Shown: piece by piece, positions 1-42,943 of the stretch
How the letters are laid out: every line of letters begins with the position of its first letter
Position numbering within the stretch: position 1 is the first letter of the stretch
Sequence record: OK539825.1
Length of the DNA: 42,943 nucleotides
Source of the DNA: Pseudomonas phage phipa4
Reading direction: 5' to 3' (one strand)
Program-made: the position numbers and the translations under genes
The notes under the pieces: generated by a model
What the model was told of the DNA's origin: nothing
What the model saw: only the letters and a program-made list of their open reading frames with translations
The model's database searches: none

Positions 1-270
1 ATGAACGTAACCAACCTTAAAACCGCCGTCGAAATCAAAATTGAAATCGAATTGGCCGCTTGGGCCAACGGCGAAAAGAAAGTTAACGTTTCCAACCAAT
101 TCGACGAAAGCGTTTTGGAATCGGCGAAAGAAGCAATTTCCGTTGAAGCAATCGCCGCAATCGTTGCCAAGTATCCGGGCGCGAACTTCGAAGGCTTTTC
201 GGTTATGACTTGGGCGCACGAACTTTCGGCTTTCAAAGCCCCGGAAATCGACCGGGCTTGGTTCGACTAA
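1..270 (+). CDS. hypothetical early protein (89 aa); probably complete if the contig is circular
   Basis: ORF starts with ATG at nt 1. Window end (42870-42943) supplies an early promoter plus leader ending ...GAAGGAACCGAAGCC immediately 5' of this ATG. Followed by a strong terminator. Confidence 0.5.
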   Translation: MNVTNLKTAVEIKIEIELAAWANGEKKVNVSNQFDESVLESAKEAISVEAIAAIVAKYPGANFEGFSVMTWAHELSAFKAPEIDRAWFD

Positions 271-272
271 GC

Positions 273-298
273 AAGCGCCCTTCGGGGCGTTTTTTTTT
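273..298 (+). terminator. rho-independent terminator (UUCG tetraloop)
   Basis: aaGCGCCC-ttcg-GGGCGtt followed by T9. Confidence 0.7.
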
Positions 299-309
299 GT
301 TCGTACCTA

Positions 310-338
310 TTGACGAACCTTCGAAGCTGCCGTATATT
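310..338 (+). promoter_or_regulatory. early promoter, conserved family copy 1
   Basis: TTGACG-17 nt-TATATT. Spacer contains palindrome CTTCGAAG. T-tract/UP-like and GTTCGTACCT upstream. Confidence 0.6.
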
Positions 339-374
339 TGAACCATCGAAGCAAACAACGAAGGACTAACGAAC

Positions 375-581
375 ATGAACGCACTTAACAACATTCAACG
401 GGTCGTAAGCTGGAACAGCAAGAAGAACGACGACGGCACCTTTACCGCTACCGCGTACAGCTTCGACCATAACGCGCCGACCGTCGTACATGCCAGCTAC
501 ACGCGCGCCAGCCGCGCCCAAGCCGTCGCAGACGCCAAGAAGGCCGTTCGTTACCTGAAAGCCCAACAGCGCACCGCGTAA
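375..581 (+). CDS. hypothetical protein (68 aa)
   Basis: ORF with GAAGGA RBS 9 nt upstream. Leader shared with other early genes (AACCATCGAAGCAA...CGAAGG). Confidence 0.55.
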   Translation: MNALNNIQRVVSWNSKKNDDGTFTATAYSFDHNAPTVVHASYTRASRAQAVADAKKAVRYLKAQQRTA

Positions 582-593
582 GGAGTCGCCGCC

Positions 594-743
594 ATGTTTG
601 CCCATTACTTCGCCAGCAAGAAAACGAAGTTCGTTGTAATCAGCGAAACGAACCGCCCGGAAGGCCAGCGAATCGCCGTAAGCGGCAAAGCCGAAGCCCG
701 CAGGGTCGCCAAGGAACGCAACGCGCAGCCTTGGAACTTCTAA
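594..743 (+). CDS. hypothetical protein (49 aa), below ORF-track cutoff
   Basis: ATG at 594 preceded by AAGGAG (8-nt spacing). Phage-like codon usage. Stop TAA at 741-743. Confidence 0.45.
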   Translation: MFAHYFASKKTKFVVISETNRPEGQRIAVSGKAEARRVAKERNAQPWNF

Positions 744-814
744 CCCCGGCCCCGGCCCTTGGCACGCGCTAGGGGCCGTGCAGCCTGCCCACATTAAGCG
801 AAGGACGACCGACC

Positions 815-1021
815 ATGCGTACAACCCTTGCAGCCGTGAATAAAGCCCTTGCCGCCGCTGGAATCGACGCGGAATTGGTCAAGGGTCGCGGGTACTTTTA
901 CTTCGCAGGTTCCGCCGTAGATTGCGCCAAAGAACAAGGCGTTTACGGCGTGTATCGGCTTTCCGAATTGACCGTTTCCCAATGGGTCGAAGAAGCCCGC
1001 CAACGTATCGAAAAGGAGTAA
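815..1021 (+). CDS. hypothetical protein (68 aa)
   Basis: ORF with GAAGGA-like RBS. Confidence 0.5.
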   Translation: MRTTLAAVNKALAAAGIDAELVKGRGYFYFAGSAVDCAKEQGVYGVYRLSELTVSQWVEEARQRIEKE

Positions 1022-1026
1022 GAACA

Positions 1027-1284
1027 ATGACCGCATATTTTATCGCATTTGGCGTCGCGCTTGGGTTGGCCCTTGCGCGCTTGGCCGCTTCCCAATTCGA
1101 AGCCGCTTATTACCTGTTCTGCAACGGCGAATTTCGAAAGGCATTCCGGGCAACAATGCGCGCCCTTACCTGCGTTGCGTTGCTTGCGTTGGTTGTTTCG
1201 CCCGTTGCTTCGTTCTTCGACAGCTTCGAAGTTATAAGCATTGAACAACCTTCGCCCAATCCTTCGAAGGGTCTTCGCGTATAA
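1027..1284 (+). CDS. small membrane protein (85 aa, two hydrophobic segments)
   Basis: ATG 1027 preceded by AAAAGGAG, in frame with track ORF 922..1284. Confidence 0.5.
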   Translation: MTAYFIAFGVALGLALARLAASQFEAAYYLFCNGEFRKAFRATMRALTCVALLALVVSPVASFFDSFEVISIEQPSPNPSKGLRV

Positions 1285-1604
1285 TAGCCGACGGGTCGTA
1301 TAAGGGCGTTATATAAGGCTGAAACCCTTACGTATCAAGGCTTTAGCCGGATTCATAACAAGTATAACGTTTAATGCCCTTGACCCTGAAACCCCGACCC
1401 AATGTTATAAATTAAGCTTTCTTTATATAGATTGATTTTTAGTTATTATACTTATTAAATTTATTATATTTCCTTATTTATTAAGGACTTAGCAGCTATA
1501 CAGCCCCTTCAATTCGTATAACGGGCTTTTTGTGTTATAACGTTGTTGACATACAAACTTTATAAGGCTATGATTCCGGCACGCACTAACGAAAGGGGCT
1601 TGCA
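1285..1604. promoter_or_regulatory. AT-rich intergenic region with about 7 GTATAA(C/G)G-type direct repeats and a 70-bp AT tract. Candidate origin or regulatory region.
   Basis: Repeats cGTATAAggg, TTATATAAGG, aGTATAACG, GTTATAAat, cGTATAACG, GTTATAACG, TTTATAAGG. Direct repeat CTGAAACCC x2. About 25% GC at 1420-1490. Confidence 0.35.
1546..1574 (+). promoter_or_regulatory. sigma70-like promoter
   Basis: TTGACA-17-TATGAT, 30 nt upstream of ORF 1605. Confidence 0.55.
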
Positions 1605-1880
1605 ATGTCTTACGAAATAATCGAATGTTCGCCGAAGGCGCGAAGCAAAATTAAGTCGTTCGAAGATGCGCTAGGCGTTGACGCCGAATTGACGCACCAA
1701 CGTTCGAAGTATCCTTGGCCGCTGTTGAAAATCGGCCAGTCGTTCGCCGTGCCGTTGGCCGAAGGTAACGAAGCATCGTTGCGAAACGGCGCGTCGCAGT
1801 TCAGCAAGAAGACCGGCAAGAAGTTTGCGGTTATTCGGCATTCTGAATACGGCTGTTTCGAATGCGTGCGGATTGCATGA
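1605..1880 (+). CDS. hypothetical protein (91 aa); shares a GQSF(A/F)VP motif with ORF 6443
   Basis: ORF with GAAAGGGG RBS. Confidence 0.6.
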   Translation: MSYEIIECSPKARSKIKSFEDALGVDAELTHQRSKYPWPLLKIGQSFAVPLAEGNEASLRNGASQFSKKTGKKFAVIRHSEYGCFECVRIA

Positions 1881-2056
1881 ACAGCGAAGCGCGGCCCAAT
1901 GTGGGCAAGCCGGTTCGCGTGTTCGCGTCGTCGTACCTTGGCCTTCGGGCGCAGTATCCGAACGCCTTTGCCATCCAACCAACCCGGACAGGCTATCAAG
2001 CCGTCGTAATGATTGAAGAAGGGGCGAACAATGTACGAAATCGAAACCGGCCATAA
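1877..2056 (+). CDS. hypothetical protein (59 aa), uncertain
   Basis: ATG overlaps the upstream stop (ATGA coupling). No clear SD. Overlaps the start of the interrupted ORF. Confidence 0.3.
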   Translation: MNSEARPNVGKPVRVFASSYLGLRAQYPNAFAIQPTRTGYQAVVMIEEGANNVRNRNRP

Positions 2057-2273
2057 AGTGCCGAAGCAACGTCGCAAGGCTGGAAGCGTGCCGAAGGCCG
2101 TTTAACAGGCGTTCAACGACTACGCCGAAGCGTATAAGGCCGTTTACGGCGTTCGCCCGCTGTCGTTCACGTATGACCGCGAAAGCGGCTTTATTCGTGT
2201 CGAAAGTAGCGGCGGCGTAAGCGTCGCAAGGCTGCGCGAAATGACGAAACAGCTTCGTTACCGCAAAGGCTGA
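2031..2273 (+). pseudogene. ORF interrupted by an in-frame TAA (24 codons + TAA at 2103-2105 + 55 open codons)
   Basis: Strong RBS GAAGAAGGGG before ATG 2031. Downstream segment has phage codon usage but no in-frame start. Confidence 0.4.
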
Positions 2274-2293
2274 AAAAAAGTTGTTCGCAGGTA

Positions 2294-2322
2294 TTGACGA
2301 AGCGTCGAAGGCGTCGTACTAT
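2294..2322 (+). promoter_or_regulatory. early promoter, conserved family copy 2
   Basis: TTGACG-17 (AAGCGTCGAAGGCGTCG)-TACTAT. A-tract and GTTGTTCGCAGGTA upstream. Confidence 0.55.
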
Positions 2323-2356
2323 AGACCCATATCAACGAACACAAGGAACCGCCGAA

Positions 2357-2539
2357 ATGAAAATTCTTCTTCAAACAAGCCCGAATGTCGGAACATTCCA
2401 ACACGAATTCGAAAGTATCATGCTTTTAATCGGTTGGCAAAAAGGCGCTTTGGCTATTAGCGAATGCGGTTCGTACTATCTGAACGAAGACGTTTCGCGC
2501 CATTGGCAAGCCTTCCTTTTCAACAAAAACGACGCCTAA
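2357..2539 (+). CDS. hypothetical protein (60 aa)
   Basis: ATG 2357 with AAGGAACC RBS. Leader resembles the one at the window end. Confidence 0.5.
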   Translation: MKILLQTSPNVGTFQHEFESIMLLIGWQKGALAISECGSYYLNEDVSRHWQAFLFNKNDA

Positions 2540-2589
2540 TCAACCAAGCGCGCCGGGCGCAACCCGGCATTTTTGAAGGAGTTATAACA

Positions 2590-2964
2590 ATGTGCATCGT
2601 ATGCGATATTAAACAGGCCGTCGAAGCTTCCGGCCCGAACAAAGAAGACCGCGCCAAAATCCTTGGCTTGGTCGAAAAGCTGGCCGAAGCCTTGGGCGAT
2701 GTTCTGGAAGTCGCGCAGGAAGTACACGAAGCCAACCCCGAATCGTTCCAGCCTGAACACGTCGAACGCTTGCAGAACGCCGCCGACTTGCTGAACGACC
2801 GGGGCGAACTGCCCGACGCCCTGTTGGCCCTGCTGTTGGCCGCCCTTGGGCGCGGCGTCAAGGTCGAAACAATCCGCGTTGAACTGCGCGAAGGCGAAAC
2901 GCCAGAACAGGCCGTAGCGCGTGTAATGGCCGAACGCGAAGGCGGGGCCGCGACGAAACACTAA
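2590..2964 (+). CDS. hypothetical acidic protein (124 aa)
   Basis: ATG 2590 with GAAGGAG RBS. Confidence 0.55.
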   Translation: MCIVCDIKQAVEASGPNKEDRAKILGLVEKLAEALGDVLEVAQEVHEANPESFQPEHVERLQNAADLLNDRGELPDALLALLLAALGRGVKVETIRVELREGETPEQAVARVMAEREGGAATKH

Positions 2965-2970
2965 CCAAAG

Positions 2971-3005
2971 CGCCCCGGCTGTTGTATAGTCGGGGCTTCT
3001 TTCTA
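2971..3005 (+). terminator. putative rho-independent terminator
   Basis: GCCCCG...CGGGGC stem followed by TTCTTTCT. Confidence 0.45.
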
Positions 3006-3024
3006 TCATGGGGAACGAAAGAAC

Positions 3025-3246
3025 ATGGCGGACGAAGTAGACCAAACAGCCGACCGAATAGAAAACGAAGTAAGCTTTACGGTCGGCGAACTTTGCCGAA
3101 AGGCCGCAGCTATACCCGCAGGCCGTCCGGGCGAATGTGATTTTTGCGGCGAACACTTCGCGCGCGTCGTTGAAGTGACCGACCCGCATACGGGCGAAGT
3201 CGTCGAAAGCTGCGGTCGCTGTCGTGACCGAAGGGGCATCGCATGA
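3025..3246 (+). CDS. TraR/DksA-type C4 zinc-finger protein
   Basis: CDFCGEHF...17 aa...CGRCRD (Cx2C-N17-Cx2C). Confidence 0.5.
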   Translation: MADEVDQTADRIENEVSFTVGELCRKAAAIPAGRPGECDFCGEHFARVVEVTDPHTGEVVESCGRCRDRRGIA

Positions 3247-3752
3247 CGCCCGCAACCCTTGCCAAGTCTGGCACCGAACACGCGCACCAAACGGCGCTTT
3301 TTGCCTATGTCGCGGTCGCATACTTGCACGGCTTCGACGTTGCCGACGAATGGTGCAAGACTGGCGTAATCCCGCAAACGACGCCGTACAGCATGTACGA
3401 AACGCCGACCGTGCCCGCGCTTGAATGGTTCCACGCCATACCGAACGGCGGCAGTCGCGGCGACGACGACAAGTCCCGCAAGATACGCGGCGCGCAGTTG
3501 AAGGCCGAAGGCGTGCGGCAGGGCGTAGCCGATACGTTCTTGCCTTGGCCGAATGCCGGATGGCATGGCCTTTATATCGAAATGAAGAAGCCGACCGAAC
3601 GTCCGAAGTCGGAAACCGCAAAGGGCGGCGTATCGGACGAACAACGAAGCTTCGGCGAATACGCAAAGCGCGTCGGCTATGGTTGGGCCGTCTGCTATGG
3701 TTGGGAACACGCCGTAACGACGTTGCGAAGTTATATCGAATGGGGTTCGTAA
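3243..3752 (+). CDS. VRR-NUC domain nuclease
   Basis: FHAIPNGGSRG...GxxxGxxD...IEMKKP motif block typical of VRR-NUC. ATGA overlap with the upstream gene. Confidence 0.6.
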   Translation: MTPATLAKSGTEHAHQTALFAYVAVAYLHGFDVADEWCKTGVIPQTTPYSMYETPTVPALEWFHAIPNGGSRGDDDKSRKIRGAQLKAEGVRQGVADTFLPWPNAGWHGLYIEMKKPTERPKSETAKGGVSDEQRSFGEYAKRVGYGWAVCYGWEHAVTTLRSYIEWGS

Positions 3753-3955
3753 TGGGGCTTTCGTGTCTTGCCTGCGAACTTACCCGCGCCCGGTTGAAAG
3801 CGGCGGCGCTGGCCCTTGTGGGCTGGCCCCTTGACCGCATCGCCGGGCATTTGTCCGTTTGCTATGGCGAACGGTATTACGTCGAAGGCGGCAAGCTGTA
3901 TCGCGCGTCGAAGTTGCCGCCGTATCAACCGTACTTGATAAGGGGCGAAGAATGA
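3740..3955 (+). CDS. hypothetical protein (about 67-71 aa)
   Basis: ATG 3740 or 3752, in frame with track ORF 3425..3955. Confidence 0.4.
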   Translation: MGFVMGLSCLACELTRARLKAAALALVGWPLDRIAGHLSVCYGERYYVEGGKLYRASKLPPYQPYLIRGEE

Positions 3956-4131
3956 AAAAGACCGACGAAGAATTGATAGACGAAGCCCGCAGCATTGCGC
4001 GTTCGAAACGCTGTTTCGTCGTAACGAAGCCGGGTTATTGGCTGCTGTACCGCGAATCGGTGCCGCGTAACGTATGCGTCGGCAAACGGTCTTCGGCTGC
4101 GGCGTTGCTGCAACTTGCGAAAAAGGCTTGA
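3952..4131 (+). CDS. hypothetical protein (59 aa)
   Basis: ATG 3952 with AAGGGG RBS. ATGA overlap with upstream stop. Confidence 0.45.
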   Translation: MKKTDEELIDEARSIARSKRCFVVTKPGYWLLYRESVPRNVCVGKRSSAAALLQLAKKA

Positions 4132-4156
4132 CGTAGCTTCGAAGCTGTCGTACACT
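4128..4156 (+). promoter_or_regulatory. early promoter, conserved family copy 3
   Basis: TTGACG-17 (TAGCTTCGAAGCTGTCG)-TACACT. Spacer holds the perfect 12-bp palindrome AGCTTCGAAGCT. Confidence 0.6.
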
Positions 4157-4191
4157 TCTTCGTAAGTTGAACGAATTAAGGAGTAACGACC

Positions 4192-4497
4192 ATGCCCGCA
4201 TATAACGTAACAACCGAATTCGAAATGACCGACGGTCGCGTTCTGTCGTGCGAATACGGCGTATCGTATACGCCCGCTTACATTAGCGGCCCGCCCGAAG
4301 ACTGTTACCCGGAAGAAAGCGACGCGGGCGAACCGACGTACTTTATCGACGGCGAAGAAGTCGATTATAAAGACCTTCCAAAAGGCTTGGACGCAATCGC
4401 CGACAAGCTTTACGAAGCGGGGCCGGGCGAATATTCGTATTCGCAATCGGACGTTAACAACGAACCGGATTACGAACCGGATTACGATTACTATTAA
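4192..4497 (+). CDS. highly acidic protein (101 aa) with C-terminal EPDY repeats
   Basis: AAGGAG RBS. Confidence 0.6.
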   Translation: MPAYNVTTEFEMTDGRVLSCEYGVSYTPAYISGPPEDCYPEESDAGEPTYFIDGEEVDYKDLPKGLDAIADKLYEAGPGEYSYSQSDVNNEPDYEPDYDYY

Positions 4498-4513
4498 CGA
4501 AGGAGTAACGAAA

Positions 4514-4804
4514 ATGTCTTGGCTTATCGGTTGGGGCGTACTTTCCGTCGGCGTTGTTGTCGGCTTCTTCCTTGCGGCCTTGCTGCGGGCCAATGGGCGC
4601 GACGTGCCGGTTCCTTCGGCTACCGTTACCGCCCTGTCGCCGCAGGAACGCGCCCGCATGGGCTACGCGCTGGCAAGGGCTGGCGACTTGCTGGATAGCG
4701 GCGACCTTGAATACGTGTCGGGCGGCTTTATGGTGCAAGACGTAGGGCACGGCGTCGTAATTATCAAAGGCGATTTGTCGTTGCGGGTTGCCGAAGATGA
4801 ATAA
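4514..4804 (+). CDS. membrane protein (96 aa, N-terminal TM)
   Basis: GAAGGAG RBS. Confidence 0.55.
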   Translation: MSWLIGWGVLSVGVVVGFFLAALLRANGRDVPVPSATVTALSPQERARMGYALARAGDLLDSGDLEYVSGGFMVQDVGHGVVIIKGDLSLRVAEDE

Positions 4805-5030
4805 GGACGAAGCGCGCGAAATGTTCGAAGCCGTCAAGGCCAACCGGGCGAAGATTGACGGTTGCGCCCGCCATCGTTTCGAAGTAGGCGACCCGCCGTA
4901 TACGTTCGGGCAAAAGTTCACTTGTTCGAACTGCGGCGGAACAATGGACGCCGTACAGGCGTTCCGATACTGTCAAGGCTTCAAGGCCGCAGGCGGCAAC
5001 CCGAACGAAGTTATACCGGGTTACGAATAA
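4797..5030 (+). CDS. small zinc-ribbon protein (about 77 aa)
   Basis: C..H...CSNCGG cysteine pattern. Start ambiguous: ATG 4797 (overlaps upstream stop) or ATG 4821. Confidence 0.45.
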   Translation: MNKDEAREMFEAVKANRAKIDGCARHRFEVGDPPYTFGQKFTCSNCGGTMDAVQAFRYCQGFKAAGGNPNEVIPGYE

Positions 5031-5100
5031 CGCTTGACAAGCGGCGAAGGTTCGACGAAACTTAGACGTAACGAAGAAACCCCGTTAAGGAGTTGCCGAA

Positions 5101-5268
5101 ATGACCGTTCTAATTTTGCTTCTTTGCACCATTGCCGCTTTGTTCATTCATCGCATGTTCGTTCGTCCGATTCTGGATTGGTTCGAACAACGCGAATACG
5201 CCGAACGTATGCGCGAAGCTGAACAGCGCGCGGCGCTGGAAAAAGCAAGGCGGGCCAAGTGTCGATAA
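5101..5268 (+). CDS. small hydrophobic protein (55 aa), below ORF-track cutoff
   Basis: ATG 5101 preceded by TTAAGGAG. MTVLILLLCTIAALFI... TM segment. Overlaps the start of the dCMP deaminase gene. Confidence 0.4.
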   Translation: MTVLILLLCTIAALFIHRMFVRPILDWFEQREYAERMREAEQRAALEKARRAKCR

Positions 5269-5726
5269 TCTACGTACCGCGCGAAGCCCTGTCCAAATGG
5301 GACGCGCGATTTATTGAACTTGCCGAACACGTCGCCGGATGGTCGAAAGGGCCGCGTAAGCGCATCGGCGCGGCCATCGTGCGCCCGAATCGGTCTATTG
5401 CGTCGCTTGGGTACAACGGCCCGCCGCGCGACTTCGACGACGCCGTTTTTCTGAACATGACGCGCGACGAACAACACGCGGTCGTAATTCATGCCGAAGA
5501 CAACGCAATTCGACAGGCTGCGCCGGGCGAAGACTTGTCCGCGTGTACGCTGTACGTTTCGCCGCTGTTTCCGTGCGCCATTTGTGCCGACCGCATCGTT
5601 CGGGCCGGTATCCGTCGCGTTGTCGCTTATTGTGGGCATATATCGCCAGACTGGCGCGCGTCTGCCGACGAAGCCGAACGCATCTTTAACCAAGCGGGCG
5701 TCGAATGCCTGTTTACAATGGATTAA
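5259..5726 (+). CDS. dCMP (deoxycytidylate) deaminase
   Basis: HAEDNAI and PCAICA zinc-binding motifs of the cytidine/dCMP deaminase family. GTG start. Confidence 0.75.
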   Translation: MSIIYVPREALSKWDARFIELAEHVAGWSKGPRKRIGAAIVRPNRSIASLGYNGPPRDFDDAVFLNMTRDEQHAVVIHAEDNAIRQAAPGEDLSACTLYVSPLFPCAICADRIVRAGIRRVVAYCGHISPDWRASADEAERIFNQAGVECLFTMD

Positions 5727-5731
5727 CGAAC

Positions 5732-6115
5732 ATGAAACCGCTAGACCATTCGCAAATCGAAGGCTTGTTGTTCTATCAAGACCCAACGACGCAAAACTAT
5801 ATCGGCGCACCGAAGGCCGAACCGTTCAACCAAGCCGGAAGCTTCGTCGCATTCGGGCCGCGTGTTACCGTTGACCCGGCGTTGTATAATTTGCTTGCCG
5901 CAGCGCCGACAATGTACCAAGCCCTTTCGATGCAATACGCTTACCTTCAAGCGCAAATCGAAGTTATCGAACGCTTGCCAAGGGTCGGCGAACTTGATAA
6001 GCTGTTGTCGTCGTTAATCGAAGCGCAGAACGCTTGCCTAATGGCCCAACGTATCGCGCAAGTCGGTTACGAAAATGTCGCAAATTCACTTGACAAAGGT
6101 TCGAAGCGGTCGTAA
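5732..6115 (+). CDS. hypothetical protein (127 aa)
   Basis: ATG 5732 in TAACGAACATGAA context, same as the gene at 375. Confidence 0.5.
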   Translation: MKPLDHSQIEGLLFYQDPTTQNYIGAPKAEPFNQAGSFVAFGPRVTVDPALYNLLAAAPTMYQALSMQYAYLQAQIEVIERLPRVGELDKLLSSLIEAQNACLMAQRIAQVGYENVANSLDKGSKRS

Positions 6116-6118
6116 GCT
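6090..6118 (+). promoter_or_regulatory. promoter, variant of the early family
   Basis: TTGACA-17 (AAGGTTCGAAGCGGTCG)-TAAGCT. Conserved leader AACCATCGAA follows. Confidence 0.45.
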
Positions 6119-6149
6119 TGAACCATCGAAACGAACAAAGGTGCCCACA

Positions 6150-6359
6150 ATGAACCGTAAGCTTCTTGTTATCGCTGGAATCGTCGCCTTCGTCGCGTTG
6201 CTTGGTATGGCCGGGCAAATGGACTTCGAAGACGAAGCCCGCGCGCACCTGTTGTATTGTGACAACGTAGCGAACGGCGTTTGGCCGGATTACGACAAAA
6301 TTTACGATTCTGAATGCACGCCCGAACGCATCGCAGAAATCGAAGAAATTTTGCGTTGA
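6150..6359 (+). CDS. small membrane-anchored protein (69 aa)
   Basis: ATG 6150 with AAAGGTG RBS. N-terminal hydrophobic helix. Two Cys. Confidence 0.5.
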   Translation: MNRKLLVIAGIVAFVALLGMAGQMDFEDEARAHLLYCDNVANGVWPDYDKIYDSECTPERIAEIEEILR

Positions 6360-6363
6360 CCGC

Positions 6364-6391
6364 TTGACACGAAGAACGGTCGGCGTAAAAT
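6364..6391 (+). promoter_or_regulatory. strong sigma70-like promoter
   Basis: TTGACA-16-TAAAAT. Second TTGACC 8 nt upstream. Confidence 0.55.
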
Positions 6392-6442
6392 CAACCCGTC
6401 GCAACAACGCGACATAACCTTAACGTTAAGGAGTTACACAAA

Positions 6443-7015
6443 ATGGCTACCAAGAAATCGACCGCGAAGAAGAACACCGCCGCCCCGGTTATCGGCCTTG
6501 CCGAAATTGTTGCAGCCGGGCCGAATGGCCTGTATACTTCGCCTGCCGTACATGGCCCGCTTATCGAAGCCGGTATGGTGGAAATCAACCCGGCAGTAAC
6601 CAACGAAGCGGGCGAAATCGCAACCCGCGCAACCCAAAAAGGAATCGACGAAATGAATCAGAACAACGAAACCGGCACCGCCGCAGCTTCCGCCCCGGTC
6701 GCTACTTCCTTCGCCATCGAAGACAACGTACCGATGCCGACCGGCAGCGGTCGCGGTCGCGGCGGCAACGTTTACCCGTTCGACGCGCTGGAAGTCGGCC
6801 AAAGCTTCTTCGTTCCGAACAGCGAAGACAAGCCGAACGCCGCGAAGTCGCTTGCTTCGACCGTTTCCAGCGCAACCGCCCGTTTCGCCGTGCCTTCCGA
6901 AGACGGCGCGACCAAGACCAACAAGAAGGGCGAAACCGTGCCCGTCATGGTCGAAACCCGCAAGTTCGTTGTTCGTTCGGTCGAAGGCGGCGCGCGCGTC
7001 TGGCGCACCAAGTAA
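6443..7015 (+). CDS. hypothetical protein (190 aa), monocistronic and probably abundant. Lys-rich N-terminus. Shares the GQSFxVP motif with ORF 1605.
   Basis: TTAAGGAG RBS. Own promoter and a strong downstream terminator. Confidence 0.65.
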   Translation: MATKKSTAKKNTAAPVIGLAEIVAAGPNGLYTSPAVHGPLIEAGMVEINPAVTNEAGEIATRATQKGIDEMNQNNETGTAAASAPVATSFAIEDNVPMPTGSGRGRGGNVYPFDALEVGQSFFVPNSEDKPNAAKSLASTVSSATARFAVPSEDGATKTNKKGETVPVMVETRKFVVRSVEGGARVWRTK

Positions 7016-7063
7016 GCAACGGCGCGGGCTACGGCCCGCCCTACGCCTACGCTTCAACGGAAA

Positions 7064-7093
7064 CCCCGGCCATTGCGCCGGGGTTTTCTTTTG
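7064..7093 (+). terminator. rho-independent terminator
   Basis: CCCCGGC-cattgc-GCCGGGG followed by TTTTCTTTT. Confidence 0.75.
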
Positions 7094-7099
7094 CCTTTC

Positions 7100-7129
7100 T
7101 TGTCAATTTGTGCTAATCCGTGCTAATCT
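7100..7129 (+). promoter_or_regulatory. candidate late/lysis promoter with direct repeat GTGCTAATC x2
   Basis: TTGTCA-18-TAATCT. Tandem 9-mer repeats at 7110-7118 and 7120-7128. Sits at the switch from early genes to lysis and structural genes. Confidence 0.3.
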
Positions 7130-7163
7130 TCGGCCAAATACATTTCGGGGCCGGGGCTTGTGA

Positions 7164-7418
7164 ATGAACGAACAACAATTTTTTAACGTAGCCGTCGCAA
7201 TTATCGGCGCGTTGGGCGGTTGGTGGATGCGCGTTATGTGGCAGTCGCTTAAAGAACTACAAGCGCAAGATTCGAAGTTGGCCGATAAGGTCGGCAATAT
7301 CGAAGTTCTTGTAGCGGGGCAGTATGTCAAGCGCGACGATATGAACCGCGACATAATGGCGATTTTCGCCAAACTTGACCGCATCGAAGACAAGATAGAC
7401 AAAAAGGCCGACAAATGA
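7164..7418 (+). CDS. holin/antiholin-like protein (1 TM + coiled coil)
   Basis: Single TM at aa 8-25. First gene of the lysis cassette. Confidence 0.45.
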   Translation: MNEQQFFNVAVAIIGALGGWWMRVMWQSLKELQAQDSKLADKVGNIEVLVAGQYVKRDDMNRDIMAIFAKLDRIEDKIDKKADK

Positions 7419-7681
7419 AGAAGCCCGAACTTATCGAAGATTGGCGCGAATGCTGGCGCTTTTGGTCGGTTCGACTGGCCGCAGTCGGCACCGCAATTAC
7501 TGGCCTTCTTGTTGCGTTTCCCGACGCAGCGTTGGCCGCTTGGGCAATCCTTCCGCACGAATTGAAGTCGTCGATTCCGCCGCAGTATATGCCGCTTATC
7601 GGCGTTGTTGTTTTCGCGCTTTCCATCGTTGCCCGCCTTGTCAAGCAAAAGAACTTGAACAAGGGGCCGAAGGATGAATAA
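7415..7681 (+). CDS. holin (class II-like, 2 TM)
   Basis: Two hydrophobic helices and charged C-terminus. ATGA overlap upstream. Overlaps the endolysin start. Confidence 0.5.
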   Translation: MKKPELIEDWRECWRFWSVRLAAVGTAITGLLVAFPDAALAAWAILPHELKSSIPPQYMPLIGVVVFALSIVARLVKQKNLNKGPKDE

Positions 7682-8219
7682 CGAACTTCCTTGGGTAGCC
7701 GAAGCCCGAAAGTATATCGGCCTTCGCGAAGACACTTCGAAGACTTCGCATAACCCGAAGCTTCTTGCCATGCTTGACCGCATGGGCGAATTTTCCAACG
7801 AATCCCGCGCTTGGTGGCACGACGACGAAACGCCTTGGTGCGGACTGTTCGTCGGCTATTGCTTGGGCGTAGCCGGGCGCTACGTCGTCCGCGAATGGTA
7901 CAGGGCGCGGGCATGGGAAGCCCCGCAGCTTACGAAGCTTGACCGGCCCGCATACGGCGCGCTTGTGACCTTCACGCGAAGCGGCGGCGGCCACGTCGGT
8001 TTTATTGTGGGCAAGGATGCGCGCGGAAATCTTATGGTTCTTGGCGGTAATCAGTCGAACGCCGTAAGTATTGCACCGTTCGCAGTATCCCGCGTAACCG
8101 GCTATTTCTGGCCGTCGTTCTGGCGAAACAAGACCGCAGTTAAAAGCGTTCCGTTTGAAGAACGTTATTCGCTGCCGCTGTTGAAGTCGAACGGCGAACT
8201 TTCGACGAATGAAGCGTAA
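7674..8219 (+). CDS. endolysin, cysteine peptidase (TIGR02594/CHAP-NlpC-like)
   Basis: WCGLFVGYC (catalytic Cys) and GGHVGFIV (His) motifs. Lies between holin and spanins. Confidence 0.6.
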   Translation: MNNELPWVAEARKYIGLREDTSKTSHNPKLLAMLDRMGEFSNESRAWWHDDETPWCGLFVGYCLGVAGRYVVREWYRARAWEAPQLTKLDRPAYGALVTFTRSGGGHVGFIVGKDARGNLMVLGGNQSNAVSIAPFAVSRVTGYFWPSFWRNKTAVKSVPFEERYSLPLLKSNGELSTNEA

Positions 8220-8230
8220 AGGGGCATTGC

Positions 8231-8536
8231 ATGTTTTCCGTAATTTGGGCCAAGTTTGGCAAATGGCTTGCCGCAATCGGCGCGGGTCTTGTCATGCTGG
8301 CAAGTATTTTTTATGCCGGTCGCAAGTCCGGCGCAACCAAGGCCGAAGCCAACGCAGCAAACGAACGGGCAAACGACCGCGAAGCAATCGCAGTTCGCCA
8401 AGTTAACGAAGCCCGCGAAGCTTCCGAACAACAGGTAAAGGCGGTACAAAATGCGAAAGAAGTTGCTTCCGATAATTCTACTTTTGACGACGACGAAGTT
8501 ACTAAGCGGCTGCGCGACGAATGGTCGCGCGACTGA
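8231..8536 (+). CDS. i-spanin (Rz-like)
   Basis: N-terminal TM, charged coiled-coil periplasmic domain. Confidence 0.6.
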   Translation: MFSVIWAKFGKWLAAIGAGLVMLASIFYAGRKSGATKAEANAANERANDREAIAVRQVNEAREASEQQVKAVQNAKEVASDNSTFDDDEVTKRLRDEWSRD

Positions 8537-8732
8537 ACCGCAAAGCATCGCCGACGCAGTGCAAACGAAGCCCGTTGTAATCGACACGGCTTGCAAATGG
8601 GTTGCACCTATTTGGATTTCGAAGGCCGACGGCTTGACCGCTGGCACGGCCCGGCAAATTCTGAACCATAACGAAGCCGTCGAACGCAATTGCGGGCCGC
8701 AGTCGCCGCCTAAATCTGCGGACAAGCCTTAA
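8451..8732 (+). CDS. o-spanin (Rz1-like lipoprotein), overlapped architecture
   Basis: Signal peptide with lipobox LLSGC. Three Cys. Starts inside the i-spanin gene in another frame and extends beyond it. Confidence 0.6.
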   Translation: MRKKLLPIILLLTTTKLLSGCATNGRATEPQSIADAVQTKPVVIDTACKWVAPIWISKADGLTAGTARQILNHNEAVERNCGPQSPPKSADKP

Positions 8733-8789
8733 CAGAACGCGGGGCTTGCGGTATAGTGAAGCCAACGACGTATAAACTAGGCCGACACT

Positions 8790-9278
8790 ATGTCCGACGA
8801 ACTGAAAGAAAGCGAAGAAAAGGCCGCATACGCGGCCCTTCTTTTGAAAGAACGCGACCCGTTTAAGGCTGCGCTTTCGCTGTTTCCGAACAACACGAAT
8901 CGCGCGCTATGGGTTGCGAACCATTGGCCGAACGACGCCGAAGTTAAGGCCGAACAAAAGCGCCTTACCGACGAAGGCGGCGATATGGCATTTCTTCCGG
9001 GCAAAGGCGACCTTGCCCGCGACATTTGGCAGCGTATGCAAGGTACGACGCTTCCGAACGGCGTAACCATTCCGCCGACGCCCGAAGAATACGCGAAGCT
9101 TGCCAAGCTTTACGCCGACGTTCGCGGGTTCATCGAAAAGCCGCAAACAAACGTTAACGTAACGACGAACGTAAACCGCGTCGTCGAAATGCCCGTATTC
9201 GCTAACGAAAGCGAATGGGAAGCGGAAGCCGCACGGCAACAGCGCGAATTGTTAGAAAATGCACGCACTCGCCATTGA
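8790..9278 (+). CDS. putative terminase small subunit
   Basis: Position immediately upstream of and overlapping TerL. 162 aa. No family motif recognised. Confidence 0.4.
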   Translation: MSDELKESEEKAAYAALLLKERDPFKAALSLFPNNTNRALWVANHWPNDAEVKAEQKRLTDEGGDMAFLPGKGDLARDIWQRMQGTTLPNGVTIPPTPEEYAKLAKLYADVRGFIEKPQTNVNVTTNVNRVVEMPVFANESEWEAEAARQQRELLENARTRH

Positions 9279-10854
9279 TACGAACGGGGCGAAACCTGTT
9301 CCGTATGAAGTCGTATTTAAGCCCCTTCCGGGGTCGCAGACTATCGCCCTTTGTTCGATGGCAGCGCATACGCTGTACGAAGGCGCACGCGGCCCCGGTA
9401 AGACGCTTACGCAGCTTATGCGCTTTTATCGTAACGTCGGCAAAGGTTACGGCAAGTTCTGGCGCGGCGTTATCTTCGATTTGGAATTTGACCATTTGGG
9501 CGGCCTTGTTGCCGAATCGAAAAAATGGTTCGGCGATAACGGAAAGCTAAAGGACGGCGGCAAGTTTTACGAATCAACGTCGGCTTATAAATGGGTTTGG
9601 CCGACAGGCGAAGAACTGTTGTTTCGGCACGTTAAGAAGCTGTCGGATTACGAAGGCTTCCACGGTCACGAATACCCGTTTATCGGTTGGAACGAACTTA
9701 CGAAGCATCCAAGCGGCGACCTTTACGACAAATTTATGTCGGTCAACCGCTGTACGTTCGACCCGATAAAAGACACGCCGAAAGACCCGAAAACCGGGCG
9801 CTATTTGACGCCGAACGGCGAACCGCTGCCGCCTGTAAAGTGCGAAGTATTCAGCACGACGAACCCAAGCGGCCCCGGTCACAATTGGGTAAAACGTCGC
9901 TTTATCACGATTGCCCCGCGCGGCACCGTAGTTCGTCGCGAAATTCAGATTTACAACCCGGCGACCGAAAAAGAAGAAACGCACGTAATTAGCCAAATCG
10001 CTATCTTCGGTTCGTATAAGGAAAACCCATACCTTCCGGCTTCGTATATCGCCGAACTGGAAAGTATCAAAGAACCGAACTTGCGGAAGGCTTGGCTTTA
10101 CGGCGATTGGGACGTTACCGCAGGCGGCGCAATCGACGACCTTTGGCAATCGCATATACACGTTGTACCGCGCTTCGTCATTCCGCCAAGCTGGCGAATC
10201 GACAGAACATACGACGACGGGTCTTCGCATCCGTTTAGTGTGGGATGGTGGGCGGAAGCGGACGGCACCGAAGCGACTATAGTTCTTTCGGATGGCACCG
10301 AATTTACGTTTTGCCCGCAACCCGGTTCGCTTATTCAGTTGTTCGAATGGTACGGATGCGCGAAAGACGAAAAGGGCGAATATATACCGAATAAAGGTTT
10401 GAAGCTTTCGGCGTCGAATATCGCACAAGGCATAATCGACCGCGAAATTTCGCTAATGGCGAACGGCTGGATTTTGTCGCAGCCTTGGCCCGGCCCTGCC
10501 GACAACCGCATTCGCCAAGTAATCGACAGCGAACTAGACACGACCGAAAAGCTTATGTCGAAGAAGGGCGTTCGTTGGACGGAATCGGACAAGTCGCCGG
10601 GTTCGCGCGTAATCGGGTTGCAGCTTTTCCGCGACCGGCTAGAAGCGTCTGTTAATCGCGAAGGGCCGGGTATATACTTTATGTCGAATTGCGTTGCAAG
10701 TATTGATTTGCTGCCCACACTGCCGCGCGACGAAAAGAAGATTGACGACGTAGACACAACCGCCGAAGACCATTGTTACGATATGGTGCGTTATCGCGTA
10801 TTGAAAGGCGCGAACAAAGCGGCAGCGAAATTCAAACTTGTTATGCCAACTTAA
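9259..10854 (+). CDS. terL: terminase large subunit
   Basis: Walker A GARGPGKT near the N-terminus. 531 aa. Followed by portal gene. Confidence 0.7.
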   Translation: MHALAIDTNGAKPVPYEVVFKPLPGSQTIALCSMAAHTLYEGARGPGKTLTQLMRFYRNVGKGYGKFWRGVIFDLEFDHLGGLVAESKKWFGDNGKLKDGGKFYESTSAYKWVWPTGEELLFRHVKKLSDYEGFHGHEYPFIGWNELTKHPSGDLYDKFMSVNRCTFDPIKDTPKDPKTGRYLTPNGEPLPPVKCEVFSTTNPSGPGHNWVKRRFITIAPRGTVVRREIQIYNPATEKEETHVISQIAIFGSYKENPYLPASYIAELESIKEPNLRKAWLYGDWDVTAGGAIDDLWQSHIHVVPRFVIPPSWRIDRTYDDGSSHPFSVGWWAEADGTEATIVLSDGTEFTFCPQPGSLIQLFEWYGCAKDEKGEYIPNKGLKLSASNIAQGIIDREISLMANGWILSQPWPGPADNRIRQVIDSELDTTEKLMSKKGVRWTESDKSPGSRVIGLQLFRDRLEASVNREGPGIYFMSNCVASIDLLPTLPRDEKKIDDVDTTAEDHCYDMVRYRVLKGANKAAAKFKLVMPT

Positions 10855-10867
10855 AGGAACCCAAATC

Positions 10868-12373
10868 ATGCCGAACGTTTCATTTATTCGCCCCGAACTT
10901 GGTAAGCTGCTGCCGCTGTATTACCTGATTCGCGACGCAATCGCGGGCGAACCAACGGTAAAAGGCGCGCGGACGACTTATCTTCCGATGCCGAACGCCG
11001 AAGACCAATCGAAAGAAAATAAGGCGCGTTACGAAGCGTACTTGAAGCGGGCCGTTTTCTATAACGTAGCCCGTCGAACCCTGTTCGGCTTGGTCGGTCA
11101 AGTGTTCATGCGCGACCCGGTTATTAAGGTTCCGGCGCTGCTGAACCCGCTTGTCGCGAACGCGACGGGTTCGGGTATCAACCTTACGCAGCTTGCGAAG
11201 CGCGCCGTATCGTTGAACCTTGCTTATTCCCGCGCCGGGCTGTTGGTCGATTACCCGACGACCGAAGCCGAAGGCGGCGCTTCGATTGCCGACCTTGAAG
11301 CCGGGCGCATTCGTCCGACCCTGTACGTATATTCGCCGACTGAAATTATCAATTGGCGAACGACCGACCGGGGCGCGGAAGAAGTTTTATCGTTGGTCGT
11401 ACTGTTCGAAACTTGGTGCGCTGCCGATGATGGTTTTGAAATGAAAACGTCGGGGCAATTTCGCGTTTTGCGTTTGGACGAAGAAGGTTATTACGTCCAT
11501 GAAATTTGGCGCGAACCGCAGCCGACCAAAGCCGATGGCACGAAGATTCCGAAAGGCAATTACCAACAACACGTCGTTTACAAGCCGACCGACGCGCAGG
11601 GCAAACGACTTACCGAAATTCCGTTTATGTTCATCGGTTCGGAAAACAACGATTCGAACCCGGACAACCCGAACTTTTACGACCTTGCGTCGCTGAATAT
11701 GGCGCATTATCGCAATTCGGCGGATTACGAAGAAAGTTGTTATATCGTCGGACAGCCGACGCCGGTTCTTATCGGCCTTACCGAAGAATGGGTTACGAAC
11801 GTTCTTAAAGGTTCGGTTAACTTCGGTTCGCGCGGCGGTATTCCGCTTCCTGCCGGGGCCGATGCGAAGTTGTTGCAGGCCGACCCGAACACCATGCTTA
11901 AAGAAGCAATGGACGCCAAAGAACGACAAATGGTCGCGCTTGGCGCAAAGCTTGTCGAACAAAAGGAAGTACAGCGCACGGCAACCGAAGCCGAATTGGA
12001 AGCCGCTTCGGAAGGTTCGACGCTTTCAACCGCAACCAAGAACGTTTCGGCGGCCTTTGAATGGGCGTTGAAATGGGCGGCCCGTTGGGTCGGTCAAGCC
12101 GACGGCGGCGTTAAGTTCGAACTGAATACAGATTTCGACATTGCCCGCATGACGCCGGACGAACGCCGTTCGCTTGTTGAAGAATGGCAGAAAGGCGCAA
12201 TTACCTTCGAAGAAATGCGAACCGGCTTGCGTAAAGCTGGCGTCGCTACCGAAGACGACGCCAAGGCGAAAGAAAAAATCGCCAAGGATACCGCCGAAGC
12301 AATGGCCCTTGCTGCCCCGGCTAACGTGCCGGGCGATGGCAGCGGCGGCGATAATGTGGGCAACAGTGAATAA
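10868..12373 (+). CDS. portal protein
   Basis: 501 aa from ATG 10868 (AAAGGA RBS). Synteny TerL-portal-MuF. Confidence 0.6.
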   Translation: MPNVSFIRPELGKLLPLYYLIRDAIAGEPTVKGARTTYLPMPNAEDQSKENKARYEAYLKRAVFYNVARRTLFGLVGQVFMRDPVIKVPALLNPLVANATGSGINLTQLAKRAVSLNLAYSRAGLLVDYPTTEAEGGASIADLEAGRIRPTLYVYSPTEIINWRTTDRGAEEVLSLVVLFETWCAADDGFEMKTSGQFRVLRLDEEGYYVHEIWREPQPTKADGTKIPKGNYQQHVVYKPTDAQGKRLTEIPFMFIGSENNDSNPDNPNFYDLASLNMAHYRNSADYEESCYIVGQPTPVLIGLTEEWVTNVLKGSVNFGSRGGIPLPAGADAKLLQADPNTMLKEAMDAKERQMVALGAKLVEQKEVQRTATEAELEAASEGSTLSTATKNVSAAFEWALKWAARWVGQADGGVKFELNTDFDIARMTPDERRSLVEEWQKGAITFEEMRTGLRKAGVATEDDAKAKEKIAKDTAEAMALAAPANVPGDGSGGDNVGNSE

Positions 12374-12384
12374 GGGGCGCAATC

Positions 12385-13479
12385 ATGGCACTATCGGACA
12401 ATAAGCGACTGTACGATATTGCGACGCGCCTTGCTGTTTACGTTGAAGACGTGAAAGTTTGGCAGTCCCGACAATTCGGGTTCGTACTTCGCGAAGTAAA
12501 CTTGGAACTAACGCGCCTTCTTGGCCGTGTTCGGTATAAGACCCTTGACGGTCTTTCGAAGGCGCAGTTAAACAAGCTTGTTTCGGAATTACGGGAATCG
12601 CAATCGAAGATTTACAGCGCATACACGCAAACGCTACTTGAACAGTTAAAGGAATTCATGCGGGCCGACTTGGAAGTAAACCGGCGCGCATGGGTTACGG
12701 GTTATATCGAACTTGACGGCGAAGAAAGCGACGGTATTATTTCGGACGAAGAAGCGATACAGTTTCTTTTAGAAGTACCCAACGCCGATTCGAACCCGTT
12801 GTTCGGTTTAGCCGCTGTTACAGGAAGCGACGAACGCATTTGGTCGCAAGTTACGAATACGCCAATTCCGGCAAATGGTTTGTACTTGCTGCCGTTTATC
12901 AAGACGTTTACGAATTCGGCACAAGCTGGCGTCGAAAGCATGATTCGCAAAGCTTGGGCGAACCGTTGGACGGTTGAAGAAACCTTAACGGCACTTGTCG
13001 GCGATGGAACCGCAGCGCAGGGCACGCCGTCGCAGTTGCACCGGGTAAACGCGCAAGCCGCGTCGGTAATCCATACGGCAACCGCGCACGTTGCGGCGGT
13101 CGTTGCGGCTGGCGTTATGTCTGCGGTTTTCGGTCGTTACGTTTGGTATTCGGTAATCGACGGAAAAACAACGGACATTTGCATAAGCCGAAATCGCCGA
13201 ATCTATCGCTTCGGCGAAGGGCCGTTGCCGCCCGCGCATATCCGTTGCCGGTCGCACGTTGCCCCGGCAAATACCGCTAGTGACTTGGCCGAAGAAACGT
13301 TTTATACTTGGGTTGCCCGTCAACCTGCCCAAGTGCAAGACGACATATTAGGCGACGACGGCGGCGAAGCTTTGCGCGATGGTCGCTTAAAGGCGAAGGA
13401 TATTCCGAAGTATGATGCGGACAGGCCGCTAACTTACGAAGAATTCCGACGCAAGATTAAAGAAATTCTTTCCCGCTGA
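12385..13479 (+). CDS. head morphogenesis protein, Mu gpF / SPP1 gp7 family
   Basis: C-terminal D..TDICI...PPAHIRCRSH motif typical of Phage_Mu_F. Confidence 0.65.
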   Translation: MALSDNKRLYDIATRLAVYVEDVKVWQSRQFGFVLREVNLELTRLLGRVRYKTLDGLSKAQLNKLVSELRESQSKIYSAYTQTLLEQLKEFMRADLEVNRRAWVTGYIELDGEESDGIISDEEAIQFLLEVPNADSNPLFGLAAVTGSDERIWSQVTNTPIPANGLYLLPFIKTFTNSAQAGVESMIRKAWANRWTVEETLTALVGDGTAAQGTPSQLHRVNAQAASVIHTATAHVAAVVAAGVMSAVFGRYVWYSVIDGKTTDICISRNRRIYRFGEGPLPPAHIRCRSHVAPANTASDLAEETFYTWVARQPAQVQDDILGDDGGEALRDGRLKAKDIPKYDADRPLTYEEFRRKIKEILSR

Positions 13480-13515
13480 TTCGGTGAATCGGCATAACCG
13501 CAAGGAGTCCTTGAA

Positions 13516-14235
13516 ATGGCACTGAAAAAGAAACTTACCAAAGAAGAACACGCGAAGCTTTCGGACGCGCTGAAAGCCGAATATATCGAAGACGGCGACG
13601 GCTTCCGCCTTGACGTTGACGGCGACGAAGATACGGGCGCTTTGAAGCGCGCCAAAGACCGCGAAGCGCAGTTGCGCAAAGACGCCGAAAAAGAAGCGAA
13701 GGAACTTCGCGAACGGCTGGAATCCATCGAAGGCGACGACGCGCGCAAGAAAGGCGACATTGCGACGCTTGAAAAGTCTTGGCAATCGAAGCTTGAAAAA
13801 CAGCGCGAAGAATACGAAGCCAAGGTTTCCAAGCTTACTTCGCATACGACGAAAACGCTTGTCGATAACGTCGCGTCGCAGCTTGCCCACAAGATTTCGA
13901 ACGCCCCGGCAATCATCATGCCGCATATCAAGTCGCGGCTTATCGCAGACTTCGAAGGCGACACGCCGGTTACGCGCGTTCTGGACAAGGACGGCAAGCC
14001 GTCGGCCCTTACTATCGACGAACTGGCAAACGAATTCGTTGCAAACAAGGATTTTTCTGCTATTATCACGGCTAGTAAGGCGTCCGGCGGTGCCGGTAAG
14101 CCTTCGCAGAACGGCGGCGGTGCCCCGAAATTTAACGGTCAATCCGACAAACCCGCCGACCTTTCGAAGATGAATCCCGCAGAACTTGCGGCGCATCTTA
14201 AAGAAGCGAAGGCAAACGAAACTAAGGACGCTTAA
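13516..14235 (+). CDS. scaffolding protein
   Basis: Highly charged K/E-rich coiled coil. Position before capsid gene. Confidence 0.55.
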   Translation: MALKKKLTKEEHAKLSDALKAEYIEDGDGFRLDVDGDEDTGALKRAKDREAQLRKDAEKEAKELRERLESIEGDDARKKGDIATLEKSWQSKLEKQREEYEAKVSKLTSHTTKTLVDNVASQLAHKISNAPAIIMPHIKSRLIADFEGDTPVTRVLDKDGKPSALTIDELANEFVANKDFSAIITASKASGGAGKPSQNGGGAPKFNGQSDKPADLSKMNPAELAAHLKEAKANETKDA

Positions 14236-14237
14236 TC

Positions 14238-15215
14238 ATGGCACTTTCCGACCTTGCTGTTTACTCCGAATACGCTTATTCGGCTTTCTCCGAAACCCTG
14301 CGCCAACAGGTTGATTTGTTCAACGCTGCGACGGGCGGGGCTATCATGCTGCAATCCGCAGCGCACCAAGGCGACTTTTCCGACGTTGCCTTTTTCGCCA
14401 AGGTAACGGGCGGCCTTGTTCGCCGTCGTAACGCCTACGGTTCCGGCACCGTCGCCGAAAAGGTCTTGAAACACCTTGTCGATACGTCGGTTAAGGTCGC
14501 AGCCGGTACGCCGCCCGTTCGCCTTGACCCCGGCCAATTCCGTTGGATTCAGCAGAACCCGGAAGTCGCAGGCGCGGCAATGGGGCAGCAACTCGCCGTC
14601 GATACGATGGCGGATATGCTGAACGTTGGTCTTGGTTCGGTCTATTCGGCGCTGTCGCAGGTTTCCGACGTTGTTTACGACGCGACCGCGAACACCGATG
14701 CCGCCGACAAGCTGCCGACTTGGAACAACCTTAACAACGGCCAAGCCAAGTTCGGCGACCAATCGTCGCAGATTGCCGCATGGATTATGCACAGTACGCC
14801 CATGCACAAGCTGTACGGTTCGAACTTGACCAACGGCGAACGCCTGTTTACTTACGGCACCGTGAACGTTGTTCGCGACCCGTTCGGCAAGCTTCTTGTT
14901 ATGACCGATTCGCCGAACCTGTTTGCCGCAGGTACGCCGAACGTTTATCACATTCTTGGCCTTGTGCCGGGCGGCGTGCTGATTGGTCAAAACAACGACT
15001 TCGACGCGAACGAAGAAACCAAGAACGGCGACGAAAACATTATTCGGACTTACCAAGCCGAATGGTCGTACAACATCGGCGTTAAGGGCTTCGCTTGGGA
15101 CAAGGCAAACGGCGGCAAGTCGCCGACCGATGCGGCGTTGTTCACTTCGACCAATTGGGACAAGTACGCAACTTCGCATAAAGACCTTGCGGGCGTTGTC
15201 GTCAAGACCAACTAA
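14238..15215 (+). CDS. major capsid protein
   Basis: 325 aa directly after scaffold. Strong terminator downstream. Confidence 0.55.
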   Translation: MALSDLAVYSEYAYSAFSETLRQQVDLFNAATGGAIMLQSAAHQGDFSDVAFFAKVTGGLVRRRNAYGSGTVAEKVLKHLVDTSVKVAAGTPPVRLDPGQFRWIQQNPEVAGAAMGQQLAVDTMADMLNVGLGSVYSALSQVSDVVYDATANTDAADKLPTWNNLNNGQAKFGDQSSQIAAWIMHSTPMHKLYGSNLTNGERLFTYGTVNVVRDPFGKLLVMTDSPNLFAAGTPNVYHILGLVPGGVLIGQNNDFDANEETKNGDENIIRTYQAEWSYNIGVKGFAWDKANGGKSPTDAALFTSTNWDKYATSHKDLAGVVVKTN

Positions 15216-15230
15216 CCGACGACAGACGGA

Positions 15231-15253
15231 CGGGGCTTCGGCCCCGTTCTTCT
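15231..15253 (+). terminator. rho-independent terminator (UUCG loop)
   Basis: CGGGGC-ttcg-GCCCCG followed by TTCTTCT. Confidence 0.7.
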
Positions 15254-15284
15254 AGTCCTTCACAAATTCAAAGGAGTTTCGAAG

Positions 15285-15689
15285 ATGAAACCGGCAAAAA
15301 TTCTGTTCTTCGTTGACGGCAACGCGCCGACCCCGGAAGACTTCGCAGCCGCCGCCGAACTGAACGCGCAAGTTGTGTTCAGGAACGCCCGCGCTGTTCC
15401 GTCCGAACCGCATTCGCTGGAAATCTGCGACGGCGTAGCGGGCAAGGTTCCGAAGCTGTACGCCGACGCTTACCCGGAAGCGGGCGAAGCAATCAAGAAG
15501 AAGGCCGCCGAACTGAAAGCCCTTACTTCGAAGGTCGGCGACGCCCCGGCACCGAAGGCCAGCGGCAAGGCCGCCGACAAGCCCGCAGCCGCTACGCAGG
15601 GCCAGACCCCGGCGCAGGGCCAGAAAGCCCCGGCAGCGGCCCCGCAGGGCGGCAGCGCCCCGGCTTGGAACCCCAACCCGGCGCAGTAA
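15285..15689 (+). CDS. head decoration-like protein with Ala/Pro/Gln-rich tail (paralog A)
   Basis: N-terminal 35 aa similar to ORF 15755. Low-complexity C-terminus. Confidence 0.4.
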   Translation: MKPAKILFFVDGNAPTPEDFAAAAELNAQVVFRNARAVPSEPHSLEICDGVAGKVPKLYADAYPEAGEAIKKKAAELKALTSKVGDAPAPKASGKAADKPAAATQGQTPAQGQKAPAAAPQGGSAPAWNPNPAQ

Positions 15690-15754
15690 CGAACGGACGG
15701 CCTGTCGCTTATTGTGGGCAGGCCGTTTCAACAACGAACTAAGGAGTCTTCGCA

Positions 15755-16126
15755 ATGGCAACGAAAAAGGTTGTTTATTTTACGGCAGGCATTAACGCAA
15801 CGGCTGGCGAACTTGCCGACATTGCGAAGCTTAACGCAGCCGCCGAACCGCAATACGAAGTTTTGGTAGCCAACGGCGCAGCAAATGCCGAATACGGCGA
15901 AACCGACCGAATCATTCCGTCGGATTACGTCGCCGGTACTGCGCCTTCGGCTTATTCCGAAGTTGACGTTATCGACCCCGACGCAATCCCGAATCAGGCG
16001 CTTACGCCTACGCAGGCAATCGTTAACGACGCCGAAGCCTTGGCCGTTCCGGTTACTGGCACTTACACGACGACCGCAACCGTTAGCGTTGCGAACGGCG
16101 TTGTAACTGGCATCGTTCTTTCGTAA
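15755..16126 (+). CDS. Ig-like/decoration-like protein (paralog B)
   Basis: N-terminus KVVYFTAGINATAGELADIAKLNA similar to ORF 15285. Thr-rich beta-strand C-terminus. Confidence 0.4.
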   Translation: MATKKVVYFTAGINATAGELADIAKLNAAAEPQYEVLVANGAANAEYGETDRIIPSDYVAGTAPSAYSEVDVIDPDAIPNQALTPTQAIVNDAEALAVPVTGTYTTTATVSVANGVVTGIVLS

Positions 16127-16138
16127 GGACGTTGACGC

Positions 16139-16657
16139 ATGGCAATTACAATCGTTGTTGAAGACGGAAGCGGCGTAACAAACGCGAACAGTTACGTAAG
16201 CGTCGCAGACGCGCGCATTTACGCTTCTAATCGCGGCGTCGAACTTCCGTTGGACGACGACGAATTGGCGGCCATGCTGATTCGTTCGACGGATTATTTA
16301 GAAGCGCAGGCTTGCCGGTTTCAAGGCAAGCCGACTTCGACGACGCAGGCTTTGCAATGGCCGCGAACCGGCGTCTTTCTAAACGAAGACGAAGTACCGT
16401 CGAACGTTATTCCGAAGTCGCTTATTGCCGCGCAAGTTCAGCTTGCGATGGCGATTAACGCAGGCTTCGACCTTCAACCGAACGTTTCGCCGCAAGACTA
16501 CGTTACGCGCGAAAAGGTCGGGCCGATTGAAACGGAATACGCCGACCCGCTGTCGGTTGGCATCATGCCCACATTTACCGCAGCGAACGCGCTTCTTGCG
16601 CCGCTGTTTGGCGAATGCGCTTCGAACAAGTTTGCGCTTCGAACAATAAGGGTTTGA
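16139..16657 (+). CDS. head-tail connector protein (gp6-like)
   Basis: VSVADARIY...DDDELAAMLIRSTDYLE resembles Phage_connect_1 consensus. Confidence 0.55.
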   Translation: MAITIVVEDGSGVTNANSYVSVADARIYASNRGVELPLDDDELAAMLIRSTDYLEAQACRFQGKPTSTTQALQWPRTGVFLNEDEVPSNVIPKSLIAAQVQLAMAINAGFDLQPNVSPQDYVTREKVGPIETEYADPLSVGIMPTFTAANALLAPLFGECASNKFALRTIRV

Positions 16658-16660
16658 AGA

Positions 16661-17041
16661 ATGGCACAATTCGACCGCGCAATTAAGACGGCCCAACGGC
16701 TTATCGCGAAGAATGGCGAAAAGGTCAAATGGCGCGTTATCGAAGACGCGACGCCAACAGACCCGAACAAGCCTTGGGAACCCGGCCCGGCATTGCCGGA
16801 CGACAAAGACGTTACCATTTGCTTTTTGCCAGTTGACCGGCAGACGCAAGAAACTTTCAACTTCATTAAAGGCACCGAAGTTCCGAAAGGTTCAGTAATG
16901 GGGCTTATGGGCAATGTTCCGTTTGCCCCGAATTTGAAAGACGTTGTAATTCGTAACGGGGTCGAACTTCGCTTGGCTTATATCGACGTACTTTCGCCGA
17001 ACGGGCAAAAGGTACTTTATACGATGGTATTTCAAGCATGA
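16661..17041 (+). CDS. putative head-tail joining protein
   Basis: Position only. Confidence 0.35.
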   Translation: MAQFDRAIKTAQRLIAKNGEKVKWRVIEDATPTDPNKPWEPGPALPDDKDVTICFLPVDRQTQETFNFIKGTEVPKGSVMGLMGNVPFAPNLKDVVIRNGVELRLAYIDVLSPNGQKVLYTMVFQA

Positions 17042-17493
17042 TTGAATTCGACCAAGTTAACGACGAAGTAAACGCGCTTTTTCTTGCAACTTGGAACGCA
17101 GGAAGCGCGGCAATTGCGGGCTATGTTCCCGAAATTCGTTGGCAGGGCGTGCAATATCGCGACTTGCCGGACGGTTCGAAGTTTTGGGTTCGGCTGTCGA
17201 AGCAAACCGTTTTTGAAGAACAAGCGACCCTTTCAACCTGCGAAGGAGTACCGGGGCAAAGAAAATACACGGCGTCGGGTCTTGTCTTCGTACAAATCTT
17301 TTGCCCGAAATCGAATACGCAAGCGTTCGAACTTGGGCAGAAATTGGCGAAACTTTCCCGTAATGCTTTTCGCGGGAAATCGACGCCGGGTAAGGTTTGG
17401 TTTCGCAATACGCGAATTAACGAACTTCCGCCCGAAGAACTTTACGAACGGTTTAACGTCGTTACCGAATTTGAATACGACGAAATAGGTTAA
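17038..17493 (+). CDS. putative neck/tail completion protein
   Basis: Position only. Confidence 0.35.
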   Translation: MIEFDQVNDEVNALFLATWNAGSAAIAGYVPEIRWQGVQYRDLPDGSKFWVRLSKQTVFEEQATLSTCEGVPGQRKYTASGLVFVQIFCPKSNTQAFELGQKLAKLSRNAFRGKSTPGKVWFRNTRINELPPEELYERFNVVTEFEYDEIG

Positions 17494-17505
17494 GGAGTTC
17501 TTAAC

Positions 17506-19041
17506 ATGGTATGCGAAATTGCCAAAATCGACAGCAACATTACCGGACTTGCCTTCGCCGAAGAAGAATGCTTGAAGCAACTTCCGACGACGCCCGTTTG
17601 GTACGGACTGGAACCCAACAGCTATTCGGACTTCGGCGGCGAACTTTCGACCGTTGCCCGCGCGCCTATCGACCCGTCGCGCCAGAACAAGAAAGGCACG
17701 ATTACCGACCTTGACGCATCGGGCGGCTTCAACGCCGACTTTACGAAGACCAACCTTGCGCGAATTCTGCAAGGCTTCTTCTTCGCAGACGCGCGCGAAC
17801 TTCCTTCGACGCAGCCGCTTAACGGCGCATCGGTCGCGCTTACCGGCGTTACCGCAGTTGACAGCACTTACGCCGCAGCTTCCGGGCTTGGCGTGTTTGG
17901 TGCCGATATGCTGGTATATGCGACCGGCTTTGCCAACGCTGCGAACAACGGCCTTAAAACCGTCGTTTCGGCTACCGCTGCGGGCGTCGTTGTTGCCGAA
18001 ACCTTGATTGACGAAACCCCGCCCGCAGGCGCGAAGCTGGAATGCGTCGGTCGGCAGCTTGGCGCGGCAGACGCGAACATTGCCGTAACTGGCAACGTCG
18101 TTTCGCTTATCGTTACCGCTGGCGACTTTACGACCATGCCCGAACTGTTCCCCGGTCGTTGGGTCTTCGTCGGCGGCGATGCGACGGCAAACCGCTTCGC
18201 TAATAATGTGGGCTATGCCCGCATTAAGTCGGTTGCAGCGAAGGCGCTTGTTTTCGACGACGTGACTTGGCAGGCGACCAACGAAACCGGAACCGGCAAG
18301 TCGATTCGTCTTTTCGTCGGAACTGTTATCAAGAACGAAAAGACCCCGGCACTTATCAAGCGTCGTTCGTATCAAATCGAACGCACCTTGGGCGAAGGTT
18401 TGAACGGTACGCAGTGCGAATATCTGGAAGGCGCAGTACCGAACGAATTTACGTTGAACATTCCGCAGGCCGACAAGCTGAACGCCGACCTTTCGTTTGT
18501 TGCGTGCGACAACACTTACCGCAGCGGCGACCCCGGCGACGAACAGAAAGCCGGAACCCGCGTGCCTGCGCCCGGCGAAGATGCTTACAACACTTCTTCG
18601 GACGTTTACCGAATCAAGATGGCCGTTCACGACGCCGCGTCGTCGAACCCCGCCGCCCTGTTCGGCTACGTTTCCGAAGCGAACGTTTCGATTAACAACA
18701 ACGTTACGCCGAACAAGGCGGTCGGCGTGTTGGGCGCGTTCGATACTTCGGCGGGTAACTTCGAAGTCGGCGGTTCGATTACCGCTTACTTTACGACCGT
18801 CGCAGCGGTTAAGGCTGTTCGCGCGAACGCCGACGTTGGTTTGTCGGTAATCAGTGCGGCCAAGAACGCCGGTTTCGTGTTCGATATTCCGTTGCTTGGT
18901 TTGGGCGGCGGTCGTCTGAACGTCGAAAAAGACGCGCCGATTACCGTTCCGCTGGAACCCGCAGGCGCAGAAAACGCGAACGGCTATACGATGCTGTACG
19001 AAGTGTTTTCTTATCTGCCGAATCTGGCAATGCCGGACTAA
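17506..19041 (+). CDS. putative major tail (tube) protein, 511 aa
   Basis: Lies directly upstream of the chaperone pair and TMP. Strong terminator after it suggests abundance. No tube-sized gene elsewhere. Confidence 0.4.
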   Translation: MVCEIAKIDSNITGLAFAEEECLKQLPTTPVWYGLEPNSYSDFGGELSTVARAPIDPSRQNKKGTITDLDASGGFNADFTKTNLARILQGFFFADARELPSTQPLNGASVALTGVTAVDSTYAAASGLGVFGADMLVYATGFANAANNGLKTVVSATAAGVVVAETLIDETPPAGAKLECVGRQLGAADANIAVTGNVVSLIVTAGDFTTMPELFPGRWVFVGGDATANRFANNVGYARIKSVAAKALVFDDVTWQATNETGTGKSIRLFVGTVIKNEKTPALIKRRSYQIERTLGEGLNGTQCEYLEGAVPNEFTLNIPQADKLNADLSFVACDNTYRSGDPGDEQKAGTRVPAPGEDAYNTSSDVYRIKMAVHDAASSNPAALFGYVSEANVSINNNVTPNKAVGVLGAFDTSAGNFEVGGSITAYFTTVAAVKAVRANADVGLSVISAAKNAGFVFDIPLLGLGGGRLNVEKDAPITVPLEPAGAENANGYTMLYEVFSYLPNLAMPD

Positions 19042-19054
19042 TTGCGGTAAACTC

Positions 19055-19090
19055 AAAGGGCCGGGTAATACCGGCCCTTTCTTCATTCAA
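19055..19090 (+). terminator. rho-independent terminator
   Basis: AAAGGGCCGG-gtaata-CCGGCCCTTT followed by CTTCATTC. Confidence 0.7.
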
Positions 19091-19104
19091 TCGGAGTAAA
19101 TCAA

Positions 19105-19533
19105 ATGTCTGGACTGTTTAAGCAATTCAAAACGAATTCGACCAAGGAAGTCGAAGGCGTCGAAATCGAATTTCCCGAAGCGCAGAACGACGACGGCAGC
19201 GTTCCGACTTTCGTTATTTCCCGCATGGGCAAATCGAACAAGGCGTATTCAAAGGCGCTTGACGCGGCGACCCGTCCTTATCGCCGTCAAGTCGAACTTG
19301 GCACGCTGAAAAACGAAGTCGCCGAATCGCTGTTTATGGGCGTGTTCGTCGATACCGTGTTGCGCGGCTGGAAGAACGTTCAGGGCGAAGACGGCAAGGA
19401 AATTGCGTATTCGAAAGACGCCGCAATTTCGCTTCTTTCCGAACTGCCGGACGTTTACGAACGTTTGCAGGAAGAAGCCAAGTTGGCTTCGAACTTCCGC
19501 GATAACGCTTTGGAAGCCGAAGCAAAAAACTAA
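19105..19533 (+). CDS. tail assembly chaperone (gpG-like)
   Basis: 142 aa, acidic. Ends GCA AAA AAC TAA. Confidence 0.6.
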   Translation: MSGLFKQFKTNSTKEVEGVEIEFPEAQNDDGSVPTFVISRMGKSNKAYSKALDAATRPYRRQVELGTLKNEVAESLFMGVFVDTVLRGWKNVQGEDGKEIAYSKDAAISLLSELPDVYERLQEEAKLASNFRDNALEAEAKN

Positions 19534-19898
19534 CCGAAGTTTTGGCGCACCTGTTGGAACTTGGCCCACACGAACAGGCGATAGCAAAGCAAGCGATGCG
19601 CGCGGGGCAACCGTTACCCGAACGCATCGCGAACGCGCCAGAACTTGAAGTAGGCTTGCAGTTGTATTTGCAAGCCTTCTTCGACCTAGATAGCGAACGG
19701 TCGCACGGCAACGGTTTAACGCCGATACCTTGGACAAGTATTGCGGCTTACGCAAGGGCTTTCGAGTTTGACGAAGAACAAACCGAAGACTTGTTTTACT
19801 TTATGCGAAAGCTTGATTCGGAACACTTGAAGAAACTAGCGGACAAACAGAAAGCGGCGGCATCGAATGGCAAAAAGCCTGCTAGACCTAGCCGATAG
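19105..19898 (+). CDS. tail assembly chaperone G-T fusion via programmed -1 frameshift
   Basis: Slippery heptamer A_AAA_AAC at 19524-19530, 0 nt before the stop. The -1 frame is open from 19506 to 19898. Confidence 0.5.
19524..19530 (+). other. -1 ribosomal frameshift slippery site A_AAA_AAC
   Basis: X_XXY_YYZ heptamer in frame with ORF 19105. Confidence 0.55.
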
Positions 19899-20301
19899 GC
19901 TGGAAAAGAAAGCGAAGGCAATAGACGAAGCGGCGTCACAAAACGCCGTCGATACCGCTTTGGCTATTGTGGGCGACTTGGCGTACAAAACGCCCGTAGA
20001 TACTTCGCAAGCTTTGTCGAACTGGATTGTAACGCTAGAAAGTCCGTCGGGTCAACAAATCAAGCCGCATTTTCCGGGTTCGCAGGGTTCAACGCAACGC
20101 GCTTCGGCGGCTGAAACGTTGAATTCTGCGAAGCTTGTTTTACGAAACAAGAAGCCCGGCCAAGCGATATTTATTACGAACAACCTTCCGTATATCCGCA
20201 GGCTGAACGACGGTTATTCGGCACAAGCCCCGGCGGGGTTCGTCGAACGCGCCGTTTTGATTGGTCGCAAAATGCGTAAGAAGTTCAAGATTAAGGATTA
20301 A
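19867..20301 (+). CDS. HK97 gp10-family virion (neck/tail) protein
   Basis: PVDTSQAL...IFITNNLPYIRRLNDG...APAGFVE matches remembered gp10 consensus (vDTG..S, Y..yvEfG, qPf). Confidence 0.45.
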   Translation: MAKSLLDLADRLEKKAKAIDEAASQNAVDTALAIVGDLAYKTPVDTSQALSNWIVTLESPSGQQIKPHFPGSQGSTQRASAAETLNSAKLVLRNKKPGQAIFITNNLPYIRRLNDGYSAQAPAGFVERAVLIGRKMRKKFKIKD

Positions 20302-20306
20302 AAGAA

Positions 20307-23300
20307 ATGGCCGACGAAAACATAGAAATTAAGGTTCAAGACAAAGTTTCGCCGTCCATTTCGACGAAGCTTCGCACAATTGCAAGCGAAGCCCGCAACG
20401 CCGACGCCGCAGTTAAGAACCTTCAAACGCAGCTTTCGGCAATCAACGTCGGCGGCTTGTCGCAGCTTATCAACGCATCGGCCAGCGCAACGCGCCAGCT
20501 TCAACAAGGCGCGCTTGCCGCGCAACGGCTGGCAACCGAACAACAGCGCACCGCAAGCGCCGCAGCGCAGGCCGCAGCCGCCCAAACGCGCGTCGCCACG
20601 GCTGCGACCCAAGGGGCAACCGCGCAAGCCAACCTTGCCAGCGCCACGCAGCGCACGCAGACGGCCCAACAGCAGACGGCGACAGCCGCGCAGCGCCTAG
20701 CGACAGAACAGCAGCGGACAGCCGTTCAGACGGCCAACGCGGCGGCAGCGAACGACCGGGCCGCCCTTGCCGCCCTGCGGCTGCAACAGGCGCAAGACCG
20801 GGCCGCCAATTCGACCCGCAATGCGACTTCGGCCCTTGGCGGATACATTCGAACCGCTGCCGGAATTCTTGGCGTAACGATTTCAGCGAACGCAATTCTT
20901 GCAAGCGCCGACGCATACGTTACGCTTCAAAATAAGTTGCAGAACGTAACGAAGTCGCAAGAACAAGTTAACACGCTTACCGGCGAACTGTTCGACCTTG
21001 CGAACCGCACGCGCGCGGGCGTCGAAGAAACGGCGACCGCTTTTACGCGCTTCGACCGCGCCTTAAACTTTATGGGCAAGTCGCAAGAAGATTCGTTGCG
21101 TTTGACCGAAACCATTAACAAAGCCCTTATTGTTTCCGGCGCAACAGCGCAAGAAGCGTCGTCGGCTTTGTTGCAGCTTTCGCAGGGCTTCAACGCCGGT
21201 AAGCTGCAAGGCGACGAATTCCGCGCCGTTTCGGAAAATATGCCAATCGTTTTGGACGCCGTAGCGAAGGCGCTTAACGTTCCGATTAACCGGGTTAAAG
21301 AACTTTCGACCGAAGGCAAGATTACTTCGGAAGTTCTGTTTAATGCGTTCGCGCTTATTCAAGACCAAGTAGACGCAACGTTTAACAAGACGACGCCCAC
21401 AATTAGCCAAAGCTTGACGGTTCTTCGTAACAACGCAATTCAGTTCTTCGGCGAATTGAACAAAGCGACCGGATTTACTGCCGGGCTTTCGCGCGCGATT
21501 CTTTGGCTTGGCGAAAACTTGAAGACGGTTGCCGTAATCGTCGCCGGGCTTGGCGTTGCGTTGCTTGTTGCCTTCGGTGCCCCGTTGGCCGGTGCGCTGG
21601 CCGGTGCGACGGCTGCGGTAAAAGCCTTTACGCTGGCGCTTGCTTCGAACCCGATTGGCCTTATCGTCGTCGCGCTTTCGACGGCGATTGCGTATCTAAC
21701 GCTTTTCCGCGACGAAATTAACTTGGGAATCGACGACGTTACGACGTTGGGCGATTTCTTCCGCGCGACCTTTGAAGGCATCGGCCAAGCAATTGACGAC
21801 GTTAAAACCATCGCGTCGCAATTGTGGGCAGAACTTAGCGACTTCGCAAGCGCAGCCCTTGGCGAAATTACTTCGAACGTTGACGATTCGACTTCTTCTT
21901 GGTCGGACAGCTACGCCGCATTCTTCCAAACCAACCGTACAGGTTGGGCCGGTGCGCTGGAAAACGCCGCAAAAGTTCTTGACGCAATCGCCGGGCTTTT
22001 GACCGGGGCCGCAACGTTCGCAGGCCGTGCAATGGCCGAAGTTGTTATTTCGGTTCAAAACGGAATCGCAAACGCTTACAACGTTGTTGCGGGTTGGATT
22101 GAAAACGTAACGAATAAAGCCATTGAAGCCGCGAACAGGCTTCGCGCGATGGTCGGTAAGTCGGCTTACGAACTTGTCCAATTCGAACGCATGGGCAGCG
22201 CAGGCCAAACCGAATTCGAATCTTGGGGCAAGCTTTGGGCGCAATCGCTGGAAGACGGATTTAACAGCCAAGGCGGCGCAATGCAAAACCTGTTGAACGG
22301 CCTTTTCGACCGTTCGCAGCAAATCGGGGCGCAGCGCCGGGCCGCAGGAAGCGCGCAGCTTCGCGGGGCCGGTACGTCGCAGCTTGCCGGGGCTACCGAC
22401 GCAAACGCGGCCAAGGCTGCGGAACGTCGCGCGCTTGCAATGGAAAAAATCAATACGCAGCTTGACAACGAATTGGCGCGTATGTTCCAGCTTCAACCGC
22501 AGCGCGAAGCGCAAGCGAAGTTCGACCAAATCGAAGAAAGCTTGATTCAGAAAAAGATTAAGCTTACGTCGGAAGAAGCCGAAGCAATCAAGGCGAAAAT
22601 TAAGGCCGTTCAAGACGCGACCGAAGTTCAACGCCAGTTCGACGCAATTTACGCCGAAGCTGTTAACCCGTTGAAGGAATACAACGCGGCGCAGGAAGCG
22701 GCAAACAAGCTTCTTCAAATGGGCGCAATTACGCAGGAACAGCACGCCCGCGCAGTAACGAAGGCGTCGGAAGCTTACGCAAATTCGCAAGACCCGTTGC
22801 GGCAGTATAACCGCGACCTTGAACAGCAATTGCAGCTTTTGCAAATGCTGCCGAAGCAACGCGAAATCGAACAGCAGATTATGCAAGTTCAGAACGATTT
22901 GCTTGCAAAGGGCATCGTTCTAAACGAAACCGAATTGGCGCAGCTTCGCGAAAAGCTGTTGCTTATTCAGCAAGTAAACGCCGTTTCGCAGCAAGAAGCG
23001 TCGTTGTTGGACGCCAGCGTAAACAAGCGCCAACAGTTTATCGACCAACTGAAAGCAATTCAGAACTTGCGCAACAACAGCGGAAGCGGTTTCAACGCAG
23101 GCGACCAAGCCGAAGCAACTAACAGCATGTTGCAAGGCATGGGCATTGATACGACGAACTTTCAAACGCAGCTTAACGCGCAATTGGCGCAATATCAAAC
23201 TTACGTCGAACAGCTTAAAATGCTGAACGAACAGCGTTTGATTAGCGACCAAGAATACGCCGCCGCAAGTATGCAACTTGAATTGCAGCGGCAAAACCTG

Positions 23301-23921
23301 TACTTGAATTCGGCAAGTAGTTTCTTCGGAAACTTGGCCGCGCTTCAACAGTCGGGAAATAAGAAAATGGCGGCGGTCGGAAAGGCCGCAGCAATCGCGC
23401 AAGCGATGATTAATACGTATCAATCGGCAACGTCGGCTTATGCTGCGATGGCGTCGATTCCTTACGTCGGCCCGGCGTTGGGCGCGGCTGCGGCTGCGGC
23501 TGCAATTGCCGCAGGCTTGGCGAACGTTCAGCAAATCCGGTCGCAGAATACCGGGTTTAAGTCGGGCGGTTTTACCGGGTCAATGGGCGTAAACGAAGTC
23601 GCGGGCGTCGTACACGGCCAAGAATTCGTTATGAACGCATCGGCGACCAACCGCATTGGCGTTGCAGACCTTCAAGCCCTGCAAACGGGCGCGGCCAGTG
23701 TTCAGCGCAACGACGAACAGGCAATGGCGGCTAGTGTGGGCAGGGGCGGCAATTCCGAACCCGCGCCCGCGCCGGTTGTCAATGTACCTTTTAGCGCCGT
23801 TGTCGTACAATCGAAAGAAGCGGCCTTGGCCGGGCTTAAATCTGCGGAAGGCCGGGCTTTCATTCTGGAAACCATCGAACAAAACGGCGGCACCGTCGCA
23901 AAAATCGTCGGAGTTAAATAA
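20307..23921 (+). CDS. tape measure protein
   Basis: 1204 aa. Q/A/T-rich coiled coils with internal repeat AAQRLATEQQRTA x2. Central hydrophobic segments. Follows the chaperone frameshift pair. Confidence 0.7.
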   Translation: MADENIEIKVQDKVSPSISTKLRTIASEARNADAAVKNLQTQLSAINVGGLSQLINASASATRQLQQGALAAQRLATEQQRTASAAAQAAAAQTRVATAATQGATAQANLASATQRTQTAQQQTATAAQRLATEQQRTAVQTANAAAANDRAALAALRLQQAQDRAANSTRNATSALGGYIRTAAGILGVTISANAILASADAYVTLQNKLQNVTKSQEQVNTLTGELFDLANRTRAGVEETATAFTRFDRALNFMGKSQEDSLRLTETINKALIVSGATAQEASSALLQLSQGFNAGKLQGDEFRAVSENMPIVLDAVAKALNVPINRVKELSTEGKITSEVLFNAFALIQDQVDATFNKTTPTISQSLTVLRNNAIQFFGELNKATGFTAGLSRAILWLGENLKTVAVIVAGLGVALLVAFGAPLAGALAGATAAVKAFTLALASNPIGLIVVALSTAIAYLTLFRDEINLGIDDVTTLGDFFRATFEGIGQAIDDVKTIASQLWAELSDFASAALGEITSNVDDSTSSWSDSYAAFFQTNRTGWAGALENAAKVLDAIAGLLTGAATFAGRAMAEVVISVQNGIANAYNVVAGWIENVTNKAIEAANRLRAMVGKSAYELVQFERMGSAGQTEFESWGKLWAQSLEDGFNSQGGAMQNLLNGLFDRSQQIGAQRRAAGSAQLRGAGTSQLAGATDANAAKAAERRALAMEKINTQLDNELARMFQLQPQREAQAKFDQIEESLIQKKIKLTSEEAEAIKAKIKAVQDATEVQRQFDAIYAEAVNPLKEYNAAQEAANKLLQMGAITQEQHARAVTKASEAYANSQDPLRQYNRDLEQQLQLLQMLPKQREIEQQIMQVQNDLLAKGIVLNETELAQLREKLLLIQQVNAVSQQEASLLDASVNKRQQFIDQLKAIQNLRNNSGSGFNAGDQAEATNSMLQGMGIDTTNFQTQLNAQLAQYQTYVEQLKMLNEQRLISDQEYAAASMQLELQRQNLYLNSASSFFGNLAALQQSGNKKMAAVGKAAAIAQAMINTYQSATSAYAAMASIPYVGPALGAAAAAAAIAAGLANVQQIRSQNTGFKSGGFTGSMGVNEVAGVVHGQEFVMNASATNRIGVADLQALQTGAASVQRNDEQAMAASVGRGGNSEPAPAPVVNVPFSAVVVQSKEAALAGLKSAEGRAFILETIEQNGGTVAKIVGVK

Positions 23922-24884
23922 ATGGGTTATGCAATTGGAACAGTTACAAAAAGCGGCGGCGACGATTGCCATTATCAGGTTTTGGCAATTATCAAAACGC
24001 TGGCCGAAGCTAACGGATGGACAACGCTTCGTTACGTGTCAACCGGACTTAACCGCGAATTGATTTTGAAAGGCGTTGGCCTTTCTGGAACCGAAGAAAT
24101 TTTTGTAGGCTTTCGCTGCTATCAAAGCATAAGCGGCGATTATTACAATATTGATTGCGGCGTTTTTGTCGGATACGTTGCCGGAAACAATTTCGATACA
24201 CAACCCGGCGCGCAAATAAACGCAGTACAAGCCCACAATAACGCGATTACGTATTTCATAACGGCCAACGCCCAACGAATCGTCGGATGCTTCAAAGTTG
24301 GTACGCCGGTTTATGAACATTTCTACGTCGGCAAGTTCTTTCCGTATGCGCGACCCGGCGAATATCCTTCGCCGCTTGTTGTCGGTGCAATGCTAAACAA
24401 AAGCCAAGCAACGCGCTTCGACGACAACGCGCAGGTTTTCCCGTATCCGGGTTATTACTATTCGACGGCACAAAACAGGTTGTACCAGCGCGACCAAGGC
24501 GGTAACTGGATTCGTCCGTATTGCTACCCATTCACCCAAGCAAACAGCACGAACAACGCACTTGCGGGGCCGCAGGGTTCGAATACGCTTGTTCCTGCCG
24601 ACGTGCATTATCAGCTTGAACCAATTATTTTGGCGCAACAAACAACCAATACCGAACCTTCGAACGTATGGGGAGAATTCGACGGCGTTTATTTCTGTTC
24701 CGGCTTTAACAACGGCGTCGAAAACGTAGTTCAGGAAGGCGGAAGTTCGGTCGTTGACCAAACCGGGCTTACCGTACTTCAAGCCGTAGACGCTATTAAG
24801 GCGGTCGGCGGGCGGGCGTTTGTAATGCTGCAAAACGTCTATCGTACTTCTTGGCGCGATTTTATCGCTTTGGAAATGAAATAA
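23922..24884 (+). CDS. AT-rich tail-associated protein, putative receptor-binding/fiber protein (paralog 1)
   Basis: About 45% GC versus about 57% in neighbours. Aromatic/Gly/Asn-rich. Abuts TMP stop (TAAATG). Confidence 0.4.
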   Translation: MGYAIGTVTKSGGDDCHYQVLAIIKTLAEANGWTTLRYVSTGLNRELILKGVGLSGTEEIFVGFRCYQSISGDYYNIDCGVFVGYVAGNNFDTQPGAQINAVQAHNNAITYFITANAQRIVGCFKVGTPVYEHFYVGKFFPYARPGEYPSPLVVGAMLNKSQATRFDDNAQVFPYPGYYYSTAQNRLYQRDQGGNWIRPYCYPFTQANSTNNALAGPQGSNTLVPADVHYQLEPIILAQQTTNTEPSNVWGEFDGVYFCSGFNNGVENVVQEGGSSVVDQTGLTVLQAVDAIKAVGGRAFVMLQNVYRTSWRDFIALEMK

Positions 24885-25840
24885 TGGCATATTTAAATGG
24901 CAGTGCCGCAAGCTTCGCGGATTTGAAAACGGCTATCGAAAACGCAGCAATTGCCGCAGGTTGGGCGCTTGCCGACGGCATTTTGTCGAAGAATGGTTGT
25001 TTCTTCCAACTAATCGCCGATACGTCGGGCGGTTATGCGCAACTTCGCTTGCACGGCGGAACCGGCAAAAGCGGTTCGACTCTAACCGGCCAACCTACGT
25101 CGAATCTTGGCGTAAAAATAGCGAGTTCGGCGGACAATCCTATTTCTTTTCCAATTACATACGAAATTCATTATTTCGACAACCCGGATGAAATATATTG
25201 CGTAACCAATTATAATTCGGATTATTACCAAACTTTAGCTTTTGGTAAGTCGGATGTTCCCGGCATTGGTGGAACCGGCGCATGGTTTACCGGAAACATG
25301 GCAAGTAATTTAACTTTGACCGGAACCGGCACAACAAGCGCAGCGCAGCGCGTACATATGTCGGTCGGTCAAAGTAGCTGCGGAACTAACCCGTATTCCG
25401 GCATGACTTGCCCGTTTTGGTTCAAAGCAGGCACGGCAGGAAGTAGCGTCGCATCTTATATGCACTGCGGGCTTGATTCCGTAGCATGGCGAAACGAAGG
25501 CGTAGAAACAGCAGTAAGCGGAATGCTTGGGATTAGTTATTGCGCTTCGTTGCTTACTTCACTTCCCAATATTTCAAATCAGGCAACGATTTTGCTTCCT
25601 GTTAAAGCGACGGCTTGGCGATTTGACGGCGGCAGAACAATTGCAGCAAACCCGAAAAACGTTAGATACCTTCGAATCGACAACATTGTTCCGGGCGAAA
25701 TTATTACGTTTGGCGCCGACCAATGGAAGGTTTACCCAATGTTTCGAAAAGACACAACGCAACGAAACGGCGTTAGTTGGACAACAGGCGCAACCCATAC
25801 GGGAACGTTCGGCTTTGCAATCAAATATACCGGAATTTAA
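24884..25840 (+). CDS. AT-rich tail-associated protein (paralog 2)
   Basis: ATG 24884 overlaps upstream TAA. N-terminal ...LKTAIENAAIAAGWAL resembles ...IKTLAEANGWTTL of ORF 23922. GC falls to 28-40% locally. Confidence 0.4.
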   Translation: MAYLNGSAASFADLKTAIENAAIAAGWALADGILSKNGCFFQLIADTSGGYAQLRLHGGTGKSGSTLTGQPTSNLGVKIASSADNPISFPITYEIHYFDNPDEIYCVTNYNSDYYQTLAFGKSDVPGIGGTGAWFTGNMASNLTLTGTGTTSAAQRVHMSVGQSSCGTNPYSGMTCPFWFKAGTAGSSVASYMHCGLDSVAWRNEGVETAVSGMLGISYCASLLTSLPNISNQATILLPVKATAWRFDGGRTIAANPKNVRYLRIDNIVPGEIITFGADQWKVYPMFRKDTTQRNGVSWTTGATHTGTFGFAIKYTGI

Positions 25841-25843
25841 GAA

Positions 25844-27556
25844 ATGGCCGGAAGACTTGGAACACTTTTGTCGGCGCAAAGTTTCGAAGCCGGTTCTTCG
25901 AACCCTAATATTTCAGCCGAATTAAACGAATTTACCGCCGCAGAATACGCGCCGACAATTTACGACCTGCGCGATACAGCGTTGCGCGGCGGATATTCGG
26001 CGTACAAAATCGCGCCTTCGAATCGCTGGCCTATTGTGGGCAAAGAACAAGGCAACTTCGGGCGCGATTATTATTATCGCGTTCACGTTTCGCCGTTGGT
26101 TCTGGACTTGCAAACGGTCGCGTCGTCACAAACGCGCGAATTCAACGTTTGGAACGCATGGCCCGACCGTGCGGCAAATCTTGACGACATTTTGGTAAGT
26201 AATCCGGTCGGTATTGAAATTACCGGCCAAGCGACGCCGTATGCAATGCCGCCGCTTCAAGAACTTACTTACGAAATAACCGTAGGCGTTTCGGGGCCGC
26301 CGAATATCAACGTCGAAGTTCAATTTGACTTTTCCAACGTTCCCGACCCGCTGCCGATTCTGATTACAGGAACGCGCGCGGTTAAGTTCGATATTGTGCC
26401 CGAAGTTCCATTAAACGAAACTTGGGAATGGTTAAGCGACAACATTGTAGCGGTTGACGGAACAGAACAGCGCATAGCACTTCGCGGCGAAATGCCACGT
26501 ATCGAAGAACGATTGAAAGTAATTTTCGATTCTGTCGAAGCCGTGCGCCGTTTTTACGGCGACGTTATGTCGGCAGTCGGTCGGCTTTGGATTCCCGAAT
26601 TTCAGTACGCGACCCGAATTACTGCCGCAAGCAATACCGGCGCGCTTCAAATTTATTTTGACCGAACGAAGACCGACGTTCGCGATACCGAATACGTCTT
26701 GATTCAAACGCCGCTTGTTGCGGCACTTGTCGAAATCGACGTATTGACAGCCGACGGGGCTACGCTTGGTTCGCCGCTGCTGTTCGACATTCCGGCAGGG
26801 TCGCTAATCATTCCGGGTTCGCCCGCGCTTATCGACGACAATACAGCACTTGCGCGATATTCCGTCGATACTGTCGGCGAAGTAGAAATTAACGCGAAGA
26901 TGATTCGCCAGCGTTCGCAACTTACCCGACCCGGCGCAACCGTCGTACTTGAACATTTCGGCGGCGTGCCGATTTTGACGAAGCGTCCGCTTGCAAACGA
27001 CCTTGTACGCGACGAAGTTTCAACCGGCCAAATTTCAATCGACAATCAAACCGGACTTGCCGACATTATTAGCCGTTGGGACTATAGCCGCATCGGCGGG
27101 CCGCGAAGCTTCAAAGTAAACCGTATTTCGAATCCCGAAGAATTGGATTATTGGAAAGCAATTCTTGCGTATGCACGCGGACAGGCGCGCAAGTTTTGGA
27201 TGCCCACATATCGAACCGATTTGGCTTTGGCCGTGCAACCGTCCGACGCGACTTCAAGCTATACCGTCGAAGGGTCGGAGTATGCCGAAAAGATTTGGCC
27301 GATTATCACGCATCGTTATATCGAAATCGAAACAGCGTCCGGCATTCATCGAACCGAAATATTGGGCGCAACTTTGCTTGAAACTGGCAATACAATTCTT
27401 CTTCTTGGTACGCCGCTTCCGACCGGGGCCGGATGGATGGAAGTTAAGCGAATTTCGTACTTGTTGCCTGTACGCCTTGGCGACGATAAAGTAGAATGGA
27501 AGCATTACGGCCTTGAATCAATCTTGAATCTTTCAATTCGAACGGCGGAACCCTAA
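25844..27556 (+). CDS. putative distal tail protein (GTA g12 / lambda M-like position)
   Basis: 570 aa. Position upstream of g13/g15-like genes. Confidence 0.35.
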   Translation: MAGRLGTLLSAQSFEAGSSNPNISAELNEFTAAEYAPTIYDLRDTALRGGYSAYKIAPSNRWPIVGKEQGNFGRDYYYRVHVSPLVLDLQTVASSQTREFNVWNAWPDRAANLDDILVSNPVGIEITGQATPYAMPPLQELTYEITVGVSGPPNINVEVQFDFSNVPDPLPILITGTRAVKFDIVPEVPLNETWEWLSDNIVAVDGTEQRIALRGEMPRIEERLKVIFDSVEAVRRFYGDVMSAVGRLWIPEFQYATRITAASNTGALQIYFDRTKTDVRDTEYVLIQTPLVAALVEIDVLTADGATLGSPLLFDIPAGSLIIPGSPALIDDNTALARYSVDTVGEVEINAKMIRQRSQLTRPGATVVLEHFGGVPILTKRPLANDLVRDEVSTGQISIDNQTGLADIISRWDYSRIGGPRSFKVNRISNPEELDYWKAILAYARGQARKFWMPTYRTDLALAVQPSDATSSYTVEGSEYAEKIWPIITHRYIEIETASGIHRTEILGATLLETGNTILLLGTPLPTGAGWMEVKRISYLLPVRLGDDKVEWKHYGLESILNLSIRTAEP

Positions 27557-28380
27557 TGTCTGATTACGACGACAAAGAAGAAAGCGTAGGCGATAGCGCG
27601 CCATTTGAACTTTACGAATTCGTCGGTTCATATCGCAATTATTACATGACTTCCGACGTTCTGGCGCACGTCTTCAACAGTGCGACATATAACCCCGTTC
27701 CGGGTTTGAAGCGCAGTACGTTAAAAGTCGGAACGCACGAAGACGACAACGTAGATATGACGGTTACGCTTCCGATTACGGAACAAATCGTTAAAGATTA
27801 TGCGTTTCAAACTACGCCGCCGTCTTTGGTTTTGACGATTTACCGTCGCCAGCGCGACGCCGCAACTTGGGTTGCGTATTGGAAAGGGCCGATTGCTTCA
27901 ATTTCGGTTGACGACGAATTTGTAACGTTCAGAACGCCAAGTAAGTTCGGTTCGATGCTGTCGGGCAATATACCGAACGTTTACGTACAACCGCCTTGCA
28001 ATAATGTTTTGTTCGACGAACGTTGCAAGGTAAGCCGCGTAAGCAATTCGCTAGATACGCAGGTTTCGGCGGTCGAAGGTCGCAACATTTCGATTCCGTC
28101 GCTTGGCGGTTTTCCCGACGGTTGGTTTGTCGGCGGCGAAATCGCAATACCTGCGCGCAACGAACGCCGAATGATTGTCGCGCAAGCCGGGGCAATTCTA
28201 ACGGTAAATTACGAATTTGCGCGTATTTCTGTCGGTACTTCGGTTCAGGTTACGGCAGGTTGCGACCATTCTTACAACGGGGCCAACGGTTGCCCCAAGT
28301 TCAACAATCAACCGAACTTCGGCGGTTGCCCGTTTGTTCCGGGCGAATCGAACAACCTATTTCAAAGCGGGGTTCATTAA
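27556..28380 (+). CDS. tail tip protein, GTA g13 (BR0599/DUF2163) / lambda gpL-like
   Basis: N-terminal FELYEF...YYMTSDV. C-terminal Cys cluster GCDHSYNGANGCPKFNNQPNFGGCPFVP. Confidence 0.45.
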   Translation: MSDYDDKEESVGDSAPFELYEFVGSYRNYYMTSDVLAHVFNSATYNPVPGLKRSTLKVGTHEDDNVDMTVTLPITEQIVKDYAFQTTPPSLVLTIYRRQRDAATWVAYWKGPIASISVDDEFVTFRTPSKFGSMLSGNIPNVYVQPPCNNVLFDERCKVSRVSNSLDTQVSAVEGRNISIPSLGGFPDGWFVGGEIAIPARNERRMIVAQAGAILTVNYEFARISVGTSVQVTAGCDHSYNGANGCPKFNNQPNFGGCPFVPGESNNLFQSGVH

Positions 28381-28383
28381 CAA

Positions 28384-30825
28384 ATGTGGATTGCAATTGT
28401 CTTCGTCGTCGCCTTTTTGCTTATGGCGGCGCTTATGCCGAAACCGAACGTCGAAAACGCACGCGCGGCGAAACTTGGCGACTTCCAATTTCCGCGTTCT
28501 AAGTACGGCGACCCAATGCCGCTAGTGTGGGGAACAGTGCGCCAGAAATCGCCGATAACGGCTTGGTTTGGCGACTTCCGCCCGGTGCCAATTCGTAAGA
28601 AAATGAAGACCGGGCTTTTTAGTTCGAAGAAAGTTACGGTCGGTTATAAAAACTATCTTGGTATTGATTGCATTTTGTGCCTTGGCCCCGGCGTTCGACT
28701 TCGTAAGTTTTGGGCCGGTACTTACCTTGTTTGGGAAGGCAACTTAACTTCGTCCGGCGATATTTACATTAACAAGCCGAACTTGTTTGGCGGCGAAGAT
28801 GAACGCGGCGGCCTGCAAGGCACGATTTCGTTTTACGACGGTCGTTTTAACCCGCCGCAAGATTCTTACTTGGTTTCGAAGATTGGCCCGAATGTTCCGG
28901 CTTACAACGGCTTTGCGCGTGCGTTGTTCAAAGCCTTTTATATTGGAACAGGTACGACGCCGGAACCGTTCAGCTTCGAAATTCAGCGCATTACGTCCGG
29001 CTTGCACGCGACTTATTCAATCATGCCAAACGGGTTGGACGTTAACCCGATGGAAATTGTTTACGATGCAATGACGCAAAAATGGGGCCGCTTCGGCAAC
29101 CTTGAAAGCGAAATTGATATGCCTTCGTTTACGGCCTGCGCGCAAACGCTGTATAACGAAGGCTTGGGTATGTCGCTTATTGTTCAATCTGCGATTACCG
29201 GAAAAGACTTGTTGGAAGAAGTAATGCGCGTCGCCGACGGCGTGTTGTATCAAGACCCGGCAACGGCGAAGATTGTTGCGAAACTTGTTCGCCAAGATTA
29301 CACGGTTTCCGAACTTCTTGTTCTTGACGAATCTTCGGTTAAAGAACTTCGCAACTTCCAGAAAACAACATGGGAAAACACTTTTAACCAATGCCGGGTT
29401 ACGTTCAAGAACCGCGCCAGTAGTTACGACGACAGCGTAGCAATTACCCAAGACTTCGCAAATATCAACTTTCAAAACCGCGTTAAGTCTACGGAAGTTT
29501 CGACGCCCGGCGTTACCGACGCAACGGTAGCAAGCAAGATTGCGGCGCGCCAACTTTCAATTTTGAACGTTCCGCTTTACAAGTGCGACTTAACCGTTAA
29601 CCGCAAGGCGCAGAACTTGCGGCCCGGAAGCGTGTTCGTTCTGAATTGGTCGCCGTTCGGCATTTCGAATATGGTTATGCGCGTTACGAAAATTGATTTC
29701 GGCGAACTTACGTCTAACCAAATCAAACTTTCTTGCGTGCAAGACCGCTTTTCGTCGTCGGCGCTTACGTTCGCACCGCCCGAAGGTTCAGGATGGACGC
29801 CAATTAGTACGGAACCGACGCCGGTTACAACGCGGCTTCTTTTTACGCCGCCTGCGTTCCTTACCGGATACGACGACAGCGAAACCCCGGCTTCGTTCGA
29901 TTCTGCCGGGCGTCTTTACCTTGCCGCAGTTGCGCCGGGTTCTACGTCCATTTCTTACGACGCAATGACGACCCCGGACAATTTCAGTTCGTCGCCCATT
30001 CTGTCGCTTGAAAGCGCCCCGTACAACGGCGGCGGCGTGTTGCTGAACGCCTACGCTTCGACAGTCGCCAGCGAAACCCGCAACGATACAAGCGGAAGCC
30101 TTGTCGTAACCGGCGTGTCGCAAGCAAGCATCGAAGGTTTGCAGCAATACACGACGCTAGACCAAGCGCGCGACGGTTCGGCCTTCCTGCTGATTAACAA
30201 CGAACTGTTTGTTTATGTGGGCTTCGTTGACAACGGCGGCGGTCAAATTACTTTCCCGAACGTGTATCGCGGCGTTCTTGATACAACGCCGGGCAATCAT
30301 GCTGCGAACGACCGCGTTTGGTTCATTAGCGGAACCGACGGACTGTTGCCGGAACTTGTTTCGGTCGGAACTACGCGATACGTTAAGCTTTTGGATACGA
30401 CTTCGGGCGGCAAGCTTGATATTTCGTTGGCCCCGTCGTTCAGCGGGTCGCTTACCAACCGGGCCGGGTTGCCGCTGCCGCCGCAGTACCTAACGCTTGC
30501 AGGAAGCCGCACGCCAAGCCCACAAGTAGGCGCAACGTCGATTGCTGTTGCATGGCGCAACCGCAGCCGGGCCGATACCCTGTTGCGCGTGTATGACGAC
30601 ACGGCGAACACGCGGGAAGCTGGCACCGAAACCCGCGTTCGCTGGCGCGTAGGCGGCGGCAGTTACACGACCGTTACGACTTCGGGAAGTTCAACGACCC
30701 TTGACGTAACGGGCAAGTACGGCACGCTAGAAGTTATTGTAGATTCGTTTATTACGGCGAATTCGAAATATTCGACGTACAGCGATTCGCTTACAATGAC
30801 CCTAACGGCACCGCCGCCGCCGTAA
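28384..30825 (+). CDS. host specificity / central tail fiber protein (GTA g15 / gpJ-like)
   Basis: N-terminal domain ...LGDFQFPRSKYGDPMPLVWGTVRQKSPITAW...GIDCILCLGPG...FWAG matches the conserved g15/Phage-tail_3 N-terminus. Confidence 0.55.
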   Translation: MWIAIVFVVAFLLMAALMPKPNVENARAAKLGDFQFPRSKYGDPMPLVWGTVRQKSPITAWFGDFRPVPIRKKMKTGLFSSKKVTVGYKNYLGIDCILCLGPGVRLRKFWAGTYLVWEGNLTSSGDIYINKPNLFGGEDERGGLQGTISFYDGRFNPPQDSYLVSKIGPNVPAYNGFARALFKAFYIGTGTTPEPFSFEIQRITSGLHATYSIMPNGLDVNPMEIVYDAMTQKWGRFGNLESEIDMPSFTACAQTLYNEGLGMSLIVQSAITGKDLLEEVMRVADGVLYQDPATAKIVAKLVRQDYTVSELLVLDESSVKELRNFQKTTWENTFNQCRVTFKNRASSYDDSVAITQDFANINFQNRVKSTEVSTPGVTDATVASKIAARQLSILNVPLYKCDLTVNRKAQNLRPGSVFVLNWSPFGISNMVMRVTKIDFGELTSNQIKLSCVQDRFSSSALTFAPPEGSGWTPISTEPTPVTTRLLFTPPAFLTGYDDSETPASFDSAGRLYLAAVAPGSTSISYDAMTTPDNFSSSPILSLESAPYNGGGVLLNAYASTVASETRNDTSGSLVVTGVSQASIEGLQQYTTLDQARDGSAFLLINNELFVYVGFVDNGGGQITFPNVYRGVLDTTPGNHAANDRVWFISGTDGLLPELVSVGTTRYVKLLDTTSGGKLDISLAPSFSGSLTNRAGLPLPPQYLTLAGSRTPSPQVGATSIAVAWRNRSRADTLLRVYDDTANTREAGTETRVRWRVGGGSYTTVTTSGSSTTLDVTGKYGTLEVIVDSFITANSKYSTYSDSLTMTLTAPPPP

Positions 30826-30852
30826 TCAAAAGAACGACAGCGCGGCGGTTTT
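30814..30852 (+). terminator. putative terminator embedded in convergent gene ends
   Basis: CCGCCGC...21-nt loop...GCGGCGG followed by TTTT. Stops of + and - genes abut at 30825/30826. Confidence 0.3.
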
Positions 30853-32877
30853 GGCCTTCTTCAACCGCCCGCAGTCGTACAGCATTTCGACCGCTTCGTT
30901 AATGTACCAATCGTAATTTATATCGTCGGGAAATTCCGTCGGCAAGTCCATTACAGGGCGCGCGCCGTCGGTTTTCCCGACTTTGTTTCCGCTGGATACG
31001 TAAGCAATATACCCGGCTTCGTTCTTCGGGTAATACCAACGAACGACCTTGCCAAGATAACGACCGTTCTTTTCGCCGCCGCCGCGCACGTTCTTTACTG
31101 CAACGAAGCGCCGGAAGTCGCGGCATTCCTTAATTGTCTTTTCGACCGGCGTTCCGTCAACAAGGAAGCGAACAACGGCGTCGGAACAAATCAGGGTTTC
31201 GGGGTTCTTCGAAAGAATCGAATTCAAGGCCGACCCGCGTTCGCAATAAGCGCCCTTCGTTTTTGCGCCCAATTGTTCGTCAATAAAGCGCGCTTCGGGG
31301 TCGCCGCCGTCTTCCTTGATTGCGACATAACTATTAACGTCGCGGCTGAATACGGCTTTATACCGCGTTTCTTCGGTCTTGTATCCTGTCCATTCTTCCC
31401 AAGACGCAATAAGCGCCCTTACTTCGTCGTGTCGCGATTTGTGATACTTGGAAATAATGCCGTCGGTATTGCCGGAAATAACTTCGATGCCGATTTGTTC
31501 CAAAGCTTCGATAAGCATAAGCAACACAAGTTGCCCGGTAATCGTTACTTGCAACATAAGTTGCGGCGCGTAAAGCGTCGAATACTTGTTGCCAAGCTTT
31601 CCGAAGCTTCCGTTAATGGTAATCTTCAAGCTGTCGGCAACGGTCTTCCATTTCTTCGCGGCTGCGCGGTCGCCCGCCTTCTTTGCCTTGGCCGCTTCGG
31701 CTTTGGCATGAATTCGCGTATTTACGATTTTTTCGTAAACGGTCAAGAAAGCTTCGCCCAAGTGCGGCGGGCAAAGTCTTTGATTAAGGATTGTTCGCGG
31801 GTAAAACGATTCTACGTCGTTGTCTGCCAAAATTATTTCGTCGGTCGCATAGTGCGCCGTTTTCTTTTCGGTAGAATGCAAACCGCCCATGCCTAGTTTG
31901 TACGTCGAACCGCCGATGGTTACTTTCAGCTTTTCCAGTTCGGGCGGCATGATTGGCGAACCCAAGCCGTCAAGATAGAAGCGGGCGTTTCGCACGACTT
32001 CCAGCATTTCGCGAAGCTGCGTCGTTTGATAGCAAACGAAGTCGGGCACGTCGTAAACCAAGACCGTATCGGCGGATAGTGTGGGCTTCTTCGGATAATA
32101 GCCAAGGACTTTTTGAAGTTCGGAGTTAATAACCGCTTCGGCTACTTGTGCGTCTGATTTCGACCGAAGGTCTACGCCGTATTCTTCCGACATTTCGGCC
32201 CGCAATTTCAATTCGGGCGCAAGTTCGTTAAACAAAAGTTCGGTATTCGAAAGGTCGTTGCAGCAATAGGGCCGCACTACTTCGGCGTCTTCCTGCGTTA
32301 ATACATGGTCTTCGGGAAATGGCAAGTCTTGCATACGTTCGCAATGCAAGCGCCCCGCGTACAGCTTCAACGAACCTTGAAGCGGCGCAACTTCGATAAG
32401 GTCGATATGATTGTATCGGCCAATTTGTACGCCGTACTTCTTTTCAAACGCGAACGGCGTTACCTTTTCGGTTCCATAGTTCGGCCCGCTTTTAATGATG
32501 AAATCGGACGCTTCTTTAAGCTTCGCGCAGCTTGCCCCGCGTGCGGCAAGTTCAATCATCGGCAAGTCATAATTGCGCGAATTGAAGCCGACGATACAGA
32601 ACCGCCAAAGCATCCAAAGAAGCTTCGTCGGGTTAAAATCATGGTCGGGGCTGCGTTCAAACGCGACGAACTTTCCGTTATCAAGCGACTTAAACGCTAC
32701 GTAAAAGAAATTTACGTAAGTTTCAACGTCGAAGACGAAGACACTTCCGGCAGGCATTGCCGTTAGTTCTTCGTCCGACATAAATTCGACAGGCCGCAAA
32801 GCCTGTCGAATGCTTGCGGCCAGCTTATCGACGACGCGGCTTTTCTTTGCGACGATAAAGCCTTGTTCGTTAATCAT
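30826..32877 (-). CDS. DNA polymerase, family B, with 3'-5' exonuclease
   Basis: Exo I FVFDVETY. Motif A DVESFYPRTI. Motif B KITINGSFGKLG. Motif C SGNTDGI. AAGGGG RBS. Confidence 0.7.
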   Translation of the reverse strand: MINEQGFIVAKKSRVVDKLAASIRQALRPVEFMSDEELTAMPAGSVFVFDVETYVNFFYVAFKSLDNGKFVAFERSPDHDFNPTKLLWMLWRFCIVGFNSRNYDLPMIELAARGASCAKLKEASDFIIKSGPNYGTEKVTPFAFEKKYGVQIGRYNHIDLIEVAPLQGSLKLYAGRLHCERMQDLPFPEDHVLTQEDAEVVRPYCCNDLSNTELLFNELAPELKLRAEMSEEYGVDLRSKSDAQVAEAVINSELQKVLGYYPKKPTLSADTVLVYDVPDFVCYQTTQLREMLEVVRNARFYLDGLGSPIMPPELEKLKVTIGGSTYKLGMGGLHSTEKKTAHYATDEIILADNDVESFYPRTILNQRLCPPHLGEAFLTVYEKIVNTRIHAKAEAAKAKKAGDRAAAKKWKTVADSLKITINGSFGKLGNKYSTLYAPQLMLQVTITGQLVLLMLIEALEQIGIEVISGNTDGIISKYHKSRHDEVRALIASWEEWTGYKTEETRYKAVFSRDVNSYVAIKEDGGDPEARFIDEQLGAKTKGAYCERGSALNSILSKNPETLICSDAVVRFLVDGTPVEKTIKECRDFRRFVAVKNVRGGGEKNGRYLGKVVRWYYPKNEAGYIAYVSSGNKVGKTDGARPVMDLPTEFPDDINYDWYINEAVEMLYDCGRLKKAKTAALSFF

Positions 32878-32888
32878 GCGAAAGCCCC

Positions 32889-34031
32889 TTAAAACGGTAT
32901 GTCGTCTTCGTAATTGTCCGACGGATTATGCGTCGCTTCGCTGCCAAGGTCAAGACCCATAAGAACGCCGCGCAGGTTTTCGCCGAAAAATACGACCTTG
33001 TTTGCGTCCGGTGCGAAATGCGCTTTCTTAAACGCATGTTCGACGGAAAGAAGCAACTTCGCAGAAAAGCCCATTCGTTCCGGCAAGCCTTCGATTTTGT
33101 ACGTCGAAGCTTCTTCTTTGTGCATCTTCGACAAAACCGCGCCGTCGTCGAAGAATACGTTTCCGTTCGGGCTAAACGACTGAATCGCGCGAACGCCGTT
33201 GTAAAAGTCGTCGGGAACCGGCCAAGGGTTCAGGCCGTCAACTTCGAAAACGACTTGATAATTCGGGTAACGTTCGCCGTAAAGCTGCGTTTTGATAAAC
33301 GCCCCGTTTTCGAAATAGAACGTTGCCGACGACGCCGAAAAGCCGAAGCCGGTAAGGGCCGGGCCAGCCTTGGCGACAGCGACCGCCGCGCACTTCGGAA
33401 GCATCATGCCGGGCGGAAGGTCGATACCGTGCCACGCTTCCAGCAAGGCCGCCCCGTTGGTCGCGACGGCGCTTCCGGCTTGCAGCAAGACGGCGGCATA
33501 GGTTGCATTCGGTGCGCCGTCTGTCGCAAGCCCTGCGACCGCAGCGAAGGCCGTTTTAATCCTGTCGTCGATTGTGGCGCATTGCGGGTCGGGCGCGGTA
33601 ATCGGTACGTCGTCGAAGCCCACACAAGGCACCAACGCCCGGAACGCGCCAGACGATACGGCAAGGGCGTTCGCGGTAAGCTGCGTAATCGACAGTTCTT
33701 CGCCGACCTTCGACAGCGCGTCGATAAACTGCAACGTATGCGGGCACGCTACCAAGTCTTCTTCGATAGGATGCGCAACGGTCAAAACCCCGTCGGAAGC
33801 CGCCGCCCAATTGTGGGCAATATGCCCGAATTGAACGTTCGTCGGCCCGGCCTTTTTCTGCGCGATGGCAACGAACTTCAACGCCGCCAAAAGCGACGCC
33901 GCAGGGCTTGGCCCCTTGGCTTTGTTCTTTCCGGCTGCGGCTTGCTTTCGCGCCCTTGGCTTGCGCTTCGTCGGTTCTGCGGCTGGCGCTTCGTCTTCGG
34001 GCGGAAGCGGAATATTACTGTCGATTTTCAT
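32889..34031 (-). CDS. DNA polymerase sliding clamp (beta/DnaN-like) with basic N-terminal extension and SSB-like C-terminal tip EDDIPF
   Basis: AVATNGAALLE compares with E. coli beta TVATDGHRLAV. IKTQLYGERYPNYQVV compares with KLVDGRFPDYRRV. Ends ...NYEDDIPF. First ATG 34031 has GAAGAAGGGG RBS (track start 34052 is TTG). Confidence 0.5.
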   Translation of the reverse strand: MKIDSNIPLPPEDEAPAAEPTKRKPRARKQAAAGKNKAKGPSPAASLLAALKFVAIAQKKAGPTNVQFGHIAHNWAAASDGVLTVAHPIEEDLVACPHTLQFIDALSKVGEELSITQLTANALAVSSGAFRALVPCVGFDDVPITAPDPQCATIDDRIKTAFAAVAGLATDGAPNATYAAVLLQAGSAVATNGAALLEAWHGIDLPPGMMLPKCAAVAVAKAGPALTGFGFSASSATFYFENGAFIKTQLYGERYPNYQVVFEVDGLNPWPVPDDFYNGVRAIQSFSPNGNVFFDDGAVLSKMHKEEASTYKIEGLPERMGFSAKLLLSVEHAFKKAHFAPDANKVVFFGENLRGVLMGLDLGSEATHNPSDNYEDDIPF

Positions 34032-34242
34032 TTTCGGCCCCTTCTTCGTCAAGTTTTGAAATTGCCGCTTGAAGATAGTTCGCCAAGTCTAGCGTTTCTT
34101 CTAGCGCGTGTTGCAACCAATCGCGAAGCGACAACGGGTTATTATCCGTCGTTACGCCGTATTTTGCAAGTCCAACGATTGAACGTTGCAACAGTAATTC
34201 GCGGTTCTTTTCTACGTTTTTGTCAGGCGATGTTTCGGCCAT
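34015..34242 (-). CDS. hypothetical acidic protein (75 aa)
   Basis: ORF between helicase and clamp genes. Confidence 0.4.
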   Translation of the reverse strand: MAETSPDKNVEKNRELLLQRSIVGLAKYGVTTDNNPLSLRDWLQHALEETLDLANYLQAAISKLDEEGAENENRQ

Positions 34243-34246
34243 TTGT

Positions 34247-35911
34247 TCACCATTCAGCGGAAAGAACTTCGGGATACTTTTTGTTCACCCATACGCGAAC
34301 ACGGCGCGGCGTGCGAAGTTCTGAAACACGCTGCAAAGCTTGATAAGTCGTCGGCGGCGGTTCTTCGGCGTGCCGCTGCCGCCACCAATCGCGCGAACGC
34401 TTCGCAGCAAGCCCCGGATGTTCAAGCATTATAAATTCGTTGAACATTTGGAAGCCGCAAAAGTAACTAACTTTAATCATCGGCGGCTTTGTTAGGTTTC
34501 CGTTTGCGTCGCGCTTTTCGTGCAAATTGTAAAGTACCTTTTGAACGTCGAAATATTCGACTATCGGCGCGTCGCTTCGCAGCGGTTCCAGCGTTCCGGC
34601 AGTTGCAAACAACTTCGTTTCAAAAGTAAATTCGGTGCCGCAGTTGATACACTGCCGGGCCGCAGCGTGATTATATACGCCGCATACGTCGCAAATACGA
34701 ACGGGCGCGTCGCCGCCGCCTTTGCCCGGTCTGTTCGGAATTCGCGGGTCGTTGATTGGGCCAAGCCTTCGAACGTTTCCGGCGAAGTCCGCGTACAGAC
34801 AATTTTGTTTGCCGGTATCCGGCGACGGTCGGGTTCCGCGTCCCAACTTTTGAACGTGTTTGCCCGGCGATAGCGTCGGGTTCAAATCGCCGATAAAGTC
34901 AATCGGTGGATGGTCGAAACCCGTTGTAAGTTTCTGCCCCGATACCAAGCCGCGAAGTTCGCCAGCTTTGAAAGCGCGCAAACGTTCGGTATTGGTCTTC
35001 GAAGGCAACTTGGAATGAACCGGCAAAACTTCCAAGCCGTAAGACTGAATTACGTTTGCGACGTGTTCGGTATTATCAATGCCAGTTGCGAAGATAAGCC
35101 AAGTCGAACGGTCGTAAGCTATTTCGGTCATTTCCCGAACAGCGTTAAAAACAACTTCGTCGGTATCTACGGCGGCTTCTAGTTGCTTGCTATTGAATTC
35201 GCCAGCCGTTACGCCTACTTTCGACAAGTCGATTTCGGTTCGCGTCGGCCTTGCGATAAGCGGCGACAAGTAGCCTTCGGCGATAAGTCGGTTAAACGAT
35301 TCGACGCCGGTTATATCGTAACAAATGTCGGTAAAAATTCCGTTGTCGGTAATAAGCCCCATTTTCATTCGATAGGGCGTTGCCGTGAATCCGATAACTT
35401 TAAGATGCGGGTTAATCTTGCGAAGTTCGGCGATAATGTATTGGTAATGCGAATCTTCCTTGTCGCTTAACAAATGGCATTCGTCGATTAACAGCAAGTC
35501 GCGCCAACCGAAATGGCGAAGATGCGCCGGGCGTCCGTCGTCTTCTTCAAGCCCGCGTTTAATCGCAGGCGCTACGGACTGAACGCCGCCGAATACGATT
35601 GGCATAATCATATCGCGGGAATTCAAGCCCGCCGAATAAATGCCCATTGGCGCGGTCGGCCAAATCGACATAAGCTTTTCGGCGTTCTGTTCGATTAGTT
35701 CTTTAACATGCGTAAGCATCATTATTCGCTGATTCGGCCAGTAACCGAAAATTCGACGAATAAAGTTTGCAATTACGACCGACTTTCCGGTTCCCGTCGG
35801 CATAGCGACGACGGGGTTTCCGACCCCGCCGCGCTGGAAATAATCGAATATTGAATATTCCGCTTCGTCTTGATACCAACGCGGAACATAAATATTAGAC
35901 ATTCTTTGCAA
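34247..35911 (-). CDS. SF2 DEAD/DEAH-type DNA helicase with C-terminal zinc ribbon
   Basis: Walker A AMPTGTGKS. Motif II DECH. CDVCG...CINCG ribbon. Confidence 0.7.
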   Translation of the reverse strand: MQRMSNIYVPRWYQDEAEYSIFDYFQRGGVGNPVVAMPTGTGKSVVIANFIRRIFGYWPNQRIMMLTHVKELIEQNAEKLMSIWPTAPMGIYSAGLNSRDMIMPIVFGGVQSVAPAIKRGLEEDDGRPAHLRHFGWRDLLLIDECHLLSDKEDSHYQYIIAELRKINPHLKVIGFTATPYRMKMGLITDNGIFTDICYDITGVESFNRLIAEGYLSPLIARPTRTEIDLSKVGVTAGEFNSKQLEAAVDTDEVVFNAVREMTEIAYDRSTWLIFATGIDNTEHVANVIQSYGLEVLPVHSKLPSKTNTERLRAFKAGELRGLVSGQKLTTGFDHPPIDFIGDLNPTLSPGKHVQKLGRGTRPSPDTGKQNCLYADFAGNVRRLGPINDPRIPNRPGKGGGDAPVRICDVCGVYNHAAARQCINCGTEFTFETKLFATAGTLEPLRSDAPIVEYFDVQKVLYNLHEKRDANGNLTKPPMIKVSYFCGFQMFNEFIMLEHPGLAAKRSRDWWRQRHAEEPPPTTYQALQRVSELRTPRRVRVWVNKKYPEVLSAEW

Positions 35912-36992
35912 CCGCTGTAATTGGCGAATAAGAATCGCAACCCGTAGCGATGAAATCGCCCGGAATTACGCCGTTGTGAACTTCGCAAAACCATTCGCCG
36001 TTTTCGACAGGGTTTGCGGCCTTGCAGCTTCGGCAGTTCTTTTCAGGAATCGCGCCCTTGTGGCAAATATCCTTCGCCGCGCAATATCCGCACTTGTGAA
36101 ACGTCGGATTATCCGACAAGCGCGGCGGCGCTTCCTGCGACAGAATGATTTGTTCGGCCTTTTCCTTCATTTGTTGGCCTAGCCGATGGTCTAGCTTTAC
36201 AACTTCGCAATGCAAGTCGTCGTCGTTCTTGTTAATGTTCAGATAAAGAACATAACGAAAACGATATTCGTTGCCATACGTCGAAGTTTGGGCGAAATGT
36301 TGCGGCTTACTTACTGCCATTCCTTGCGACATTAAGTCCGAAAAGCCCTTGCCTGTTCCGTTGGTCTTGAATTCCAGCAAAACAGGTTCGTCGATACCGT
36401 AGCGTTCGGGAAGCCGGGCGATACCGTCAAGCGACCCGCCGAAGTGCCCCATAACGCCGGAAATGCGGTATTGTGGGAATTCCAAGCCGTCGGCTTTCGC
36501 GCGTGCGACGTGTTGGGCGTAATACGGATTTTCATTCGTAATAAGGTCGCAGCCCAACGGCAGTTCTTCGCCTTCCTTCAATACGCCGTAACTGTCGCTT
36601 TCGGCTTGGTAAAAGAAGCCGTCGCGGTTTTCGTACCAACATTGAACGCCGATGCCTTCCAGCCATTCGATAAAGCGGGCTTCTTCACGGTGCCCACGAT
36701 TAAACAAGCGTTGCTTGCGACCGTCCGTCTTTTCCTGAAAACACCAACGGAAGATATACCAAAGCTTCCGCTTGCATTCGTCGCCAATCAACGACGCGCC
36801 AAGGTGCCGACGGTGCCCGCCGTCATACGTGCGAACGCAATATTCGTCTATATCTTCTTTAATGCGCTTTGCAAGGGCGGTTGCAACGCCGGGCGCGTCA
36901 AGGTCTACGCTTTGTTTTCCTGCGTCGGATTTCGTCGGCTGCGCGTCGTTCAGCGTTAATTGTGCGTTCTTCGCGTCTTTGCTGTTTTGCAT
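35895..36992 (-). CDS. PD-(D/E)xK nuclease, Cas4/RecB-like with Fe-S cysteine motif
   Basis: IDEPVLLEFKT (D..ExK). QHFAQTSTY (QxxxY). N-terminal Cys plus C-terminal CGYCAAKDIC (Cx2Cx5C). Confidence 0.55.
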   Translation of the reverse strand: MQNSKDAKNAQLTLNDAQPTKSDAGKQSVDLDAPGVATALAKRIKEDIDEYCVRTYDGGHRRHLGASLIGDECKRKLWYIFRWCFQEKTDGRKQRLFNRGHREEARFIEWLEGIGVQCWYENRDGFFYQAESDSYGVLKEGEELPLGCDLITNENPYYAQHVARAKADGLEFPQYRISGVMGHFGGSLDGIARLPERYGIDEPVLLEFKTNGTGKGFSDLMSQGMAVSKPQHFAQTSTYGNEYRFRYVLYLNINKNDDDLHCEVVKLDHRLGQQMKEKAEQIILSQEAPPRLSDNPTFHKCGYCAAKDICHKGAIPEKNCRSCKAANPVENGEWFCEVHNGVIPGDFIATGCDSYSPITAVAKNV

Positions 36993-37425
36993 CGTTCTTC
37001 ACCTTGCGCCGCATAAGGGCTTCGTAATTGTTCGCTAAATAATCCGCCGAAAGTGTCGCAACGTCTTTTAGTTGGTCTTTCGACAGCCAAGATATATGGC
37101 AATCCGACGGGTCGATTCCTAATTGGTTCGCAAGCCAATTGTACGCCTTCGCGCGCGACATTAAGCCGGTTTGCCAAAGGCGGTCGAATTCGTTATGGGC
37201 TTTCGTTCGAAGCTGGCGCGTTGTTCTGTCGGCCATACGACCCAACGGAATAAACGTGCCCGGATGGCAACCAACGGCGGCGCGACAATCATTGCAATAA
37301 TAAATGTGCGGCCAATTGCCATAAGTTCGCCCGTAAATCTTGTCGTTCGTTGTTAGTTCAATGTTAACGGAACAACAAGTATCGCATTGTTCGGGCGTCG
37401 GCAATGCGTCTTTTATTTTCGACAT
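36898..37425 (-). CDS. zinc-finger protein (175 aa) with basic C-terminus
   Basis: CDTCC...YYCNDCRAAVGCH. AAGGAG RBS. 95-nt overlap with the nuclease ORF start. Confidence 0.5.
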   Translation of the reverse strand: MSKIKDALPTPEQCDTCCSVNIELTTNDKIYGRTYGNWPHIYYCNDCRAAVGCHPGTFIPLGRMADRTTRQLRTKAHNEFDRLWQTGLMSRAKAYNWLANQLGIDPSDCHISWLSKDQLKDVATLSADYLANNYEALMRRKVKNDAKQQRREERTINAERRAADEIRRRKTKRRP

Positions 37426-37441
37426 AAGTTCGCATACTCCT

Positions 37442-37480
37442 TAAAAAGAAACGCCGGGGCCGGTTAAGACCCCGGCGAAT
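37442..37480 (-). terminator. rho-independent terminator after the SSB-like gene (minus strand)
   Basis: Minus-strand CGCCGGGG-loop-CCCCGGCG followed by TTTCTTTTT. Confidence 0.5.
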
Positions 37481-37503
37481 CTACGCCGCGACGGCGTTAC
37501 GCC

Positions 37504-38250
37504 TTAACGCTGGCCCCAAGGTGCCGCGCCTGCCGGTGCGCCGCCCTGCGCGGGCTGGCCGCCCTGTTGCCAGCCGCCGCCCTGCGCGGGCTGCTGTTGG
37601 GCGGGCTGTTGGGCAGGCTGGCCGCCCCATGCTGCGCCCTGCGGCTGTTGGGCCGGTTGCTGCGCGGGCTGTTGCTGTCCGCCCCAAGCGGCACCGCCTG
37701 CGGGCTGCTGCGCGGGTTGCTGCTGCGGTTGACCGCCCCAAGCCCCGCCGTTCTGGCCTTGCGGCTGCTGCGGCTGCTGTCCGAAGCCTGCGCCGCCCTG
37801 CGGCTGCTGTTGCTGCGGCTGCGCTGCCGGTGCGCCTGCGCCAGCCTTGCCCGGTTCGTTCCCGTTCATATCGAAGACCTTTTTAACTTCGGTATACTGC
37901 GGGTCGTTTTTCTGCGGGCCGACTTCGATAAGAAACGGCAGGTTGTGAAGCTGCGACGAATCGGTAACTTGGAACACGCCGATTACGTGGCAGATTGCCG
38001 AAAGCTGGCGATGCGCGATTTCGACGGTCTGTTGGTTGGAATGGTACAGGTTCAGGCGATAAGCGCCGGTCGTGCCCTGCTGCGGGCCGTCGATAATCCG
38101 CAAGTTCAGTTGCAGATAACCGCCGTCGTTCGCCTTGTTGGCCTTGACTTCGGAAGATTCGACGATTACCGGATGCTTGCCAATCGGCAGGCTTCCGACG
38201 CCTTGGGTCGGGTCGTACTGTTGGGCGTTGAACGCTTGGATAAGTTGCAT
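37504..38250 (-). CDS. SSB-like protein: about 130-aa N-terminal domain plus Gly/Gln/Pro/Ala-rich tail with AWGGQ repeats, no acidic tip
   Basis: Tail resembles the E. coli SSB linker (GGWGQPQQPQGG) but ends ...PWGQR. Neighbour of Sak4. AAGGTG RBS. Confidence 0.5.
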   Translation of the reverse strand: MQLIQAFNAQQYDPTQGVGSLPIGKHPVIVESSEVKANKANDGGYLQLNLRIIDGPQQGTTGAYRLNLYHSNQQTVEIAHRQLSAICHVIGVFQVTDSSQLHNLPFLIEVGPQKNDPQYTEVKKVFDMNGNEPGKAGAGAPAAQPQQQQPQGGAGFGQQPQQPQGQNGGAWGGQPQQQPAQQPAGGAAWGGQQQPAQQPAQQPQGAAWGGQPAQQPAQQQPAQGGGWQQGGQPAQGGAPAGAAPWGQR

Positions 38251-38308
38251 GATGTTTCACCTTTTCGAAAAGTCTTCGCCATTGGTTACGGCGGCGAAGT
38301 AAACCGTT

Positions 38309-39025
38309 TTATTGCATCGCTTTCGCGAACAATGCGGTAAGGTCGGGCTGTTCAAGTTCGTTAAGATTGCCCAAACGGTCGCGCGCGAAAACTTCGGGAA
38401 TTTCCTTCGTTCGCAGCGCCCGAACCGGCTTCGGCATTCCGGGTACGCTTGCTTCGCCCAAGTGCATAACGTTATCGAACAAATGCGGAACTTTAACGTT
38501 AAGGTCTTTGCCCGGAAAGAACGGGCGTTTTTGCATAATCGGTTCGTAAGTAACTTCGCCGTTCTGCAAAATCGTTTGCCGTCCGTTTTCGACAAGGGCT
38601 TGTTTCGCAATCATTACGATATGCTTTTGCGGCATGTAATACAAGTCGTTCGCGATTTTCATTACACGTTCGGACATATTGCCGTAAGCCTTCATACCGT
38701 GTTTAACCTTGCCCAATTCGTCGGCCAAGATAATTTCGGCGATGTTCGAAATACTGTCAATACCCAACGTATCGAAATTCGCAGCTTCGCGCGATTTCAT
38801 AAACCATTCGAAGAATTCGACGATAAGCGCGGGCGAATACGCTTCCCATGCGGGAACGTTCGAACCGCGCATGGACAGCATACCGGGTTCGGTCACAAGC
38901 AAAACCGGACGCGGCGCAGTATTGATAAGCGGCGTTTTGCCGGAACCGGGCGCACCGAATACGACGGACTTTACGCCGTAGCGGCGGGCCAGTTGCGACG
39001 CCGGTTTTAATTGCGACATTTGCAT
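38309..39025 (-). CDS. Sak4-like RecA-fold ATPase (single-strand annealing)
   Basis: Walker A VVFGAPGSGKT. About 238 aa RecA core only. ATG 39025 with GAAGGTG RBS. Confidence 0.55.
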   Translation of the reverse strand: MQMSQLKPASQLARRYGVKSVVFGAPGSGKTPLINTAPRPVLLVTEPGMLSMRGSNVPAWEAYSPALIVEFFEWFMKSREAANFDTLGIDSISNIAEIILADELGKVKHGMKAYGNMSERVMKIANDLYYMPQKHIVMIAKQALVENGRQTILQNGEVTYEPIMQKRPFFPGKDLNVKVPHLFDNVMHLGEASVPGMPKPVRALRTKEIPEVFARDRLGNLNELEQPDLTALFAKAMQ

Positions 39026-39079
39026 AACTTGCACCTTCGGGAATGGCCCCGGCGCTTGTGGGCAACCGGGGCGGGGTTG

Positions 39080-39520
39080 TTACTTCGACTTCGGCGCGAC
39101 AAGTTCAAGCGCGGGCGTTGCTTCCTTCGACGTTACAACTTCGTCGATAAGCTTACGGAACTTGTCGGGAAGGTTCTTGTATTCGGTAACGGAAAGTTCG
39201 GGCTTCCATTTTACCAAACGTTCGGCGATAAATTCGCCTTCGGGGCCGGTCTTTTCGATTTTCTGCAAAGCCTTTTCGACGGCTTCTTGGCCGCCTGCGA
39301 AGCTGCGGTTAATCTTGAAAACGGCTTTCAGCTTGTAACCTGCGCCAAGTTCGACGTTTTCGGTTCCTTCGCGCAAAGCTTCGGGGTCGAAAGCGAAAGC
39401 GTTTTTCAGAACTTCGGCGCGCAATGCGGATTCGGCTTCTTTCGCTGCGGCAAGCGCCTTCGTTGCTTCCTGCCATTGCAGAATCAAAGCGTCGCGGTTA
39501 GCGTTTTCGTTGAAAGACAT
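39080..39520 (-). CDS. hypothetical coiled-coil protein (146 aa), possibly Gp157-like
   Basis: ATG 39520 with GAAGGAG RBS. The longer track ORF (start 39784) overlaps the MazG-like gene and is less likely. Confidence 0.45.
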   Translation of the reverse strand: MSFNENANRDALILQWQEATKALAAAKEAESALRAEVLKNAFAFDPEALREGTENVELGAGYKLKAVFKINRSFAGGQEAVEKALQKIEKTGPEGEFIAERLVKWKPELSVTEYKNLPDKFRKLIDEVVTSKEATPALELVAPKSK

Positions 39521-39596
39521 TGTTGTTACTCCTTCGGTTGGGCCGCCGCACAATTGCGCCGGTATGTACGAACTATACGACGGCCCTTCGTTGCTG

Positions 39597-40154
39597 TCAA
39601 GCCCCTTTTTCAAGAATTTTTCGTTCTTCGAACAAGTCGCGATTGTTGGCGTCGAATTCGGTAAAGGCGTTCGGGAAGCGACGACGAAGCTTCGCGATGT
39701 TGACCGACTGCGCTTCGCCGAAGTTCGAACCAATGGCGCGCAGCAAAAGCGCATCGTACCAAAAGCCGTCGCCGACTTCTTCAAGCGCGTTAACAGCGTC
39801 GAAAGCTTCGCCTTCGGCTGCGGCGCTTAGGGCTTCCAACAGTTCGCCCGCTTCGGTCGCCTTGCCGATGATTGCATGAATGACGTTCACGGCTGCGGCG
39901 TCGTGTTCTGGATGGTCGGAAATCCATTCGGGAAGCTTCGCCAGCGTTGCCGCGTTGGCTTCCGGGGCCGGAACGCCAGTGTCGCGACCGTAGAACATGG
40001 CTTTCTTGATTGCGTCAAGCTTGTTAAGGGCTTCGACGGCTTCGGCGATGGTTTCGCGGAAGTAGGCCAGCGGCACGCGGTCGCCGTAATACTTATCCGA
40101 CGCGGTTACGTGCGCTTCTTCGATATAGTCGAAGGTCTTTGCGGGTTCGTTCAT
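39597..40154 (-). CDS. MazG-like nucleotide pyrophosphohydrolase domain protein
   Basis: EAGELLEA and EEVGDGFWY resemble MazG EExxEL/EELGDxLW motifs. Confidence 0.5.
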   Translation of the reverse strand: MNEPAKTFDYIEEAHVTASDKYYGDRVPLAYFRETIAEAVEALNKLDAIKKAMFYGRDTGVPAPEANAATLAKLPEWISDHPEHDAAAVNVIHAIIGKATEAGELLEALSAAAEGEAFDAVNALEEVGDGFWYDALLLRAIGSNFGEAQSVNIAKLRRRFPNAFTEFDANNRDLFEERKILEKGA

Positions 40155-40201
40155 ACGTTCACCTTTTGGAAGGGCCGGGCACCATGCGCCAGCGTTCCAG
40201 C

Positions 40202-40265
40202 ACTGTAACCGACCGCGCCTTTCCTGTCAACAACAATTGACAGCAAGCAAGAAGCCGGGTAAGCT
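40202..40265. promoter_or_regulatory. divergent promoters whose two -35 TTGACA boxes are the arms of a 20-bp palindrome (operator)
   Basis: CTGTCAA-CAACAA-TTGACAG at 40224-40243. + strand: TTGACA-17-TAAGCT (40237-40265). - strand: TTGACA-17-TACAGT (40230 down to 40202). Confidence 0.55.
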
Positions 40266-40291
40266 GCCCACAATTGCTAGAAGGTGGCGTT

Positions 40292-40480
40292 ATGGACATT
40301 GAAGAACTTACGAAGCGGGTAAAGAAAGCAAGCGTCGGGCGGTCGCTGCGGGCACTGGCCGCGCAATGCGACGTTTCGCACGAACTTATAAGAAAGCTTT
40401 TGCTTGCCAATTCTGCGCCGAACATAACGGCGACGACTTATAACAAGATTGACAAAGGGTTGGCAAAGAATGGACTTTAA
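40292..40480 (+). CDS. Cro/XRE-like HTH regulator (62 aa)
   Basis: RSLRALAAQCDVSHELIRKLL helix-turn-helix. GAAGGTGG RBS. Its stop overlaps the primase ATG. Confidence 0.6.
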   Translation: MDIEELTKRVKKASVGRSLRALAAQCDVSHELIRKLLLANSAPNITATTYNKIDKGLAKNGL

Positions 40481-42791
40481 CAACATTCCGCACGAAATGC
40501 GGATTTACCCGCAATGGGTCGTTTGGCGATACGAAGACACGGATTCAAAGAAACCGACGAAGGTTCCGTATTCAGCAAAAACCGGGCACCTTGCCAGCGT
40601 AACCGACCCGAACACTTGGGCCGGGTTCGACGAATGCGTTAACGCTATGTCGTCCGGTTGGTATGCCGGAATCGGTTTCGTATTGACTGAAAACGACCCG
40701 TATTCGTTTATCGACCTTGACGACACAAAAGGCGACCAAACGGCGCTTGACCGCCAAATAAAGATTTTTAACGAATTCAACAGCTACGCCGAACGGTCGC
40801 CTTCCGGTTCGGGGTTGCATATCATCGTTAAGGGCGCGATTCCGTCGGGCCGCCGTCGTTCGTTTATCGAAGTTTATTCTTCGCTTCGTTATATGACAAT
40901 GACCGGCGATATTTACCGTAACGCGCCGATTAACGATTGCAACGAACTATTAAACGTTCTTTGGGGCCAAATGGGGCAAGGTTCGGTCGCTGTCGCGCAT
41001 TATGCCGGACTTGCCGAAGCCAAGGAAACCGACGAACAGGTTTATAACCGCGCAGTCGCCGCAGCCAATGGCGACAAGTTCGCCGAACTGTACGCGGGCA
41101 AATGGGAAGGTATGTACGCTTCGCAGTCCGAAGCCGACTTTGCCTTGGTCGATATTATCGCGTTTTATACGCAGAACCGGGCGCAGATTTCGCGAATGTT
41201 TCGCGCGTCGGGCTTGGGGCAGCGTGACAAAGCAAAACGCGACGATTACGTTTCGTACATGCTGAACAAGTGTTTCGACCGCATGTTGCCGCCCGTTGAC
41301 GTTGACGGATTGCGCAACAAGCTAGACGAAGCAATAGCAAAGAAAGAAGCCGCCGACAGGGCCGCCGCGTTGTCGCAGAACAGCGAAGCGACGCCGCATC
41401 CGAAAGCCCCGGCCCCGAACCTTAACGAAGTTTCGAAGGTATACAGCGTGCCGCCCGGATTAGTCGGAGAAATCGCGCAATACATTTACGCACAAGCGCC
41501 GCGCCCGGTGCCCGAAATCGCGTTGGCCGGTGCCCTTGGTTTGGTCGCCGGTATTGTGGGCAGGGCGTACAACATTTCCGGCACTGGCCTTAATCAATAC
41601 GTTCTGTTGTTGGCACCGACCGGAACAGGTAAAGAAGCCATCGCAAGCGGCATTGACAAGCTAATGGCGCAGGTTATCCGAACTGTTCCCGCCGCGTCGG
41701 ACTTTATCGGCCCCGGCGAAATTGCTTCGTCGCAAGCGATTATTAAGTATATGTCGCGCGGGCCAACGTCGTTCGTTTCATTGGTCGGCGAATTTGGTAT
41801 TTACCTTCAACAAATGGCAAGCGTAAACGCACCGCCGCACCTTACCGGGCTTCGTCGCTTCCTGTTGGATGCTTACAACAAGTCGGGCGAAGGCAAGGTA
41901 CTTCGACCTTCGATTTATTCAGACAAGGACAAGAACACCGCCGCAGTGTTGGCCCCGTCCTTTACCTTGCTTGGCGAATCAACGCCCGAAAAGTTTTACG
42001 AAGGTTTGCACGAAGGTTTGATTTCCGAAGGTCTGTTGCCGCGTTTTACGATGATTGAATATCACGGCGAACGCCCGGCGTTGAATCCGGGGCACCTGTC
42101 GGCCCAACCTTCGTTCGAACTTATCGACAGGCTTTCGACCTTGTGCGCCCATGCGCTAATGTTGAACAGCCAACATAAGGCGATACACGTTCAAACCGAC
42201 GCAACCGCCCGCGAACTGTTCCAGCAATTCGACGCGCATTGCGACGCGAACATTAACACAAGCGACCGCGAAGTTCGGCGGCACCTTTGGAACCGGGCGC
42301 ACGTAAAGGCGTTGAAGCTGGCCGGAATTATCGCCGTCGGCTGCAACCCTTACGACCCGACCATTACCGCCGACGTTGCGTCTTGGGCGATTAACCTTGT
42401 CGTCGCCGACGTTCGAAACTTGCTTGCCCGGTTCGATGCTGGCGAAATCGGCATAGACAACGACGAAACGAAACAGCTTGCCAAGGTTATTTCAACGGTT
42501 AAAGATTTCGTCGTTTCACCTTGGCCGGACGTTGCGAAGTACGCAGGCGAAGGAATGTCCAACCTTCATTCGAACCGAATTGTTCCGTACAGCTACGTTC
42601 AACGCAGGCTTGCCGCTGTTGCCGTCTTTCGTAAAGACCGCATCGGCGCAAGCGGGGCAATCAAGCGCGCCTTGAAGACCCTTTGCGAACGCGGCGATTT
42701 GCAGGAAGTAAGCCGGGCCACACTGGCGAAGGATTACGGAACAAGCGCCGTTGCATACATGGTCGCGCATCCGGGCGTTTTCGGCCTGTAA
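40470..42791 (+). CDS. DNA primase (AEP prim-pol N-terminus) with C-terminal P-loop NTPase domain
   Basis: IYPQWVVWRYE. AEP motif I FIDLDD. Motif II SGSGLHII. P-loop APTGTGKE. ATG 40470 (track TTG 40449). Confidence 0.65.
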   Translation: MDFNNIPHEMRIYPQWVVWRYEDTDSKKPTKVPYSAKTGHLASVTDPNTWAGFDECVNAMSSGWYAGIGFVLTENDPYSFIDLDDTKGDQTALDRQIKIFNEFNSYAERSPSGSGLHIIVKGAIPSGRRRSFIEVYSSLRYMTMTGDIYRNAPINDCNELLNVLWGQMGQGSVAVAHYAGLAEAKETDEQVYNRAVAAANGDKFAELYAGKWEGMYASQSEADFALVDIIAFYTQNRAQISRMFRASGLGQRDKAKRDDYVSYMLNKCFDRMLPPVDVDGLRNKLDEAIAKKEAADRAAALSQNSEATPHPKAPAPNLNEVSKVYSVPPGLVGEIAQYIYAQAPRPVPEIALAGALGLVAGIVGRAYNISGTGLNQYVLLLAPTGTGKEAIASGIDKLMAQVIRTVPAASDFIGPGEIASSQAIIKYMSRGPTSFVSLVGEFGIYLQQMASVNAPPHLTGLRRFLLDAYNKSGEGKVLRPSIYSDKDKNTAAVLAPSFTLLGESTPEKFYEGLHEGLISEGLLPRFTMIEYHGERPALNPGHLSAQPSFELIDRLSTLCAHALMLNSQHKAIHVQTDATARELFQQFDAHCDANINTSDREVRRHLWNRAHVKALKLAGIIAVGCNPYDPTITADVASWAINLVVADVRNLLARFDAGEIGIDNDETKQLAKVISTVKDFVVSPWPDVAKYAGEGMSNLHSNRIVPYSYVQRRLAAVAVFRKDRIGASGAIKRALKTLCERGDLQEVSRATLAKDYGTSAVAYMVAHPGVFGL

Positions 42792-42818
42792 CGCGCGCCC
42801 GCCAGTGTGGGCAGAACG

Positions 42819-42840
42819 GGCCGCCTTCGGGCGGCTTTTT
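42819..42840 (+). terminator. rho-independent terminator (UUCG loop)
   Basis: GCCGCC-ttcg-GGCGGC followed by TTTTT. Confidence 0.65.
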
Positions 42841-42869
42841 CGTGCCTGTAAAAAAGTTCGTCGTACCTG

Positions 42870-42898
42870 TTGACGTAGCTTCGAACTGTACGTAGAAT
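42870..42898 (+). promoter_or_regulatory. early promoter, conserved family copy 4
   Basis: TTGACG-17 (TAGCTTCGAACTGTACG)-TAGAAT. A6 tract and GTTCGTCGTACCTG upstream. Conserved leader ACAAACCATCGAAGCAACGAACACAA follows to the window end. Confidence 0.6.
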
Positions 42899-42943
42899 AC
42901 AAACCATCGAAGCAACGAACACAACCCCGAAGGAACCGAAGCC

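Follow-up and report, generated by a model that had tools for sequence, protein, structure and literature searches.

Repeated candidate promoter cassettes in the small-gene region

Exactly five copies of a sequence of the form TTGAC(G/A)-17 nt-TAnnnT, all on the + strand and all with a common spacer, were found in the window (the whole 42,943-base stretch of DNA analysed here), with -35 hexamers starting at positions 310, 2294, 4128, 6090 and 42870. The best reading of them is as host promoters of the sigma-70 type, probably early ones; they are referred to below as P310, P2294, P4128, P6090 and P42870. We consider it likely that these early promoters sit in regulatory cassettes and that they also act as recombination joints.

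The circularly written window is a complete genome. The phage is a siphovirus that infects Pseudomonas aeruginosa; it falls into the genus Septimatrevirus, in the group of phage 73, Kakheti25, Ab26 and PaMx10. Its initial 8 kb are 98% identical to those of PA02_HSun-2022, W3 and PA16b. Gene order was assigned by comparison with annotated relatives. Terminase, head and tail genes occupy the + strand from 8790 to 30825 and are followed on the - strand (30826-40154) by genes for a DNA polymerase, a helicase, a Cas4-type exonuclease, a Sak4-type annealing protein and MazG. A small HTH gene and the primase/helicase are again on the + strand (40292-42791). From the primase gene, approximately 20 small genes continue on the + strand past the record junction as far as a strong terminator (7059-7088), beyond which lies the lysis cassette. 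All five promoter copies fall between the primase gene and the lysis genes, within this region of small ORFs and at the heads of gene blocks, and most of the ORFs downstream of them have no Pfam family. The same region is the most variable stretch between relatives. No phage RNA polymerase is annotated in the close relatives and no lysogeny genes are annotated in the phage. The GenBank records of relatives that were examined annotate terminators and ribosome sites, never promoters. An AT-rich repeat region at 1285-1604 is a better candidate for an origin than are the promoter copies.

The pattern TTGACRWARSKTCGAASNKNNCGTA, with up to 3 mismatches, matches these five copies only in the genome; shuffled sequence gave a mean of 0.02 matches and none of 100 shuffles reached five. 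With a 29-nt position weight matrix the five copies score 34-40 bits. The best of all other sites on the two strands has 15 bits, a value inside the range of shuffled sequence (up to 21.9 bits in 30 shuffled genomes). An origin of the five copies by chance is excluded. The original prediction had described four copies and a variant at 6090, and all five were found where it had located them, all on the + strand. Its description of a modular, promoter-like family with a common leader was likewise borne out, the leader AACCATCGAA(G/A)C being exact at 341, 6121 and 42902. Part of this shared leader (..AACGAAC.., AAGGAG) is the phage's usual translation start context and is also found at genes without such a promoter. 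No Rfam family was matched in the leaders or anywhere else in the window. To call the copies near-identical, as the original prediction did, is too strong, given that they share 67-83% identity over 30 nt and 61-70% over 61 nt.

The first cassette opens 3′ of the primase gene with a terminator hairpin on the + strand (GCCGCC-TTCG-GGCGGC and a T run, 42820-42840), whose counterpart in phage TehO is an annotated terminator (42091-42111). P42870 (42850-42943, +, 34.0 bits) follows with an A-tract (42850-42855), GTTCGTCGTACCTG (42856-42869), the -35 TTGACG (42870-42875), a 17-nt spacer containing TTCGAA (42880-42885), the -10 TAGAAT (42893-42898) and a leader (42899-42943) that ends at the ATG at position 1. 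P42870 is thus placed to drive ORF 1-270 across the record junction of the circularly written genome, and the region is contiguous in phage TehO (L022, 42143). The cargo of this cassette, ORF1 (1-270, +), encodes 89 amino acids and belongs to phrog_22782. The cassette is closed by a terminator hairpin of 8 pairs with a T9 run (273-301, +), which also has an annotated terminator as its counterpart in TehO (42492-42517) and lies directly 5′ of P310. P310 itself (302-374, +, 36.4 bits, ATG at 375) comprises GTTCGTACCTA (299-309), the -35 TTGACG (310-315), a spacer with CTTCGAAG (319-326), the -10 TATATT (333-338) and a leader with AACCATCGAAGC from 341.

P2294 (2274-2356, +, 35.4 bits, ATG at 2357) has no upstream terminator and comes after a stop codon and an A-tract. 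The A-tract and GTTGTTCGCAGGTA precede the -35 TTGACG (2294-2299), a spacer with GTCGAAG, the -10 TACTAT (2317-2322) and the leader CAACGAACACAAGGAACC; downstream are ORF 2357-2539 (60 aa) and a hairpin at 2552-2568, together 2357-2568 on the + strand. P4128 (4117-4191, +, 40.0 bits, ATG at 4192) has its -35 TTGACG at 4128-4133, overlapping the stop codon (4129-4131) of ORF 3952-4131, and its -10 TACACT at 4151-4156. Its spacer contains the sole perfect 12-bp palindrome among the copies, AGCTTCGAAGCT; the palindrome had been predicted here and is indeed present, at 4135-4146 and not at 4134-4145 as first given. P6090 (6070-6149, +, 35.2 bits, ATG at 6150) lies within the 3′ end of ORF 5732-6115. 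It has the -35 TTGACA (6090-6095), a spacer with GTTCGAAG, the -10 TAAGCT (6113-6118), which includes the stop codon TAA (6113-6115), and the leader AACCATCGAAAC from 6121. P4128 and P6090 thus both reach into the end of the preceding gene, stop codon included, and neither has a terminator. A hairpin with a T run is found immediately 5′ of only two of the five copies (310 and 42870). The repeated restarting of transcription that had been proposed is thus plausible at these two copies, where terminators precede the promoters; none lies upstream of 2294, 4128 or 6090. The upstream element GTTCGT..TACCT, which had been attributed to every copy, occurs in 310 and 42870, as a variant (GTTCGCAGGTA) in 2294, and is missing from 4128 and 6090.

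Promoter prediction and conservation across the genus

The copies agree with the sigma-70 consensus at 9-10 of 12 positions with a spacing of exactly 17 nt, and an A/T-rich tract lies upstream of the -35 in all five. A generic sigma-70 scan detects four of them unaided. The fifth, P6090, has 9/12 consensus positions, yet fails the scan's 4-of-6 rule for the -10 (TAAGCT). In 5/5 copies the end of the -10 is 31-45 nt from an ATG on the coding strand, with a Shine-Dalgarno site present. We infer promoter activity from these features, and both gene content and position point to early timing. A search of the literature found no paper on these promoters, or on the start sites, timing or transcriptome of any Septimatrevirus.

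It is extremely improbable that the copies are not promoters at all and serve instead as sites for replication, packaging or site-specific recombination. Repeats dispersed at intervals of approximately 2 kb could in principle be protein-binding landmarks, and nothing more specific speaks for such a role. Against it stand the single orientation of all copies, their fixed short distance to start codons and the match to consensus hexamers and spacing; moreover, no site-specific recombinase is annotated in the relatives, and the AT-rich repeats at 1285-1604 fit an origin better.

Other sigma-70-like sites in the genome (1546, 6364, 8729, 39600(-), 40230(-) and 40237) do not carry the conserved spacer box at this position. 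Site 6364 resembles a diverged relative of the family, and a CG or TCG precedes the -10 both there and at 39600(-). We also considered a host promoter family, or a prophage, as the source of the module. Searched for in representative genomes from 185,579 species of bacteria and archaea, the family-specific pattern gave 0 matches, and a looser pattern gave 56 scattered single matches in bacterial and archaeal genomes, none of them related to the window and all attributable to chance. The module is absent from bacterial genomes and was therefore not copied from a host promoter family, and both origins were rejected.

The original prediction had staked itself on conservation in related phages, and the module is indeed conserved in them: it is present in 64 phage records, all of the Septimatrevirus group, as well as in many IMG/VR contigs. 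Matrix matches occur at orthologous places in TehO, phage 73, PaMx10 and BAPIC_0004, and again in the divergent PaMx42/Ep028/NR08 clade, which has approximately 70-77% DNA identity. In the PaMx42 clade the orthologue of P4128 keeps TTGACG-tagcttcgaa-accgtcg-TAGACT between two flanks that are unalignable. A promoter at the P6090 position persists down to approximately 44% identity of the downstream protein. The record of NR08 (98.8 kb) appeared to be an unrelated phage with the same promoter and was rejected as such, since it joins a Septimatrevirus-like and an Xp10-like genome. Contig L005, in contrast to NR08, holds a genuine single insert.

Probable exchange of promoter-gene units between relatives

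In the arrangement that we propose, a cassette would consist, in order, of an optional terminator hairpin, an A/T tract, the -35, the 17-nt spacer, the -10, a leader and a start codon, the leader being T-poor, approximately 25-40 nt long and equipped with a Shine-Dalgarno site. All five promoters would be active side by side, serving the rightward small genes between the primase gene and the terminator at 7059-7088, so that each gene block would receive its own initiation. Two of the cassettes, those with terminators before P310 and P42870, would also halt incoming transcription. With 60-100 bp of sequence in common, the copies may in addition serve as homology patches, at which recombination would delete, insert or relocate promoter-gene units. 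The phage's own Sak4-type annealing protein and Cas4-type exonuclease could carry out such short-repeat exchanges. Shuffling of this kind would work like that of the promoter-early stem-loop (PeSL) cassettes of T4-like phages.

Comparison with relatives provides several cases of this kind. Downstream of the primase gene in W3 and phage 73, one chimeric promoter replaces the whole promoter-ORF1-terminator-promoter arrangement, and ORF1 and its terminator are missing from the site. Its sequence is that of P42870 as far as TTGACGtagcttcgaa and that of P310 from cgTATATT on, leader included. In W3 the middle segment of this chimeric promoter, ggtatcg, matches neither window copy, and the W3 chimera is therefore not a simple product of the P42870 and P310 alleles; it could be the ancestral state. 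In W3 and L017, a 90%-identical ORF1 is found behind P2294 and its leader, in place of ORF 2357-2539, the left junction coinciding with the ATG and the right one lying ahead of the hairpin (2552-2568).

Across loci, the P2294 type and the chimeric type are each joined to 5 different first genes and the P42870 type to 4. Conversely, ORF1, the MNALN gene and the MAKA gene are each found behind two or three promoter types. BLAST matches to the P42870 module in the 64 records end at three discrete points in the leader. P4128 and P6090 keep their own genes, with no junctions in the sample.

One such unit was also found outside the genus. An AT-rich 99-kb viral contig contains a 370-bp insert extending from the -35 to the stop codon of ORF1, with 90% DNA identity to the window, up to 96% to other Septimatrevirus records and 98% identity of the protein. 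Outside the insert this contig resembles no phage record, and the metagenome that yielded it also contains a Septimatrevirus-like contig. More distant homologues of ORF1 elsewhere carry their own, different promoters.

Taken together, these cases suggest that the promoter copies also act as joints for gene swaps between phages, presumably by recombination within the repeats. Mosaic break points are found at almost every gene boundary in the region and not solely at promoter copies, so the proposed role in recombination is drawn from the cases at P42870, P310 and P2294 and not from a statistical excess.

Constraint on the spacer core

Among 26 non-redundant copies, the first five positions of the -35 (TTGAC) carry approximately 2 bits of information and the TA...T of the -10 carries 2.1 bits. 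Within the spacer, TTCGAA carries 1.4-2.1 bits and the CG at -14/-13 carries 1.9 bits, and the spacer positions next to these carry 0.4-0.85 bits; over all positions between the conserved elements the range is 0.2-0.85 bits. The CG before the -10 is invariant in 26/26. These copies had been selected with a matrix that includes the spacer, and the constraint test was therefore repeated on alleles grouped by a single criterion, an identity of at least 80% over 110 nt, and compared within orthologous groups. Here 1/35 cells varied in TCGAA and CG, against 12/50 in the rest of the spacer (Fisher p = 0.012) and 3/60 in the hexamers. A cross-clade count made by hand gave 7/36 varying cells in the core and 23/54 in the rest of the spacer (p = 0.025). 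We judge the spacer core to be constrained because it is as invariant as the hexamers while its neighbours vary; judged from these alignments, TCGAA and CG seem to be under constraint in close clades. They behave like a third element of the promoter, with a putative function of their own.

The constraint weakens with distance. In distant orthologues of P6090 the box reads ccgaag, gtaaaag, ttctaag or caaaaca and the promoter is still there; since the core decays in these orthologues, it is not essential for a promoter at this site. Arranged by primase identity, the box is TTTGAA or GTCGAA at 88%, TTTGAAG at 74% and TTCGGCG at 63%.

From the palindrome in P4128 the original prediction had argued for a dimeric regulator that binds within the promoter. 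The wider sample does not bear this out: a perfect 6-bp palindrome is found in 18/26 non-redundant copies and one of 8 bp in 10/26, and the 10-bp and 12-bp forms are found in 1/26 each. In orthologues of P4128 the outer arms of the palindrome are broken on one side only. An extended dyad from -35 to -10 (ACGTA..TTCGAA..TACGT) was also tried and rejected, as its outer and inner arms are centred half a base pair apart and the copies do not keep the symmetry. TTCGAA and CTTCGAAG were further considered as a signal dispersed across the genome. They are 2.5-fold and 12-fold over-represented under a first-order model, and the ratios fall to 0.78 and 1.17 under a maximal-order Markov model; the excess is compositional and this candidate too was rejected.

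Neither protein proposed as the binder fits. ORF 40292 belongs to the PHROG 'HTH DNA binding protein', with no Pfam match and no PDB sequence match. It has no detectable homologue in the complete, box-positive genomes of PaMx42 and Ep028 and is present in relatives that are poor in boxes or lack them. ORF 6443, a DUF7303 protein without a PDB match, is a core gene and occurs in box-less relatives as well. No DNA-binding domain was matched in other early proteins, and a phyletic search for early genes that track the box returned only the cargo of P4128, which does so trivially. ORF 3025 is a DksA/TraR-like zinc-finger protein. Proteins of the DksA/TraR type are known for acting on RNA polymerase, not on DNA.

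A more general form of the operator proposal adds to the promoter reading and does not replace it. It holds that the core TTCGAA/CTTCGAAG is a putative site for a phage or host regulator that would switch the promoters off, or boost them, during infection, perhaps in concert with a similar sequence, ATCGAAGC, found 25-26 bp further downstream where the leader begins. The low variability of the core and CG, equal to that of the hexamers and set among varying neighbours, is consistent with such a site. Moreover, five sigma-70-like sites (1546, 8729, 39600(-), 40230(-) and 40237) lack the box, which could therefore mark one class of promoter. A box-like sequence recurs at the predicted start site in 3/5 copies, and a similar A(T/A)CGAA(G/A)C lies 6-7 nt past the -10 in five promoters of the distant relative L050. 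However, the symmetric part is limited to TTCGAA or CTTCGAAG, in the proportions given above, and the arms change without compensation. The HTH protein does not co-occur with the box, no further early protein matched a DNA-binding domain and the P4128 cargo alone tracks the box. TCGAAG and TTCGAA are, in addition, generally favoured words whose excess is gone under the maximal-order model, and the box decays in distant orthologues where the promoter remains. Weighing these points, we regard an operator in the spacer as conceivable and rather unlikely. Purifying selection on the spacer core does not by itself point to an operator. That some factor reads the core is a possibility which these results do not support, and a palindrome in a single copy is no evidence for it.

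That TCGAA..CG together with ATCGAAGC forms a putative recognition element for an early phage or host factor is doubtful. Candidates for the factor would be a small phage protein made early or a protein of the host common to Pseudomonas, Xanthomonas and Stenotrophomonas. Were such a factor to exist, it would bring the whole mobile set of promoter cassettes under temporal control, and any gene captured behind a cassette, even in another phage, would inherit the same regulation.

Alternatively, the likeness of the spacers may have no function per se, the copies being paralogues of a duplicated cassette that are homogenised by recombination or gene conversion between copies and between co-infecting phages. 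There is direct evidence for exchange at or within the copies in the chimeric promoter, the relocated cargo and the transfer across phages. P6090 of the window's clade is also nearer to the family consensus than are its orthologues in other clades, and the box fades gradually with divergence. Gene conversion homogenises tracts, but here invariant and variable positions alternate within 29 bp. In the PaMx42 clade the identity of the P4128 orthologue breaks off on both sides, where the flanks no longer align. The CG ahead of the -10 is kept in all 26 non-redundant copies and recurs, as CG or TCG, in the predicted promoters at 6364 and 39600(-). On balance, shared descent and homogenisation seem to us a rather unlikely explanation of the core.

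A hairpin within the spacer, as in some PeSLs, was rejected for the window phage. RNA folds of the spacers in the five window modules gave z values of -1.4 to +1.0, no better than shuffles. Such a hairpin is present in L050 (63% primase identity), which has five repeated promoters, each with a strong hairpin (-22 to -27 kcal/mol; z -3.3 to -4.4) that engulfs the -35 and places its 3′ arm in the spacer, followed by a T-rich -10. The box might accordingly be the decayed arm of a PeSL-type hairpin, left from an ancestral terminator stem that enclosed the -35 and had its 3′ arm in the spacer. Exactly this layout is seen in L050-L052, where ..CTTCGGCG.. is the 3′ arm in the spacer, and PeSL stem-loops have been reported between or overlapping the -35 and -10 (PMC2839356). 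With 0/5 window modules giving a significant fold, and with TCGAA as invariant as the hexamers in the close clade where a remnant should drift, this origin of the box is quite unlikely. Promoters of the sigma-70 type with a constrained, non-hairpin spacer core remain our preferred description of the window copies.

Relation to known systems

We place the family among PeSL-like cassette sets, here in a siphovirus and with a moron-like ORF1 unit; we do not regard it as an operator system that has been demonstrated. Nor is this kind of system new. The family extends the shuffling of promoter/terminator cassettes from T4-like myoviruses to small siphoviruses, including one case in which a promoter-gene unit crossed into an unrelated phage, and provides a first proposal for a map of transcription units in the early region of Septimatrevirus. 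Several Septimatrevirus phages are candidates for phage therapy. In practical terms, the copies are predicted to be compact, probably strong promoters that work across several gamma-proteobacterial hosts, and the cassettes may offer natural insertion points for engineered cargo genes.

The PeSL cassette of T4-like myoviruses is a repeat of approximately 100 bp that contains, besides a strong promoter resembling the sigma-70 type, an AT-rich tract, a terminator in the form of a stem-loop, a Shine-Dalgarno site and the beginning of the gene that follows (Arbiol et al. 2010, PMC2839356; Comeau et al. 2014, PMC4122927). In the model put forward for these cassettes, two copies flank a gene in one phage, one chimeric copy is found in another and the cargo is found elsewhere (PMC2839356; PMC4122927). 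In the family described here, too, a predicted promoter recurs with AT-rich sequence upstream of it and a Shine-Dalgarno site and gene start downstream, and the copies are concentrated among small orphan genes, directly upstream of them. An orphan gene between two copies in one phage corresponds to one chimeric copy in a relative, with the gene also found elsewhere; joints within the repeats hold for P42870, P310 and P2294, not for P4128 or P6090. The L050 hairpin that engulfs the -35 matches one PeSL subclass, the composite terminator/promoter layout having been described for PeSLs (PMC2839356). The two systems differ in their phages, a 43-kb siphovirus of Pseudomonas, Xanthomonas and Stenotrophomonas as opposed to T4-like myoviruses, and in copy number (5 here, approximately 50 there). 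They also differ in that a stem-loop adjoins 2/5 window copies and lies in the spacer of none, and in the conserved non-hairpin spacer core (TCGAA..CG) seen here. The promoter, terminator and mini-circle activities of the window cassettes are predicted ones in this comparison.

The promoter-ORF1 unit also has features of a moron. It is self-contained, with a terminator in the window; it is inserted together with its promoter in the unrelated 99-kb contig; and P42870, ORF1 and the terminator are absent from the same place in W3 and phage 73. Morons of lambdoid and other temperate phages are units of a promoter, a gene and a terminator (Juhala et al. 2000; Hendrix et al. 2000). The window phage differs in having a repeated promoter family in an early region, no annotated lysogeny genes, and repeats that themselves would provide the joints. 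Morons are usually unique insertions in the late regions of prophages and are expressed from the prophage.

Lambda OR/OL, the stoperators of mycobacteriophage L5 and the inverted repeats of phiC31 are dyad or asymmetric sites of 13-17 bp with an identified repressor. The spacer core is similar to these in being a short conserved sequence at many transcription units that overlaps promoter elements. It is unlike them in that its symmetry extends over 6-8 bp and the only HTH candidate does not co-occur with the box.

The A1-A3 promoters of T7 and the early promoters of T5 are strong and host-recognised and drive early genes without phage factors; promoters of this type are clustered at a genome end or have been mapped experimentally. 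The window copies resemble them as several near-consensus sigma-70 promoters with A/T-rich upstream sequence and a similarity that extends beyond the hexamers. They differ in being predicted from sequence, in recurring every ~2 kb with each copy tied to a gene block, in sharing a specific spacer core and in probably acting as joints of the mosaic.

Repeated promoters and a promoter insert in other records

Five repeated promoters were also found in a distant relative (IMG/VR contig 2974576181_000001, positions 12315-19611), whose primase shares 63% identity with that of phipa4. Each of these five carries a strong predicted hairpin around the -35 box that ends in the spacer (-22 to -27 kcal/mol, z -3.3 to -4.4). 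Judged from predicted folding, this layout is that of a textbook composite terminator/promoter.

A Septimatrevirus promoter together with ORF1, the 89-aa gene that lies behind the promoter copy at 42870 in phipa4 (1-270, + strand), was found as a 370-bp insert at 8432-8801 of IMG/VR contig 3300028603_000025 (98.9 kb), an AT-rich contig of an uncultivated phage. Outside the insert this contig showed no similarity to phage records. The metagenome from which it came also yielded a Septimatrevirus-like contig. A further record, that of Xanthomonas phage NR08 (GenBank OQ055246, 98.8 kb), looks like a Septimatrevirus-like genome joined to an Xp10-like genome; among the genes of the Xp10-like second part are one for an 'inhibitor of transcription initiation' similar to Xp10 p7 and a set that bears the labels 44L-55L.

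Other regulatory regions and early proteins of phipa4

The divergent region at 40195-40291 separates MazG (- strand) from the HTH and primase genes (+ strand). Its back-to-back -35 boxes jointly make the palindrome CTGTCAAcaacaaTTGACAG, and the TTCGAAG box of the repeated promoters is absent from this region. A second region, the 320 bp at 1285-1604, is without coding sequence, has an AT-rich core (GC 26% around 1350-1575) and is crowded with (G)TATAA(C/G)G-type repeats in both orientations; it may serve in regulation or as an origin of replication. Within this region, a plain sigma-70-like promoter (TTGACA-17-TATGAT) lies at 1546, ahead of ORF 1605-1880 (phrog_10287). A domain of this ORF recurs in the C-terminal half of ORF 6443-7015 (DUF7303, phrog_7597). 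The latter ORF is itself preceded by a promoter-like site at 6364, and both sites are without the spacer box in register.

Across the whole window, the 6-bp palindromes ACGCGT, ACCGGT and AGCGCT have zero copies against 12-38 expected from composition, which suggests restriction-site avoidance.

The gene at 4192-4497, driven by the predicted promoter at 4128, encodes a 101-aa protein that is very acidic, rich in D, E and Y, and carries a C-terminal DYEPDYDYY. No family match was found for this protein; it may act by mimicking DNA or in host takeover. Also encoded in this early region (3025-3246) is a DksA/TraR-like zinc-finger protein (phrog_54), annotated in the close relative W3 as 'RNA polymerase-binding protein', that could modulate the host polymerase at the repeated promoters.

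Follow-up and report, generated by a model that had tools for sequence, protein, structure and literature searches.

Evenly spaced TGTGGGC sites in Pseudomonas phage phipa4 and its relatives: candidate recognition sites of the phage primase-helicase

The heptamer TGTGGGC recurs along the genome of Pseudomonas phage phipa4, within genes as well as between them, which raises the question of what maintains it and what reads it. The sequence analysed (record OK539825.1, 42,943 nucleotides, referred to as the window) is a complete Septimatrevirus genome of the Pseudomonas phage 73/Kakheti25/TehO type (99% identity). Word biases are extreme in this genome, GAG/CTC and GATC being nearly absent. The window contains 29 exact copies of TGTGGGC, 17 on the plus strand and 12 on the minus strand, at the following positions:

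1900..1906, plus: non-coding, 20 nt past gene 1605-1880
3817..3823, plus: sense, gene 3740-3955
5631..5637, plus: sense, dCMP deaminase gene (TATTGTGGGCA)
8006..8012, plus: sense, lysozyme gene (TATTGTGGGCA)
12355..12361, plus: portal gene, 12 nt before the gene end
15713..15719, plus: intergenic (TATTGTGGGCA), in a hairpin loop (ACGGCCTG...CAGGCCGT); the Samson ortholog lies inside an annotated terminator
18207..18213, plus: sense, major tail gene
19968..19974, plus: sense, gene 19867-20301
21823..21829, plus: sense, tape-measure gene
23735..23741, plus: sense, tape-measure gene
26035..26041, plus: sense, tail assembly gene (TATTGTGGGCA)
30216..30222, plus: sense, tail protein gene
32080..32086, plus: antisense to the minus-strand DNA polymerase gene
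33812..33818, plus: antisense to the minus-strand clamp-like gene
39057..39063, plus: intergenic, minus-strand genes on both sides
41555..41561, plus: sense, primase-helicase gene (TATTGTGGGCA)
42806..42812, plus: 15 nt past the primase-helicase stop codon, terminator-like hairpin directly after
787..793, minus: non-coding
6143..6149, minus: intergenic, 1 nt ahead of the start of gene 6150
10713..10719, minus: antisense in terL; ortholog kept in Samson and KL1
13885..13891, minus: antisense, scaffold gene
16567..16573, minus: antisense, adaptor gene
19564..19570, minus
21395..21401, minus: antisense, tape-measure gene; kept in Samson, KL1 and RcSpartan
24231..24237, minus
27202..27208, minus: antisense, tail assembly gene
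30518..30524, minus
33618..33624, minus: sense, minus-strand clamp-like gene
40266..40272, minus: intergenic between divergent genes, 20 nt ahead of the HTH gene preceding the primase gene; kept in KL1

A first-pass annotation had listed at least 15 plus-strand and six minus-strand sites. The motif it described is real and its over-representation is stronger than claimed, but the list was incomplete: sites 8006 and 21823 on the plus strand and 13885, 19564, 21395, 24231, 30518 and 33618 on the minus strand had been missed, and some of the listed positions deviated by as much as 19 nt (1907, 5641 and 10732 are in fact 1900, 5631 and 10713). The 11-mer TATTGTGGGCA, counted there exactly four times, occurs five times, always on the plus strand. 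Dinucleotide shuffles of the window yielded a mean of 3.53 copies of TGTGGGC (maximum 9), and Markov models of order 1, 2 and 3 predict 3.2, 1.5 and 1.2 copies, respectively. Single-mismatch variants were not enriched in the window. The word TGTGG is avoided in the genome outside the TGTGGGC context, 29 of its 37 occurrences being part of the heptamer.

Could the enrichment arise secondarily from codon usage, from a recurrent Val-Gly or Pro-Thr peptide, or from an odd genome composition? The extreme word biases would fit such an origin, and so would the fact that 11 of the 13 sense sites share the frame xxT GTG GGC (Val-Gly); antisense sites mainly read xxG CCC ACA (Pro-Thr). However, when synonymous codons were permuted within each gene 1000 times, only 3.7 +/- 1.7 coding copies remained (maximum 11) as compared with the 22 observed, in agreement with the earlier view that codon usage is insufficient. 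GTGGGC encodes just 10 of the 83 Val-Gly pairs in the genome, no Val codon is rarer than GTG, none of the Markov models (orders 1 to 3) predicts more than 3.2 copies, and composition explains neither the even spacing nor the positional turnover described below. Sites in all reading frames, in antisense and between genes were confirmed, seven of the 29 being non-coding. The by-product explanation, rejected by the codon-preserving shuffles, the Markov models and the non-coding sites, thus has a negligible probability. Given the enrichment, the outcome of the codon shuffle, the seven non-coding sites and the lack of enrichment of near-cognate words, TGTGGGC is selected for itself. Its extended form is A-N-TGTGGGC-A, position +7 and the 5' flank (position -2) being almost invariant at conserved sites.

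In phipa4 and in relatives from very different hosts, TGTGGGC recurs about every 2.5 kb on one strand and every 3.6 kb on the other. The terminase-sense strand of seven divergent genomes bears 15 to 19 sites per genome with a mean gap of 2.3 to 2.9 kb, and the coefficient of variation of same-strand gaps in these genomes is 0.25 to 0.49 versus 0.92 for random placement (P <= 0.0016 per genome). Pooled same-strand gaps (n = 119) have a median of 2300, with only four below 1 kb. With both strands combined the coefficient is just 0.66, i.e. the regularity exists per strand, which points to a process acting on single strands. The minor strand is likewise enriched and regular. Polarity is a genome-wide property (about twice as many sites on the terminase-sense strand) and independent of the local direction of transcription: the ratio of terminase-sense to other strand is 138:67 in eight genomes and 388:194 in 63 metagenomic loci, and in the module transcribed opposite to TerL it is still 29 versus 9. 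The plus-strand bias noted earlier as 15:6 is therefore clear across the family, whereas in phipa4 alone it amounts to 17:12 and is not significant. In IMEAB3, polarity tracks the orientation of terL although the primase gene points the opposite way. No strand switch was seen at putative origins; both strands bear sites along the whole genome, and in the structural region of the window their ratio is nearly 1:1.

The first-pass annotation had proposed related phages as a check, and TGTGGGC is enriched there too. Relatives from Xanthomonas, Burkholderia, Rhodobacter, Sphingomonas, Achromobacter, Acinetobacter and E. coli carry 22 to 27 copies each (Samson 23, KL1 27, RcSpartan 26, IMEAB3 26, phiAxp-1 26, Lucius 22, FtMidnight 26), and the heptamer is the top or a near-top enriched word in all seven. 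Their hosts belong to three proteobacterial classes (alpha, beta, gamma), and their genomes range from 45 to 56% GC. Among metagenomic relatives, 63 of 88 show the enrichment. Since one heptamer is enriched across such hosts and in metagenomic relatives, its reader is encoded by the phage and not by the host. Only four of the 16 mappable window sites have orthologs in RcSpartan, yet that genome has 26 sites in total; number and spacing of the motif are maintained rather than inherited, while positions turn over. More distant relatives retain TGTGG and differ in the 3' tail alone. The variants, which were chosen after inspecting the data, are TGTGGTCA in VPv64 (12 versus 1.15 expected; eight plus, four minus), TGTGGAC in L045 and TGTGGRA in L046 (12 versus 3.5 expected), from which TGTGGGC is absent.

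Four genes of the window were considered as coding for a reader:

40470..42791, plus: primase-helicase (773 aa), the proposed reader
34247-35902, minus: SF2 helicase, overlapping the Cas4-domain exonuclease gene; candidate only if the motif is a phage Chi-like signal
35895-36992, minus: Cas4-domain exonuclease; candidate only under the same assumption
3243..3752, plus: VRR-NUC-like nuclease, candidate nickase if the sites mark nicks; disfavoured, absent from VPv64

By sequence comparison, the primase-helicase is homologous to the PrimPols of NrS-1 and pRN1 type. It has an N-terminal AEP Prim/Pol domain (approximately nt 40482-41000) with IDLDD and ERSPSGSGLH motifs and a predicted helix-bundle domain (residues 219-263, nt 41124-41258) that matches Pfam PF22763, the NrS-1 HBD domain, above the curated cut-off (E 1.5e-8). 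It aligns with the NrS-1 primase structures 6A9W, 6K9A and 7RR3 (E ~4e-26, SPS loop included) and with structure 7OLA (E 2.6e-33), and tblastn matched it directly to the NrS-1 phage primase. In these PrimPols it is the helix-bundle domain that recognises GTG in the template. NrSPol requires a 5'-GTG-3' template, works best with GTGG and GTGA, and initiates at the base directly 5' of GTG (PMC8718748). The pRN1 primase primes only at positions directly followed on the 3' side by GTG, with 5'-CTGTGCT-3' as model template (PMC13469122). The invariant part of the present motif, T-GTG-G, thus matches the biochemically defined GTG site of homologous primases, and near-invariant flanks are expected if the initiating nucleotides are specified. 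Moreover, the primase is retained in VPv64 where, judging from its gene content, other candidate readers are lost (VRR-NUC nuclease, DUF7303, family-B polymerase).

Several observations do not fit a primase site easily. Specificity would extend over seven bases as compared with three to four for the GTG site of pRN1 primase and NrSPol, although NrSPol has an 8-mer site too. The missing strand switch at putative origins is another such observation, and sites on both strands along the whole genome, with a near-1:1 structural region in the window, would require forks in both directions. No dispersed site was seen in the NrS-1 genome, where TTTGGTTA occurs just once, so that there is no precedent for such a genomic signature. 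Primase identity fails to predict the motif variant (IMEAB3 with 34% keeps TGTGGGC, VPv64 with 44% has a variant), and no residue in the helix-bundle alignment tracks the variants.

The main rival, which we regard as rather unlikely, is the earlier suggestion that the sites are single-strand interruptions introduced by a phage nuclease into virion or replicating DNA, as in T5, phiKMV-like and LUZ24/tf-like phages. Short family-conserved motifs marking nicks of unknown function do exist (PMC11780129; PMC4482731), the genome encodes a VRR-NUC-like protein and a Cas4-domain exonuclease, and enrichment, conservation and turnover suit any selected cis-site. However, the nick motifs described so far are confined to a single strand and unevenly distributed (PMC11780129), whereas the present sites are on both strands, each regular alone and less so in combination. 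The VRR-NUC gene is missing from VPv64, which keeps a polar variant, and present in L046, which lacks TGTGGGC. Essoh et al. describe read pile-ups at nick motifs of phiKMV-like and LUZ24-like phages and mention none for the PA73-like Ab26 (PMC4482731), negative evidence that argues weakly against nicks. Nicking also leaves unexplained why the invariant core is identical to the recognition site of homologous primases. It appears unlikely that the motif is a Chi-like signal specific to the phage and recognised in single-stranded DNA by the SF2 helicase and Cas4-domain exonuclease. Such a signal might cause a change from end-processing to recombination-dependent replication with Sak4, or protect phage DNA during the degradation of host DNA that lacks the motif. 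Polar, even, per-strand sites would be expected if every end had to encounter a site after a few kb at most; genes for the helicase, the Cas4 exonuclease, an SSB-like protein and Sak4 occur in every motif-bearing genome including VPv64; and the genomes of this group are headful and circularly permuted (PMC5313236), so that DNA ends fall anywhere. On the other hand, the helicase and nuclease sequences show nothing suggesting sequence recognition, and a GTG core is not predicted. To our knowledge, no phage-encoded Chi-recognising enzyme has been described, and we know of no cellular Chi sites that are evenly spaced.

Similarly doubtful is binding of another phage protein with fixed polarity relative to packaging, be it the terminase or portal as DNA is translocated, a motor for ejection or internalisation, or a DNA-coating protein using the sites for loading. 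The polarity that follows terL even in IMEAB3 and an even spacing suggestive of a function per DNA segment speak for it. Yet a motor working strictly in one direction would have no need of the enrichment and regularity seen on the minor strand too, no candidate for the reader emerged, and we know of no packaging or ejection system that uses dispersed internal sites. The small HTH protein was not detectable in several motif-bearing genomes. That the phage has copied a host Chi or another host signal (KOPS, uptake sequence) is very improbable. The motif is polar and over-represented like Chi in cellular genomes, but phages of Pseudomonas, Xanthomonas, Burkholderia, Achromobacter, Rhodobacter, Sphingomonas, Acinetobacter and E. 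coli all share one and the same heptamer. E. coli Chi is GCTGGTGG, which is absent from the window and occurs three times in E. coli phage FtMidnight versus 26 copies of TGTGGGC; in a 50-kb sample of the E. coli K-12 chromosome, TGTGGGC was not enriched (7 versus 6.4 expected). The host Chi-like hotspot proposed earlier is refuted by these findings. The general idea of a site for a phage protein was right, but the NrS-1/pRN1-type primase-helicase was not among the readers then considered.

We thus tentatively favour, as the most likely reading, that TGTGGGC (A-N-TGTGGGC-A) is the site at which the primase-helicase encoded by the phage recognises its template, providing hard-wired lagging-strand priming at Okazaki-fragment spacing. 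No published description of such a genome layout was found. Enrichment, even spacing, polarity and conservation with turnover across hosts are observed, and primase homology and the core match rest on sequence comparison; from these we infer the primase as reader of the heptamer, primer initiation at the sites, and the direction in which forks move. Single-stranded DNA exposed at the fork would be bound at 5'-T-GTG-GGC-3' by the helix-bundle domain. The first primer nucleotide would be a purine (A) pairing with the T immediately 5' of GTG, and the primer would extend toward the template 5' end, i.e. to lower coordinates at plus-strand sites. In 43 kb, chance alone would supply the heptamer only about once or twice on each strand, so that the genome would have to carry its own priming sites. 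Okazaki fragments measure 2-3 kb, and selection would hold about one site per 2-3 kb on the lagging-strand template; surplus sites would not be maintained, hence the even spacing. The twofold excess on the terminase-sense strand would mean that most forks move in the direction of late transcription. Packaging presumably runs the same way, as when a rolling circle supplies DNA for processive headful packaging, the directions of forks and packaging both being assumed by analogy, and the sparser sites of the other strand would serve forks going the opposite way.

The window was identified as a complete genome of the genus Septimatrevirus, to which Pseudomonas phage 73, Kakheti25 and TehO belong. 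A 15-kb stretch of it aligned over its entire length to PA16c and TehO with 99% identity, and the gene map was transferred from TehO.

Gene map of the window, transferred from TehO
1-30825, rightward: early and lysis genes, then structural genes
30826-40154, leftward: replication module (divergent family-B polymerase, clamp-like factor, SF2 helicase, Cas4-domain exonuclease, SSB-like DUF669 protein, Sak4, MazG)
40292-42791, rightward: small HTH gene and 773-aa primase-helicase

The counterpart of TehO gp03 (1288-1530), located at 2031-2273, contains an internal stop codon and may be a pseudogene or use another start. The region 743-1605 departs from TehO; the start of the gene for a 'peptide chain release factor class I-like' protein could not be mapped there, and the sole long ORF (922-1284) has a TTG start. 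Imperfect GC-rich tandem repeats with periods of 18, 45 and 60 are present at 37540-37822 within the minus-strand gene for the DUF669 SSB-like protein (37504-38250). Scans for tandem repeats and tRNAs yielded nothing bearing on TGTGGGC.

The heptamer TGTGGGC was found 29 times in the window, 17 times on the plus strand and 12 times on the minus strand. Dinucleotide shuffles contained it 3.5 times on average and nine times at most, and the numbers expected under Markov models of order 1, 2 and 3 were 3.2, 1.5 and 1.2, respectively. Low-order models and shuffles were used because sub-words of the heptamer are enriched too, which makes maximal-order Markov statistics uninformative. The over-representation claimed in the first-pass annotation is thus real, but the list of sites given there was short (21 of 29) and some of its coordinates were wrong by up to 19 nt. 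As sites had been missed, the strength of the plus-strand bias in the window was overestimated. The 11-mer TATTGTGGGCA is repeated as had been stated, although the exact count was wrong: it occurs five times.

The same annotation held that codon usage is insufficient as an explanation and proposed a codon-preserving control, which bore this out. Synonymous codons were permuted 1000 times inside each gene, leaving proteins and codon usage unchanged. Coding sequences retained 3.7 ± 1.7 copies of the heptamer after permutation (maximum 11) as compared to 22 observed, and an artefact of codon usage or peptide sequence was rejected as the cause of the sites. Seven further sites are non-coding. Valine is encoded least often by GTG (76 of 916 codons), and GTGGGC encodes just 10 of 83 Val-Gly pairs. 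Coding sites mostly read xxT GTG GGC in sense and xxG CCC ACA in antisense direction. The sites are placed where proteins tolerate them and are not produced by proteins.

None of the single-mismatch variants of TGTGGGC was enriched in the window, where the heptamer accounts for 29 of the 37 occurrences of TGTGG. At sites conserved among relatives, A at position -2 and A at position +7 are nearly invariant, and the functional word is therefore approximately A-N-TGTGGGC-A. With respect to local structure, the intergenic site at 15713 lies in the loop of an 8-bp hairpin (ACGGCCTG / CAGGCCGT; 15690-15754) which follows the gene at 15285-15689, and its ortholog in Samson falls within an annotated terminator (8725-8760). 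A terminator-like hairpin is also present immediately after the site at 42806.

The heptamer was then sought in the genomes of seven related phages.

Copies of TGTGGGC in the genomes of relatives (host genus or species in brackets)
Samson (Xanthomonas): 23
KL1 (Burkholderia): 27
RcSpartan (Rhodobacter, an alpha-proteobacterium; about 68% nucleotide identity): 26
IMEAB3 (Acinetobacter): 26
phiAxp-1 (Achromobacter): 26
Lucius (Sphingomonas): 22
FtMidnight (E. coli): 26 (19 plus, 7 minus)

Enrichment in related phages, on which the first-pass annotation had made its claim depend, was thus found in all seven (22-27 copies), and TGTGGGC was the top de novo enriched 7- or 8-mer in several of these genomes. 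Among 88 metagenomic relatives, each 9 kb or longer and retrieved by TerL or primase, 63 contained at least 0.3 copies per kb (mean 0.56) at a G+C content of 42-56%. Of the window sites that could be mapped, 18 of 26 were orthologous in Samson, 13 of 19 in KL1 and 4 of 16 in RcSpartan. As RcSpartan nevertheless carries 26 sites, their number and spacing are maintained by selection, not by descent.

This distribution argues against the suggestion that TGTGGGC is a Chi-like recombination hotspot of the host. Phages of eight host genera carry the same heptamer, and the Chi sequences of these hosts are different. FtMidnight carries 26 copies of it and three of the E. coli Chi sequence GCTGGTGG (2 plus, 1 minus), and a small 50-kb sample of the E. 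coli K-12 chromosome contained 7 copies of TGTGGGC versus 6.4 expected. The host reading is thereby refuted. The heptamer shares polarity and over-representation with Chi, and reading on one strand would be a further parallel; Chi, however, belongs to a particular host and is over-represented in the chromosome of that host, whereas TGTGGGC is the same in phages of different hosts and was not enriched in the E. coli sample. The sequence GCTGGTGG does not occur in the window. For GCTGGCGC, reported as Chi of a Pseudomonas RecBCD, the raw counts are five on the plus and four on the minus strand.

Polarity of the sites was determined with terL placed on the plus strand. The terL-sense strand carried 138 sites and the opposite strand 67 in eight genomes; the corresponding numbers for the 63 metagenomic loci were 388 and 194, with an excess on the terL-sense strand in 58 of them. 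In the module transcribed against terL, the terL-sense strand still held 29 versus 9 sites, and the bias was kept in IMEAB3 despite its reversed primase gene. Most window sites are intragenic. Since the bias is independent of the direction of transcription, a promoter, terminator, pause site or other transcription signal was ruled out. The polarity rather points to a genome-wide process, e.g. the direction of replication or packaging.

Strand changes occurred 24 times among the 29 consecutive sites of the window, far above expectation (P about 1.5e-4), and adjacent minus-minus pairs were absent. This alternation arises because each strand holds its own regular series. Gaps between plus-strand sites ranged from 1251 to 5245 bp (CV 0.42, P = 0.00015) and those between minus-strand sites from 1831 to 6648 bp (CV 0.35, P = 0.0004), whereas a CV of about 0.9 is expected for randomly placed sites. 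When both strands were pooled the CV rose to 0.66, i.e. spacing was less regular than on either strand alone, which shows that regularity belongs to the single strands. Minus-strand sites were not paired with nearby plus-strand sites, 6 of 12 lying within about 500 bp of one as compared to about 5 by chance. Seven divergent complete genomes were compared: their terminase-sense strands bore 15-19 sites each, the mean gaps ranging from 2.3 to 2.9 kb and the CVs from 0.25 to 0.49 (each P ≤ 0.0016). The pooled gaps (n = 119) were 2300 bp at the median, with an interquartile range of 1837-2897 bp; just four were shorter than 1 kb. The largest plus-strand gap (33812 to 39057) and the largest minus-strand gap (33618 to 40266) of the window both lie in the leftward replication module. 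The orthologous module also contains the largest gaps in Samson and KL1 but not in RcSpartan.

A candidate reader of the heptamer is the primase-helicase, which is a sequence homologue of the helix-bundle domain (HBD) PrimPols pRN1 ORF904 and NrSPol, the polymerase of phage NrS-1, with Prim/Pol domain, SPS loop and HBD. Residues 219-263 matched PF22763, the helix-bundle domain of NrS-1 polymerase (E 1.5e-8; 34.8 bits versus a curated cut-off of 27.9), and the N-terminal 177-257 residues matched the NrS-1 Prim/Pol structures 6A9W, 6K9A and 7RR3 (E about 4e-26). The N-terminus also matched 7OLA (E 2.6e-33), and the query displays IDLDD and ERSPSGSGLH, which can be read as the AEP catalytic motifs and the 'SPS loop' of NrSPol (PMC8718748). 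A tblastn search with the primase-helicase retrieved the NrS-1 phage primase itself (E 2e-22). The window hence encodes what an HBD-PrimPol site would call for, a PrimPol with predicted catalytic motifs and an HBD.

In HBD PrimPols, reading of the template is the task of the helix-bundle domain. ORF904 of pRN1 primes only at GTG immediately 3' of the initiation site, as in the model template 5'-CTGTGCT-3' (PMC13469122). NrSPol requires 5'-GTG-3', uses GTGG and GTGA most efficiently and begins synthesis at the base directly 5' of it; the 8-mer 5'-TTTGGTTA-3' is recognised as well (PMC8718748). The motif found here can be written T-GTG-GGC, with a GTG core, the start base directly 5' of it, and GTGG, one of the two best NrSPol sites. 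Judged by sequence, the invariant T-GTG-G is exactly what has been defined biochemically as the site of homologous primases, start base included. Compared to the pRN1 and NrSPol sites, the window word is longer (7-10 bases), strongly over-represented and even on each strand, and its recognition is putative; the shorter GTG is under-represented in the window (0.29x). The NrS-1 genome differs in that it contains no dispersed site. There TTTGGTTA occurs once, at 17198 on the minus strand about 150 nt past the end of the primase gene, and this lone copy would fit a single origin-type site.

In distant relatives the TGTGG core seems to be unchanged and the 3' tail alone to differ, at a similar strand ratio of 2:1. 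Variovorax phage VPv64 carries 12 copies of TGTGGTCA versus 1.15 expected (8 plus, 4 minus), and a second relative (L046) carries 12 copies of TGTGGRA versus 3.5 expected (8 plus, 4 minus). TGTGGAC(A) in L045 and TGTGGGAG in L049 are further apparent tail variants of relatives. All these variants were picked after inspection and need independent confirmation. The phyletic patterns of VPv64 and L046 narrow the field of readers. The VRR-NUC nuclease, DUF7303 and the family-B polymerase are missing from VPv64, which retains the primase-helicase, SF2 helicase, Cas4 nuclease, SSB-like protein and Sak4, while L046 possesses a VRR-NUC gene and lacks TGTGGGC. The VRR-NUC protein is therefore disfavoured as reader. 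The small HTH protein was rejected since it was undetectable in Samson, RcSpartan and others. No HBD residues evidently tracked the motif variants, and primase similarity did not predict which variant a genome carries.

We tentatively propose, at somewhat less than an even chance, that the phage primase recognises TGTGGGC as its site on the template and that the sites form a hard-wired map of lagging-strand priming. The heptamer would be read on the template by the primase-helicase as putative reader. Chance would supply so long a site only once or twice per strand, so that the genome would have to carry its own priming sites. Selection would retain roughly one site per Okazaki-sized interval on the lagging-strand template; surplus sites, being useless, would decay, resulting in even spacing and a nearly constant number. 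Primers at plus-strand sites would begin opposite the first T and be extended in the direction of falling coordinates, and these sites would consequently serve rightward forks. A rightward rolling circle would displace the plus strand such that its 5' end is distal. Terminase packaging towards increasing coordinates, a direction assumed by analogy with other pac phages, would then move towards the fork and be productive for processive headful packaging. Minus-strand sites would serve leftward forks in early theta or recombination-dependent replication. The spacing of 2.3-2.9 kb with its low CV is Okazaki-like; the sites lie on both strands, and a switch of strand at an origin was not seen. Excess substitutions 5' of the sites, as a trace of error-prone primer retention, were not found; instead, the 5' flank is more conserved.

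Sequence-specific primases are known, but their sites are usually too short to need encoding by the genome. The primases T7 gp4 and T4 gp61 start lagging-strand primers at GTC-, GTT- and GCT-based sites on single-stranded template, and the resulting Okazaki fragments measure 1-3 kb. These sites of 3-5 bases are frequent by chance, and hence the genome need not maintain them and their spacing is uneven. Under the priming reading, the phages studied here would share with T7 and T4 sequence-specific lagging-strand starts read on a single strand, although gp4 and gp61 are DnaG/Toprim enzymes whereas the window primase belongs to the AEP superfamily. Even spacing of a short word is also reported for the DNA uptake sequences of Haemophilus and Neisseria, which are more even than random, each DNA segment needing at least one copy. 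Those words, however, are found in cellular genomes, are read by the competence machinery, show no such strand polarity and are not a phage trait.

Site-specific nicking at TGTGGGC appears unlikely. The heptamer resembles the nick motifs of T5, phiKMV-like and LUZ24/tf-like phages in being short, gene-independent, present in coding and non-coding DNA, and conserved and enriched within a family. Those motifs (CGACNNNNNCCTACTCCGG in phiKMV-like, TACTRTGMC in LUZ24/tf-like phages) are confined to one strand, number 4-13 per genome and are clustered, and their nicks have been physically demonstrated (PMC11780129, PMC4482731). By comparison, TGTGGGC is evenly spaced on both strands, at 17:12 in the window and about 2:1 in the family. 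Rather improbable, in our view, is that the heptamer is a Chi-like signal encoded by the phage and addressed to the pair of helicase and Cas4 nuclease. We regard some other polar DNA-binding function tied to packaging or ejection as having a similarly small probability.

Other words of the window are biased as well. GAG/CTC occurs 28 times on both strands instead of about 1434 times (ratio 0.02), GAGC, GAGG, CCTC and GCTC are absent, and the survivors are GAGT (25) and GAGA (3). Fifteen of them belong to the Shine-Dalgarno sequence AAGGAGT located 9-12 nt (mostly 11) before a start codon. Accordingly biased are the codons for glutamate (GAA 841, GAG 2) and leucine (CTC 3). The same purge is seen in RcSpartan, Lucius, KL1 and Samson (ratio 0.00-0.05), relaxed in FtMidnight, IMEAB3 and phiAxp-1 (0.13-0.37) and absent from VPv64 and two further relatives (L050 and L041). 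Its occurrence in phages of different hosts (Rhodobacter, Sphingomonas, Burkholderia and Xanthomonas) indicates that it is phage-intrinsic, and selection of this strength suggests that GAG is recognised by a nuclease, which the phage itself may encode, or by another reader. GATC is absent from the window (about 166 sites expected) and from TehO, KL1, Lucius and FtMidnight, and present in Samson (ratio 0.55), phiAxp-1 and VPv64. TAG/CTA (0.27x) and GTG/CAC (0.29x) are under-represented and TTCG/CGAA is over-represented (4.3x). A link of GTG or GAG depletion with the motif was rejected, as the motif or a variant of it is found without GAG depletion in L050, L041 and VPv64; the purge is therefore separable from the heptamer. 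We consider it very improbable that the heptamer is a 'self' mark of the phage, i.e. a Chi-like signal which, together with the purge of GAG/CTC and GATC, tames the phage helicase-Cas4 or another nuclease so that host DNA is degraded and unmodified phage DNA is spared. If so, self and non-self would be told apart by sequence content alone.

No mention of the TGTGGGC motif or of GAG avoidance was found in the literature on PA73-like, KL1, Loki, Rhodobacter and nicked phages, and no report of TGTGGGC spacing or of a comparable primase-site map within the searchable literature. Even under nicking or recombination, the architecture of even spacing, 2:1 polarity, turnover at constant number and lineage-specific 3' tails appears to be undescribed, and a conserved, even and polar heptamer map in a group spanning three proteobacterial classes would be new. 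The hosts of this siphophage group comprise Pseudomonas, Xanthomonas, Stenotrophomonas, Burkholderia, Achromobacter, Rhodobacter, Sphingomonas, Acinetobacter and E. coli. If the priming reading is true, these phages of about 43 kb carry a conserved, even and strand-polar map of lagging-strand starts, and initiation of Okazaki fragments and fork direction would be legible from sequence and testable by synonymous mutations. The primase would then be a natural heptamer-specific PrimPol of interest for primer-free amplification, and the map would add a constraint on recoding or engineering of therapeutic Pseudomonas phages of this genus.

What the first reader, a model, noticed from the sequence alone, without database searches (positions are those of the whole stretch)
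32889..34052. Phage beta-clamp homolog carries an SSB-type C-terminal tip (EDDIPF) and a basic N-terminal extension, while the adjacent SSB-like protein lacks the tip
The protein aligns to DnaN signature blocks (..VATDGxxL.., ..KLxDGxFPxY..) but has two additions. It carries a 45-aa K/R/P/A-rich N-terminal extension. Its last residues, NYEDDIPF, copy the conserved SSB C-terminal tip (E. coli ...DFDDDIPF) that docks chi subunit, RecQ, ExoI, PriA and other partners. The neighbouring SSB-like protein (37504-38250) has an SSB-style Q/P/G linker with AWGGQ repeats but ends ...PWGQR with no acidic tip. No clamp-loader gene is visible. A clamp with an SSB-tip could recruit the host clamp loader (chi-psi) or other SSB-interactome proteins directly. 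I do not recall such a swapped domain arrangement being described.
Basis: partly seen in the sequence, partly recalled or inferred. Interest (0 to 1): 0.7.

Follow-up and report, generated by a model that had tools for sequence, protein, structure and literature searches.

The report
Phage sliding clamp carrying SSB tip
A Pseudomonas phage's DNA sliding clamp ends in the same short docking peptide (EDDIPF) that bacteria use on their single-strand-binding protein to recruit repair and replication enzymes; related phages carry exactly one copy of it, on the clamp, a helicase or a tiny adaptor protein, so it looks like a movable recruitment handle that has not been described before.

Summary
The window is a Septimatrevirus (Pseudomonas phage 73/Kakheti25/TehO type). 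The ORF (true start ATG 34031, 380 aa, minus strand) models as a full three-domain DnaN-type clamp. It has a disordered, basic N-terminal extension and a disordered C-terminal linker ending in EDDIPF. The host SSB ends in DDDIPF.

Of 120 homologues, 116 end in a [DE]-rich x-P-F tip (106 in [IV]PF) after a linker that varies in length and sequence. Every tip codon shows synonymous variation.

The tip is portable. In 73 complete related loci it sits on the clamp (33), on a ~80-aa Zn-ribbon protein encoded just after the RadD-like helicase (36), on both (1) or on neither (3). In Queuovirinae it sits on the helicase itself. Only 1 of 14,709 six-frame ORFs carried a tip-like end anywhere else.

The DUF669 SSB-like protein has an SSB-like G/Q/P linker but its own conserved tip, PWGQR. 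The polymerase ends in a clamp-binding-type motif.

The partner of the acidic tip is unresolved. Candidates are host SSB clients (chi of the clamp loader), the phage RadD-like helicase, and Sak4. I found no prior description. Verdict: new variant of a known kind; interest about 0.65.

The parts
32889..34031 (-). Sliding-clamp gene (380 aa plus stop); Kakheti25 gp28 equivalent
   Evidence: ORF. ATG with AAGGGG ribosome-binding site. PHROG 947 at 2e-79. AF2 pLDDT 86. Foldseek best hits are DnaN.
34002..34028 (-). N-terminal short motif KIDSNIPLP (family pattern I-[DE]-x-x-[VI]-P-[LIP]-P)
   Evidence: Conserved in many homologues, with or without the C-terminal tip. Disordered in the model. Function unknown.
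33915..33968 (-). Basic patch KRKPRARKQAAAGKNKAK of the N-terminal extension (R28 nearly invariant)
   Evidence: Alignment A1. A basic stretch is present in nearly all 149 family representatives. Residues 1-38 have pI 10.0.
32952..33905 (-). Three-domain beta-clamp core (aa 43-360), acidic (pI 5.5)
   Evidence: AF2 secondary structure and pLDDT above 90. Foldseek TM about 0.7 to DnaN structures. pI.
32910..32951 (-). Disordered, non-conserved linker (aa 361-374)
   Evidence: pLDDT below 50 for 365-377. Length and sequence vary across homologues.
32892..32909 (-). SSB-Ct-type tip EDDIPF at the extreme C-terminus
   Evidence: Sequence. 116 of 120 homologues end in a [DE]-rich x-P-F tip. Synonymous codon variation. 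Host PaSSB ends DDDIPF (PMC4137731).
30826..32877 (-). Family-B (Pol II-like, NTDG motif) DNA polymerase, 11 nt downstream of the clamp gene
   Evidence: PHROG 1252 at 4e-227. Weak Pfam DNA_pol_B hit. Gene spacing.
30829..30843 (-). Polymerase C-terminal ALSFF, a clamp-binding-motif-like end (family pattern Q-[IL]-x-F-F)
   Evidence: C-termini of the polymerases in more than 60 related loci.
34015..34242 (-). Small gene (gp29 equivalent) between helicase and clamp. It is not the Zn-ribbon tip carrier found in relatives.
   Evidence: ORF. PHROG 11184. Homologous to the Halfdan 101-aa protein, not to its tip-bearing 76-aa protein.
34247..35902 (-). RadD-like SF2 helicase with Zn ribbon; conserved C-terminus YPEVLSAEW
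   Evidence: E. coli RadD (6jde) at E = 3e-47. Pfam ResIII and Helicase_C. C-termini. Pocket comparison.
37504..38250 (-). DUF669 SSB-like protein with a G/Q/P-rich linker
   Evidence: Pfam DUF669 at 1e-11. PHROG 6015 'SSB' at 1e-105. DUF669 is linked to the phage N4 SSB in PMC4889955.
37507..37521 (-). Conserved non-acidic tip PWGQR of the DUF669 protein
   Evidence: 99 of 120 homologues end PWGQR. (P/A)PWGxR is found across the related loci.
38309..39034 (-). Sak4-like annealase (RecA-fold ATPase), a possible client of the tip
   Evidence: PHROG 124 at 4e-52; Pfam AAA_24. HK620 Sak4 needs the last six residues of its cognate SSB (PMC5928155).

Best explanation
The gene encodes the phage's own DnaN-type sliding clamp. 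It works with the Pol II-like polymerase encoded 11 nt downstream, which ends in a clamp-binding-type motif.

The clamp's last roughly 20 residues are a flexible linker capped by a copy of the bacterial SSB C-terminal docking peptide (EDDIPF; host SSB ends DDDIPF). In this replication cassette the phage's SSB-like protein (DUF669) keeps an SSB-style G/Q/P linker but ends in a different tip, PWGQR. The acidic tip is supplied once per genome by another replisome protein: here the clamp, and in relatives a small Zn-ribbon protein or the RadD-like helicase.

The tip therefore acts as a portable hub handle that tethers SSB-Ct-binding proteins to the phage replisome. My commitment on the partner is host SSB-interactome proteins. 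In Pseudomonas the prime candidate is the clamp loader, reached through its chi subunit. The phage lacks a clamp loader, and its ring-type (acidic) clamp presumably needs one.

Shown: the fold, the tip, its selection, its portability and near-exclusive distribution, and the absence of a phage clamp loader and of a canonical SSB. Inferred: that the tip binds SSB-Ct pockets, and the identity of the partner.
For: - Clamp fold.
- Tip conserved at the protein level, with a variable linker and synonymous codon changes.
- Longer tails in relatives resemble full SSB-Ct sequences (GFDDMDDDIPF, YDSFDNDIPF, SYADLDDDIPF).
- E. coli SSB-Ct is MDFDDDIPF (PMC10238739). PaSSB ends DDDIPF (PMC4137731).
- One tip per module, on the clamp or on the small protein, almost never both: 33, 36, 1 and 3 of 73 loci, with only 1 of 14,709 ORFs tip-like elsewhere.
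- The tip is on the helicase in PaMx25 and slur01, and in 117 of 120 helicases of that subfamily.
- At least 23 gains or losses on a clamp tree.
- The identity to the SSB-Ct consensus is kept in phages of gamma-, beta- and alpha-proteobacteria and of a cyanobacterium. That is what mimicry of a universally conserved host motif predicts.
- No clamp loader or canonical SSB is encoded.
- The clamp core has pI 5.5, which is typical of ring-forming, loader-dependent clamps by the criterion of PMC3201878.
- PaMx25 encodes its own ligase, RNase H-like protein and topoisomerase but still keeps a tip and still lacks a clamp loader.
Against: - No binding was tested, and no complex modelling was possible with these tools.
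- The tip carrier is genetically linked to the RadD-like helicase rather than to the clamp when the two genes are far apart. This fits a helicase-centred role at least as well.
- A cyanophage carries the tip, although cyanobacteria, from memory, lack chi. So chi cannot be the universal partner.
- Three related loci have no tip at all.
- Host SSB is itself present in infected cells, so the need for a second source of the tip is an inference.
Confidence: 0.42

Rival explanations
1. The tip works inside the phage module. It docks on the phage's own RadD-like helicase, the homologue of an E. coli enzyme whose ATPase is switched on by the SSB-Ct peptide. It may also dock on the Sak4 annealase. This would couple those enzymes to the clamp-polymerase on phage DNA, which is coated by an SSB that lacks the acidic tip.
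For: - The window helicase is a clear RadD homologue (E = 3e-47).
- E. coli RadD binds SSB-Ct in a mapped pocket and is stimulated by the peptide alone (PMC10238739).
- The pocket's hydrophobic residues and one basic residue are conserved in 30 of 30 phage helicases: F20 stays F, R145 becomes K, and L44, L113 and L147 stay hydrophobic.
- The tip carrier is always the helicase, the gene immediately after it, or the clamp a gene or two downstream of it. The tip stays with the helicase when the clamp lies 5-8 kb away.
- HK620 Sak4 requires the last six residues (NDYPPF) of its cognate SSB (PMC5928155). Some clamp tips are DNFPPF.
Against: - Two of the three arginines that are each essential in E. 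coli RadD are not conserved. R21 becomes Q, E, L or G; the R49 position is N, T or F.
- AF2 of a tip-bearing helicase leaves the whole tail at pLDDT below 50, so there is no confident docking in cis.
- A tip on the helicase itself makes a helicase pocket an odd target.
- By analogy with HK620, Sak4's natural partner would be the tip of the adjacent DUF669 protein (PWGQR) rather than the acidic one.
Confidence: 0.33
2. The tip is a decoy. By displaying many SSB-Ct copies, the phage titrates host SSB clients (ExoI, RecQ, RecJ, PriA, chi) away from host SSB. That would shut down host replication and repair, or protect phage DNA ends. It would also let the phage use a non-canonical SSB that avoids SSB-sensing defence systems.
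For: - Exact mimicry of the host tip.
- Phage SSB-like proteins with FDDDIPF are proposed to interfere with ExoI (bioRxiv 10.64898/2026.04.29.721553).
- Several defence systems sense phage SSBs (titles listed).
Against: - A decoy need not be attached to replisome proteins, nor be limited to one carrier per genome.
- Always placing it on clamp, helicase or adaptor argues for localisation rather than titration.
- There is no toxicity or inhibition data.
Confidence: 0.1
3. The tail acts in cis. It folds back onto the clamp's own peptide-binding cleft, or onto its basic N-terminal extension, as an auto-inhibitory or gating element. This would resemble the way the SSB tail binds its own OB fold.
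For: - The C-terminus of beta clamps lies next to the partner-binding cleft (established structural knowledge, from memory).
- The last three residues rise just above pLDDT 50 while the linker is below it.
- The same protein carries a basic N-terminal tail and an acidic C-terminal tail.
Against: - DDIPF does not fit the QLxLF clamp-binding pattern that the polymerase carries.
- The same tip on a separate small protein or on the helicase cannot act in cis on the clamp.
- The confidence of the tip in the model is low.
Confidence: 0.06

Closest known systems
C-terminal tip of bacterial SSB (SSB-Ct, ...DDDIPF), the hub for chi, PriA, RecQ, RecO, ExoI, RNase HI, RadD and others
   Same: - Same hexapeptide at the free C-terminus (EDDIPF against DDDIPF).
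- Preceded by a disordered linker of variable length.
- Some relatives reproduce the longer acidic and hydrophobic pattern (FxDMDDDIPF).
   Different: - The carrier is not an OB-fold ssDNA binder. It is a sliding clamp, and in relatives an SF2 helicase or a Zn-ribbon mini-protein.
- Binding to any SSB-Ct pocket is untested.
Phage T7 acidic, Phe-terminated tails of gp2.5 (SSB) and gp4 (helicase-primase), which bind T7 DNA polymerase
   Same: - One type of acidic, aromatic-ended tail is displayed by more than one replisome protein, including a helicase.
- The tail serves to hold the replisome together.
   Different: - The T7 tails do not copy the host DDIPF sequence, and their target is the phage polymerase.
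- Here the sequence is the host SSB-Ct itself, there is one carrier per genome, and a clamp can be that carrier.
Phage-encoded Pol III beta homologues without a clamp loader (Kazlauskas and Venclovas 2011, PMC3201878, which first flagged the phage 73 clamp)
   Same: - Same protein family and same phage group.
- Same open question of how a loader-less phage clamp gets onto DNA.
   Different: - That analysis trimmed non-conserved termini, and in the passages I read it does not mention the tip.
- The core here is acidic, not the basic type they associate with loader-independent factors.
E. coli RadD-SSB interaction (PMC10238739) and HK620 Sak4-SSB interaction (PMC5928155)
   Same: Homologues of both clients are encoded in the same cassette as the tip, and both depend on the last residues of an SSB tail.
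   Different: - In those systems the tail belongs to an SSB.
- The phage RadD-like pocket keeps only one of the three key basic residues.
DUF669 / phage N4-type SSBs (Kazlauskas et al. 2016, PMC4889955)
   Same: The neighbouring protein matches Pfam DUF669 and PHROG 6015, and no other SSB is encoded.
   Different: DUF669 proteins are described as having acidic C-terminal tails. This subfamily ends in a basic, Trp-containing tip, PWGQR.

Membership tests
Bacterial-type beta sliding clamp (DnaN / Pol III beta) | Three tandem beta-alpha-beta clamp domains in one chain of about 360 aa | tested here: met
   AF2 pLDDT 86, pTM 0.80. Foldseek best hits are DnaN structures over the full length, E about 1e-17, TM about 0.7.
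Bacterial-type beta sliding clamp (DnaN / Pol III beta) | Sequence match to the curated DnaN domain models (Pfam DNA_pol3_beta, _2, _3) | tested here: not met
   No Pfam hit at E <= 0.01. Only the viral family PHROG 947 matches, at 2e-79. Identity to cellular DnaN is 12-18%.
Bacterial-type beta sliding clamp (DnaN / Pol III beta) | Partner polymerase carries a QLxLF-type clamp-binding motif | tested here: met
   The adjacent polymerase ends ALSFF. Relatives end Q[IL]xFF, for example PKQISFF and KQLQFF. Actual binding was not tested.
Bacterial-type beta sliding clamp (DnaN / Pol III beta) | Head-to-tail homodimer ring that is loaded by a clamp loader | not testable with these tools
   Only monomer modelling was available. 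The core pI of 5.5 resembles ring-type clamps. No loader gene is present in the genome.
SSB C-terminal tip (SSB-Ct) | Acidic residues followed by I/L-P-F at the extreme C-terminus | tested here: met
   EDDIPF followed by a stop codon. 116 of 120 homologues end in a [DE]-rich x-P-F tip.
SSB C-terminal tip (SSB-Ct) | Tip separated from the folded domain by an intrinsically disordered, poorly conserved linker | tested here: met
   pLDDT below 50 for residues 365-377. Linker length 9-87 aa with no conserved columns.
SSB C-terminal tip (SSB-Ct) | Carried by an OB-fold ssDNA-binding protein | tested here: not met
   The carrier is a clamp. In relatives it is a helicase or a Zn-ribbon protein.
SSB C-terminal tip (SSB-Ct) | Binds the basic-rimmed hydrophobic pockets of SSB-interacting proteins | not testable with these tools
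   No multimer modelling or binding assay was available.
RadD helicase (context protein and candidate partner) | SF2 motor plus Zn ribbon, homologous to E. coli RadD | tested here: met
   phmmer against 6jde gives E = 3e-47 over residues 7-414.
RadD helicase (context protein and candidate partner) | SSB-Ct pocket made of Arg21, Arg49 and Arg145 with hydrophobic floor T16, L17, F20, L44, L113, L147 | tested here: inconclusive
   The floor is conserved and R145 becomes K in 30 of 30 sequences. R21 becomes Q, E or L, and the R49 position is not basic.
DUF669 / N4-type SSB (neighbouring protein) | Match to Pfam DUF669 | tested here: met
   E = 1.2e-11, 45 bits against a cutoff of 21. PHROG 6015 at 1e-105.
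DUF669 / N4-type SSB (neighbouring protein) | Acidic C-terminal tail, as described for the family in PMC4889955 | tested here: not met
   The protein ends ...GAAPWGQR. 99 of 120 close homologues end PWGQR.

The most novel reading that the evidence does not exclude
A large group of phage replisomes (Septimatrevirus, Titanvirus, Lokivirus, Queuovirinae and many uncultured relatives) run a 'split SSB'. The ssDNA-coating job goes to a DUF669 protein that has its own private tip. The universal host SSB-Ct handle has been moved onto the clamp, the helicase or a mini-adaptor. In this way the phage captures the host clamp loader (through chi) and other host SSB clients directly at its own fork. Its non-canonical SSB meanwhile stays invisible to host factors and to SSB-sensing defence systems.
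Probability: 0.18. Interest if true: 0.85.

Novelty: new variant of a known kind. Interest (0 to 1): 0.65.

Why it matters
The SSB C-terminal tip is the central recruitment signal of bacterial genome maintenance and is also an antibiotic target. It has been treated as a property of SSBs.

Here it appears as a free-standing, movable module on a sliding clamp, on a helicase or on a roughly 80-aa adaptor, in a family of about 1,300 clamp clusters. About one third of the 149 representatives inspected carry it on the clamp. That would:
- show that the hub function can be uncoupled from ssDNA binding;
- offer a concrete, testable answer to the long-open question of how phage beta-type clamps without a loader get onto DNA;
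- give a natural set of peptide variants for mapping which SSB clients a phage needs;
- assign a function to an uncharacterised phage protein family (PHROG 23504) and to the C-terminal extensions of phage RadD-like helicases.

These phages include candidates for therapy against P. aeruginosa, Stenotrophomonas and Xanthomonas.

Tried and rejected
1. Chance occurrence. Rejected on conservation, synonymous codon variation and the six-frame ORF control.
2. TTG 34052 as the start codon. Rejected in favour of ATG 34031, which has a ribosome-binding site and is the annotated start in Kakheti25.
3. A non-ring, DNA-binding processivity factor, as proposed for some loader-less clamps. Not supported: the core pI is 5.5, although the N-terminal tail is basic.
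4. A phyletic test to pick the partner. It failed because the whole cassette (Sak4, DUF669, Cas4-like exonuclease, RadD-like helicase, clamp, PolB) is present in essentially every locus.
5. AF2 of a natural helicase-tip fusion, to look for docking in cis. The tail was unconfident, so the result is uninformative or negative.
6. RadD pocket conservation. Mixed result.
7. The search for related loci with the broad alignment A2.
8. Search for distant DUF669 subfamilies, to test whether they carry acidic tips. It returned only close relatives, so that point rests on PMC4889955.
9. PDB look-up of the P. aeruginosa SSB tail with a short peptide. It found nothing; a paper was used instead.
10. Literature searches for an SSB tip on a phage clamp or helicase. 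None found. The library is incomplete, so an earlier report cannot be excluded.
Full report
**What the window is**

Megablast of 30000-39000 finds 93 phage records. The best is Pseudomonas phage TehO at 99.6% identity, followed by Kakheti25, phage 73, DLP1 and others of the genus Septimatrevirus. In these records the target gene is annotated 'replicative clamp', 'DNA polymerase processivity factor' or 'DNA polymerase III sliding clamp'. The clamp assignment itself is therefore not new. Kazlauskas and Venclovas listed the phage 73 clamp among newly identified clamp homologues in 2011 (PMC3201878). [quoted passage not shown]

**Checking the observation**

- The ORF 32889-34052 (minus strand) is real.
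- The likely start is ATG 34031. It has an AAGGGG ribosome-binding site upstream and is the annotated start in Kakheti25. The protein is then 380 aa.
- It ends ...NPSDNYEDDIPF followed by TAA. The polymerase ATG lies 11 nt downstream.
- Pfam finds nothing. PHROG 947, 'DNA polymerase processivity factor', matches at 2e-79.
- An AlphaFold2 model built on 56 homologues has pLDDT 86 and pTM 0.80. Only residues 1-38 and 365-377 fall below pLDDT 50.
- Foldseek against the PDB returns bacterial DnaN clamps as the best hits over the full length (E about 1e-17, TM about 0.7, 12-18% identity). These include DnaN of P. aeruginosa and Stenotrophomonas.

The protein is therefore a three-domain beta-type clamp with a disordered N-terminal extension and a disordered C-terminal tail. 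The extension has a short motif, KIDSNIPLP, then an acidic stretch, then a basic patch KRKPRARKQAAAGKNKAK. The first 38 residues have pI 10.0 and the core has pI 5.5.

**Is the tip more than chance?**

- Of 120 homologues down to 53% identity, 116 end in a [DE]-rich x-P-F tip. 106 end in [IV]PF: EDDIPF 34, DDDIPF 24, SDDIPF 15, plus conservative variants. Eight end in DNFPPF.
- The clamp body ends at a conserved ...RGxLMG. The linker that follows has no conserved column and ranges from 9 to 87 residues. P379 and F380 are at least 90% conserved.
- Every tip position shows synonymous variation (GAC/GAT, ATA/ATT, CCG/CCA/CCT, TTT/TTC) while the amino acid is kept.
- Longer tails in relatives read GFDDMDDDIPF, NFSDMDDDIPF and YDSFDNDIPF. 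These resemble full bacterial SSB-Ct sequences. E. coli has MDFDDDIPF (PMC10238739), and P. aeruginosa SSB ends DDDIPF (PMC4137731).

**The wider pattern**

A profile search of 1.84 billion representative proteins finds 1,340 clamp relatives. Of the 149 representatives I inspected, 48 carry a tip by my pattern. The others stop right after the clamp body at about 330 aa.

I looked at what the tip-less ones have instead.
- In phage Halfdan and in Paracoccus phage R3 the clamp has no tail. A roughly 75-aa Cys-rich ORF between the helicase gene and the clamp gene ends ...HDFDIPF and ...HVDEIPF respectively.
- In 80 IMG/VR loci fetched with the clamp alignment, 73 contain both helicase and clamp complete. 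Thirty have the tip on the clamp. Three more have variant clamp tails (DDISV in one, DNFPPF in two). Thirty-six have the tip on the small protein, one has both, and three have none.
- Of 14,709 six-frame ORFs in those loci, only one other ORF had a tip-like end. In the whole 42.9-kb window the clamp is the only tip-bearing ORF.
- The small proteins share a CxxC...C...RPPxxIIVxGC core and match PHROG 23504, a family of unknown function.
- In more distant phages the tip moves again. The PaMx25 RadD-like helicase ends ...SYADLDDDIPF, and the slur01 helicase carries an extension of about 80 aa ending ...VDDPDYVPF.
- Of 120 helicases in the PaMx25 subfamily, 117 end in a DDIPF-type tip. Some have two tips in tandem.
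- In a Synechococcus phage the Zn-ribbon tip protein directly follows a 580-aa ORF that I take to be the helicase (not confirmed by search), 4.6 kb upstream of the clamp. In Rhizobium phage RHEph06 a small tip-bearing protein lies 7.7 kb upstream of the clamp.
- On a neighbour-joining tree of 112 clamp cores, parsimony needs at least 23 gains or losses of the clamp tip. This is a rough figure because the sequences are divergent.

The acidic tip is therefore a portable module, normally present once per replication cassette.

**The rest of the cassette**

The order Sak4, DUF669, (DUF3268), Cas4-like exonuclease, RadD-like helicase, [small tip protein], clamp, PolB is conserved in essentially all loci. 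Each protein has its own conserved C-terminus.
- The DUF669 protein ends (P/A)PWGxR. Among close homologues, 99 of 120 end PWGQR.
- The polymerase ends Q[IL]xFF, and ALSFF in the window. This matches the bacterial clamp-binding pentapeptide type QLxLF and supports a working clamp-polymerase pair.
- The helicase ends YPE[IV]L[SG]xE[WFY].

DUF669 has been linked to the phage N4 SSB and described as having acidic tails (PMC4889955). This subfamily does not have such a tail. Its G/Q/P linker with AWGGQ repeats does resemble the E. coli SSB linker; that comparison is from memory of the E. coli sequence.

No canonical SSB fold is found in the window. No gene in the genome is large enough and unassigned to be a clamp loader.

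**Which partner?**

The window helicase is a clear RadD homologue (6jde, E = 3e-47). E. coli RadD binds SSB-Ct in a pocket framed by R21, R49 and R145, and the peptide stimulates its ATPase (PMC10238739).
- In 30 phage helicases the hydrophobic floor is kept: F20 in 30 of 30, and L44, L113 and L147 stay hydrophobic. R145 becomes K in 30 of 30.
- R21 is Q, E or L, and the R49 position is not basic.
- AF2 of a natural helicase-tip fusion leaves the tail at pLDDT below 50.

This candidate is therefore plausible but not supported by the two tests I could run.

Sak4 is another candidate, because HK620 Sak4 needs the last six residues (NDYPPF) of its cognate SSB (PMC5928155). By that same analogy, however, the adjacent DUF669 tip PWGQR is the more natural Sak4 handle.

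Host SSB clients remain attractive for four reasons.
- The tip stays identical to the universal host motif across phages of gamma-, beta- and alpha-proteobacteria and of a cyanobacterium.
- It can sit on any of three replisome proteins, which is most natural if the partner lies outside all three.
- All these phages lack a clamp loader, yet they have an acidic, ring-type clamp core.
- PaMx25 encodes its own ligase, RNase H-like protein and topoisomerase but still keeps a tip.

Against chi as the only partner, cyanobacteria (from memory) lack chi.

I therefore commit to 'portable SSB-Ct handle that brings SSB-Ct clients to the phage replisome'. Host clients, with the chi-containing clamp loader first, get about 0.42. 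The in-module helicase or Sak4 model gets about 0.33. A decoy role gets about 0.10 and a cis-acting role about 0.06.

**Novelty**

SSB-Ct tips on phage SSB-like proteins are known (for example bioRxiv 10.64898/2026.04.29.721553). Phage recombinases that bind the host SSB-Ct are also known (titles). Four literature searches found nothing on an SSB-Ct tip carried by a clamp, a helicase or a Zn-ribbon mini-protein. The library is incomplete, so this is 'not found', not 'proven absent'. I rate the finding a new variant of a known kind.

Noticed in passing
window 37507-37521 (-); also L002-L084: The DUF669 SSB-like protein has its own conserved C-terminal tip, PWGQR, after a G/Q/P-rich low-complexity linker. 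99 of 120 close homologues end PWGQR, and (P/A)PWGxR is found across the whole cassette family. Its partner is unknown. The adjacent Sak4 is a candidate, by analogy with HK620.
   Followed up: partly
window 30829-30843 (-); polymerases in L002-L084: The family-B (NTDG, Pol II-like) polymerase ends in a bacterial clamp-binding-type motif: ALSFF here and PKQISFF, KQLQFF or similar in relatives. This implies use of the canonical clamp cleft.
   Followed up: partly
window 34247-34280 (-), the helicase C-terminus: The RadD-like helicases share a conserved extreme C-terminus, YPE[IV]L[SG]xE[WFY]. This may be another short docking motif or part of the fold.
   Followed up: no
window 34002-34028 and 33915-33968 (-): The clamp N-terminus carries a short conserved motif, I-[DE]-x-x-[VI]-P-x-P, and a nearly universal basic patch (..RARK..). 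The motif occurs in clamps with and without the C-terminal tip. Its function is unknown. It might contact DNA or the acidic tail.
   Followed up: partly
L003 8393-8623; L004 8410-8625; L085 3030-3275; L088 1-162; about 36 IMG/VR loci: A family of roughly 75-100-aa Zn-ribbon-like proteins (CxxC...C...RPPxxIIVxGC, PHROG 23504, unknown function) always ends in a DDIPF-type tip and is encoded right after the RadD-like helicase. In Paracoccus phage R3 the ORF is not annotated.
   Followed up: partly
P0346, P0347, P0349, P0353, P0372 (helicase homologues): Some RadD-like helicases have two tips in tandem (...DPDADIPFGDTGK..YDMDDDIPF). This suggests duplication of the tail module.
   Followed up: no
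L049 9753-9989 and clamp end at 11047: This is the one locus with both a tip-bearing clamp (..NDIEDDIPF) and the small Zn-ribbon protein. The small protein's tip has lost its acidic residues (..EDHVMKIPF). It may be a transitional state.
   Followed up: no
L039, L040, L043: Three related loci have no acidic tip on any ORF. Two of the three polymerases end ..PETETLFDF instead of ..LxFF, and the DUF669 proteins end ..KAPWE(A) or ..NAPWGQ.
   Followed up: no
window 36898-37425 (-): A 175-aa ORF with a strong Pfam DUF3268 (zinc-finger) hit at 9e-34 overlaps the Cas4-like exonuclease gene start. The Kakheti25 record annotates only a 162-nt gp32 in this region, so the older annotation appears incomplete there.
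   Followed up: no
P0357 (931 aa): One RadD-like helicase homologue carries Pfam families PF05203 and PF14528, which I take from memory to be homing-endonuclease or intein domains, inserted in the motor. It still ends in ..ESDDIPF.
   Followed up: no
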